Part shown: positions 1 through 64,000 of the stretch, one piece after another | Position numbering within the stretch: position 1 is the stretch's first letter | Layout of the letters: each line of letters begins with the position of its first letter | Assembly: GCF_009914755.1 (NCBI RefSeq) | Contig: NC_060931.1 | DNA from: the human T2T-CHM13v2.0 reference genome, Homo sapiens | DNA length: 64,000 bases | Reading direction: 5' to 3' (one strand) | The notes under the pieces: generated by a model | Seen by the model: only the letters and a program-made list of their open reading frames with translations | Told to the model about the DNA's origin: nothing | The model's database searches: none | Position numbers and translations under genes: made by a program

Positions 1-524
1 GTTTTGTTCCTGGTGTGTCTGTGAGGGTGTTGCCAAAGGAGATTAATATTTGAGTCAGTGGACTGGTAGAGGCAGACCCACCTTCAGTCTGGTGTGTGTG
101 TGGGGGAGGGGGTGGGGCTGGCACCATCTAATCAGCTGCCAGCATGGCAAGAATAAAGTAGGTAGAAGAGAGTGGAATGAACAGACTTAGTGAGTCTTCC
201 AGCCTTCATCTTTCTCCCATGCCAGATGATTTCTGCCCTTGAACATCACACTCCAAGTTCTTCAGCTTTTGGACTCTTGGTATTACATCAGTGGTTTCCC
301 AGGTGCTCTTGGGCCTTTGGCCACAGACTGAAGGCTGCACTGTTGGCATCCTGTCTTTTGAGGTTTTAGGAATGGAACTGGCTTCCTTGCTCCTCAGCTT
401 GCAGATGGCTTACTGTGGGACTTGTGTGATCGTGTGAGTCAATACTCCTTAGTAAACTCCCCTTCATATACACATCTATCCTATCCTATTAGATCTGTCC
501 CTCTAGAGAACCCTGACTAATACA
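1..524 (+). mobile_element. MLT2A-type (HERVL) LTR, 5' end outside window
   Basis: Consensus-like gtgagggtgttgccaaaggagattaa...ccctctagagaaccctgactaataca terminus. Confidence 0.9.
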
Positions 525-650
525 GCCTCAAAACTGGTCTGGAATTACTCCAAGCTGCCAATCCTATTTCTATTAACCAAAGATAATGTCACTCTTGGGT
601 GTAAATGAGGCACTTACAAACCTGCCATCATTTTTCATCACTTTACTTTC

Positions 651-942
651 TGTCTTTTTTCTTTGACAGTCTCTCTCTGTCACCCAAGCTGGAGTGCACT
701 GGCACTATCTTGGCTTACTGCAACCTCTGCCCCCTGAATTCAAGCAATTCTCATGCTTCAACCTCCCCAGTAGCTGGCACTACAGGCTCATGCCACCATG
801 CCTAGCTAATCTTTTGTATTTTTAGTGGAGACAGAATCTCACCATGTTGGGCAGTCTGGTCTCAAACTCCTGATCTCAAGCAATCGCCCACCTTGGCTTC
901 CCAAAGTGCTGGGATTACAGGCATGTGTGATCATGCCCAGCC
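651..942 (-). mobile_element. Alu (old, J/S type)
   Basis: Dimeric Alu; TSD ttcRtcactttactt at 634-648 and 945-959. Confidence 0.95.
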
Positions 943-1451
943 CCTTCGTCACTTTACTTCCCTTGCGTTTCTTGTGCTTTATCTAGAGTTCCTGGTTTCT
1001 TTCGTTGCTCCTTCCTAGACTCCAAATACACGTCTCTTATTATTCAGTGAAGCTAGTGTTTACTGAGTACAAGCCACATGCCAGGCTCTGTGCCAGGGAC
1101 TATGGATATAAAGCTCAGAGGCCAGCAGAAGGATAGAAAATTAAATTATCAATTTCAATAGTTGATGAAAATAGATCACTTAAGAACAACAACTAGCTTT
1201 GGCTCCAGAAGGGTAAATCAAAGAAGGCTTCAAGAATGAATTGTTGGAGATAAGTTGGGATATGAGCTGAGTATATGATATTCATAATATGTGGATTGAC
1301 TTCCTCTTGAGTGATGCCTAGTCAGGTAAATACTAGGTGTAGCTTAAAAAATTAATAGTAAAACAACCATTGGATATTTTTAAATGTGTTTTATTTCCAG
1401 AATGTACAACATAGTATATTAACATCATTAAGGCATAAATGTTGTTGAAAT

Positions 1452-1937
1452 TGATAAAGATTCTTTGCTTGACCAAACTTTAGTCAGGCTTCTAGACCTT
1501 TTCTTAGCCCCATATATGCACTTACTTCCTTGTAAAATCCAGTTTTAGCAAGAACCCTGTTAAGTCATTTTAGCAAGAATCCCCTGCCTTTAGTATCCGA
1601 TCACCCTCAATGTCTAATCAGATTCCTCATCCTCCATCCTCCAGGTAAGTTCTAATCACCTTGGCCTGTAATCAGCAAGAATCCTGTTAGATTCGTTTAT
1701 CAAGAATCCCCCTTACCCCTGATATTTCCTCTTGGAAATTTTCCTTCCCCTGACTCCCACACAGCTCCTTGGCCATAAATTCCCATTTGCCCATACTGCA
1801 TCCAGAGGTGAGCCCAATCTCTTCTCCCCTACTACAAAATCCCATTGCAATGATTCCTATACCTATCGCATAGATCCTGAATGAAGTTGTCCTTACTGTG
1901 CTGTAACAAGTGTCATTGAATGATTTTTATTTTTAAT
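1452..1937 (+). mobile_element. ERV1 LTR, MER67/MER31-group solo LTR
   Basis: Start tgataaagattctttgcttgaccaaactttagtcaggc, with repeated ttttagcaagaa motifs. Confidence 0.75.
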
Positions 1938-2655
1938 AAGATATATGTAATTACTAATAATCTCTGGTTACTAATAATATAGTTTTTTTTAAAGATTGAA
2001 TATAACCTATCCATTAATTTGGAAATGACAGACTCTTATGTTGCATGTATAATACACTCATATAAGCTGAAGTTTCAGGTAATAGGAAAAACATGTGTTT
2101 GTGTATCTCAAATCCCCAATTACTTCAAAGGCAGCAATAAAAAGTGCCTGGAGAAGGAAGAGTAATGTATACTAGTAAGTTCTATAGCTCCATCTGCTGC
2201 TTCATCTTACTATTGCATATTATTAATACTTTTTATAAATACTATGAATTTTATAAAATTCCCATTTTGCATGGAAAAATGTCCTAATTCTACTAAATAT
2301 TTCATAGAATGTTTAATACCAACGTAGTAATGTGTGGTTAAATATTCTCAAATAATAAGGTAAATCAAGGAAATTGGCACTCATCACTAATCAGAGCCTT
2401 CTCAAATGTAAAATATAATATTTTAAAATAAATTAAGATTATATGTATTATATATTGTCATTAATAAAATAGTTATATATTTCATAATATATTATAAATT
2501 TATATATAGATGAAACCTATATATTTCATAAATATATGTGCATACATAAATAAGTATATGTACACATTCTTAAGTCAATACATATTGTTCTTTTTAAATT
2601 CTATATTATGCCATGCTTTCCAAATGAGAAGAGTAGCTAAAAGAATGAAGAAGGA

Positions 2656-2923
2656 TTTTTTTTTTTCTTTTGAGACAGGGTCTTGTTCTGTCGCACAGGC
2701 TGGAGTACAGTTGTGTGATCATGGCTCACTGCAACCTCAGCCTCTGGAGTAGAGTAGCTGGGACCACAGGTGTGTACCACCACACCTGGCTAATTTTCGT
2801 GTTTTTCGTAGAGACGGGGTTTCATGTTGCCTAGGCTGATCTCCAACTCATGGTCTCAAGAGATCTGCCTGCCTCGGCCTCCCGAAGTGCTGGGACTATA
2901 GGTGTGGGCCACCATGCCCAGCC
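2656..2923 (-). mobile_element. AluJ with internal deletion
   Basis: Alu arms, poly(T), degenerate TSD aaggatttt/agggattct. Confidence 0.93.
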
Positions 2924-5900
2924 AGGGATTCTTTATACCTTGAGTATCAGCAATAGCCTCAGAGACAAAAATAGGAGGAAACATGCCAGGTGAAGAGAAT
3001 TGATTAAGCAAGATGTGGAAAATGGGCATACAAAATATAATTTCAGTAAGTAATTTAGAGCATCTGAAGCATCATTTTCATGTAAAAAATTAGGGAGAAA
3101 AAGAGAGAAATGAAGTGACAATGTGTATCTGATGGGTCCTACATATCTAACCAAGGAGTTAGTTCATGTTTATGTGAAAAAAAAGTACTCATATAACCTT
3201 TTAGGTGCTGTAACGGATTATGTGTGTGTAATATTATTGGGAGTAAGATTTCTGGAGGCAGTGAGTCCAATTTGTAGGCTATTGAAGGGGCAAATGGAGA
3301 AATTATAATATCTAAATGGAGTAGGGTAGCAATGGCCATGAAAATGAAAAAAGTGCTGGATGTTGTGAATTTAAGATCTGTTTCTGCTATTTTTTTTTCT
3401 TCTGTGACACTTCTCCTTCCCTAAGGGATTGTCTGATATCAATTTTTAGAGTGGTTGGGTTGGGGGGGATGAAATAATGCGTTGTTATACACAGTATATT
3501 ACATATGTGTAAGGCATGACATCTTTCATGTTGGCAGATGTTATGCTACAGCTGAAAGAACAAGTTCACTGGAGCTAAGCAGACCTGAATTTGAATCCTC
3601 AATATAACTTGGGCATGTTTGTTGACTTTTCTGAGGCTCAGTCTCTTGTCCAGGGAAGGTTTAACTCTACCATTTCCCTACATACATCTCCAAGTCAGGG
3701 CTTCCAGACCTTCCCTGTTATCACTAGCCACTCCCCAAGCAGGCTTGGTAGCCAGGATGGGCTCTGTCCTCCCCAGTGGAGGCTATCTCACTCTTCAGAA
3801 TGTGTCCCGCTATGCAATCTCTCCCTCCACATGCGCCATCCATGTCTTCTTTCTCTTATAATCTCTCTTGTATACTTTGTTCTTACACAGATATTTCAGA
3901 ATTTATGACTAGGTCAGCACATCATGTTTCCCAATATATGAGTACTTGATTTGTATTAGTTTTTTCTATTTACTTATACACTATTGATTGCATCCTCACC
4001 GTAAACAATGACGAAACTAATATATTGTCCTTCCCCCCACCTCTTCCCTCTCTGAACATTCCAATTTTAGTTAATTATGTTGATTGCTTGGTCACCTTTT
4101 TAACTTCAATTGTCTCAAATTACTTAATTGATGTTTAACCCTTGCAATAAAACAAAAGGGAAATGATCTCATTCCACTTCTACCTTCCTTCCTTTTTTTC
4201 TTATTTATATAATTTGTACATAATCTGGGCTTATAACATTTACAGTCTGTTCTGTATGTATAATCCTAACTTATGTTAGGAAATTGCTATAGTTAAAACG
4301 ATGTCAATTCTCAATTCACTTCTCTCCATGAAGGAGTAGCCAGGACTGGTGTTGCATACTTATCTTAAAAAAAAATAAAAGAATGAGATGAAATATACAA
4401 TCTAATTTTTGGTCTGACACATTGGACAACAGACAGCACAGAACAGTGACCCTGAGGGAAAGGGAGCAAGGTCAACCCTGGGATTGCCACAGCTCACTGT
4501 CTGGAAACTTCTGTCCACAGTACAGACAGGTGGAATCTAAGCAAAACCTGGTGATCTGGGTTGAAGAGATACCCAGAGTGGAGGTCAATGTGGCTAGAAT
4601 TTACAGGGCAGGGAAACAGGAGAGAGCAGCCAGAAAAAGGCAGAGCTTAACACCCTTTTGTGAGATTATTTCAGCACAGAACATCATGCTTAGTGGAGGA
4701 GCCTTTCAAGCTCATTAAACTATTGCAGAAGTTTTATTAGAATGTAATATAATGATATGTTTGCAAATGCCAGAGCATTTAAATTAGACTTAATATTTAA
4801 TTTCCTTCCTCTTCTTAATACAATGTTTTATTGAAGGGCTCTAATCAGACAGCTACAACGATAGTAAGAGATTGTATTTTCTGGGAGAATAGACAGTGTG
4901 GTACTGACAGATAAAGATAGAAAGAGGAAGTAGAGTTTGAGCACCTGATGGCCAGATGTGGGTGCACTGTGTTAATAAGCCATTTCATCAACATTAACAG
5001 CCTTCTGTTATAGAGCAGAAGATTGCTTGAAGTTAGATCATGTAAGGAAGTTTCCTCAAAACACTGAAGCAGATGGAAAGCTGCTTGAATATAACTTCAC
5101 TAGCTGCACACAGTTGGACATCCTCATTTAGGCAGAAGAAAAGACTTCAGCAGAAAGAAGGGCTCAGGTAGGCATGAACCATGCAGACCTGTCTTACAAA
5201 GCATTTGTGAGATCATTTTAAAAAATAAATGCCTAAGATCTTAGTCATATTTAGTTTGTTTTGCACATTTTTCCAAATCCCAGATTTTTTAAATGTTATA
5301 ATTAATCAGATAAAGATGTGCTCAATACAATTCAAAGCTATTCAGGTAATAAGAAATAAATCTTCTAAGATAAAAATATTTTGCATTTCTTATACCTGCT
5401 TGGAATTTGTAAGAGATTCAAATTATGTTTAGTTCATTTTTCAAACTAATATTTGATATGGAATACTTTGCTTAATTATTCTCTAAATCTTACCTGAACA
5501 GAAGGAAAAAACAATTAAAAAGTGTCCTTTAATTTAGCATGTATGTCATATATGTTGCCACTTAATTTTCTTATTAACCAATAAATGAAGATATCTTCAT
5601 TTCCATGTTTCATTGAGAAAACTAATGTCTAAATGGATTGAGTAACCTACCTGACGAAGACTGCAGATCTAGTAAATGGTAGAAACAAGTCATAAACCTG
5701 AATTTAAAATGTAGGATGAGAAATGAGAATAGCCATAAAAGTCACTACTAAAATGAATATACAAACCTTTCAATTATCAAAATACACAAACACACACATA
5801 CAAGGATAATACAATAAAGATTAAGGGGAAAAAGTAAAAACAGAAAGCATTACATAAGATATGATGCCAGAACCTAAACCAAATATGTTAATCATGTGAG

Positions 5901-6940
5901 TAAATATTAATTGACTCCAAGCAGAAATTGAAGAAAAAAAAAATCTTATCTTTCACTGGACCATAAAGTAAAAGGTTGTACAGTTGCAGACAAGCTCAGC
6001 AAGGCCTTGGGGAGGCTATGAGGCATCTTGCTGGTCCATGGAGTTCCTTGTCTCCCAAGACTGGACCTCTCTTAGATCCCTGCTCCCTTCAGTCATTGGC
6101 TGGGAACAGCGCATCCATACTCAACAATGACTTTCAGAGTAAAGATGCTGGGTCCTAGGTCAGTCATGCTCCCAGTGTTGGAGGTGTGCAAGCCCCATTC
6201 ACATAGTTGCTTTACAGAAGCATTGTTTTAGAAATTAAAAGAAAAACAAAAGAAAAAATAAAACACTAGAATAATATTTAAGACTATGCAACTGATTCAA
6301 ATAACCTTCTGAAACCACAGATCATTTAATGAGGATGTGATGGCTTCTTCTAAAAAAATGTAATAGTGTTTTGTTATTCCCTTGTGGCAGGTTTTGTGTT
6401 TATTTTGATGTTTATAATGTAAGTACATCAATAAGGTTACTTTTTATTTGTTTGTTGATCTATTTATTGATCACAGATAATTAGGCAGAATAGCAGATGT
6501 GCAGAATGGCAGGCCATGTGTGATTTTTGTGTGTGTGCAGGAGGGGGCATGAAAATATATGTTTATTATAGCTTTTTGTCATATTCCTTGATCCTTCACC
6601 AATGTTAGATGAGTGAAAACAAAAGCAAAAACAAAAATTGGGGAAGAAAATCACTAGAAATCATTAGAAATTGAGTGAAACAAAAATAAGTGCTATAGAA
6701 AATTGCAGAAAATGGTATGCATCATTCTGTTTTAAATGAGCAAAATATACTACCATATATTTTGGACATTCAACTGATTTTTTGCTGCTAAGCAGAGAAA
6801 CAGAAGTTACATTCTGAGTATTATGGATAAACTATTCTGTAACAGTAATTCTACGAAACTATTGCAGAGCATGCTAGGAAAAACAGATTCTGGGGATGAT
6901 GTGTATTATGATTCATTTATTTACATTGCAGATGCTTAAG

Positions 6941-6974
6941 ACACACACACATACACACACACACACACACACAC
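6941..6974. repeat. (CA)n microsatellite
   Basis: About 17 CA units with one interruption. Confidence 0.95.
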
Positions 6975-8069
6975 AGCTCAAAACAGAAAAGGAAGTCAAA
7001 TGAGGCTTTTCACTTATCATAGCATTATTAGATAGAATCAAATTTTAATGCAGTCCACACTGCTTCTGAATAAGCTTATGTTTAGCTCCCAAATCTCAAT
7101 TATTGATAGTCTCTTATGATGACCCAGGAGAATTCTTAAACAATGAATCTCATTTTAGTGGTTGAAGGCACTCATTAGCTGAATCTGCTTGGGGCTGATA
7201 ACTGATCACTACTTTGAGTAAGTCTTAATCTTTTCTTGTAATGCTCTCTCCTGGTATAACTGCATCTCTGTTTTCACATCCAGTCTTCCAAAATGCTCGC
7301 TACCTTATCCACTTCAGAGATAATAACAACAATTTCCATATGCATGATCTCTGCAGTCATCAAATGAAACATCTAGAGACGGTCACAGTATCTAGTCTAA
7401 GGAGGTCAGATCACTATTGCTGCCGTTAATTCAATGTAATTAGCCATCCTTCGCATTTGCTTTTCTTATGTTTCCACATTGGCCAATACAATCTTTAAAA
7501 AGTGAGTAGTCACAGGAAGGCATCAAAATACTCAACAAGTATATATGGTTGTACAGAGCCCACAAGCCCTCTACACTAGGAAATTTAGAGATCAGGCAAA
7601 GAATTGCTTGCTAAGATATTTAGCACATTTAAAACATTTTTTATTTTTATTATAGTTTTATTATAGTATCCTGGGTTAGCAACACAATAGTTAATTTCTG
7701 TTTTGTCTTCTGGAGAGGGCTTAGTAGTAGGGTTGGTTTAAGATCCCACAACTACAACTTAGATGAATCTGCTCATACCCACATTTAGAATTCTTCATCA
7801 AACCGCTTCTTATTGTTCAGAAGGCTCTCTGGTGAGTAGACACAAGAATTTAGCTTTTTATTTTTTTGAAATGATTCATGATTCTCAGAGCTTTAGTGCA
7901 TCAGGTAGATACACATAAATTAGAAGAAAATTAGTGTATTTGTAGAAGTGACAGAGATATATCTTATTTGTACTGTTGTAATTATATACCATATGCATGC
8001 ATTACTTTTTTTAACATTAAATAATCCATTTACAATTCTTATGAATGCTGAGACTTACCTTGTGTACTT

Positions 8070-9290
8070 CGAGATTCATATGCTGGAAATTTAATCCCCA
8101 GTGTAACAGTTTTGGGAGGTGGGGACTAATGGGAGGGCTCCACTCTCTTGAATGCCACGATGGAGATGTGGCTGGAGGGCTTAGGTGGGTCTCCAGATGC
8201 AGATAAGACCCTCACCCCATCCAGTGTCCAGGTTCTTGACACCATCACGAGAAAGAATTCAGGGAACACTCAGAAGGAAGCAAAAGGCAAGAAGCTTTTA
8301 TTGCAAAGTGAAAGTATACAGTTAAGAGAGAAGTGTGCACATGTTCGTGAGAACGAGTTGTGCTCAATGGAGTTTGAGTTTCTAATTTTATGGGCTCTTT
8401 TAATTAGGGGACAGAATAATCATGAGCTTTTCCAGGAAAAGGGTAGAGAATTTTTAGAATTTGGGTGCCACCCATTTTTATACTAAATATGGATAGGCTC
8501 GGATCTGTCATGGTATTGGTAGGTGAGTGATTTAGTATGGTAATTAGTCTACAGTTAGGTTTGGGGTAGGACATTGGTCAAATCCAATGCCACATTGGAC
8601 CCAGCCAGCCTCAGCTGCTTAGCCCCTATCCTGTTTGTTAGGGTCTTATCAGCCCAGGCCCATCCTTGCCCTTATAGCTAATTTTAATAGCTCCTGTCTT
8701 GCTGCTAGGTGAAATTGCTGCCTGGTATTTTCCTACTTCTACTGTGACCACCCAGCATTCCTGCTTTATGGGTGTTTCTTTAATTTGGGGGTAGAATAAT
8801 CATTAGGTATTTTGGAAAAAGGGGATTTCAAGGACCCCTGGTTACCGACTCCTTTCTCCCTTATTTGGGTTTGCTTGGAAGAGTCCTGCACATGTCACCC
8901 TGACTGTGTTATTAGCTGTTTTCTCTCTCCTACTTTGGGTTTTCTGTAATCCTGTGGTTTCTCTGTCTTTTTCTTGTTTTTGCTGTTGTTTGGGTTTTTC
9001 CATCCTCCTGAGACTATCCAGTGCTATTCCTATCTCAAAAAGAGCTTGTGAAAGTGGGTTTTCTCTCTTCTGTTTTTCTGCCATGGGAGGACACAAAGTT
9101 CTTTTCTTGCTCTTCTATCTTCCACTCTGTGAGAGTGCAGCTAGAAGGACTTCAGCTCATGCTGCTGCTTTGATCTTGGACTTCCCGGACTTCAGAACTG
9201 TCAGAGAATAAATGCCTGTTTTTCTACAATTTACACAGTCTTTTGTACCCTGTTATAGCAGCACAAAGTGGTGCACAAGGTGTTCTAAGA
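8070..9290 (+). mobile_element. MaLR LTR (MST/MLT1A-like) split by an ERV1 LTR
   Basis: 5' piece aaatttaatccccagtgtaacagttttgggaggtgggg (about 8070-8155); 3' piece with ttgatcttggacttccc...aataaa...ttatagcagcac (9038-9290). Confidence 0.75.
8160..9037 (-). mobile_element. ERV1 solo LTR, LTR25/MER61-like
   Basis: Minus-strand start tgagataggaatagcactgg; internal gggctgataagaccct and tataaaaatgggtggcacc motifs. Confidence 0.75.
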
Positions 9291-9346
9291 CCCCTTGGAA
9301 GCATTTTTTTAAATGAATGGGTCATTTTATAATACTTTTTGATTTA

Positions 9347-9452
9347 TAGGTGATGGGTTGATGATGGGTGCAGCAAACCACCATGGCACACATTTACCTA
9401 TGTAACAAACCTGCACATCCTGCACATGTACCCCGGAATTTAAAAACAAAAG
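9347..9452 (+). mobile_element. L1PA 3'-end fragment
   Basis: ggtgcagcaaaccaccatggcacac...gtaacaaacctgcacatcctgcacatgtacccc. Confidence 0.88.
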
Positions 9453-9636
9453 TTGTAAAGATAGTGCCAAGACTTCCCAAATACTCCGTATTCAATTTTT
9501 TCTTGTTTTGTTTTTTTTTTAAGTTTAAATTTTTCATTTTATTGATAAGAAAAATGAGACTTGGAAGAGGCCAGGAGATACTGACTAGTTTGGGCCTATC
9601 CCATGCCAATTATCTTGTGAAATTTAGTCATTGCTG

Positions 9637-10647
<1,011 letters not shown>

Positions 10648-12047
10648 TCATTAGTCACAACTATATTAGCCACAACTAATGAACCAATATTAATACATTG
10701 TCATAAATAGAAGTCTACACTTCATTCAGATTTCCTTCCTTTCTATCTAATATCCATTTTCAGTCCCAGAATTCCATCCAGCATTCAATATTAAATTTAG
10801 TTGTCATGTTCTTGGAAGCATATTTCAACTCTTATTTTTCAACTTTTTCAATATCTATTAAAACAAAATTTTTGATCTTTCAGAATAACATTCTAAAATA
10901 TTTTTACAATTATTTTAACATTTGAATGGTACTTTAAAATAATTTTATATACCTTTAAAGTTAATTTAAAAAAATCTCACTAAAATTTATAAAAACAATT
11001 ATATGATGATACATAATTAAATATGGTATGGATCACATCATGTTATTGGAATATTTGGAAAGCATAAGGTAACAAAAGAAATCTCTGTAAACTCCCACTG
11101 CCAAGACGTAATAATTTGAAAATTTTCATTATAGTTCTTGTTTTGCTTTTATCTAGGTATCTATTTTTTTAAAAAAATACAAATCACATTGCGTTTAGTT
11201 TTCTTTTTCCTACTTAAAATGTAGACTATTTGCAAAAAGCACTTTCTTTGTTACAAAAATATTCTACTCCTATATAAGCCTTTATCTTAAAACTCATTTC
11301 CCTACTGGTAATTTAAGTCTGTTTCAAATTTTTCTCTTTATATGTAATTTCTAACTGAATTTTTTGACAATAAATATGTATCTCATTTTCAGACTTCTTT
11401 GGGAGCTTTGCGTTTATTTATCATTTGCCACTTTTCAAACAGAATTTGCAAGTGCACCAAAAATGCATATAATACATTTAGTACTTATTCTATGATAAAG
11501 TGTTAAGGTAGATTACTTGAAATAAATTACTCCATTAAGTAACATAATCATTGTAAACCTTTTGATAACCATTTGCAAGTTCCAGAAAAGTTTTACTGAA
11601 AAGTACTGTGTGAAAGTGTTTTCTCAGAAACCTCACCAACGCTGGATGTTTTCCTTAAGAAAAGTTAGTTTGTTAAATAAAAATATTACCTTTTGTATAC
11701 TTGAAATAGAAATTGAAATATTGAAATATTTTTAAATATTTCTAGTCATTAGAAGCCCTTTTATAAACTACTAATTTATATCCTTTATCCACTTATCTAT
11801 TATAATGCTGGGGGCTTATCATACCAATCTGAATTAGTTCCAAATAAATTAAAGTTATTAAAATCTTTAATATATTTTGTGTTCATATTAAAATAAATTC
11901 AGTTGTTCAGACACATTGAAAACATTAAATGTTTATGTACTCAAAATATTAGTTTTTATCTGTAAAATCTCCTGTGGCTTTTAAGGTTAAAATGTATTTA
12001 GTTTTCATTTACAAATAAATATGATGTTTCATTTATTTTATTTTATC

Positions 12048-15000
12048 TGTAGTAAATGTTAATCTTCCATGGGCCCTGAGCTCCCTCTACTTCTTGCCAG
12101 TTATGCCAAAAATATAAGGCTTTGACCATTCCTTACCATTTTCTGGGTTGAATTTGCAGCCAGCAATCTTGAATGGTGAGGTAACCTATCCACTCGAAAA
12201 GTAGGATTGCCTACTACTTACAATAAAAGCAGTAAATTCCCAAGCTCAGATTCCCAGCTGCAATAAAAAAACACATTGAATGCACAGTATCTCCCTGGAC
12301 CCTTCCACCCCGCCCCACTGGGACTGAAGGCGGGGGTGGGAGGGAAAAGGAGAACAAACGCAAGTAAGATGATTTTGCTACTTGCTGCATTATGCCTAAA
12401 TAAAGTCTTTTGTCTCTGATACTGGAATTGTGTGTCTTCTGCAAGCATCCACAACACAGTAACAAGCTAACTTAGTTGGTAAGCAGAATAAAACCCCAGA
12501 CTCTGGCCATTTTGACAAGCATGAAATGTTGGCACAGACAGAATTTTCTGGGAGGGGAAAGACAAGAGCTGACCTGGACTGGGTTTGAAGCTATAAGACT
12601 CCCTAGAATCAGTTAATAAATACTTTTGCCTAGGAGGTGGGTGAGGAATACTAGTAAAGCCCCCTGCTCTTATATCTGTGAATGAATCTGAGCAGCAAGA
12701 AATGGGATTGAAATGTCACTTAAATGGCTCATGCTTTTCCAGGTAGGAGGAAGAAGGATGTTTTCATGACAACAGGGAAGTAGGTGGACATATAGCTAAA
12801 GGAAATGGTTTCAGCAAGTTGGACTTAGAACTTTAATTGCACAGAAAATATTAAAAGACTGTTGAGCCTGGGAGACCAAGGGTACAGTTCCTTAAAACTG
12901 TTAAGTAAATGCTAAGTCTAGTCAAGTCTGGAGCAAAGCTGCTTTCCCCTTCCATGCACTCTTACATGTCCCTCTCTCTCCTTTGTACTGACCTCTCTTG
13001 CTTCAGGAAAAAAGGCTGAGTATGCTAAGGAACATTGGGAAGAAGAAGCACTCACAATTTTATAGCTATGTTGAATACAGGCACACAAGTCACTATTCTA
13101 GTTGAGTTCCTCGAGAGGGTATGCTAAACATAGAGGTGGCCATAGGGCCAAGAATTTTGGGGAGGAACCATAAAGGGAGGAAGGTGGAGTGGCAGAAAAG
13201 GGTCCCCAGACTCAAGTCTGGAGATGCACTTGAGAGGAGAAAATGCTTAACCTGAAGCTGCAGACTGTAGGGAAGAAAACATCATTTCTCTTCTCTCCCT
13301 TTTTAGATTCTTAGTTGAGACACTCTCCTGAAAACTAACATCAAATTAATAAATGAAAAACAAGCAGAAGCTTATTAACAAATGCTGTACCCATCATTTG
13401 GAGAAGCCTCAGTTCAAAAGTATTTCTCTCAGAAAGCACTGGCTTGGGCCTTGATTAAATAGCATTTCAACAAAGAGGCATAAATCCTATAGAGTGACAA
13501 GACAAAAAAAAAAAAAAAGAGCAGTTGTAGTCTTTTAAAAAGTGAAAAAATGTGGGAAGACAGTAAATCTGTTTCCAGATTTTTCTGGTGCCTGCTGGTG
13601 CCTTCTCTGGCCTGATAAGTGCTGTCTACAGTAAGGAAGGATTGATGTCTGGCCATCAGGCAAACAGAGGTTGAGGCAGAGTGCTTTCTTGCGTCCTTGA
13701 TGTTTTTAACTTAACAATCCTCAATATTTCAGGGAAAAATACTTGTATTTCCTTCAGGACAGAGAAAGAAAAATAATTTCCTCTATGACCTCTTCCCACA
13801 TCTTAGTCCCTCGTGGCCTTACTTCCCTGATTCCTGTACTTTTGTGTTACAGAATAGTATAATCTCCCAGTGGCTGTGGCTAGAGCCCCTGACCAGTATA
13901 GTTAAACACTTTGGTCTATGTGCTTGAGAAGGAAAAATGTACTTGGACTCAACTAATAGATTTGGGCAAATTGCAGTGGAAAAGGAAAATTAAAGCGACC
14001 TCAGGGAGGGGAGGGGGCAGCCTTTGGGGCTATTCAATGTACTGTTGTAGTTTCCACTATTGGATGTATAATTGGAATTAATGTGCTATGTGCTTGTACT
14101 GTAAGTGCTCATAAAGTCTAGAGTTAATTTTTCTGTGCAGGTACTGCGCAATGTAGAGTGGTGATTCCTGTCTCCCCCTATGTGGTCCAGCAAAAACAGA
14201 ATAGAATCCAGGAGGAAGGAGGAAAGAAGAAAATCACAGCTTTCGTGATCATTTAGCTGACAGTTGCTGTGGGAACACTAGGAGTGGCAACTTCCCAGTA
14301 CAAGGGCGCCACCTGCCTGAAGCAAGTAAATTCCTTCTAAACGGAAGAGAGTTTTTGTCCTGCTGAAACTGAGCAGCTGCAAGCTGGAAGTTTTGAGTCC
14401 TCCCATATTAGGGTGGATCAATCAGACTCCATGACTGACAAGAGACCAGCAAGCCTTGCTGATCAAATGAAATGGTATAGTTGGCTTGGCCCTGGTGGCA
14501 TCTCGGTTTTACATGAAGTGGTTGCACCTACCCTTTTAGGGGAAATTTTATTTCTCATTCTGCTGTCTGAATCAAAGCTGCAAGCTCAATGGAGGCCTTG
14601 ATTTACAGAGTTTCCTCTAAAGGCTTGGACCTGATTCCCTGATGATTCAGCTGAGTTAATAGCTGATAGTGTCCACTGGGTGGCATCCCCAGTCTTTCCC
14701 CGATAATAACTCTGGAAGACCAACTGCAGTAAGTTTCAGAACGAGGGGCTGAATTGAAAGCCATCATCACATCACCGTTGCCTTAGATAATACTTTTAAA
14801 GACTATATAATACTTTTAAATAATAATTTTAAAGACAAAATGTTCGATTTTGACTCTCTCTTAGACAATTGCCAATAGCATACCCAACTGCACTGCCACT
14901 TGGAAAACTGGCGAACTGTGGCAATAAGCCACAGCTGCCTATCAGATGTTTGAGTTGCTTAAATACCCATGCTAATAACCTGTTCTCTGATAAGACTGGC

Positions 15001-16750
15001 TGAAATCCAGCTCCGAATAAAACCTGCACTGCCTAGATGACCATGACTGCCAACTAGCTGCAGCATTAAACCGCACATGACAATTCATCCAACATTAGAG
15101 ACTGCGCACAAAAATAGACTTTATGTTTTGATAAGTTACTGTTGCTTATCAGACTTTTGACTCCTGCTGAAAGATAGCCATTTGTCCAGTGGTAAAGAAG
15201 GCCACAGGATGTAGAGCCTATAGTGACCCCACCTGCTCCTGACAGATTGACTACATTGGACTTTTGACCTCCTCTCAGGGTTATCAATGATGCCACACTC
15301 ATTGCTGTTGACATGTTATCAAGTTACATTATTGCTCTTCTCGTCCAATTGGCCAATTCCAGCCACACTACTATGGCCCTTGAAACTAATCTGTGTCACC
15401 TTTTCAGGTTTCCAGGCCATTTGCAGTCAGAAAATACAGTGTCTTTTATCACAAAAGCCAGTTAACAATGGACCAGTAGTCAAGAAATGTCATAGATATT
15501 CCACATTCCCTACCTTCCATAGACATCTGGTATTACCAAATGGGGAAACAGCCTCCTCAAAATTCAGCTCAAAAATTTCTGACTCTATCTCCCTCTTCCC
15601 CTACAAGTCCCTATACTTAATAAGGCAGTTTGGGCATGAAATAGTCATCTTTTTGAATGGATCATCTCCTCTTAGCCATTTCCTGAGTAATGATCAGGAC
15701 AAATGGAGTGAATGGTTATATAGACCTATATTAAAGATTCAGGTTCTGCACTGACAGTACTTGGGTTTGATGCCTTCTTCATTCCCTTGACAACCACCCC
15801 TTAGGGTTGGTAAATCTCTGGGTGGAAGCTGAGACAAAAAGGGGTTTGAGCACTCAAACTTAATTCTAATTGAGCTATTTTGATTATTGGAACAAAATAA
15901 ATATCATGACCACTTTTGTGAGCTACCTCGTCTTCCTGCATTGAGTCTCCCTTAGTGACCCATGCAGGCCAAGTTGGGAGATATAATAGATATAATGCCC
16001 TTGTCCTACATGTGCCTGACCCTTCTAGATAAAGATCTGGGTGAGAATCGGGGATGACTGGAGAAAAGTTGAATGTATAGCCATTGAAATGGAACATGTG
16101 GATTTTTTAGTAGTGGAGGAAGAAAAACCCTGGCACATAGGGAACACCTCAGCTCCAGGAGACTCAGGAAAGAGCAGAACAATTAATGGTCCCTTTTCCC
16201 CATAGGTCTAGCACCACAGTGTGGTTAATCAAGAGGCAACTACACTTGACAATCTGAGTCAGTGCTGTGTTTGTCCAGAGCATCCAAGTGCTATGAAAAC
16301 AGAAAAACTCATATGTATATGGTTTGTCCTCTACCACTCTGCTGTTCTTGATGCCCTAATAGCAGCTCTGGAACATGGAGCCTCATTATGTATAAACAAA
16401 CCTATGGATCTGCACAAACTTGTCTTAATTTTCCGAATGCTACAAATCCATATGTTTCTCCTGAGGCCCAATCAGCCTTGGATAACACCATGTATGATCA
16501 TCATGACTGAAGATCTTCGGTGATTCTGCCTATTTACTTACCCAAATCAATGTTATGTGATCCAAGTCAAGTTTAACAGCAAATCCTGAACTGGAATAAC
16601 CAGTGCCCCTTCATGTAATGTTTGTATACTGGGGAGATTGGCAGTGGAATGTCTCTGGGGGGTGGCTTTTTGGCCCATCTATTGCTTGCTGTAATTATTG
16701 ACAATGACAGCAAAGATCAACAAGTCAGTCTTAAGTCCCTTGCAGGGCTC
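12048..16750 (+). mobile_element. Decayed class III (ERVL-type; LTR40/MER68-like) provirus: 5' LTR 12048-12517 plus internal remnants
   Basis: LTR tg...aataaa...tttgaca; RNase H remnant WT*FPDDSA...AELKAI (about 14630-14770); integrase remnant QIDYIGLL..GYQ*C/IAVD..S...LFRFPGHLQSEN (15243-15440). Confidence 0.78.
13266..13756 (-). mobile_element. ERV1 MER4-group (MER34/MER39-like) solo LTR nested in the ERVL internal region
   Basis: TG..CA ends, minus start tgaaggaaatacaagtattt, 4-bp TSD agac/ggac. Confidence 0.72.
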
Positions 16751-17521
16751 TCCATGTGCTGAAATTTATATCATATTCTGTATCCCTTCATCTAAGGCTT
16801 TACAGTATGAGCCTTATTGTTTCCAGGTGTAACACTTGTATCTTAAAAACAAAAAACAAAAAACAAAAAATGATACAATTTCAAATCTACTGTTTTCAGA
16901 AATCTAATTTGAAAATAATAGTTGAACACTTAATCTTTTGTTCTACCACAGTATTCCCTGTCCTGAGAAATTAAGTAAACGTTTCAAGAAGTAAAGTACA
17001 TCACATCACTGATTCATTGATGGAGCACTGCAGGGCAAAATGATTTACTGAGATTTTTTAAAAGGGGTGAGTTTTCTCTCTTCTGTCAGTATTGATTAGA
17101 TTTTCAGAGGGAACCTCTCCTTCAGAACAACTAAGACAGGTTTTTGAGCGACTTCTATCTTCAAGCAACCCATTAAAAGGATTAAGGGAGATAAGAGTAG
17201 GGATCTGGGGACTGGGTAATAGGATAACACTCAGGGTATATGTGCCCAGAAGCACAACTATCCAGGCACTGGGGTCCTGGACCCTGCACCAGCAGTAAAA
17301 ATGGAAGCTTAGTATACAACATGTGCAGCATAAAAAATCAAATTCAGTAGATAAAATTCCTTTGGGAAAACTGATTAACAATATGATGACAAAGTTGCTT
17401 CTTTACCTCTTACCTTTGAGAAAGTTATTCCAAGATTGTTCAAAATCAAATGAGAGATAAATGATAAGTAAAATAAATAAAAGAGGAAGTACTTTTTAAA
17501 CATGTCAGAAACCACGAACCA

Positions 17522-17859
<338 letters not shown>

Positions 17860-17929
17860 TTAAAGATTATTGCCAGAATCGAGTTAATTCGACATGGGTA
17901 TCTAGAATATAAGGTGAAGTACTGAAGAT

Positions 17930-18530
17930 CAATATAAAAATTTTAAAACCTAATTGGAAAAATATGGATGAAAATATAAATCCATTTTTCATGGAAGAGA
18001 AAATAAGGATTGCCAAGAAGTATGTTTAGGGTGCTCAACTTCACCGGTAATGAGAAAAATGAAAGTAAAGAAACAATGAAAAATCACTCGATACACATTA
18101 TGTAGGCAATGAATACAATACTGGTTAAGCCAATGTTTATGAGGATGAAGTGTAAACTTGGGAACATTCTAGAGTGCAGTCTTGAATTAAAGTTGTGTAT
18201 ATCCCATGGTCCTGTAATATCTCTTCTAAAAAAGGTTTCACCAGAGAAATTCTTGGATAGATGCATTAAAAGGCATGTATAGACACTTTATTCAGTATGG
18301 TGTGTGTTTAATTGCAGGATCTGTTGCTGTCTATTACTAGGCATTTGTGAATACAATTTGGTGAATGCATAAGAAAGAATATTATATAGCCACAATATTA
18401 AAGCATCAATGTGGGTATACATAAAGCAATATGGATGGCTCTTAATAGAATAATTTTGAGTCTGAAAATAGCAACAGAATATGATTCATAACTATTTCAT
18501 TTATGGAAATTGAAATATACACACAAAACA
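17930..18530 (+). mobile_element. Old L1M (L1ME-like) 3' fragment
   Basis: Diverged ORF2-end/3'UTR motifs (tgctcaacttcac..gtaatgagaaaaatg; aagcaatatggatg). Confidence 0.55.
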
Positions 18531-18877
18531 TCATTGTTTATTTTTCAATTTAAGTACCTATATCAATCACATTATAATGAGCCCCTATTGCAGGAAGAAG
18601 AGAAGGCATGAGCAATGGGAGGAAATGAAATAATATAAAATAAGAAAAAGGCCCAGTACAGACGAATGATAATTACTTTTTATGAACCAATGAGTTGTGA
18701 ACTAAATTCATCTCTACTTGAGACCCAAATATGGGTGGCGGTAGGTCCCCATTAAAAGCCTCTCCAAAATTCTTAAATTTCTAAGAGATATGTTAACAGA
18801 AACATTCAGTGAGTTAATTCAAATGATTGACTAATTTGGGGACTTTGAGATACTAAAGTGAAGCGAAGGAGGAAGTC

Positions 18878-19187
18878 TTTTTTTTTTTTTTTTTTTTTTT
18901 TTTGAGACAGCCTTGCTCTGTCACCCAGGCTGGAGTACAATGGTGCCATCTTGGCTCACTGCAACTTCCGCCTCCCAGGTTCGAGCAATTCTCCTGCCTC
19001 AGTTTCTTGAGTAGCTGGGATCACAGGCATCCGCCACTACGCCCGGCTAATTTTTGTATTTTTAGTAGAGACAGGGTTTCACCATGTTGTCCAGGCTGGT
19101 CTCGAACTCCTGACCTCAGGTCATCCACCTGCTTCTGCCTCCCAAAGTGCTGGGATTACAGGCTTGAGCCACCACACCCACCTGGCC
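18878..19187 (-). mobile_element. AluS
   Basis: Full dimer, long poly(T), TSD aggaggaaRt. Confidence 0.96.
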
Positions 19188-19961
19188 AGGAGGAAATTTT
19201 TAGTGTTTTCAAGCATATAACTCTCCCAAAGCTGACAAAAGCAATGCTCATTAAGTGGCAAGTTCTGTTACAGTGAGCTCTGGAATATTTTAAAAGATGC
19301 CTTAGAGGCTCAGTGAATGAAGCTTTGGTCTCCTCTTTCAAGAAAGCAATTTTGTATATATTTGCTTTAGTAAGATTTAATTTGGCACAATAATCTATCA
19401 TAAAAAATTATTTCCATTTTATATTTCATTACAAACCTTGAACCATAACTGAATTTAATACTCTGACTTTGGATTACATATAATGCTTTTGTAATATATG
19501 AATGTTACCTTTATAATGTCTTCCTATTTTATTTCATCAAGAAAATAATGGCAGATGTAAGCAGTTATTCTTTGGTTTGTGCTAAAAATGGAACACAACT
19601 TAGTACTACTTATTATTTTAAAGTGCAAAGAATTATGTAAGGAAGTTATATTTGAATATTATAATAATTTTGTTTTAATGTTTTAGGATTTCATGCAGAA
19701 ATATGAATCATCTGATCTGATTAAAAACATAGTTAAATTATTACATTTTAAAATCACTTTTAGATTTTTAATATAGCAAATAACAAATTTAAATACTAAT
19801 TCAAATTTATTGCATTATTTTCTCTTAGTACATGTACTATAACTCTTATTATGTCTTTCATTTCTCTGATGATAATACGGATTTTGGAAAAGTTGTTTCA
19901 ATAGAAATATAGTGAAAGATATATAAAAACTCTAAAAATTAAATTATTAAATTTAAGATAT

Positions 19962-20146
19962 AGATGGTGGGGATGATCAATTTTATCAGGTATTGAGAAT
20001 GGGAAGTATTCATTAAACTAGCCCAGCAAAATTCTTGCTAAAACTGGATTAAGTGTGCCAAGGACTGAGCCCAAGGTTGAAACCTAGTTGAGAAGAGGGC
20101 TCAGAGGAACCTGACTCGAATTTGGTCAAGGAGAGGATCTTTGTCA
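19962..20146 (-). mobile_element. MER31-type ERV1 LTR 5' fragment
   Basis: Minus start tgacaaagatcctctccttgaccaaa...gagccctcttctcaactagg. Confidence 0.75.
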
Positions 20147-20180
20147 GTGATAAGGGATTAGAAACTGATTTGTTTTACGG

Positions 20181-20232
20181 TGTTCAGGTAAAATGGAACA
20201 GTGACTTGTTCAGGTAAAATGGAACAGTGACT
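20181..20232. repeat. Perfect 26-bp tandem duplication
   Basis: tgttcaggtaaaatggaacagtgact x2. Confidence 0.95.
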
Positions 20233-20259
20233 CGTTCATACAAAGAATGTTTTCTGCTC

Positions 20260-20565
20260 AGAAAACAGAAACTTAATGCTACAGTCTTCGCAAGACAGTC
20301 TTGGTGCCAGCACGGTCAAGGGTGAGGACCCTTTTCTGGGTTGCAGACTACGAGCTTCTTTTTGTTCCTCATGTGATAGAGAGCAGAGCACATCAAGCTC
20401 TTTCCTGACTCTAATGTGGGCATAATACCATTTCTGAGGTGTCTGCCCTCAAGATCTCATCTAATACTAATGTTCATCCAAAGGCCCTACCTCCTAATAT
20501 CATCACATTGGGAGGAGAGTTTCAACTATGAATTGTGGGGAGACACAAATATTCAGTCCATCACA
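20260..20565 (-). mobile_element. MLT1A-like MaLR LTR
   Basis: ccaaaggccctacctcctaatatcatcacattggg...tttcaactatgaatt..ggagacacaaatattcagtccat. Confidence 0.8.
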
Positions 20566-20734
20566 GAAAATATACTCTAGCTCCTAAAACAGAGGTCCTG
20601 CTGCTTTGGATAAAATATTCTTCACATATTAATTCCTTATTTCTGATTCTGACAAATCACTTCTATGTTCATCTATCAAAAAGAAAATTCCCATTGAGGT
20701 ATTTTTTTTAGTTAAAAAAATGTAGGTATAAAAC

Positions 20735-20929
20735 ATTAGATTGAACCCTATGAAGTTTCCAGTAATTGACACATTTTGGCCTACATATAACAAGAAATTT
20801 TAACCAACATGGCACATGTATACATATGTAACAAACCTGCACGTTGTACACATGTACCCTAAAACTTAAAGTATAATAATAATAAAATTTAAAAAAATAA
20901 CAAGAAATTGTATAGGTTTCAATTTAATA
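20735..20929. mobile_element. MADE2 mariner MITE interrupted by an L1 tail
   Basis: Degenerate TIRs attagattgaaccctatgaa...tataggtttcaatttaata; MITE-sized once the L1 and one TSD are removed. Confidence 0.65.
20800..20896 (+). mobile_element. 97-bp L1PA 3' tail insertion
   Basis: accaacatggcacatgtatacatatgtaacaaacctgcacgttg...; TSD ataacaagaaatt (20787-20799, 20897-20909). Confidence 0.93.
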
Positions 20930-21472
20930 CCACATGTCCATTTTATAAAGCTGGGAAAATAAGGACATGTGGACAAAAATATTTTTCAGTAATTTTATCT
21001 TTTAGTTATAATCACTAAAAATGTTTAAGTATATCTCTTCAGACTCTTTTTCTTTTTATAGAGTTGAGATTATGTTTTATGTTACTTATGTTTTAAACTA
21101 CTTTTTCTAGTTCATAAATATCTTAATATCTTTTTAAAAGTGTCCCTGAATGTTTCTAGATAGTGAGAAAATATTCCACTGATAGATGTAATGTTGGAGG
21201 TTTTGGTTGTTTCCAATATTTTTGCCATTGTCAATGATGCTTCTATAAATCGTTTATATATATAACTGCTTAATAGTTATCCATATTCTTGATCAAATTA
21301 CTTTTTATATGGTGTCAATTTAAGCTCTCAGTAACAAGATTTTAGAAAATTCAACTTATTATACTTACATCACATGAAATGCTACTTGTAACTTGGTAAA
21401 ATCTTAAGTGATATTAGAACCAAATTGATGCTTGAATATGCATTGTCATAATTTCTAATGAAAATAAACTTC

Positions 21473-21789
<317 letters not shown>

Positions 21790-22257
21790 TCAAACAATGT
21801 GCTTACATTTACTGAAATCTTTGCACATTTCTGTTTTCCGTTATGATTTTTAAATATCCAAATGGTAAAACAGGACATTTTTATCAGTTTCCATATTCTG
21901 TGTTTTAAAATTATATTTGTTATAATAAAATAGTAATTCATATCATCCAAGTCCAAATTTATTTATTTTACTGTTAACAACAATACAATAAATATTTATA
22001 GAAGCCCAGTATAGTCTGGGAGAAAACAGTTTTGGGTTTTCCTAAATGCTGTCTTCTCTGACGCTGTCATTTGAATCCGCTTATAATCAGCAACCATTCC
22101 TTGAGTATCTGCTATGTGAAAAGCACATCTTCTGACTGCAGCTCCATGAGATAAATGTAGGGCAAATGGACAACAAAATTTCAATTGCAATTCCAATTTC
22201 GAAGTGAGTATCACAAAATAAGCATACCTCTAACTACCTATTAAAAAGTAATTCAGA

Positions 22258-22564
22258 GGCCGAGTGCAGTGGCTCCTGCTTGTAATCCCAGCACTTTGGG
22301 AGGCTGAGGTGGGTGGATCACTTGAGTCCAGGAGTTAGAGACCAGCCTGGGCAACATGGTGAAACCCTGTCTCTACAAAAATACAAAAACTAGCTGGGCG
22401 TGGTGGCAGGCACCTGTAATCCCAGCTACTCAGGAGGCTGAGGCAGGATAATCACTTCAGCTGGGGAGGCAGAGGTTGCAGTGAGCTGACGTCATGCCAC
22501 TGCACTACATCCTGGGCAACAGTGTGAGAGTCCATCTCAAAAAACAAAACAAAACAAAACAAAA
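22258..22564 (+). mobile_element. Alu (J/Sz-like) with (CAAAA)n tail
   Basis: Full dimer preceded by a TT|AAAAAG target site. Confidence 0.95.
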
Positions 22565-22567
22565 TGT

Positions 22568-25500
22568 AGGGTTCACTTCCAAGATGGCTGAAAGGTACAG
22601 CTTCAATCTACAGCTCCCAGCGAGATGGACAAAGAAGACAGGTGATTTCTGCATTTCCAACTAAGGTACCTGGTTCATCTCACTGGGATTGGTTGGACAG
22701 TGGGTGCAGCCCACAGAGGGTGAGCCAAAGCAGGGTGGGGTGTCGCCTCACCCCGGAAGAGCAAGAGGTCAGGGCATTTCCTTTTCCTAGCCAAAGGAAG
22801 CCGTGAGTGACTGTACCTGGAGGAACAGTACACTCCTGCGCAAATACTGTGCTACTCCCACAGCTTCGCAACCAGCAGACCAGGAAATTCCCTTGCTTGG
22901 CTCCGCAGGTCCCATGCCCACAGAGCCTTGCTCGCTGCTAGTGCAGCAGCCTGAGATAGACCTGGGAAGCTGAAGCCTGGCAGGGGGAGGGGCTTTTTCC
23001 ATTGCTGAGGCTTGAGTAGGCAGTTCTATGCTCACAGTGTAAACAAAGTGGCAGGGAAGCTTGAACTGGGTGGAGCCCAGCGCAGCTCAGCAAGACCTAC
23101 TGCCTCTCTAGAGTCCACCTATGGGGGCAGGGCATATCTGAACAAAAGGCAGCAGACAGCTTCTGTAGACTTAATCGTCCCTGCCTGACAGCTCTGAAGA
23201 CAGTAGTGGTTCTCCCAGCACAGCGTTCGAGCTCCAATAATGGACAGACTGCCTCCTCAAGTGGGTCCCTGACCCCCGTGTAGCCTGACTGGGAGACACC
23301 TCCCAGTAGCTTCCAGAAAGAAGGAAGCTTCCAGAGGAAGATCAGGCAGCAATATTTGCTGTTCTGCAGCCTCCGCTGGTGATACCCAGGCAAACAGGGT
23401 CTGTAGTGGACCTCCAGCAAACTCCAACAGATCTCCAGCTGAGGGTCTGGTCTGTTAGAAGGAAAACTAACAAACAGAAAGGAATAGCATCAACATCAAC
23501 AAAAAGGACATCCACACCAAAACCCCGTCTGTAGGTCACCATCATCAAAGACCAAAGGTAGATAAAAACCACAAAGATGGGGAGAAACCAGCACAGAAAA
23601 GGTGAAAATTCCAAAAACCAGAACACCTCTTCTCCTCCAAAGGAGCACAACTCCTCGCCAGCAAGGGAACAAAACTGGATGGAGAATGAGTTTGACGAAG
23701 TGACAGAAGTAGGCTTCGGAAGGTGGATAATAACAAACTTCTCTGAGCTAAAGGAGCATGTTCTAACCCAAAGCAAGGAAGCTAAGAACCTTGAAAAAAG
23801 GTTAGATGAATCGCTAACTAGAATAAACATTTTAGAGAAATGCGTAAATGACCTGATGGAGCTGAAAACCACAATACGAGAACTTCGTGAAGCACACACA
23901 AGCTTCAGTAGCCGATTCAATCACGTGGAAGAAAGGATATCAGTGATTGAAGATCAAATTAATGAAATAAAGTGAGAAGACAAGGGTAGAGAAAAAAAGA
24001 GTGAAAAGAAATGAACAAAGGCTCAAAGAAATATGAGACTATGTGAAAAGACCAAATCTATGTCTGATTGGTGTACCTGAAAGTGATAGGGAGAATGGAA
24101 CCAAGTTAGAAAACGCTTTTCAGGATATTATCCAGGAGAACTTCCCCAACTTAGCAAGGCAGGCCAACATTCAAATTCAGGAAATACAGAGAACCCCACA
24201 AAGATATTCCTCAAGAAGAGCAACCCTAAGACACATAATCTTCAGATTCACCAAGGTTGAAATGAAGGAAAAAATGTTAAGGGCAGCCAGAGAGAAAGGT
24301 TGAGTTACCAACAAAGGGAAGCCCATCAGACTAACAGCAGATCTCTCAGCAGAAACCCTGCAAGCCAGAAGAGAGTGGGGCCAATATTCAACAATCTTAA
24401 AGAAAAGAGTTTTCAACCCAGAATTTCATATCCAGCCAAACTAAGCTTCATAAGAGAAGGAGAAATAAAATCCTTTACAGACAAGCAAATGCTGAGAGAT
24501 TTTGTCCCCACCAGGCCTGCCTTATAAGATCTCCTGAAGGAAGCACTAAACATGGAAAGGAACAACCAGTACCAGCCACTGCAAAAACATGCCAAATTGT
24601 GAAGACCATCAAGGCTAGGAATAAACTGCATCAATTAATGGGCAAAATAACCAACTAACATCATAATGATAGGATCAAATTCACACATAACAATATTAAC
24701 TTTAAATGTAAATGGGCTAAATGCCCCAATTAAGACACAGACTGGCAAATTGGATAAAGAGTCAAGACCCATCAGTGTGCTGTATTCAGGAGACTCATCT
24801 CACGTGCGGACACACTTATGCTCAAAATGAAGGGATGGAGGAAGATCTACTAAGCAAATGGAAAGCAAAAAAAAAAGCAGGGATTGCAATCCTAGTCTCT
24901 GATAAAACAGACTTTAAACTAACAAAGATCAAGAGACAAAGAAAGCCATTAGATAATGGTAAAGGGATTAATTTAACAAGAAGAGCTAACTGTCCTAAAT
25001 ATATATATGCATCCAGTACAGGAGCACCCAGATTCATAAAGCAAGTTCTTAGAGACCTGCAAAGAGACTTAGACTCCCACACAATAATAACGGGAGACTT
25101 TAACACCCCATTGTCAATATTAGACAGATCAACAGGACAGAAAATTAACAAGGATATACAAGACTTGAACTCAGCTCTGGACCAAGCAAACCTAACAGAC
25201 ATCTACAGAATTCTCCACCCCACATCAACAGAATATACATTCTTTTCAGCACCACATCACACTTATTCTAAAATTGACCACATAATTAGAAGTAAAGCAA
25301 ATGTAAAAGAACAGAAGGCCCAACAAACTGTACAATCAAATTAGAACTCAGGATTAAGAAACTCACTCAAAACGGCACAACTACATGGAAACTGAACAAC
25401 CTGCTCCTGAATGACTACTGGGTAAATAACAAAATGAAGGCAGAAATAAAGATATTATTTGAAACCAATGAGAACAAAGACACAACGTACCAGAATGTCT

Positions 25501-25697
25501 GGGACACATGTAAAGCAGTGTGTAGAGAGAAATTTATAGCACTAAATTCCTGTAAGAGAAAGCAGGAAAGATCTAAAATCGACACCCTAATATCACAATT
25601 AAAAGAACTAGAGAAGAAAGAGCAAACAAATGCAAAAGCTAGCAGAAGACAAGAAATAAGATCAGAGCAGAACTGAAGGAGATATGAGGCACACACA
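22568..25697 (+). mobile_element. 3'-truncated L1PA7/8-like element: 5'UTR, disrupted ORF1 (from 23577), ORF2 endonuclease region (from 24666)
   Basis: caagatggc 5' end; ORF1 MGRNQHRKGENSKNQ...; EN peptides CCIQETHL, GDFNTPLS, YSKIDH; ends in ORF2 at ...cacaaaaaa. Confidence 0.96.
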
Positions 25698-25728
25698 AAA
25701 AAGTAATTCACAAACTCACAATTTCTTT

Positions 25729-25747
25729 TTTCTTTTCTTTTTCTTTT

Positions 25748-25781
<34 letters not shown>

Positions 25782-26030
25782 AGACAGAGTCTCGCTCTGT
25801 TACCCAGGCTGGAGTGCAGTGGCACAATCTTGGCTCACTGCAAGCTCCGCCTCCCGGGTTCACGCCATTCTCCTTTCCCCTGCCTCAGCCTCCAGAGTGG
25901 CTGAGACTACAGGCGCCTGCCACCAAGCCCGGCTAATGTTTTGTATTTTTAGTAGAGACAGGGTTTCACCGTGTTAGCCAGGATGGTCTCAATCTCCTGA
26001 CCTCGTGATCCGCCTGCCTCGGCCTCCCAA
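25729..26030 (-). mobile_element. AluY, 5'-truncated
   Basis: Y diagnostics (gcaagctccgcctcccgggttcacgccattc, ttagccaggatgg); TSD cacaatttcttt. Confidence 0.95.
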
Positions 26031-26890
26031 CACAATTTCTTTAGCACCAGTCTTTAGAAATGACTGTGGGAATAGTTCAATTTATTGAGAAATACCTTTC
26101 TCCTCTTGCTTTATTTGGTGTTGTAACTCCTTCTTCTACCTTAGTTATTTCTATGCAGAGGTAATTTTCTAGTTGTAGAGTTAGTCACTGATGGACGCCA
26201 CCTGATTATAGCAAGAGAAGGACTAGAATCATCATGTTCACTAGCACTAGGTTCTTGTGTCAGAGCACAGGACCAGGTTTCTGGAGGCTTCTATTCTGCC
26301 AGCAGAGCACAACATTTTTCAGTCACCAATGTGAGGTACAAAGAATGGGGATGATCAATGCCTTAATTCAAAGGTGTGATACATGTTTGACAATGAACAA
26401 TTTATAGGTTGAAAAAAAAAAGATGTGGCAAGAAGTTCCATGTAATGAAACTTGAAAGCTTTTTAACATTCTGCTTTATAAAAACAGAAACATGAATCGT
26501 ATAAAAACTGAACTAGTTTTAGATATTTCTTAATATAACATTTTCAAGATAATTTATGTAGAGCATCAGTCTAAGTGTATATTTACATTAACATGTAATA
26601 GAAAAAAGGGGATCAGGTCTGATCATCTTGTAAAGAGTTATGTTGGTGGTTGGAAGCGTGGAATTCAGACAAATAGATTATATTATGATTTGATGACAAA
26701 TTATTACTTTTCTCATGACATTGTATGCATAAAAATATGCATTGTAAGAAATCTATGAAAAACTATGGGACTTCAATTCAATAGAATTTCTCCCTTAGGG
26801 TGGCATATATAAAGATTCATAAGAATAAGCAGAAGTATAGTACGCTAAGAAATGGAAATGTTATGAATTTGTAAGTGAAGTTTCTTTTAG

Positions 26891-26905
26891 TGCCACTAGA
26901 TGGCA
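26891..26905 (+). promoter_or_regulatory. Candidate CTCF motif
   Basis: tgCCACTAGATGGCA fits the CTCF core. Confidence 0.45.
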
Positions 26906-27099
26906 TATGTTAGCTGTAAATCTCCCTTGAATAAAGTTTAAGATTTAACGTGACTTGTTTCCCCAGAGTATCCAACACATTTTATTTTAAATATTAATGG
27001 ATTTTTATATGTTTTCTCAAATATATGACACTCAATACAATTAATAAATAATTGGAAAAATATCACATGATTATTTTTATATCAAGTTAAAACAAGAAG

Positions 27100-27373
27100 A
27101 ATTATGTCATCTGCAAACAATTTTGTTGTCTTCCTTTCTAATTTGAATGTATTTTAGTTCTTTTTCTTGCCTAATGGTTCTAGCTAGGATCTCCAGTACT
27201 ATGCTGAATAGAAGTGGTGTTAAGAAGCATTTTTGTTTTGTTTCTGGTGGTAGAGGAAAAGCTTTCAATTTTTAACCATTTAGTATGATGTTAGCTGTTG
27301 GTTTGTCACATATAGCCTTTATTATGTTGAGGCAACTTCCTTCTATACCTAGTCTGTTAAGAGTTTTTATCAT
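27100..27373 (-). mobile_element. L1M ORF2 fragment
   Basis: atgtcatctgcaaac...ctccagtactatgctgaatagaagtggtg...agtatgatgttagctgt. Confidence 0.85.
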
Positions 27374-27376
27374 TGT

Positions 27377-28862
27377 CAGGATGGCTGCAATATGGCGGAG
27401 TAAAAAGTCTCAGGCTACACACACTCCCCCCACCCCTTGTAAGCTTATCTAGCAATTATCCATAGACCAGAACATCTTCTTCAAAAGCCCAATATTGGAA
27501 ACGAGCCTGAGACAATGTGGTACACATACCTAAGTGAAAATTGAGTGAGAAGGGTCAGAAGAATGGTCTCCCCCCCCGCCACCACGAAGTTGGCACAACA
27601 CTGGTTGAAGAGCATTACCCTGGACCCATAGTTTCTGCAGTGGGGAAAGAGAACTGGAGGCAGTCATTCAGCTTCCCTAGCATTTTGAGATGCTTTCTTT
27701 CCAGGAATCCCGCCTGTCTCACCTCATAGGGAAAGAAAAGGGTAAAGGCATGGCTAGACCACCTGGGGTCAAGTAGAAACAAAGAAAGAAGGCAGAGGCC
27801 ACAGTGACTAGCATATGGATCTGTGTGGCACCTCTGTGTTCACACCAGCTGCGGTGCCCAATCAGAGTTACCAGCCAACTTCATAGCCCACCCAGAAAGC
27901 TGAACTGATCTTTTTCAGAAGCACAGTGGGAAGTTCAGCCTTGCTTGAGTCCCTAGATGGCTAGCCTCCATGGCCAGGCACACAGCCTACTCTAACAACC
28001 CTGCCCAGGTAGGGAGATGCCCCCCTCTGCGCATTTTGAGAATCACACAGGCTAGATATCTTGGGTCAAGCAGTGGCTCCACTCATCCAAAAAGCTTGCC
28101 TTATAATCCTGCTGAGGCAGGGAGACAGCCACATGCATACATTTCTAAGAGGCACAAGGGCTAGACCTGTAAAACCTAGGAGTCCAAAGAGTAAGTAACT
28201 TAGCTCAGCCAAAAAGCCTGCCCAACAACCTCCCGTGTGCATTTTGCAGGAGTGTAGGAACTAAACCTGCTTGACGCAGGAAGTCAAGTAGCATCTTGAC
28301 TCAGGCAAAAGTCCACCCTACAGCTCTGACCTAATGGAGGCAACCCTTAATCACACATTTTTAAGGAGCATAGGCTCTTGTCTTGCCCATCACAAGCAGC
28401 AACTTTCAAAGCCCAGCCTGAAGCCCTGCCCAAGTGCAGATTCCAAATAGTAAAATTGCCCAGCCAAGGAATACATCTTCTGACTACCCTGACCAGAGAG
28501 CATCACAGTACCAAGCCGGCAACTCTTCCTAATAGCGGAGCCCAACCAGTAGCTTCCTCTAATAGCAGAGCCCAACCATTGGTCTCTGCCTAACCAGTGG
28601 TCTCTCTGGACAGCAGAGCCCAGCCATCAGAGCAAAGGCAGTGGCCCAGCCAACTAGAGAAACCACAGCAAGTTCTGCCTGGAGTTGTCAGCCCTTTCAG
28701 AATCACAGGCTAGACTATTAGTGAAGGTCTGTTCCTACAATGAACACCTGTAAAGGCCAAACGAATGGACCATTTCTTCAAATGCACAGCAAATGCAAGG
28801 ACACAAGTATTATAAAGAATCAAGGAATCATGACACCTCTACAGAAACTAATAAAACTGCAA
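27377..28862 (+). mobile_element. Old L1M 5'UTR/ORF1 start
   Basis: caatatggcggag start, cagagccca subrepeats, ORF1-like aatcaaggaatcatgacacc. Confidence 0.6.
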
Positions 28863-29819
28863 CAGCCAGAGGCAAGAAAAAGCTAAGCTCAAGCCCAGGA
28901 CATATAAGTATAGTGGAGCTCCAATGAAAATTTAATTCTCATGGATGTCAGCTCCACCATGGTCAGGATCTTCATTATAAAGAAGTGAATCCTGGAATCA
29001 AGACGTCTGAAATGAGACACTTGATAAACTTGAAACTCAGACTTCTCTGAACTTTGTGGGCCTACAAAAGTGGCCTATTCCTCCCTGTTAAGAACTAGTG
29101 CTACCTACTGGCTTGAAGACAATCCCTTGCAATTTTACTTTCAGGTCATTCAGGATGAACCTCCAACTCCTCTCCTGGATATCAGACCAATAACTAGGAT
29201 CAAGTCAAAATATAACCCAACTGACAAAGAGCTGATTCTATGGGGGAAGGAGAGCTGTGCACCAAAGAAGCTGCAAAACCTAGCTAGAGTGTACCAGCAG
29301 AAGCTGGGAGAGTACATATGGGACTAAATCCTGAGGGTGTCCAGGTTGAGGGATCTAGAGTTCTGGAACATAAAATTAATAAGGAAGAATTTATCAATAT
29401 GAATATTGATTAATACCCTAGCACAAACCACAAGAAACAGTGTTAACATATTCCTGGAATCTTGGAAAAATGAAAAGGCCACACCAAATGAAGAATTATA
29501 GAATTCTCATAGCAAATGGTCAAGAAGGGATCAAACAGCTCACAAAAATGAGATTCTAGAGTAAATACACCATATAAGGGTAGAATACTCACCTCCAAGC
29601 TGTGTTCCACAGGAGGACCCACAGAAACTGCACTTACTAAATCAATAAGAAATTCATTGGTGAGAGTGGCATCACCATTGAGAACCTCAGTGGTAGCTGT
29701 TTTCTGTAGGCCAGGGCTGATAGTAGGAGGGGTCATTATAGAAACTGGGCACAATGATTGCAATGGTGATATTAAGATGCTAGAATGAGAGAAGCCGTGC
29801 ACTTAAGAGTCATAAATAA

Positions 29820-29880
29820 CGCCTGTAAATCCCAGTACTTTGGGAGGCCAAGGCAGGTGGATCACGAGGTCAGGAGATCA
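29820..29880 (+). mobile_element. Tailless 61-bp Alu left-arm fragment
   Basis: cgcctgtaaatcccagtactttgggagg...tcaggagatca between agtcataaataa direct repeats. Confidence 0.88.
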
Positions 29881-29950
29881 TAATAAATAGTCATAAATAA
29901 GAAACATCATAATGAGAAACATGGTCAGAATAGCAGCTGGAAGTACCTGA

Positions 29951-30311
<361 letters not shown>

Positions 30312-31654
30312 TTAGCATATTTCATAATTTATACAACCAAAAAGTAACTCAAAGATTCATGCTCTAAAGTTTTAGGGCAGCCACTCCAATAAAAAGCCAT
30401 AATCCCATGCCCAGTACCCACAGCTGAGATAATTTGCAGACCAAGAGCTCATTAACTGAAGGAGCAACTTCCTCGTGAGGAAGAAAAATACCTTTCAACA
30501 TCACAGCCTGTGTATATGGCAGTAATTGCCCCAGTGTTTCTTTCTTTCTCCAAGGGAATCATAGGCCATTTAATTCTATAAGTGATCAGTGTAAAGGGCA
30601 ATACCAAACATTTTAAGAACTATTGGACACAGTGCTCAAATTGACATTGATTCCTATGGTCTGAAGCATCACCCTGGCCTCAGATTTAGGACTCATGGGA
30701 GCCAGGTAAAATAAACAGAGGCCCAGCCCAAGTCTAGTTCACTATTGGTCTGCTCAGCTCATTTCCCATCTGATGAATATCTCCATAGTGCCCAGATGTA
30801 TAATTATATACGTGCATGTGGATATACTTGATTGTTGGCAAAATCATGTTAACTCCTTGGCCTATGGCAAAGGTCAAATGTACATCTTCAAAACTGCCCC
30901 CTCCATGGAAAAGAGAGTAAATCTAATACAATATCACAATCCGGGGGTAGGTGGTGCATGGCAGAGACTTGTGCTACCTGTAATACACAAAGAATGATGG
31001 TGGTGCCCATTCTAGCCCCATTTAAACTGCAAGTCTTTCCTCTACAAAAAGTAAATGGCTCCTAGTGGATGAGAGGGTGCTACCTCACACTCAACCAAGA
31101 AGTAGCCCAAATTTTAGCTGCTGGGCTGAGTATAGGAATTCTGCTAGAGTTAGCATCAATATCAATATTAATAAAGTTGCTATCGATACCAATACTGCCT
31201 CAGGTAAATGGTATAATTATGGACATTGATTTTGTGAGTGCGTTATTTTTATCCATGTGAAAAATGCATTCACATTCATGGAATAAACAATAATATATAT
31301 TTATGATGTTGCTCAAGTTTGGGATTAATTCTCTCACCTTCTGTCACAATGTAGTCCAAAGGGACCATGATTGGACATAACATCACATTGTTCCATTATA
31401 TCTATGCCATCAAATTAATTGTACAGATGAGCAACAGGTAATAATAAAGTTGGAGGCTTTGTAAGACATACGCACATCAGAAGGTGGGAGATGAATCCTA
31501 CAAAGATTCAGGGGTCTGCCACCTTAGGATATTTCTTATTGTCGTTCCCACAGTTTGGAATATGCTGTATGACATACCCTCTAAAGTAAAGGAAATTTTT
31601 ACTTTGTACTTCCCACCCACTAAGATGGAAACATGACACCTCGTAATCTTACAG

Positions 31655-32018
31655 TGTATTTGTTCATTCTTACACCGCTATGAAGATACTGAGATGGGGT
31701 AATTTATAATGGAAAGAGTTTTATTTGACTCACAGTTCCACATGGCTGGGGAGGTCTCAGGAAACTTATAATCACGGTGGAAGGGGAAGCCAGCACTTCT
31801 TATATGACGGCAGACAAGAGAGAAGTGAACGAAGGAGGAAATTGCCAAACATTTACAAAACTGTCAGATCTCCTGAGAACTCACTCACTATCACAAGAAC
31901 AGCAGGGGGGAAAACTGTCCCCATGATTCAATCACATCCCACCAGGTTCCTCCCTCAACACGTGGGGATTACAATTCAATATGAGATTTGGGTGGGGACA
32001 CAAAGCCAAACTATATCA
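31655..32018 (-). mobile_element. THE1D/MSTA-type solo LTR nested in the ERVL pol
   Basis: tgtatt...gagatttgggtggggacacaaagccaaactatatca; TSD tacag/tacac. Confidence 0.9.
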
Positions 32019-32880
32019 TACACCCATCTATTTACCAGGTGACATAAAAAGCTAACAACTTTGAGCAGGGCTTAGAGCAGGAAAAAGCTCTGTACTAGGT
32101 CTAGACTGTAGAGTAAGCATTCCTACCTCCTGGACCATATGACCCAGCAGGATTCTATACTACTATAAGAATCCATGGCAAAAAAAGAATTGTGAAGTTA
32201 ACGAGAAACCTTCATAAAAGAATGACCATGCAAACCCATAGAGCTTAAAGGTAATGGCAAGTCCATGCAATCTGCAGCAGAAAGCCCTCCACCATTGAAA
32301 ATAAATTTAAAATTTTTTTAAATCCCAGTGTGCTAAAAATAAAGAATTTGATCTTATCATAGAATATTAAGTGACCCTCTGGCCACAGCTACACATCATG
32401 AACATTCTATCAGAACAACTAAATCAAAAGTTGGGTGAAGCCAACAACAACTCATGGTAAAACGGAAGTACATCTGGGATCAGGCCTGAGCCGAGCCAGA
32501 GGGCACACACTAGCTGCATGCTCTGGTGACTCACACCTCCAGGTTTGCACTAACACCTCTCCCTCAACCTAAGGTTACTTTGGGTGTCCCAGCTGACAGA
32601 GGAGGGAAAAGGCTGAGTCTGTTTAATGGGTGAGCTAGCTCAGTATATGGATGCAAACATAAAAAGGACTTTTGCTGCTATAGCTAGGCTGAAAAATCAC
32701 AACTATTTAGTATCTCCCTCCATTAGTCTATTTTGGATTACTTATACTCTAGGCTAGAACCTCTGGTAAGTTCTCTTTGCTACTATACCACAGTTCTATT
32801 TCTGCCCAGTCCTGCTTCTCTCACAGCCTAGATGTTATTACCCCAAACAGACTTCCAGTAAACATCCTGCAAGCAAGTAT

Positions 32881-32936
32881 CTGCCTAAGCACTGTATTTT
32901 CAGAGAAGCTGCCTAAGCACTGTATTTTCAGAGAAG
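32881..32936. repeat. Perfect 28-bp tandem duplication
   Basis: ctgcctaagcactgtattttcagagaag x2. Confidence 0.95.
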
Positions 32937-33490
32937 CTGACTTAAGATACTGTGTGTCTTGAGACGTACACTTAGGAAAAATTTGAGCAAGTTTGTTTTT
33001 TTTCAGTATTGCTACTCAAAATAGCACCAATTTTGCTGTAGAACTCTAAAGTTTCTGAGGTATGTTGGGAAATTGGAATTAAGTAAGCACATGGGATATT
33101 TTCAAAATTTATCAAAGGTCATCATTAAAATGGTACAAAATTTTTTATCACTGATTGTGCCTTTAGAAAATAAGAATCAAATCCAGTTTCTGAGTAGTCT
33201 AATAAAAAAATCAATCGTTTTGTAACATATTTTATAAATTATTTTATATGAATATCTATTTTAAATACCTTAATATTAGTTATTGAAATACAATCACAAT
33301 CTAAACACAGTTGGAATCCTCAATTTATTTTCTATTGGTGATTGTCTAGCACTGTAAATGTTTTAAGCAAAACAAGCACATCTCTATGGCATATAAACCT
33401 TAGCATAGTTGCAGCAGTAAAATTCAGACCTATCAAAATATGTGACATATTACATAAAAATATTCAGCTATGTGAAAAAATGGATATAGT

Positions 33491-33496
33491 TTTATT
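33491..33496 (-). terminator. Candidate polyadenylation signal AATAAA of the cadherin pseudogene
   Basis: AATAAA about 115 nt downstream of the terminal stop, with a second at 33324-33329. The context is AT-rich, so a chance match is possible. Confidence 0.45.
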
Positions 33497-33609
33497 GTTA
33501 AAAGCTGTGATTTTAAAAGACCTTTTCAAAGAAAGCAAGTGACATGAAGATATGGTGACCTTTATGCTGGTTAAAGTCAAGTGTCTTCCATTGGCATCAC
33601 ATTCTTTTC

Positions 33610-33671
33610 TTAATTGTTCAACATCTTGACTTCTCCTGTCTTACTGTCAAATAGTTATTGTATTCCTGTCA
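33610..33671 (-). pseudogene. Exon H coding part: VTGIQ*LFDSKTGEVKMLNN-stop
   Basis: Acceptor tttttgtttttttcttcag, phase 1. Matches CDHR3-type 'VTGxxYxFNSKTG'. Premature TAA (33655-33657) at the Tyr position; terminal TAA at 33610-33612. Confidence 0.88.
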
Positions 33672-34489
33672 CTGAAGAAAAAAACAAAAATTTTTCTAAG
33701 TTATAAAATTTATTAAAACTTAAATATTTATGAAAAGTTGTTAACATGCTTAAAATATTTTAAAACTGTCTTAAAATTTAAATATTTAAAGTTAAATATT
33801 TTTATAAATATAAATTATTTATAAATTAATATAATTAATTATATTAAATTAAAATATTTATAAAATATTTATAACAACTTGAATGTCTGTTAAATATTAG
33901 ACATATAAAGTTCACAAATAAAAAGTAACAAATTAAAATATTTCATAATGCTAATATTTTGGGCAGATAACTTTTATACTTAATTATTAAGTATAAAAGC
34001 AGTATATATGCTTCAAAGAAACCTGATTATGATAAAAACCAGAATCAATCTTTGGCACCACTTTAATCAATAATTAACAATATCACAAATTCTTTATAAT
34101 ATATGAACAAGGAGAGAGGGTGCTTATCACTCTACTCTACTAATGAATTTTCTTGACTCTCCTTCAAGAAATCTGACAAAGTTACCCTGTGCTCTTGAAG
34201 GCATAGCTTACTATTATTTTTTTTTTAGAAACTCTCCTCTCTACTGTCAGTAGCATCTGCTGACTCCATCTCCCAAAACCTTGCAGAATTTTCTCATTCA
34301 AAGATTAGGAAAGAGGTGAAATCTTCAAGATGATGCAAAGCATACACATAGTAGGTGCACATATATGTACACCCAAACAATGTGATGAATCATTAAAAAT
34401 AGCCTAATCCCCGTTCACTCATTCATTCAACATATAGTTATTGAGGACATTCAACATACACAACAATCTCTGAGTAGTTGGGATTTCAA

Positions 34490-34690
34490 AGCTCTGGAGC
34501 CGAACTACTGGAATTTGAATTGTCTCTATATTTACCATCCAGGTAACCTCATTCAAGTTACTAGACTTTGCTCTGTCTCACATCCTTACATGCAAAATGG
34601 TACTGGTAAATATATTACTTATCTCCTAGGATGGAAGTGATCATTAAATGAGTTTATGCATATGCCTGGCAAGTTAAATTTGCTCAATAG
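34490..34690 (+). mobile_element. MIR
   Basis: gctctggagcc..ttgaa...caagttact...catccttacatgcaaaatgg...attaaatgag core. Confidence 0.7.
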
Positions 34691-36927
34691 TTGAGAAATG
34701 TTTGTCAACTTCTGATAGAAGAGAAGCAAAGAACTTGTGTATAGTGCCTCTTGGGTATAATGCAATATGAAAATATATTAATGTAGGAATGGAATTGACA
34801 TTTTGATAAATTTTCCGTGGCATACATGATGTTTCTCTAGGTTTGTTTGGTAGCATGTAATAATAGTAAGATGATATTTTTAATTATACATATTTATATT
34901 CAAAGTATACCATAAATAATAAGGAGCAGATATACTTTATGTGCTTTATTTTGTTTTATTTACATTTTATTTCTAAACTCAGCCAATGAAATGTTTCTCT
35001 TCATCTACATAACCAACTGTTTGATGTTTTACTTCAGCTATCTTTCCACTCAAGGAACAAACAACTCACTCTTCCTATTGGCTCCCTCACCCTCATCCTT
35101 ATCTATTAGCTCCTGCTTCACTTATTTTATCTGTACCTTTTAGAGTTCCTCTCACTTGTACCTTCTGATGGGTTCCACCTATGCCAATCATAAACCTATC
35201 ATCAGCACTTGAAAAAGAAGGACATTAAGAGAGTCAATCCCTCTGCATAGTGCAGTGTTTCTCAAGCCTGCTTGCATATTAGAGTCACCTGAGGGGAAAA
35301 TGGTCTTTTTAACACATCCCACCCCTAGTCAATAAATACTTCTGTTAGTAGTACACAGGCATCAGTATTTCTTAATAACACACATACATCCTATTTACAT
35401 ATGAGGAAACTGACGTTCAGACAGACTAAATGGATTCCCTATGACTGTGTAGAAATTAAAGGATGAGCTGTGACTCCAATTGAGCTCTATCTTATTCTCA
35501 AACACTAATTGTTACCTCTACATGTTTATGCCTAAAACAAACCTTATCTATTGTTTACTTCATCTATGGTTCCAGTAAAAGTTTCCCCTTAGCTTATTAT
35601 ACACACATGTGCACACACTCACACATGTACGTGTGAGAGATACCACATCTCTGCTCTACTCTAGAGCAAAAAATATTTTTATAACTATTGCTTAAAATTA
35701 TATTGTGTCATCCTGCACTCCCATATCTTCCTTCCCTTTTGCTAGAAACCCTCTGGAAAGGACAACTTACACCTGATTACTTATTTCCGTTAAGTCATTA
35801 ATCCCTTGTACCATGATATTTACCTTCTTAAAGGTTACTAGCAAGCTCTTAAATGGCAAATCCTCTCTTAAATAAACATACTTTGAGTGCCTAGTATTTG
35901 CTTTGCACTGGAGATAAACATTCAATTAATATCTCTTACTGTCTTCCAAGAAGTTTACAGTAAGAACGACAAAGAGGCCAATGATATTATATATGGCGAT
36001 AAGTGTTTGAGGAGTACAGTGGAGAGATGCCCATTCAAGTAAGCTTATAAAGGGGATGTGATGTCTGAGGTACCTTGCTTTGCAAGTAGAAGTTAGCTAT
36101 TTAAAGAAGAGTGAAAGAGGTCGGAAACGATATAAAGAGAATATGTGCAATAAAGTCCTATGCAAAAGAATAAAGGCATGGCATTGTGACAAGCTTTGTA
36201 AGCTACAAATCGTGCTATATTCCCAGGATTAATATATCTGGGATTGTATAGGTCTTAGGGATAATAAAGAACATGCTTGTTTTCATCAACTAAGAATTTG
36301 GAATTTGGGCAATGGGAAGTTGGCCCAACTATTTATTTTCTTAAAAACTGGAATATTACCTTCCTCCTCATGGTTTCATGAGTATTACATGTTAGTGTGC
36401 TTTTTGCTCACTGGCACTTAGTACCTACTCACACAGTGTGGCTCATAAATATTTTGTGTCATTATACAGTGGCAGTGTAGGCACTATTTGAAGCTTTTTA
36501 AGAAAATGTGGAACAGAAACCCTGAGGTCAATTAGGAGCCTACTGCCGTGGCAGGCAAAAGTGATTAATTAAGGCTATTCAAGTGGTAATGGAGATTAAT
36601 GGGAGATAACAGAATGCAGTTAAATCTACTTAAGAGGGGGTTTGTGAACTTTCAGAATATAGTTTCAAGGAAAATATTTCAAGAATTTATGAATTATTGT
36701 GATTAAGAAAAATTAAATAGTGGATTTTTGAATAGTAGAACAACTTATTAGACTTTTAAACAAAAGTATTTATAATTCCTTTAATTAGGCATCTTTCATT
36801 AACTAAAACTGAACAATACATTAATTAATCACACCATAATTCTTCTCTCAGCATGGTGAAACTTTTTCCACACTTTGGAAATACTTTTTTAGACATAAGA
36901 ACATTGATATTATAATGTGCTTCTTAC

Positions 36928-36964
36928 CAGGGTCAATTCTGCATCCATCATGAACTATTCATGG
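36928..36964 (-). pseudogene. Exon G (37 nt): P*IVHDGCRIDP
   Basis: Acceptor tatttcctctag, donor CTG|gtaaga. Matches the CDHR3-type 'FDGxAIDP' segment. In-frame TGA at 36959-36961; phase 0 to phase 1. Confidence 0.82.
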
Positions 36965-39042
36965 CTAGAGGAAATACTTTACAATTATTATTCCATTTTA
37001 AATTTGTATTCCTATATAGAGAGGCTGACATTATCAATGACCTTATAATTCCTAATAGGATTACCACTTTGATATTCACAGGCTCACTATACTAGAATTA
37101 TTTACAAAACAAGAAATCTGACAACTGAATCAAATGATTGTCTTGTTTACTCCTATTACTCATGTTTTAAGTAAATACACTTACAACATAGAGGATGCTT
37201 CCTTATAGTTTCATAGCAATTTACTTGTTGATATTAAAGCTTTACCCAGGCCATATCCAAGACACTCGTCACTATTATACCATGTCTCCAGGGCAGCTAA
37301 GAAACATGTGCACTGTTACATTTTTATTGGCTCCATAACAATAGATTTAGAGAAATCAGGCTTGGGCCACATCTCTCCTAAATTGTAGGTCATTGCAGAT
37401 ATGGATAAGGTCATTTCAATGAAATGTTGGAGCATAACCCCCTTTGGAGTGAGTTGAATAGATATTAGAAGGCAAAACAAATTGTATATAGCTAGTCTAG
37501 AAAACTCTTTTAAAGGGTATTTACTATGAAAATAACAGAAATGGGTTGGTTGCTGAAGGAAGGAAGGGGGTAGAGAAGGTATTTTGAAAGTAGAATATTT
37601 TAAGTCATGTCAGACAATGTGAATAATCCAGTAGAGAGAGTAGAATTTTCCATGAGAAGACCAGAGAGATGGGTGTCCAAAGCATAACCGGAGAGAACAA
37701 CCTTAGAAAGGAGCAAGGAGTCTTCTGGAATGAGAAAGGTCAGGCTTTGTAGTACTGATGCAGACATGTTTGTAGAGTTGGTTTTAGGAGTCAGGGAGAG
37801 TTTGTGAAGCCAATTGTGTCTTTTTTGTTTAGGAAATGTGAGGAGATACCACAGATAAGAGTGAGAAGAGATGGAAGCATTAGAAAACTGTGATACTGTT
37901 TTTACTGTAAGGGGTAAAGTGAATTTATGAAGGACCTAAGGTTAGGTGTGTCTGTATTGAGCTGCCATTTGAAGGAATGGTCATCAATCCGAAATGAGTT
38001 CAGAGGGCATACTATGTTATTTTCAACAGGAACACACTGCTGCTTAGGTGCAGTCATAGAGCAGACTGCACCTAGTTGGATTTCATCACGATTGAGATTT
38101 TTTTCCTTAAGTTTTAAGGAGGCTGTTGGGACAAAGGAGTTAAGAGTTTGCAAAGACAGTAATTGTGCTGGACAATGGAATCCAAACCATATAAGAAAAG
38201 TGACACATGAAAGAAGTAATGGATAAAGAAAAAGTAATAGGGTCATCAGCTTAGACCCTTAAATAAGCATATAAATATTTTGGATTAAGTTGGGTAATGA
38301 TCAGAGAATGGGCTCCTTTGTAATCTAGATTTTTTTGACAGTGTTGCAATTACTGATGATGACAAAGTCTTGAGTGAGACCATGAGAATGGATGTTTGGA
38401 ACAGGGAGAAGGACCAAAGAGTAGGAAGAAAGGAGTTAAAAGAACTGATCAGCCATTATATTGGTTGGTCGTTTTTGTGGAGTTTCAACATGCCAAAAAA
38501 ACATGCCAGGAAAAGTAGTAGCGAAAAAACCCTGTGAACCAGAAATTAAAGTCATTGATGATTTTGAGGATAACAGTGATAGCAATTAATGGCTGTTAAA
38601 ATCTGATGATAGATACCTCAAAAGGCAGCAATTTGTGAAGGAAGAAAGAGACATATTCCGGAAGAGGATGAAATGGGGAATAAGTAAGTCACTTATTCCA
38701 TCTTTAAACTCTATGATATTGGGATGTGTATGCAAGTATGAACACCTCCACAGCAGTGTTCTTCAAGGTAAAAAAATCATTAGTGCAGGAGGTGAAAGGA
38801 ATAGTATGGTGGGAAACACATATACAAGCATATGTATGTACATATATATGTATGTGCATAATGTATATTAATATGGTGCGATAAATGCAATTATGAAGCA
38901 TGTATGGGTTTCTCTAGATATATCTAACTTGGTCCAGGTGTGAGATTGGAGAGGGTGGCAGTATAGATATCTGAATTTAGTTCCAAAATATGACAACGGC
39001 AAAGAAGGAGAGACAGCTGGGTGAGGTGAAAGGGAAGCTTGC

Positions 39043-39116
39043 TTGTAAAAAGTCTGGGAGTTTGTACACGGTGCTTAATGCCAGGACTGTGAAACCTCTT
39101 TCCCACTGTTCTCCAT
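39043..39116 (-). pseudogene. Exon F (74 nt): cytoplasmic exon, probable 1-nt deletion, GC donor
   Basis: Acceptor tgtctttttctag. Reads MENSGKEVS/VLALSTVYKLPDFLQ, then CAA|gcaagc. A length of 75 nt would keep phase 0 to phase 0. Confidence 0.55.
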
Positions 39117-40070
39117 CTAGAAAAAGACATATATTCTTCATGTGACCCTCCATACTAATTCTCCAAGTTTCCTCTGACTGGTTTAGCTCACTTGTTGTTC
39201 TCTGAATTCCTACAGGGTGTATTACATGCTGGCATGCACAGTTATCAGGAATTAATAAACTACCACACATAATTCCCTACAATATTTTTCATATCTTTTC
39301 ACAACTAAAATATCAGTTCTTGAAGAGTGAAGACCATATTTTGTACTTCTCTAAATTTCTTAAGTAATCCATAGATAACTCTGTAGAGCTCTACAGTTGT
39401 GTTGCATAAATACCTGTTGAATTAACCTTATAGATCAAATTGGGTACAAATTATTTTGATATTAACTGGAAAATATTTTACCAACACAAAGACATTGAGT
39501 CAAATATAATTTTATGTAAAAACTAATTCTGTAATTGAGCAAAACTATGTGGTTTGGGGTTAATTCAAAAGAAATATATGTTAAATGAATGTTTCAGTGA
39601 GAGAAATCCCATAAGACAATTTGGCATACAGTCAATATTTGTTAAATATCTGAGTGTTATAAGGATGAATGGGCATCATAGGTATCCTTAGCTACACCTC
39701 TACTAGATTATCTATGTAATTTAATTTCACCTAATATTTTTCAGACTTCAATAGGGAGAAATACAGAACAATAGAAAATTGAATGCCATCTCACTAATAT
39801 ACACCATCAATTGAGTCTCCTACTGATATATCAACATTACTATATTATTTCCCCCATCACTGATGTCACCAATGTCAATCACTTAAAATTGAATTCGCTC
39901 TTTCTTTCTTAATTTCCACCTCAACAGAAATGTCTAAATTCTCTCATTTTTGTTTAAGAGTTACCATTCAGTATGACATATTTGCAAGTGCTTGTTTATT
40001 GTCTGGACACTATGAAAAATAAGAGTAGCTATTGTAATAGCTATGACATGTTTTTTCTCTTTGTCCTTAC

Positions 40071-40134
40071 CTGATGATTTCCAGGCAGCAAGTTTGGTCT
40101 CATGTTTGGTTTGGGATCACTACTCAATAAGTTT
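40071..40134 (-). pseudogene. Exon E (64 nt): cytoplasmic exon
   Basis: Acceptor ttttttttatgggcatag, donor CAG|gtaagg. Open from a phase-2 entry (R-NLLSSDPKPNMRPNLLPGNHQ) with a phase-0 exit; a phase-0 entry hits TAG. Confidence 0.68.
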
Positions 40135-40744
40135 CTATGCCCATAAAAAAAATTAAGACATACTGGAAGTATTTATTTTATCCTTTAATACAAATAATAT
40201 ATTTTAGTGCTTTTCTGCATAAATCCTAAATAATTTAACAGTTTAGATTTTTTATAAAGAAGTAGGTAAGCAAATACTACATAATGCTATATTTAAATAG
40301 CCCTTACATTAACTGTTGATAAACTTCTATATATAATAAATCAATCATTTTGTGTTCTTAGGTTCAAAATTAATAATTCCAGTTAATATCTTTTCTAGAT
40401 AGAGATAATGGATCTTGATGCTGCTCTGAGTAATAAATTTATATATTTCATCTTAGATTCTTGAAAAACAAACTGTATTTGTTCTAATTTCTGTGGCATT
40501 TATCACCCCTAATCATTATATAAATAACTTCACTTGAAAATAGTAACAACCTTGTAGAATTGGCAGAATACCAGTAGCAGATCCCAGTGTTCATCTATAA
40601 ATCTGATTTTGCTCTCTGCTATTTCCCCATGCCTAGAAGAATATTATGTAGTCAATAGATATTGTTGAATGAACATAGAGTCATTTTTGAAAATTCCTCT
40701 GTTAAAGAATTTAGGAGCAAAATTTAAACTTCTAAAATGCTAAT

Positions 40745-41101
40745 TGCTGTGATCTGAATGTCTGTGTGCCCTATAATTGATATGTTTAAATTGACCCCTA
40801 AGGTAATGACATTAGGAACTGGGGCTGTTTGAGAGATACGTCATGAGGGCAGAGCCCCTGTGAATGGAATTAGTGTCCCTTACAAAAGAGGTCCCTGAGA
40901 AACCTCTCACCCCTTCAGCATGTGAGGTTGTAGTGAGAAGGCTCTGTCTAAGAGGAAGCGGGCCCTCACCAGACACCAGATCTGCTCCTACCTTGACGTT
41001 GGACTTCCCAGCCTCTGGAACCGTAAAAAATAAATGTTTTCTGCTTATAAACCACCTATCTTATGGTATTTTTGTTATGGCAGCCAGAATGGACTAAGGT
41101 A
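40745..41101 (+). mobile_element. MLT1A0-like MaLR solo LTR
   Basis: tcatgagggcagagccc...ttggacttcccagcctc...ttgttatggcagcc..gactaag. Confidence 0.88.
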
Positions 41102-41205
41102 CCAACCACTATTTTGTGGTTCTCTATGTGAAAATTAATAAAGCATTAAGGAACTCATCTTACTGCCTAAAATTTCTTTCTTTAAAGCATCGACTCTGCT
41201 TTTAC

Positions 41206-41299
41206 CTTGGTACCAGTCCAGGCCCTTTGGTCGTGAGACTTGGTTGGCTCTGGTGATGTTTGTGACACTGGGGAAATAATCTTGAAAAAAATGGGAGAA
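41206..41299 (-). pseudogene. Exon D (94 nt): juxtamembrane cytoplasmic exon, probable +1 slip in a T7 run
   Basis: Strong acceptor ttttttgttcttttactgtag, donor AAG|gtaaaa. Removing one T gives DSPIFSRLFPQCHKHHQSQPSLTTKGPGLVP and a phase-2 exit that matches exon E. Confidence 0.72.
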
Positions 41300-43063
41300 C
41301 TACAGTAAAAGAACAAAAAACAGGGGTGCAGTATGTTTGAAAAAAGAAACTGAATGCTTATTTTCTGATCAAAATTGTCAAAATTTATCAAAATCAACTC
41401 CCTGCTTTGATCTTAATCAAATAGCCTTAAACTTCTAGTTAACCGTCCACATGTAAAAAATAAAACAGTTGCACATAATGCCAATAATAATTTATTTTGA
41501 ATGTGAAAGTAAAAATGTCCTTAAACTATTTTAATAAAATCCAATAAGAAAATATCAGCTCCTCAGAAAAAAATATTTCAGATTACTCTGCCGTTTCTAC
41601 ATTCAGAAAAAAACCTATGAACATGGTAGATGACACTGGAATATCTCAGGAGAAGTTTCTAGTGTAATAGATTCCATTCTAGTGGAATATCTGGGGAGAA
41701 GTTTCTAGATACACTATGGTAGCACTATTATTCTGCAATATTCTTCTTGTCTATTGCACATCCACAGATCTCCTTCCATGATACATCTGAACAAGATTTC
41801 ATTCAGGAGTTAGTTACAGGGAAAAGGAGGAAATGGGTGCAACACTTACTTTTAAACCTACTTATTACACTTTAATTCACTATATTTTTGGACAAATGGT
41901 TCCTTTTTAAAATTAAATAATAAATTGCTTATTTATTCAGACACTTGATATCACCATTATAAATCCAAATATTGTGCTAAGGTATATATCACCTTCAAAA
42001 CAAAAATTCAAATTTACTATACTATTTCCATTTTACATAAAAGTGGCAGCTTCTCAGTTGTCCTTAATACATTTTTACTTTCATGCTAATACAACTATTA
42101 TCTTTAGGTTTTATTACTTTACCTTGCAGAATCTATACTCCATATTCCGGGATAAAAGCCAGACTTTTGTTGGTGAGGAAATATAGTAGTGTTCATATAA
42201 TCCTGTTTCCATTTTTATGCCTCTCAAAAAAAAAATCACCCTTAAATATAAACTAAATTATATTTTATGTATTTCCTTTATATTTTCTTCCATTCATTCT
42301 TCTACTGCCAGTTTCAGTGGCGTGTTCTCTGTGAAACATTCCCTGCCCAATCTCTCTGAGCCAGAGTTAAGTATGCCATAGAAAGATATTTAAATTTCAA
42401 TTACCCTGTCTTTTTACTCTCTCTTCTAATCTATTGTAACCATTCATTCTCCTGAACCCTTTCTAGTCAAGGCTGTGCTCCTGGAGGGTGAGTACTTCTT
42501 GTTAGCATTTCTGTATTCTGCTCACCTGGCACAATCTTATCCCTGAAAGCTCAGGAGACATTTCCTGAATTAATTCACTCCTTCTATAATTACTATTGAA
42601 ATTTTTTCATCTTACCTTTTTGAGACTTCTGTCTATCCTTTGACAGGAAAATATAGGCAGAGGACTTGATCTTATTTAAATATGTACCAACTAAATTTCA
42701 TCTCTTCCTTTTCTATGGGAATATTAAAAATCTCATTTCTTTCTTTTTTTTTTTCAGACGAATGGTTTTAGCTTGAATCATTTGATTGATCACTTAGCAA
42801 AAGAACATTAGCTTTAGAACCAGAAGATCTTGGTTAAAATCATTTATCTAAATCAAAAACACTGATGCTGTTACCTATCTCTCACCATTGTTGTGATTAT
42901 CAGCACGGATAACATCAGTAAAGCACTTCTTAAAGTAATAGCTGCTCAATGACATTTTCTCCAATCTCTTCTTTCTACTTTCATCCTGCTCTTTTTAAGG
43001 CATCGTTGATGGACTTTATGAGCCATGAACAAATTCAAATAGAAACAGCAATTAAAATCTTAC

Positions 43064-43188
43064 TCTTTGAAGAGGCACCATGCAATAGTATAGAGGCACA
43101 TCACAAAAAGAGCTCCTGTTAATAATGCAGGAATCCAGTTATCAGGGATCCAATAATATGAAATCTTTATTAATACAGAAGTAGTAAT
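43064..43188 (-). pseudogene. Exon C (125 nt): transmembrane exon
   Basis: Acceptor tatatttctcag, donor AGA|gtaaga. Reads ITTSVLIKISYYWIPDNWIPALLTGALFVMCLYTIAWCLFK, phase 0 to phase 2. The W-x-P-x-x-W before the hydrophobic stretch resembles CDHR3/4. Confidence 0.88.
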
Positions 43189-43931
43189 CTGAGAAATATA
43201 ATAAATATGAAGTATTAATAGCAGTACAATGGACAAAACTATAAAGACGTATATGCTGTGTAGAATATCTTGCATATTTCACTCTATTTCTTCTCTTTGA
43301 ATAATTAAAAACAAATACAGCAAATTACAAGACAAAATAACTAACATCTCTTAATGTCACAAAAAACAAACATCATTGTTTTTTAGAAACAAATGTCTGT
43401 TTATAATATTTCTTCTGGCCAGAATTCTTTCTCCTGTCTTGCCTTGTTGGTGAACATTTGTTCATTATAATGGTTATCCTCTACCATTGCTCTTGCAAGA
43501 AGCCTGACTTTGGGGTAGAAATTACCATACCCACGCCCTCTTTTCTTATATTTCTACTGTAACATCTAGAATACCTTGCCACATTTACTTCTTTTGTGAT
43601 TCTTCCTACTAGGAAATAAACTCCTATTAAACAGAACCATTCCTTGCTCATCTTTGTGGATTCTCTGTAGTTCTTGGCACAGAAGACAATAATTAGTGTT
43701 GGCTCAACGACAGATAGAATGAATCAGCAAGTTTTTAATAGGGCAAAGCATTATTTCAAAAATGGGTCAGACCATTGTAGCCCTTTCCTGCTTCCTATCA
43801 TAAAAGCACAAAAAGTTTTTTACCCAAGTAATTTTCCATTACTATCTAATGTGTGACCATTTAAGAAGCTAGCAATACAAAGTTCAACACAGATTTTAAT
43901 GTAAAGTCCATGACCAAGCAACATTACCTTC

Positions 43932-43947
43932 CCAGCAGATGGCAGCA
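43932..43947 (+). promoter_or_regulatory. Candidate CTCF motif
   Basis: CCAGCAGATGGCAGCA fits the CTCF core. Confidence 0.5.
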
Positions 43948-43993
43948 TAAGATAGGATAAGTTTTGTGAACACTCAAGTACTAGGTGTCTTTT

Positions 43994-44591
<598 letters not shown>

Positions 44592-45520
44592 GTGTCATTT
44601 CTTATGCCAACATAATTCATGAGGCTGATTTCACAGAAATAATAAAAGTAGAAAACAGACCTCTGCAAAGAAGGATCAGTCAACAATGGTAGTAACAGAA
44701 AAAACACTACTTATACAATTGAGTGAGAGGACTCCTGATTACTTTGTCGAATTTTGATAGTTGCAGAGATCAGCTACTATAGGACTGAACATTCTGTTTT
44801 ATACAACAACAAGGGCATGTCTGGACAAAGAAAGATCGAGAAAGGCTCCAGTAGTGTCAGGTGAAGTATTGTGGCCTTGTTTTCTTAAATAAATACTACG
44901 CTGTATTTCCAGATCATAGACTAAAAGAATGACAGACAACTTGATCACCACACTTAATCACCTAGCTCTATTTACAGCTCGTTAAGAAATAATACCTGCA
45001 CTAAGCACAGGTATGGGGAAGAATGTCACGACTAATATAAGTAAAGATACCACAGCCCACACCTGTTTAACTTGCTTTCTCATTCGTTCTTCCGTCCTTC
45101 CTTATGTCCCTCCCGACTTCCTTCCTTTTTTTCCTTCTTCCCTTCCTTTCTCTTTCTTTTAATAAATATTCGTTGAGCAGTTACTACATTTCAAGAATTG
45201 CCATATGAAGGAAATAAAGAGCCTGACAAAGGTGTTTGTGAGAAAACGTTTGAAAACATACTCTTAGAACATGTTTCTTTCTTCATTGGGCACATTTGGT
45301 GACAGCACGGCAGATTAAAACCAAAAAGAGTAGGGGTAGCATTTATTTAAAAGCAACTATTTGTCATGATTGGTGCTGAGCCTTTTAGCTATATTTTTTA
45401 GCTATATTATTAACACAGCCTTTTAGCTATATTACGTGCCCATTCTAAAAGAGATGTTTTCAATACCACCAATTTATGAAGGAGGAGCTGAAGCTCTGTA
45501 TGTTAACAAAAGTTCCATAG

Positions 45521-45610
45521 CCACTAAGTGGCAGAATTGGTATTCAGATAAAAATTCATGTATCTCCACTAAGTGGCAGAATTGGTATCCAGATAAAAAT
45601 TCATGTATCT
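45521..45610. repeat. 45-bp tandem duplication (1 mismatch)
   Basis: ccactaagtggcagaattggtatYcagataaaaattcatgtatct x2. Confidence 0.95.
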
Positions 45611-48600
45611 CCAAGACCACGTTCTTTTCAGTGGACTAGGCAACATCCCCCAAAATGAGGATATATGAGAGTTTTGAGAAAACAATCCAATTCCTCTATC
45701 AAGGTGTGTAGGCATCATTTTGTAAATCACCATTATATTCATATAAAAGTAACTACAAATTTTCATCCATGAGAATTTAACTGTGTAGAGCAAGTTCGAG
45801 GCATTTGAAAATTGCTTAAAGGTTAGTTGAAGGAATCATCCTAACTTCCTGCACTTCACTTGCCTGACAAAAAAGGGTAGATTTCCTGATTTCTGTTTTC
45901 TCTGTCTTTTATTTACCTCTCTCTCATATACACACAACTAAAGCTTTTATCTTAATTAATTCACATTTTTTTCATATTTCAAAATCTAAGATAAGTAGGA
46001 ATATTACATTTTTCACTAGTAATGTAAAAGCAAAATCTTTGTATAGGGATTAAATAGAATATTAATGGTTTATATTTATATAACATTTATTACAAGAGCT
46101 TTCATATCTCTTGTTTCATTTAATCCTCACAAAATTCTTTGTACAATACATATAGCTATTCTAATCTAATAGCTTTAGTAATCCATGTACACAGAGTAAA
46201 TCCATTTACACAGAGTAAATACTGAAGTGTACATTATGTGCAAGCTGGACCCTTTCAGCATATCCTTTTTCAATTGGTGAGTCAAAACATTTTTAAAGAA
46301 CCAAATTTGAGGATTAGCATTTGATCCTCTCAGCACTTCCATAGCTTATTCCATTATGCCTTTATGTTTTCATCGTTTGTAAACTCTTTGGAGGCCCCAG
46401 TAGGTAGTAACCACGAGGGTAAAGGCAAATGCCTGGCCTTATCTCTGGCAATTGCCTGCTGCCTGAACCTGCTACCTCCAGTCTTCTCTTCTGCATTCTA
46501 TCTTTCACTCGTCTGGTTTAGTTTCAATTATTCATTTACACTTCCTAGGAATCTAACATGGCTTTGTATTGACTACAAAACAAAGTCTAAAACCCATACC
46601 ATTGACTCTAGGCCTTCGTCAATCTACCAAGTATCTCCCTTTTTGGCCTTGCCTCTGGCCAGTGCTCCTCACATGCTCCAGACATGCTTGGTTTCTTTCC
46701 CTTCAAGAAAAGACTATGCACTCCTATATCCATGCTCCTCAATTTCTACCATGTTGAAATGTCTTTGCTTCTCATTCTATCCATCAAAGACCTACATAAA
46801 ATACAAATATCTCTTCTGGGAGTTTCTCAATATTCTTCAAGTCAGAATTTGCCATGTTATCTGTCCTACATTTATTTACACTTCCTTTACAGCACTTGTC
46901 CAAATGACTTGTAATTTGATTAATTGGAAATCAATCTCTATACTTATTATGGCTTCTAAGTCTTTGCATAATATGATCCCTGTCAATCTCTTCACCTCGT
47001 TTTATTATCTTTTTTCCAACTCACTTGCCTTACAAGTGAGGAGACTCTTCAAGCCTTGACCATTTCTCTGTCTCTTTGCCGGTCTTTCTGGTTCTACCAC
47101 TCACTAAGTCTGTGACCTTGATAAAGTTATTTAAACTTCTGGTGTCTTCATTTTCCCCTTTGTAACATGGACAAAAACGGCTGACACTAAATATGATTTA
47201 ATCAAATGATTTTTTAATGTGGAAATTTTACATATAAATAGATTTATAAAGATCATTTCCATGACTAGGAAGTTTTTTGTCAGATATTAATTAAATTAAA
47301 ATACTAAAATTTGATACGATTATTGCATCGTAAAATTTCTGAAAGTTATTTTAGATTACGTATATAGAATTATGCAAAGTGTACCTTTTTATATTTACTT
47401 TTAAAATGTAACTTAAAACTTTTTTTCCCACAGCTTACAGTTTTGCCTAAGCAGAAAATATGAAGATACTTATACTTGGACAATTGAGCCGTTACTCCTC
47501 CCTGTCAGGAACATGAGGAGTGATGAAATAAATGGCTAAGGATTGACAGGACGCTGGTTTTTGTATGTCATCAGACATTTATCTCACCATTAGGTAAATC
47601 ACGAGTGAAAACAAAAGAATTTCCCATCTGTCATGTGGTCATGCACTAAGCTTCTTACAGCTGTGCACAGTTAATTTGGTTTGATTCATAACCTTAATTA
47701 CTTAACTTGTTATATTTTACAGAAAAGACAATAATAATAATCTTCCCTGTCATGAAATCTTTCGTCAGTGGGCATTATAGTCTCAGCAGATGTGCAAGGC
47801 TATGACCTAGAAGAGTAAAATTTATACTATTTCTACTGGCTTCCAAATTATTTCATTTAATTCTCACTGGAAGAAGATTATTTAAAGGGTTGCAATTAAG
47901 AAATTTTCTTTCAAGTATGTCTAATGGATACTTCTCATGATCTGTTTCAAATAGTGGTAAAAATTCTAATTTAAGAAGAAATGCTGGTCTTGCCCATTTG
48001 CTAAGAAAATTACTATAAAATTTAATAAATATTAAAACATACTTTTTAAAATATCAGTATAAATAATAAATAAATATAAAATAAATAAAATAATAAAATA
48101 AAATATAACATTTTTTTCCTTAAGGAGAACTGTGAATGAGAACTGGAGGTTTGGTAGCTATATCAGCAATCACTTACACTTGATGTTTTCAAACAGTCTT
48201 TCTGTGTTTATAATCAATTAATAAACATTTATAAAATAAAATAACAATTAATAAACATTAATATAATGCCACTAGCTATTAATCACATTCTATATTCTGG
48301 TCACGGCACCAGGAGAGGCTTCTAAAATAGCTTTTAATAATTTCTATTGAAAATTGGAAACTGAGGTTCAATGGTGGTGAATAACTCAACCCAGTTTTAC
48401 AGGATCATCTAGTGAAAGCTGGAATTCAAACCAAGACCTGTCTTATTCCTAAGGCCACACTCTTTCTGTTGCACTACTTGGACCTTAAGATTGCTTACTA
48501 TAAATGTAAAAACTGTTTTGATGCAATCTATGTGAAATTGTTGTTTGCATTTCTTTAATTTCAAAATTTCATTTGAAAACTTTACTTCCCTTTGATTAGA

Positions 48601-50714
48601 AGGCCTGGTCATATTATAAATGATTGAATATGATTAAAATTTAAAAATTAATATTGTCAAAATTGTTTTCTGAGCCTTGTTACTATAAAAAAGTTAACTG
48701 CTTTTTTCTTTTACTATAATATTACTCCTTGAGCTTCTTATTCATTCTTAATCCTATGTACTAATTCAATTAATATATGTCATGCAAATTAGAATAAATG
48801 CATGAAAAGAAAAAAAGGAAAAAATATTTACAAATATAAAGACAGAAATTTTAAGCCATTAATTGCACAACTAGTATTTTTCTCGAATGAAAGGTCATTA
48901 TTTAGGAGATCAAAACAAAATGATCCAAACCTAAAAATTGTTTAAATCTCTTTAATCAGTGACTTGTCTCACTTTGACTATCCACATCATTACACTGGAA
49001 TGACATGGGGCTTCCTTTATATTGTGTAAAATATTAAGTACACTATTAGTTTCTAGCTTATAGGTAATCTTTAAAAAATAAGTCAATTCTGCTAATAAAA
49101 ACTAGTGTAAGTAGTGTTCTCTTTTTAATAAGGTAAGACATTATTTTCCTTAAAAATAAACTCTAGCTCTTACGTTGAATGGCCTAGGAAGACTTCATTG
49201 AGTATCTTTAGGCAGCAGTCATCAAGTGGAATCAGAAAAGGAAATGTATATCAAATGTATATCAATTACAGGATGTAATTTGCTTATGAAATGACAGGCA
49301 GATATATGTCATGCTGGTTTTCCTTGACTTTGTCTACACCCTTTTAAATAGCTCCTTCCACAACTCTTCTCATTTTTTTCTGTCTGTTTCCTTCTGAGAG
49401 TCAGATGGACACAAAGACCAATAAATAAATTAATGTAAAATGTGATTCTCACTATTTATTCATGCAGCTTGTTTTTTATAGAGTGGTTAAATGTGAAATA
49501 ATACACACAGAAATAGTCAAACAGTTGCATAACTTATGTCCCTTATCAAACAGAAGAAAGTGAAATATTTTGAGGGTCACCAAGAGAATTTGTTCCCAAT
49601 CCACAAATAGAAGGGTGACTTAGCCCCTTAGTTCCCATATTCACAATTTAAGAAGAATGATTAGATAGTTTATAGGTTGAATATCAGAAGTCCCAAGATA
49701 AGCAGCAAATATTTCCATTGTCCCCCAGTAGGTCTAAGGGATCTTTTATTGTTGTTTCACACAGGGGTAAATACATACATCATATCTCATCATGCATCTG
49801 TCCTGTATGCTTGGCCAGACCAGATAAAAATGGGCATGCTTTCTTTTTAATATGTTTTGTCACAGCCTCTCCAATTTCTGGCATACCATAAAGGTATTAT
49901 TTTCATCATCATCAACTCATTACATCAATGCTTCTTTACTAATTTTTTCTTAGAAACAATTTGAGGTAAGAGAGGCAGATTTGTTATAATTCTGCTACTA
50001 CATTTAAAGATATATTATTTAATATATTTTTTATCCCTCTTACAAAAATAATATAAATCAATATTGGATGTCTGGGGGATTCATTTTTCTTTAAAAAGCA
50101 TGCATGAGTTAATCAAGTTTGAAAATATAGAAATACTAGTATAATGGAGCAAACATGTTCTCTGGAAATAGACATATCTGGGCTAAAATTATGACTTACA
50201 CTTAATTTGAGCAAGTTAATTTTTTTGTTTGGAACAATGTTGCCTAGTTTGTAGAGTTTCTATGAGGAAGAAAATACCTTATGGAAGTTTATAGCATTCA
50301 GTAGGCTAACAATTTGTGACCATTATTATCCACTACTATTATTTTGCAATTTAAGTCTTCATCTTAGGAGAAGACAAAGAATAACAAGAGAACCTTAATT
50401 CATGGGTTAGAGACATCAGGTGATCATTGAAATAACCACAATGAGCTCCACTTCCTAGGTTGACAAGGCAGGGTGGATATTAAAGCATAGTTGACAGGAA
50501 GTAATATATTTCTCTAATCTCTACAGGTGTTTTGGATAGAGTCTAGTGAATATTAGACTCAGGCTAGCAGATAGTGCTGGTGGCTTCCATGGGTACTCTG
50601 ACTTCAAAAAAATATCCATATCATACATAAACATTGCTAATTTCTCTTAAATTTTCTTCCTATTCACCATAAATTTTTCTGCCTTTCTATGTCTACTAAA
50701 GAATAAAACAGGTC

Positions 50715-50918
50715 CAATAATATGCTGGTAAACCAACTCTTAAAATGTAAAACAAAACCAAAAACCTGGTATGTAGTATTTGCCAATTTTTGTGACATAA
50801 ATATTCCCATCATTACCTATTTCAAGCTACCAAATGCTTAGCAACAAGACTACAAAATTTCTGCATGCTTAACAATAGGCTCTCTCAGCTGGGATAAGCC
50901 AGCTCCAGCATACTACTG
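50715..50918. mobile_element. hAT DNA transposon remnant (MER63-like)
   Basis: Termini resembling ..atgctggta / ccagcatactactg. Confidence 0.5.
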
Positions 50919-51653
50919 TTCCAAATTATCAGCTGAAAACAAAGTGCCAAGAGTATTTGGTTGTAAATTATCTTATGAGGTATATGTAGTAAGGGTTTGG
51001 TGTTTGATGAGTCAAATCAGCCTTGGAAAAGTAATGTGCCTGTGCAACGAGCACAATAGAAGAAAAAACATATAAGGTTACAAAGATATAAGTCTCTGGT
51101 GTGTCTAAGCAGCCATAATATCCTCAGGATTCATCTTTAATGTCCAAATTAAGTGAAAAGCACTAAAAATTCCAGTTTTGTCACTGTACGCAGCTCTTAA
51201 ACTTTTTTTAGTTCTTCACTGATGGTTTAAAACCTTTTCATTACTGATTTGCATCATGAAATATGAATGGTTGAAATAATGAAAAGATTGGACAGAGTTA
51301 TTTATAGACCTTCTCCTTCCTAGTCTTCTGCTTATACACTGTTTATGTTGAAATCAGAGTAAAAAAACATAGTTATAAACTTTGATGATTTAAATATACC
51401 TTTCTTTCATTTTGTCAAAGTGGACATTAGTTCTGGAATTTTTATTACGGGCTCAATTTGCTACATAAAGATAGTTTCAGGAATTTTGATTCATAATTCC
51501 TTGGGGATCACATTTGCAGGAAATAGTGTCTAGCCAGTTACCTCATTGTCTCTTTAGCCAATCTGGACTCAAATTGGAAGAGTTTAATTCAGTTCATGAA
51601 ACATGGCTTAATGTCTTCTCTACCTGCCCTGAGAGAGACCTTTGAATAATCAC

Positions 51654-51725
51654 GTATAGGTTCAAAGACTAAGGTTAATCAGGAGACAGGTATGGGTTCA
51701 AAGACTAAGGTTAATCAGGAGACAA
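51654..51725. repeat. 36-bp tandem duplication
   Basis: gtatRggttcaaagactaaggttaatcaggagacaR x2. Confidence 0.93.
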
Positions 51726-53304
51726 TATACAACAGTTTTGTTTATTTTGTTTAATTTAGGGTTGGGCTTATTTATCATCAGCTTTTTTAACTAAGTTTTT
51801 CTACATTTAAGATAAAAGGATTTCTTTCTATTCTCCTTCCTAGGTTTCAAGGTATTATTTTATTTATTCTAATGTCTACTAGTGCATGCCAAATATTGAC
51901 ATATTTAAGGAATATATTATGTAAAACTTTCCCTGTAGCTATGTGTTAGTGACTTTTACTATATACTAATAGAAACATATTTTGCTCATGAAAACATTTT
52001 TTTTTAACAAATTCAAAAGCACTGATAAACTCTTGTTTTCAGTCAGTGTTTTGCAACCTGGATTCCATGGATGGGTTTTACAGGCTCTAAAATTGAATAT
52101 AAAATTCATACATGTACACACATGTAATATGTATGTGTTGTTCTAGAGAGAGGAGCCATAAGCTTTCATCAGATTTTAACACAGTTCATGAACCTCCCCT
52201 CCTCCCAATTATGAACTATCACATACCTTTCTGATAACATATGACATTGGTCTTTGATTTATCAAGTACCATATTTGGCATTGTAAAATGTGCAATGATC
52301 TTTATTGAACGCTTTCAGTAGATACAGTTTATGGGATGCTCTAATTTTTTTCTAAAGAAAGTAGAATGAAGTTTTCCTTAAAAAATCTGCATTTATAGTG
52401 AATTTCATGCTGAAGTTGTCTCCCGTAATATTTGTAGTGTAATTGAATTTGTTCTTAATTACTTTGAACTTTTTATCATTAGGCCTTTTTTTCCCTCTAA
52501 AATTCATAGACATTGCTAGCAATCTGGCTTTAAGAATGTTCTATTTCTGAAATAGACTTTTATAGTTATATTTTAGAAGCAGATAAAATTCTAGCAGTAT
52601 ATTCTAACCACTCAGAAATGTTTTTAAGTTTTCATATCTCATCCAATATTCTAAATAGAAAGATCTGCTTTGTATTAATAATAATAAAATATACAGTCTA
52701 TAATAATAATGGCTAGGTCCTAACAGAAATTCTCTTTCCCATGATATATCATAATACATATATTCTAATGCACACATTTTAAATAAAATAGATGGTGAAT
52801 TCTATTAATTATGTATATTTTTGATGGAGCAGTTCATCTTCACATAAAGTACTATTGCCTTGGTTTGGAGCCTAAGTCTTTCATCTGGATTATTAAAACA
52901 AGCTCCTAACTCGTTTTGTGAGCACTTTATCTCCATCCACCAATCTTCCTTTCATATTTTCATATTTTTACATCTTTATTCTAAAATCATTCATACTTAG
53001 AAATAGCTGATACTGTCACCCTCTCTTGTAATCTTTCTTTAGATCCTCTCTGATTGGAAGACAAAGTCCATCTTCCTTAGGATGTTGTACAGGTATCTTC
53101 AAATTTATGCTGTAATAATCCTCCACTTTCTGAACATGAATGTTTATTATTTAAACCAGTTACAGTTGGATATTCCACCATTTATAGTAAGAAGGATTTT
53201 CTCTGACTTTCTTAACTTTGTTCGCCAACACCAAGCACAAGGTTTGACCATACAGTTGGGAAATAGTCAGATAGTTGGAAATACAGGTGACCTTTATAAC
53301 ATAC

Positions 53305-55625
53305 TGATATGGTTTGGCTGTGTCCCCTCTCAAATATCAACTTAATATGTTTTGTATCTCCCAGAATTCCCACATGTTGTGGGAGGGACCCGGGGGAGGT
53401 AATTGAATCATGGGGGCTGATCTTTTCTGTGCTATTCTCCTGATAGTGAATAAGTCTCACGAAACCTGTTGGGTTTATCAAGGGTTTCCACTTTTGCTTC
53501 TTCCTCGTTTTCTCTTGCCACTGCCATGCAAGAAGTGGACTTTCATGACTCTGAGGCCATGACTCTGAGGCCTCCCCAGCCATGCGGAACTGTAAGTCCA
53601 ATTAAAACCCTTTGTCTTCCCAGTTTCGGGTATGTCTTTATCAGCAGCGTGGAAATGGACTAATAGAGTAAATTGGTACCACTAGAGTAGGGCATTGCTG
53701 ATAAATACCCGAAAATGTGGAAGCGACTTTGGAAGTGGGTAACAGGGCAGCAGTTGGAACAGTTTGGAGGGCTCAGAAGAAGACAGGTAAATGTGGGAAG
53801 GTTTGGAACTTCATAGAGACTTGTTGAATGGCTTTGCCGAAAATGCTGATAGTGATATGGACAATAAGGTCCAGGCTGAGGTAGTCTCAGATGGAGATGA
53901 GAAACTTGTTGGGAACTGGAGTAAAGATGACCCTTGTTACGTTTTAGCAAAGAGACTGGCGTCATTTTATCCCTGCCCTAGCAATTTGTGGAACTTTGAA
54001 CTTGAGAAAGATGATTTAGGGTATCTGGAGGAAGAATTTTCTAAGCAGAAAAGCATCCAAGGGGTGACTTGGGTACTGTTAAAGGCATTCAGTTTTATAG
54101 GAGAAGCAGAGCATAAAAGTTTGGAAAATTTGCAGCCTGACTATGCCATGGAAAAGAAAATCCCATTTTCTGGGGAGAGATTCAAGCCAGCTGCAGAAAT
54201 TTGCATAAGTAGCAAGGAGCCTAATGTTAACCTCCAAGACGGGGGGTGGGGGTGGGGGGTGGTGGGGGGGTGTGGAAAATGGCTCCAGGCCATGTCGGAG
54301 ACCTTCAGGCCAGCCCCTCCCATCACAGGCCCAGAGGCCCAGGAAGAAAACGTGGTTTTGTGGGCTGTGCCAAGGGATCCCGTACTGTGTGCAGCCCAGG
54401 GATTTGGTGCCCTGTGTGCCAGCTGCTACAGCGTGGTGGAAAGGGGCCGACATACAGCTCGGACTGTGGCTTCAGTGGGTGGAAGCCCCAAGTCTTGGCA
54501 GCTTCCACGTGTTGTTGAGCCTGCGGGTACACAGAAGTCAAGAACTGAGGTTTGAGAACCCCCGCCTAGATTTCAGATGTGTGGAAATGCCTGGATGTCT
54601 AGGCAAAAGTTTGCTGCAGAGGCAGGGCCCTCATGGAGAACCTCTGCTAGGGCAGTGCAGAAGGGAAATGTGGGGTCAGAGCCCTCACACAGAGTGTCTG
54701 CTGGGGCACTGCCTAGTGGAGCTGTGAGAAGAGGGCCACCATCCTCCAGACCCCAGAATGTTAGATCCACAGACAGCTTGCACCGTGCACCTGGAAAAGG
54801 CACAGACACTTAATACCAGCCCACAAAAACAGCCACGAGGGAGGCTGTACCCTGCAAAATCACAGGGGTGGAGCTGCCAAAGACCATGAGAACCCATCTC
54901 TTGGATCAGTGTGACTTGGATGTGAGACCTGGAGTCAAAGGAGATCATTTTAAAGCTTTAAAATTTGACTGCCCCGCTGGATTTCAGACTTGGATAGGCC
55001 CTTTAACCCCTTTGTTTTGGCCAATTTCTCCCATGTGGAATGGCTGTATTTACCCAATACCTGTACCCCCATTATATCTAGGAAGTAACTAGCTTGCTTT
55101 TGATTTTACAGGCTCGTAGGCGGAAAGGGACTTGCTTTGTCTCAGATGAGACTTTGGACTATGAAATTTTGGGTTAATGCTGAAATGAGCTAAGACTTTA
55201 GGGGACAGTTGGGAAGGCATGATTGGTTTTAAAATGTGAGGAGATGAGATTTGGTGGGTCCAGGGGCGGAATGATATGGTTTGGCTCTGTTCCCACCCAA
55301 ATCTCAACTTGAATTGTATCTCCCAGAATTTCCACTTGTTGGGGGAGGAACCCAGGGGGAGGTAATTGAATCATGGGGGCTGGTCTTTCCTGTGCTATTC
55401 TCGTGATAGTGAATAAGTCTCACCAGATCTGATGGGTTTATCAGGGGCTTCCACTTTTGCTTCTTCCTCATTTTCTCTTGCTGCCAACACGTAAGAAGTG
55501 CTTTTCACCTCCCGCCATGATTCTGAGACCTCCACAGCCATGTGGAACTGTAAGTCCAATTAAACCTCTTTTTCTTCCCAGTCACGGGTATGTCTTTATC
55601 AGCAGCGTGAAAACAGACTAATACA
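53305..55625 (+). mobile_element. Complete THE1A MaLR element (LTR 53305-53667, internal 53668-55271, LTR 55272-55625)
   Basis: Two tgatatggtttggct...ctaata(c/g)a LTRs, gtaaattggtacc internal start, TSD catac/tgtac. ORF 53791-54555 is its gag-derived remnant. Confidence 0.96.
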
Positions 55626-58529
55626 TGTACCCAAATATAAATAATGGCTAGTCAACGCTGCATTTAACAAATGTTTAGAAATATTAGTTTTTTAAAGGCT
55701 ATCGTAAAATATATAGGTGTGTTTGTGTGTTTACTCACTCTCAAGCAAATGTAAGTGATAACCTATCTGCATATCATTTTCCCTTCTTACACAATGAATT
55801 AGTTGAAACACAGAATTTCTAAGGTTACTTCTGGTTTGGTTACACTTTTTGCACATATGTCTCCCTGCAGAGATGTGCGTATTATATTAGTACACATATA
55901 AATATAAAAGCTGATACTGGTTATGGAGAAAAGATGGACCATTTGCTACAGTCTTTGGTAATAAATTCATAAGTCACAGGTTGGTAATCATTTCAAGACA
56001 GTATTAATTGGTTTGCCTCTTTTAGCAAGCCTAATGTAGATTACTAAAGGAAGTATATAGATTAGAATACCCCTTAGCTCAACTACAAATTTTAGAATCC
56101 TTTCACATCTTGTTGCAAAATTTGTTTATCTATAATGTTTTATTACAATGTCTTCTGCTTTGCTAGATTTTGCTTTACTAATTGGGAAACTGAATGATGG
56201 AAATCCATGTGTTAACATAAATTAGGAACTTTTTTTTCCTCGATGATACAGGCTAAATATGATCTCTCCCAAAGGAGCAAGATCTATTATAGCAGAGAAA
56301 ATTGACTCAAAATTAAAGAGATGAGGTTCATGTTGAGCCAGAAATGAAAAACAACATTTTTTAACTGTTTGAAATTCTACGATAATACCTTACAATATCA
56401 CTGACAATATAACTTAGTCTTAGGCAATATTTACCTGACTTATCAAACAATTTTAATATATATTTGTGGAATATGAAAGAAAGTTATATTGTCATATGCC
56501 ATGGAGTGGGGAGCAGGACTCAGAAGCATTTTGCTGATGACCAGGAGAATATTCATGATTTAAATAATAAATTATAGAGTTTAACTATATAAAATGTATG
56601 ACTAAAAGCTCTAAAGCAGATAACACAGTTTTAGTGAAGCACTAAATAAGTGAGAATATTTTATCTGTGAGGGTAATTTGAGGAGCACTTTACCATATTA
56701 AATACTAATAGTTTTACAAAGTTCATGGGCATCTCAGATTATTTTCCTTTCAATTATTTTACAACTACTTTTTATGATACCTAACACATACACAAAAGTA
56801 TAAAAATATTACAATAATCCACCAGATAGCCATCATACAATACCAATAGTTGTCAATGTATACTGTTTTATTTAATCTTTATTCTTTCTTACTCCTCTCC
56901 ACCCCAAATTATTTTAATCCAAAGGTTAGACATCCTATCCTTTCATCCGTAAGAAGTTCTTAATTCTAAAGTATTCAATTTTCTAATTTTTTTTCTTATT
57001 CTAGTTTTGTGTTGTCTTATTTATGAAATCTTTCCCTATTACAAAATTAATAAGGTAGTCTCTTAAATTCTTTCTAAAGTATAGTTATTTTATTTATTAT
57101 TGCCATTTTATGTCTATAATGCATTTAGACTTGATTTATAGGGGATTGTTTCTACTATGTCTATATGCATATCAGTTGCCCAGTATAATTTCTTGAAACT
57201 CTCATCTTTTTACCATTGCTCTGTAGTTTCATTTTGACAAACATCATATGACCCCATGAACATTTACAAAATTGAATCATGTATCAGACTGTAAAGCAAT
57301 TCCCCATCTATTTCAGTTGATTGAAGTCACGAAGGTTATAATCTCTGATCCTAAATAATTATACTAAAAATTGAAACAGATAACTAGAAAATTCTCCATA
57401 TCTTTAGAAGTTAAGGGAACAGAGAATATTTTAGAATGAATGAATAAAAATACTATGAGATCCAGTCAAAGCCAAATTGAAAGCTTATATATTTGCCCCT
57501 AAATGTATTTTTTGCTGGGTATAGAATTCTAGGTGGAGTTATTTTCTTTCTGTTACTCAAACATTTCAATTTTTCTAGCTTCCATTATTTTTATTATAAA
57601 GTCAGCTGTCTTGTGAACACTCATTTGAAGGAAATCTTTCCTTTTTTTCCACAACTGATTTTAATATTTCTTGTTTTATTTGGATTTTATGTAGATTTTC
57701 TATGTTGTGTTTAAGTATAAATTTCTTTTCATTTTTTCCTCTAGGGAATCATAAGACTTCTTCAATTTACAGTTTGTTATCTTTAATCAATTTTGAAAAT
57801 ATTTAGACACTGCTTCTTTTCCTCTCCCTGTCTCATCTCTCAAGTTAAAATAAACCAGCTCTTCTCTTTCTCAATTTTATGTCCTCCCTCTCCGTTAGTA
57901 ATTCCCATCATTTTTGTCTTTCCATATCTCATTCTAGATAGTTTCTTCTGACATATCTTCAGTTCTTAATTGTCTCTTTGGCTGTTTCTAATCAGCCATT
58001 AAATCCATCTATCAAGTTGTAATTTGTTATTGTATTTTCAATTTCTAGATATATTTGAACTATTTTAACATATTCTATTACCGTTATAGTCTCCAACACC
58101 CTAACCAAATTTCAAACTTGGTTTACATTTCATGAGCTTAATAATAATTGAGTTTATGTTTGATAATCCATTACTTATAGCTACTGTGTTTCTGCTTTTT
58201 GTGGTTCTGTTACTTCTCAGTTGGTTATAGTATCTTATCTTCTTATGTGCCTGGCTATATTTAATCATGTGGTGTGTCAATTGGATTGAAAAATTATTAG
58301 ACTAATTGGAAGGCTAGAATACTGTTACTGTGTTACAGGGAAAATTTTAATTTGCTTCTTTGAGACACTTGGTAGAATGACCAGTCCTATACCACCCCAA
58401 TCAATTTTTTTCCCTGTGGATCAAGAATATTCAAATTTGTATTATACTGATTTTGTATAACTAAGGCAAAACTTCTTGACTATTAAGTCAACCAATGGGA
58501 AGGCTTTTCTGTAACTTTTTAAATAAATG

Positions 58530-58884
58530 TGTTATGGACTGAATGTTTGTGTTCCCTCAAAATTAACATGTTAAAATCCTCACCCCTCAATGTGATGGTA
58601 TCAGGAGGTGGGACATTTTTTAGGTGATTAGGTCATGAGGGTGGGTCCCTCATGAATGACATTAGAGTCCTTATAAAAAAGACCCCAGAGAGCTGTCTAT
58701 CCCTCTTTCCACGGTGTGGGAACATAGTGAGAAGATAGCCATCTATTAACCAGAAAAAATACTAAATGTGCTGATACCTTAACATGGGGCTTCCCAGCGT
58801 CCAGAACCATGAGAAATATGTGTCTGTTGTTTATACCACCTAGTCTATGGCATTTTTTAAAAGCAGTTTGAACTGACTCAGCCA
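58530..58884 (+). mobile_element. MLT1A-like MaLR solo LTR
   Basis: tgttatggactgaatgtttgtgttccctcaaaatt...ggtcatgagggtggg...ccacctagtctatgg. Confidence 0.88.
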
Positions 58885-59309
58885 AAGTGTATATCTTGTC
58901 TTCCCGTCAGACTGCATATTTTTCAAAAAAACAAGCTTGTTAAATATTTTATGAGCTCAATATGGTGTTATTTACATTAAAAACCTTTATAAGTTCTAAT
59001 TTAAATCAAGAAAAGTATACTGTGATGAGAATCAACAGAATTACTAATAATTCTGAACTAAATCTTGAAAGGGCCCATAAAAATGATTAACATTGATATA
59101 TTTACTTTGATTCAAAATTAATGCTTAATGGCTTCAATAATTTCTCCTTACACTGATGATGAGAATCCAAATGTATTAAAATAACTGTTTTATTGATGTC
59201 TTTCATTGCCAAAACACAAGGTTAACTCCTGTGAGAGTTTCCAGGCACTTTCTATGTTTATGACTAATTCAGATGACTTTAGAATTATATTTCATCACTA
59301 AGTACTTAC

Positions 59310-59561
59310 TGTAGTTGTAGTTGTTTTTGTGGAAGAAGTTGGCTGTGTTGTGGTCCAGGGAAGGACATGAATTATGACTGTTGTAGTGGCTGACAGCTGA
59401 CTAGGCTTATCCCACCTAATTCATCAGTGACTTCAATAAGTAGCTGGAAAGTCATAGGGCTCTGAACCCCTTGAAATACCTCATACTGGAAATTTTGTGT
59501 GACGGCCAGAAAGGAGGATTAACACCTAGTCTCCTAAGTGTGAATTGATTATTTGTATTTC
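59310..59561 (-). pseudogene. Exon B (252 nt): rest of the last cadherin repeat plus Thr/Ser-rich stalk, two 1-nt deletions
   Basis: Acceptor ctaatcattctcag, donor ACA|gtaagt. Reads GNTNNQFTLRRLGVNPP / LAVTQNFQYEVFQGVQSPMTFQLLIEVTDELGG / KPSQLSATTTVIIHVLPWTTTQPTSSTKTTTT. Frameshifts near 59511 and 59411; restoring 2 nt gives a phase-0 exit. Confidence 0.92.
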
Positions 59562-59740
59562 CTGAGAATGATTAGGTAATAAAAAGGAAATAAAATTACA
59601 TTATGTATTGTGATTTCGACTGTCTTACATTTTTATTTTAAAATATGTTTCATAATATATTTCCAATGGTTACAAAATATCTCACATGAGTATTTTGTAA
59701 AATAGCAGAGAAATAACATTTTTGAAATTATATGACTTAC

Positions 59741-59879
59741 CTCCTACAATTGAATAGCTCAGATGTTCCTGTGGAGAATCTTTGCTAAACAGTTGAGCTG
59801 AATGAAAGGACTCAACAGTGGAATAAATTTGAGTTTCCAAATGTGGTGGATTGCATACAGGAGGCTCATCATTCATATT
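59741..59879 (-). pseudogene. Exon A (139 nt): N-terminal part of the membrane-proximal cadherin repeat
   Basis: Acceptor tttttgttttatag, donor GAG|gtaagt. Reads NMNDEPPVCNPPHLETQIYSTV...KDSPQEHLSYSIVG (xNDxxP cadherin linker), phase 0 to phase 1. Confidence 0.92.
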
Positions 59880-60668
59880 CTATAAAACAAAAATATATTC
59901 TATTTCAGGTTATGTCTTAAAAATCTTGCTGTACTTCATAAATTATTTGCCTAATTTTAGATGCATTATTTTCAGCTTTATAACTGCTAATGATTTATTG
60001 CTCATCACTTACAGTTCATCTTGAATAATATATTTTAGTGTTTCATCACAGATACTTTCTAGTTTGGGGATACTCAGAAGTAAATTCTACATCTTATTTT
60101 TAATTTTATGAATGAGGAATTAATTTTTATTTAATAGATGCCTATTTCCTATGTAATAAGGCTAGGACAGATAATCATGACATTTATGAGATTATTGAAT
60201 TTTAAAGTTAGATTGGAAACTTAGTGGTATAGACATTATTAATCTTTAAATTATTATAGACAGTATTAATAATTTCCCTTTATTCCAGAAGATACATGAC
60301 ATGAAGTCTCTTAAACAATATCTCAGGAGCATTCACCACCTAAAAGGAAGCGTATTTCACTATTAGACAATCTTGTTGTTAGAAACATTCACTTTTAATG
60401 ATTTCAAGTCCTTTTTTTTTGCATGTAAACGCAGCATAGATTTTGTTCTAAAGAAATTCACATTCTAGTATATCATGTGACTTGTTTCAAACATACCGAT
60501 GATTTCAGCAATTAGATTGACAGCGGAATTATATTATCTTTGGGAATGTTTACATTATTTGACTCTAGATTATAGAATCAAAGAGCCTAAGCTTTGACTT
60601 TGATACAAACTGTCTGATAAGCTACTTGCCACCATCTTTCTTCTTCCCTGTAACGGACATTGCTAGTC

Positions 60669-60812
60669 TATTAAAGTAACTGTTTCATTGATATCTGTCA
60701 TTGCCAAAACATACGGATAACTCCGTGAGAGTTCCCAAGCATTTTTTATGTTTACAACTAATTCAGACTATCTAGAATTACGGTTCATTCCTAAATTCTT
60801 ACAATAGTTATG
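60669..60812 (+). repeat. Diverged direct duplicate of 59174-59320 (exon B donor region)
   Basis: Co-linear attaaa.taactgttt.attgat...cattgccaaaaca...gtgagagtt.cca.gca...tatgttta..actaattcaga...tagaatta...cttac. Confidence 0.85.
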
Positions 60813-61723
60813 GCTCCTGAAGAATATACACAGTCTCAGAGTTATTTTCAAAGTAATACTCAACGAAGACACTACTAATTTTTCAGAATGAAATGTAAAA
60901 TCAATCCAATTTATGCCCTTGATTTAAGAAAATGAAGTGCCTACTTCAACTTATACTTTCCTTACTTTCCTTAGTAATACTTGAGCATCCTTGGGCTCTT
61001 CCTCTTTGAACAGTTAGTTTCTTAGAAGCCCACCTGAGAGTGCAGAGCAAATTCCACTGTATTTTTCTCTCCACTGCAGATGCAGCTTGGTTTGCTGGAT
61101 TGTCTGCTGGAGGCCATAAAGGACAGTTGCTAATATTTAAACTCAATTTCACTATTTAAATACTGATTCCTTTAAAATTAAGGCATTGTTAACCATATTT
61201 CCCAGGAAATGACACATCATTAGTCTCCCTCTCTCCTTCCAAGTATAGCTTAAAAAAGGGAAAGATAGCATCTGTTCATTCACAATATTTTTCATAGCTG
61301 CTTTAGTAATAGTACATAATAATAAAACAATTAATATTTATTGAATATCTACCTACATTAATACATATACCACACAATAACACCATGAAAAATATCCTGT
61401 AATAGAAAGTGAAAACAGACAAAATAAAATGTGCAAGCTCAAACACAAATAGAGAGAACCTGAAGTCAAAACACATAACTCTACAGTCCAAATTTTAACT
61501 GGTGTGCTATACTGCCTCTCTACTTAATACTGCTTTCTACTTCACCATTATCAGAGTTTACACTGTTACCAAATGTTCTGCTTCTGTTATGTGCTCTCAG
61601 AAAAAGTCTCCTTTATATCTTAAAAGATATTCTGAATAGTGTCACTTCATTGAAAGAGGGGCATTTCTCAGTCTTTTAAATGATTGTTCAGTTTCCATGC
61701 TCTCAAAGCTGTTTCACATCTAA

Positions 61724-62054
<331 letters not shown>

Positions 62055-63398
62055 ATAAGCTTACATTTTAAATAAAATTCTAAACACTTTCCCCTTGCTG
62101 ATCAAATATTTTTTAAATTAACCAGCCATACTTGTAACATTTTAAAGTGAAATTTTAGTTATAAAACACTTTCAAATCAAACACAGGTATCTAGGTTTGT
62201 CTATGAAAAGAAAAATTATTGCCCAGTATTTAAACTAAACTCTCATTTCTTCCTATTTGTTTCTTTCCATTTCATAAGAAAGGAAAAATATGTACATATA
62301 TATTTCAAGAAAATGCCTGTATAAAACCAGATGTGGAAAAGATATTGAAGGCACAAACAGAAAAACATTGCAGAAATCAATAATCAATAGCTATAATAAG
62401 ATGTGGGTGGAAATTACTGTTAAAATACATTTGTTTATTGTATTATCTTATATTCTGATTTTCCCTGGAGTAGAATAAAAATTTCAGAAAAACTGTTTTC
62501 CTTTGGGTTAGAGAGAATTTGCTATTAATATGAACACACACTGAAATCCACTCCATTACTTAAATAACTCTCACGTCCTATAATACTGTTATTTAATTTT
62601 GTATTATCCTTAAGATGCCCCTCCCTCTTAAGGAAATGATATTTCTTCCATGTAAGGAATGCTTAGTAACCTTTCTAGGAGTAAGCTGAGAGTTCTTCAG
62701 ATAACTATATTTTTTGGACCTACTGATCTACATAGCTTTCTTGCTTTGCAGAGTGTGAGTGCTAAGTTATAGAGTTTTATGCTATAGATACGTTCATACA
62801 AACTACAGATACATTTCACATACAAACACACACACACACATATATATCTAATGGCTGAGATCCTATGATTACAGAATAATCAAGCTGTTTTAAATCCTCA
62901 AAACTGGACATTGGCAGGGTTCCTCACCTCTACAACTTTGCATGATGTGTCTCTTCACAGAAAATTCATTTTACCACTCATTTGCCCACTGGACTTACTC
63001 ATTCCTTCACCTTTTCCTCTCTCCTGAAGTATTCATTTGTGAAATAAAGCAGATATACTGAACTACTAATACTACTGATTGGAATATGCAGCAGGTCTTC
63101 CATGAACAATATATTATAAGACAATATATTATTTAAATTTCAATTGTCTCACACTAAAAAGTCATAGAATAGCACTTATGACCTCTAATGGCTTGATTAT
63201 GGGGGTTCTAGCGTAGTATCATCACTGTAAGCATAGTGTCAATTTATAAAGAAGCAATGAGAATTGTTTAAGAACAAGCACTTTATGGTTATAAGAACAA
63301 GAATTATTAAATGGGAAGAGCATGAGTTAGTTAATTGAATTGAAATTATCCATGGATTTTCTTATGAAGCTTGTTACCTTTAAAACTGAATCCATATC

Positions 63399-63773
63399 AA
63401 TACTATGCAGCCATAAAGAAGAATGAGTTCATGTCCTTTGCAGGAACATGGTTGAAGCTGGAAGCATCATTCTCAGCAAACTAACATAGGAACAGAAAAC
63501 CAAACACCGCACATTCTCACTCATAAGTGGAAGTTGAACAATGAGAACACATGGACACAGGGAGGGCAACATCACACGCCCGAGCCTGTTGGGGGTTGGG
63601 GGGGCTAGGGGAGCGAGAGCATTGAGACAAATACCTAATGCATGCAGGGTTTAAAATCTAGATGACGAGTGGATAGGTGCAGCAAACCACCCTGGCACAT
63701 GTATACCTATGTAACAAATCTGCATGTTCTGCACATGTATCCCAGATCTTAAAGTAAAATTTTTTAAAAAAGG
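63399..63773 (+). mobile_element. 5'-truncated L1PA7/8-like 3' end
   Basis: L1 ORF2 end and 3'UTR; TSD gaatccatatc (63388-63398, 63774-63784). Confidence 0.95.
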
Positions 63774-64000
63774 GAATCCATATCTTTAATGAGGAATCAA
63801 CAAGCCTAAAGAGAGTAAGCATTATTAAAAAGGATAAAGTAGAAGGACAATATCCTTAGTGAGTATAATAATATTCGTTATCCAGAAATTGTCAAAAGAC
63901 TTTCAAAAATATTTATATGATTATTTATGGCTTTTATTTATTGGTGGCTTCCAAGTTCATCTCTTGACCTAATTTTCTAGACCTGTAATTTTTCAACAAT

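What the first reader, a model, noticed from the sequence alone, without database searches (positions are those of the whole stretch)
33491..59879. Fossil multi-exon CDHR3/CDHR4-like cadherin gene hidden among repeats on the minus strand
Seen in sequence: eight exons (59879-59741, 59561-59310, 43188-43064, 41299-41206, 40134-40071, 39116-39043, 36964-36928, 33671-33610) with polypyrimidine-AG acceptors and GT donors (one GC). Introns are 179 bp, 16.1 kb, 1.8, 1.1, 1.0, 2.1 and 3.3 kb. After repairing lesions the peptide is NMNDEPPVCNPPHLETQIYSTVExPFIQLNCLDKDSPQEHLSYSIVG|GNTNNQFTLRRLGVNPPxLAVTQNFQYEVFQGVQSPMTFQLLIEVTDELGGxKPSQLSATTTVIIHVLPWTTTQPTSSTKTTTT|ITTSVLIKISYYWIPDNWIPALLTGALFVMCLYTIAWCLFK|DSPIFSRLFPQCHKHHQSQPSLTTKGPGLVP|RNLLSSDPKPNMRPNLLPGNHQ|MENSGKEVSxVLALSTVYKLPDFLQ|P*IVHDGCRIDP|VTGIQ*LFDSKTGEVKMLNN*. 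Established: this domain order and these motifs are characteristic of CDHR3/CDHR4, and CDHR3 is the ciliated-epithelium receptor for rhinovirus C. Inference: the sequence is too divergent to be CDHR3 or CDHR4 itself and it retains introns, so it is a separate paralog lost in this lineage (unitary pseudogene). Candidates are the poorly studied CDHR17P/CDHR18P, which I recall have intact mouse orthologs.
Basis: partly seen in the sequence, partly recalled or inferred. Interest (0 to 1): 0.92.

Follow-up and report, generated by a model that had tools for sequence, protein, structure and literature searches.

The report
Dead human cadherin gene (CDHR17-type)
The window holds the last seven exons of a broken human copy of an old vertebrate cadherin-related gene (mouse Cdhr17/Gm28710) that is still intact in rodents, rabbit, bats and pangolin, and its remains are currently labelled only as two non-coding RNA genes.

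Summary
The finding is real and mostly read correctly. All eight claimed segments sit at the stated coordinates with AG acceptors and GT (one GC) donors. Seven (A, B, C, D, E, G, H) match intact ~950-1050-aa cadherin-related proteins of other vertebrates in order, strand and frame. Exon F has no support. The orthologues are named 'Cadherin related family member 17' and 'Gm28710', so this is the human counterpart of mouse Cdhr17, not CDHR3 or CDHR4. Sixteen further exons lie upstream of the window. Together they cover 994 of 1027 positions of the pangolin protein at 76.7% identity. The human copy has no start codon, at least four premature stops and at least six frameshifts, and it keeps its introns. 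No other human locus exceeds 39% identity, so it is a unitary pseudogene. RefSeq lncRNA LOC105369146 uses exon A's acceptor exactly. Both neighbouring lncRNA spans end inside fossil exons. No searched paper mentions CDHR17, CDHR17P or Gm28710. Whether an HGNC symbol CDHR17P already marks this locus could not be checked. This is an ordinary kind of feature, of moderate interest.

The parts
59741..59879 (-). Fossil exon A (about exon 17 of 23). It starts at the linker between the 7th and 8th cadherin repeats (motif NMNDEPP) and holds the first half of the last repeat. Two deletions (-2 and -1 nt, 13 codons apart) scramble a conserved stretch but restore the frame.
   Evidence: AG/GT sites and frames. 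19 of 22 candidate proteins matched at 66-74% identity, E 9e-13 to 7e-8. tblastn 6 of 6 orthologues.
59854..59879 (-). Last exon of RefSeq lncRNA LOC105369146 (NR_136264.1). It begins exactly at exon A's acceptor, so the old splice site is still used.
   Evidence: Annotation table supplied with the finding; acceptor position.
59310..59561 (-). Fossil exon B: second half of the last cadherin repeat plus a Ser/Thr-rich stalk. Two separate 1-nt deletions, net -2, so the reading frame is lost.
   Evidence: Three collinear tblastn pieces in three frames, 6 of 6 orthologues, E to 1e-33. Frames.
43064..43188 (-). Fossil exon C: transmembrane helix and start of the cytoplasmic tail (..AWCLFK). The frame is open, but there is a 6-nt in-frame deletion inside the helix relative to all orthologues that cover it.
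   Evidence: tblastn 5 of 6 orthologues, E 2e-12 to 2e-21, each with a 2-residue gap. Also P0029 and P0036.
41206..41299 (-). Fossil exon D: cytoplasmic tail (..SRLFPQCHKHH..). It is 94 nt where the phases require 93, because of a +1 insertion in a T run near its start.
   Evidence: frame f1 changes to f2. tblastn E 5e-4 to 2e-11.
40071..40134 (-). Fossil exon E: cytoplasmic tail (..PKPNMRPNLLPGNHQ). Bat, pangolin and squirrel models start six bases further 5' (40140), where human reads GG instead of AG.
   Evidence: tblastn E 9e-5 to 3e-9 and 5e-6.
39043..39116 (-).
   Evidence: 0 of 6 and 0 of 7 orthologues match. Local alignment score 30 is reached by 40 of 400 random chunks. Its 74 nt would break the E-to-G phase.
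36928..36964 (-). Fossil exon G: 12 codons of the conserved tail motif (..V[YH]DG.AIDP). TGA at codon 2.
   Evidence: Best of 127,996 positions with the bat segment (31 vs 25), fourth with the marsupial one, not in the top four with the crocodile one. Weak tblastn hit to P0036, E 5.4. Its place and phase fit between E and H.
33610..33671 (-). Fossil exon H: last coding exon (VTG..LF.S.TGEVKML.. then TAA). Premature TAA at codon 6. In the other frame, used by the mouse and rabbit models (exon D spliced to H), there are TGA and TAA stops, and the likeness to rabbit runs on to 33473.
   Evidence: Top of 127,996 positions for 3 of 3 segments. tblastn E 0.007-0.30 in 4 of 7. Rabbit alternative frame E 3e-14, window 33673-33473.
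61034..61117 (-). Counterpart of the non-cadherin first exon of the macaque and titi-monkey partial models. It is open in human, 27 of 28 residues identical to macaque, and lies in the 44-kb intron upstream of exon A.
   Evidence: tblastn of P0001, E 3e-12. P0002 sequence.

Best explanation
Window 33610-59879 (minus strand) is the 3' part of a unitary pseudogene. It is the human remnant of the vertebrate gene called Cdhr17 (Gm28710) in mouse, and lies at 7q21.11 between SEMA3C and HGF.

The ancestral product, inferred from the orthologues, was a type-I membrane protein of about 1000 aa. It had a signal peptide and eight cadherin repeats; Pfam scores six or seven of them, and I counted eight DxND-type linkers by eye. 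These were followed by a Ser/Thr-rich stalk, one transmembrane helix and a cytoplasmic tail of about 90 aa ending in a conserved motif (..YDGRAIDP VTG..YLFNS.TGE..).

The whole human gene is traceable as about 23 exons over about 118 kb (window-equivalent 151749 down to 33610), but it cannot encode the protein:
- No ATG at the orthologous start.
- Stops in exons 1, 11, G and H.
- Frameshifts in exon 12, A (two), B (two) and D.
- A 2-codon deletion in the membrane helix.

It keeps its introns, and no intact copy exists elsewhere in the genome. The locus is still transcribed. RefSeq lncRNA LOC105369146 ends in exon A at the ancestral acceptor, and its 5' end falls in fossil exon 14. The 3' end of LOC100128317 falls in fossil exon 9.

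Shown here: the exons, the lesions, the orthology by reciprocal best match and by tree, and the cadherin nature of the orthologues. Inferred: the ancestral function (calcium-dependent cell-surface adhesion), the timing of the loss, and that the two lncRNAs are simply leftover transcripts.
For: -: exon A matches 19 cadherin-domain proteins of mammals at 66-74% identity.
- full-length orthologues occur from sharks, frogs and crocodilians to marsupials, rodents, rabbit, bats and pangolin. Names include 'Cadherin related family member 17', 'Gm28710' and mouse LOC102640594 precursor.
- exons A-E match in order and frame.
- exons G and H match the canonical tail of bats, marsupials and crocodile.
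- 16 upstream exons are collinear on the same strand at 60-89% identity.
- 994 of 1027 pangolin positions are covered, 762 of them identical. In a quick ML tree, human joins macaque (SH-aLRT 97) and then mouse lemur (86) inside a species-like topology.
- of 82 and 117 human matches, only the two at this locus exceed 39% identity (70-79% and 67-71%).
- lesions and splice sites.
- 7, 6 and 7 Pfam cadherin repeats in three orthologues.
- human gene order CD36, SEMA3C, LOC100128317, HGF.
- The lncRNA coordinates come from the annotation table supplied with the finding.
Against: - Pfam found nothing in 5 of 5 single human ORF pieces, even at E up to 10. PDB phmmer found nothing with the exon A piece. 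The cadherin call therefore rests on the orthologues.
- Exon G alone is not significant.
- Exon F fails.
- Synteny with mouse Cdhr17 was not tested.
- The whole-genome searches used a stricter first look and scored only 45 of 250 and 71 of 380 candidates. An intact second copy is unlikely but not formally excluded.
- Most upstream exons are open and well preserved, so the loss may be fairly recent. Lesions were read from one assembly only.
Confidence: 0.93

Rival explanations
1. The locus is now a working non-coding RNA gene, or pair of genes, that has taken over the dead gene's promoters and splice sites. On this view the cadherin remnant is only its raw material.
For: RefSeq lists two lncRNAs here. 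NR_136264.1 is a BestRefSeq record, and its last exon starts at exon A's acceptor (annotation table). Macaque and titi models also start from a new first exon equivalent to 61117-61034.
Against: Transcription of a decaying gene is common and needs no function. Nothing tested here shows constraint on the RNA. Fossil exons carry stops and indels as expected of drift.
Confidence: 0.12
2. It is the human counterpart of Cdhr18 (CDHR18P) rather than Cdhr17.
For: CDHR18P and Cdhr18 exist as symbols in two papers.
Against: The orthologues found with these exons carry the names 'Cadherin related family member 17' and 'Gm28710'. None is named 18.
Confidence: 0.03
3. It is a duplicated or processed copy of CDHR3 or CDHR4, and not a separate gene.
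For: NCBI's automatic names for many orthologues read 'CDHR3-like' or 'CDHR4-like'. The chr3 locus shares the exon A|B boundary.
Against: Introns are retained (179 bp to 44 kb). Identity to the chr3 locus is only 30-41%, against 66-89% to the Cdhr17 family. The family goes back to sharks. The tree follows the species tree.
Confidence: 0.01
4. It is a still-functional human protein-coding gene that annotation has missed.
For: Many exons are open. 11 of the 16 upstream exons show no lesion.
Against: There is no start codon, at least four stops and at least six frameshifts spread over exons 1, 11, 12, A, B, D, G and H.
Confidence: 0.01

Closest known systems
Mouse Cdhr17 (Gm28710, LOC102640594) and its vertebrate orthologues
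   Same: Reciprocal best match. Exons are collinear over 994 of 1027 positions at 76.7% identity to the pangolin protein. The linker motifs, Ser/Thr stalk, membrane helix and tail motifs are the same. The tree follows the species tree.
   Different: The human copy is broken: start lost, at least four stops, at least six frameshifts. The mouse protein (962 aa, RefSeq 'precursor') is intact. Mouse and rabbit models splice exon D straight to H in another frame. No paper in the searched library describes the gene.
CDHR4 (human chr3 locus C3:49.82 Mb; identity with CDHR4 rests on my recalled map position)
   Same: It is the best human paralogue of exon A. Likeness is collinear over four consecutive exons, with the same ..YSIVGG| exon border and a Thr/Ser-rich stretch before the membrane helix.
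   Different: Only 30-41% identity, E 2e-10 at best. It is a separate gene on another chromosome. I recall CDHR4 having fewer cadherin repeats; this was not tested.
CDHR3 (rhinovirus C receptor)
   Same: It is a cadherin-related type-I membrane protein, and NCBI's automatic names call several orthologues 'CDHR3-like'.
   Different: No direct comparison could be made here. No CDHR3 chain was among the 60 best PDB matches shown, of 88 at E up to 1e-10. Nothing links this locus to virus entry.
Human unitary pseudogenes in general (recalled examples: GULOP, UOX)
   Same: A single-copy gene that is intact in other mammals, is broken in place with its introns kept, and is still transcribed.
   Different: The parent here is a little-studied adhesion-type gene of unknown function. 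RefSeq labels the remains as two lncRNA genes rather than as a pseudogene.

Membership tests
Cadherin superfamily | Extracellular cadherin repeats recognised by Pfam PF00028 | tested here: not met
   For the human pieces alone, 0 of 5 ORF pieces of exons A-C hit any Pfam family at E up to 10. The pieces are 39-65 aa long and are broken by frameshifts.
Cadherin superfamily | Close relatives carry tandem PF00028 repeats, and the locus aligns to those repeats | tested here: met
   Orthologues P0020, P0029 and P0049 have 7, 6 and 7 PF00028 stretches, E 5e-87 to 5.5e-75. Human exons align to them at 60-89% identity. Exon A opens with the linker NMNDEPP.
Cdhr17 / Gm28710 orthologous group | Reciprocal best match | tested here: met
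   Human to others: 19 hits, all of this family. Others to human: the only matches above 39% identity are at this chr7 locus. Names.
Cdhr17 / Gm28710 orthologous group | Gene tree places the human sequence with its closest species relatives | tested here: met
   A quick IQ-TREE of 24 rows (23 chosen from about 75 orthologues, plus human) gives human+macaque 97 and +Microcebus 86, with marsupials, crocodile, frog and shark outside. The careful search did not finish.
Cdhr17 / Gm28710 orthologous group | Conserved synteny (between Sema3c and Hgf in mouse) | not testable with these tools
   The human side is shown (and the annotation table). No mammalian genome other than the window's own is held. 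The mouse position is only recalled.
Unitary pseudogene | Several independent disabling lesions | tested here: met
   No ATG and a TAA in exon 1. Stop in exon 11 and frameshift in exon 12. Frameshifts in A (two), B (two) and D; stops in G and H.
Unitary pseudogene | Introns retained at the ancestral exon borders (not a retrocopy) | tested here: met
   Every matched block is flanked by AG and GT in the window. Introns run from 179 bp to about 44 kb. The A|B border is shared with the chr3 paralogue. Orthologue gene structures themselves were not available.
Unitary pseudogene | No functional copy elsewhere in the same genome | tested here: met
   all other human matches are at 23-39% identity (protocadherins, FAT, CELSR and the like). 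Caveat: a stricter first look was used, and only 45 of 250 and 71 of 380 candidates were scored.
Unitary pseudogene | Intact orthologue in other species | tested here: met
   dozens of 900-1090-aa models, including mouse (962 aa, 'precursor'), rat, rabbit, squirrels, bats and pangolin.
CDHR3 or CDHR4 proper | Orthologue-level identity to those genes | tested here: not met
   The chr3 locus gives 30-41% identity. CDHR3 itself was not compared.

The most novel reading that the evidence does not exclude
An ancient vertebrate cadherin, present from sharks to rodents, with eight repeats, a mucin-like stalk and an undescribed conserved cytoplasmic end motif, has been lost independently in several mammal lines. 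Candidates are anthropoid primates and perhaps baleen whales, sirenians and ruminants, whose models are flagged LOW QUALITY or are fragmentary. In humans its carcass is misfiled as two lncRNA genes that serve as nearest-gene labels in GWAS and linkage tables for eye pressure, glioma, tumour markers and dyslexia. If so, the loss marks a tissue function that mice have and humans lack.
Probability: 0.4. Interest if true: 0.45.

Novelty: new member of a known kind. Interest (0 to 1): 0.35.

Why it matters
- **Annotation.** Two RefSeq 'uncharacterized lncRNA' genes, LOC105369146 and LOC100128317, appear to be collinear pieces of one dead cadherin gene. Papers use them as nearest-gene labels (passages seen in PMC7962394, and PMC8263547; six more papers seen only in the listing).
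- **Mouse-to-human transfer.** Mouse has an intact Cdhr17, so any mouse phenotype or expression marker for it has no human protein counterpart.
- **Gene-loss catalogues.** The patchy distribution makes it a candidate for studies of repeated loss.

It does not open a new kind of biology. Unitary pseudogenes are a well-known class, the gene family already has a name, and a symbol CDHR17P may already exist.

Tried and rejected
- **Pfam on five single human ORF pieces and PDB phmmer on the exon A piece.** Neither found anything; the pieces are too short and broken.
- This was a frame slip of mine, corrected.
- **A 200-kb fetch upstream.** Six stretches totalling about 58 kb were fetched instead, which sufficed to reach exon 1.
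- **Whole-genome searches with full orthologues.** Large protocadherin, FAT and CELSR exons swamped them. They did not even list exons A and B, so they cannot rank CDHR3 against CDHR4 as nearest paralogue.
- **PDB search with a bat orthologue.** It gave only generic cadherins (CELSR1 best, 3e-65). No solved structure of this family or of CDHR3/4 was among the 60 shown.
- **Exon F against the squirrel tail.** Not significant; 40 of 400 random chunks reach its score.
- **A weak protein hit at 14422-14205 (E 0.013).** It has no DNA likeness to exon B and is taken as chance.
- **P0133 (mouse 'cadherin-23-like isoform X2').** It looked like a possible paralogue but is a Cdhr17 isoform that skips exons A and B.
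- **Dating the loss from branch lengths.** From the primate node the path is 0.20 for human and 0.13 for mouse lemur. Human-macaque identity over exons A-E is about 90%, counted by hand. Both suggest relaxed constraint but are too rough to date anything.
- **Literature.** No paper holds CDHR17, CDHR17P, Gm28710 or LOC102640594. No paper combines two of 'unitary pseudogene', 'cadherin-related' and '7q21.11'. Supplementary tables were not searched.

Full report

Reading the minus strand at the stated places shows all eight stretches with the stated borders. Every one follows an AG. A, B, C, D, E and G are followed by GT, F by GC, and H ends in TAA.

Exon A opens with the cadherin-linker-like motif NMNDEPP. 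On their own the human pieces are too short and broken for profile searches. Pfam gave nothing for 5 of 5 ORF pieces at E up to 10. PDB phmmer gave nothing for the exon A piece.

**2. What do the exons match?**

A word-indexed protein search with the 46 codons of exon A returned 19 proteins at E up to 1 among 22 candidates. All carried PF00028, at 66-74% identity and E 9e-13 to 7e-8. They came from macaque, titi monkey, mouse lemur, bats, pangolins, rabbit, squirrels and others, and were mostly auto-named 'cadherin-related family member 3-like' or '4-like'.

A second search with the squirrel protein listed the family's breadth: rodents, lagomorphs, bats, pangolins, elephant shrew, marsupials, crocodilians, many frogs and sharks. 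Telling names were 'Cadherin related family member 17' (Jaculus, UniRef), 'Gm28710' (Phodopus, Apodemus) and mouse 'uncharacterized protein LOC102640594 precursor', 962 aa. A third search added lizards, a newt, coelacanth and a reindeer fragment. Among anthropoid primates it found only the macaque (251 aa) and titi (175 aa) fragments. Three orthologues have 7, 6 and 7 Pfam cadherin repeats. By the DxND-type linkers I count eight repeats, so exons A and B encode the last one.

**3. Exon-by-exon test in the window**

tblastn of six orthologues against the window:

| Exon | Orthologues matching | E-value range |
|---|---|---|
| A | 6 of 6 | 2e-14 to 2e-19 |
| B | 6 of 6 | 2e-23 to 1e-33 |
| C | 5 of 6 | 2e-12 to 2e-21 |
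| D | 4 of 6 in frame | 5e-4 to 2e-11 |
| E | 3 of 6 | 9e-5 to 3e-9 |
| F | 0 of 6 | - |
| G | 0 of 6 | - |

- Exon B matches in three frame-shifted pieces.
- The mouse-lemur model lacks exon C.

A pattern for the whole G+H motif matched 8 stored proteins; one frog tail printed carries a more divergent form of it.

I also ran an ungapped scan of all 127,996 six-frame positions of the window.
- H was first for 3 of 3 query segments (66 vs 25, 63 vs 26, 49 vs 29).
- G was first for the bat segment (31 vs 25), fourth for the marsupial one, and outside the top four for the crocodile one.

G is therefore probable rather than proven. Its place between E and H, its AG/GT sites and its phase all fit: phase 0 in, one base carried over to H.

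Exon F has no support: 0 of 6 and 0 of 7 orthologues match. Its best alignment to the one squirrel tail that might correspond is reached by 40 of 400 random chunks. Its 74 nt would also break the E-to-G frame. So seven of the eight exons stand.

**4. Lesions in the window**

- Exon A: two deletions (-2 and -1 nt) 13 codons apart. The exon stays open but a conserved stretch is scrambled.
- Exon B: two single-base deletions, net -2.
- Exon C: open, but 6 nt shorter inside the membrane helix than every orthologue that covers it.
- Exon D: 94 nt where the phases need 93, from a +1 in a T run.
- Exon E: the acceptor implied by the bat, pangolin and squirrel models reads GG in human. An AG six bases downstream keeps the frame. 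This point is an inference.
- Exon G: TGA at codon 2.
- Exon H: TAA at codon 6. The alternative frame used by mouse and rabbit has TGA and TAA.

**5. The rest of the gene**

The window's own genome could be searched. A pangolin orthologue found two more exons upstream on the same strand, at 70% and 79% identity and without stops. Smaller fetches and tblastn then revealed 16 collinear exons. In window-equivalent coordinates they are:

- 151749-151543 (exon 1)
- 141885-141709
- 135133-135038
- 133038-132904
- 131052-130942
- 128501-128358
- 125964-125779
- 122571 to about 122479
- 120515-120396
- 119055-118939
- 118231-118088
- 114507-114333
- 112133-111969
- 105901-105788
- 105025 to about 104810
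- 104345-104196

A 44-kb intron then leads to exon A. No further cadherin exon lies in 59880-64000.

Lesions upstream are few. There is no ATG at the orthologous start and a TAA in exon 1. There is a stop in the exon at 118231-118088 and a frameshift in the exon at 114507-114333.

Threaded on the pangolin protein, human residues fill 994 of 1027 positions, and 762 are identical (76.7%).

**6. Orthology and uniqueness**

In the two whole-genome searches, the only human matches above 39% identity were at this locus (2 of 82 matches, 2 of 117). The rest were protocadherin, FAT and CELSR-type loci at 23-39%. Those searches scored only 45 of 250 and 71 of 380 candidates, so they set a floor.

I built a quick maximum-likelihood tree of 24 rows: 23 orthologues that I chose from about 75, plus the human read-through with X at stops. 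The careful search did not finish. Human joins macaque (SH-aLRT 97) and then mouse lemur (86), inside Euarchontoglires. Marsupials, crocodile, frog and shark are successive outgroups.

The best human paralogue of exon A is a chr3 locus (E 0.25). It shows collinear likeness to the orthologues over four exons (30-41%, E down to 2e-10) and shares the ..YSIVGG| border. From its recalled map position it should be CDHR4. Thus 'CDHR4-like' is fair, but membership in CDHR3 or CDHR4 is excluded.

The human locus lies between SEMA3C and HGF (and the annotation table). Mouse synteny could not be tested.

**7. Transcription**

The annotation supplied with the finding gives the last exon of lncRNA LOC105369146 as 59854-59879, so it starts at exon A's acceptor. 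Its span begins at 105895, inside the fossil exon at 105901-105788. The span of LOC100128317 ends at 120448, inside the fossil exon at 120515-120396. These three coincidences suggest that both 'lncRNAs' are transcripts of the dead gene. Their internal exons were not available to me.

The macaque and titi models start from a non-cadherin exon whose human counterpart (61117-61034) is open and 27 of 28 residues identical. Macaque's exons A-E are open.

**8. Mechanism**

The best-supported reading is a unitary pseudogene (confidence 0.93). The ancestral protein was most likely a calcium-dependent cell-surface adhesion molecule of the cadherin-related type. That is inferred from the domain make-up only, and no functional paper was found. 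The present-day locus yields spliced non-coding transcripts.

Rivals:
- An exapted functional lncRNA (0.12, and not exclusive of the main reading).
- CDHR18P instead of CDHR17P (0.03).
- A copy of CDHR3 or CDHR4 (0.01).
- A missed functional coding gene (0.01).

**9. Novelty**

The kind (unitary pseudogene) and the family (Cdhr17) are known. The searched literature holds no paper with CDHR17, CDHR17P, Gm28710 or LOC102640594. None combines two of 'unitary pseudogene', 'cadherin-related' and '7q21.11'. Only CDHR18P/Cdhr18 appear, in two papers: a passage seen in PMC13239798, and none within the held text of PMC12519442.

RefSeq's table for this window has no cadherin pseudogene. I therefore rate this 'new member of a known kind', with a real chance that curators already know it.

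Interest is moderate (0.35). It is a clean annotation correction and a human-mouse difference, not a surprise to a specialist.

Noticed in passing
window 33473-33673 (-): Exon H is read in two frames by different species' models. Bats, marsupials and crocodile use the frame ending ..TGEVKML.. . Mouse and rabbit models splice exon D directly to H in another frame. The rabbit-human likeness in that frame runs 67 residues (55%, E 3e-14), well past the first frame's stop. Both frames are broken in human.
   Followed up: partly
window 61034-61117 (-): This is the counterpart of the first exon of the macaque (P0001) and titi (P0002) partial models. It is open in human and 27 of 28 residues identical to macaque. 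It suggests a primate-specific internal promoter feeding truncated transcripts into exon A.
   Followed up: partly
proteins P0008, P0044, P0045, P0128: The humpback whale, dugong and manatee models are flagged LOW QUALITY PROTEIN, and the reindeer fragment has internal deletions. No carnivore, horse or other ungulate appeared among the 120 of 225 hits listed. The gene may be decaying independently in several mammal lines.
   Followed up: no
protein P0003 (Microcebus), P0133 (mouse isoform): The mouse-lemur model (714 aa) lacks the membrane-helix exon C and reads exon D in another frame. A mouse isoform skips exons A and B, which encode the last cadherin repeat. These are either alternative splicing or model errors.
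   Followed up: no
window 14205-14422 (-): There is a weak protein-level likeness to the exon B region of two orthologues (E 0.013 and 0.44). It has no DNA likeness to exon B, so it is most likely chance.
   Followed up: yes
orthologue tails: The cytoplasmic end motif ..YDGRAIDP-VTG..YLFNS.TGE.. is kept from frog and crocodile to bats and marsupials. It matched no Pfam family in the three orthologues scanned. It may be an undescribed short binding motif.
   Followed up: no
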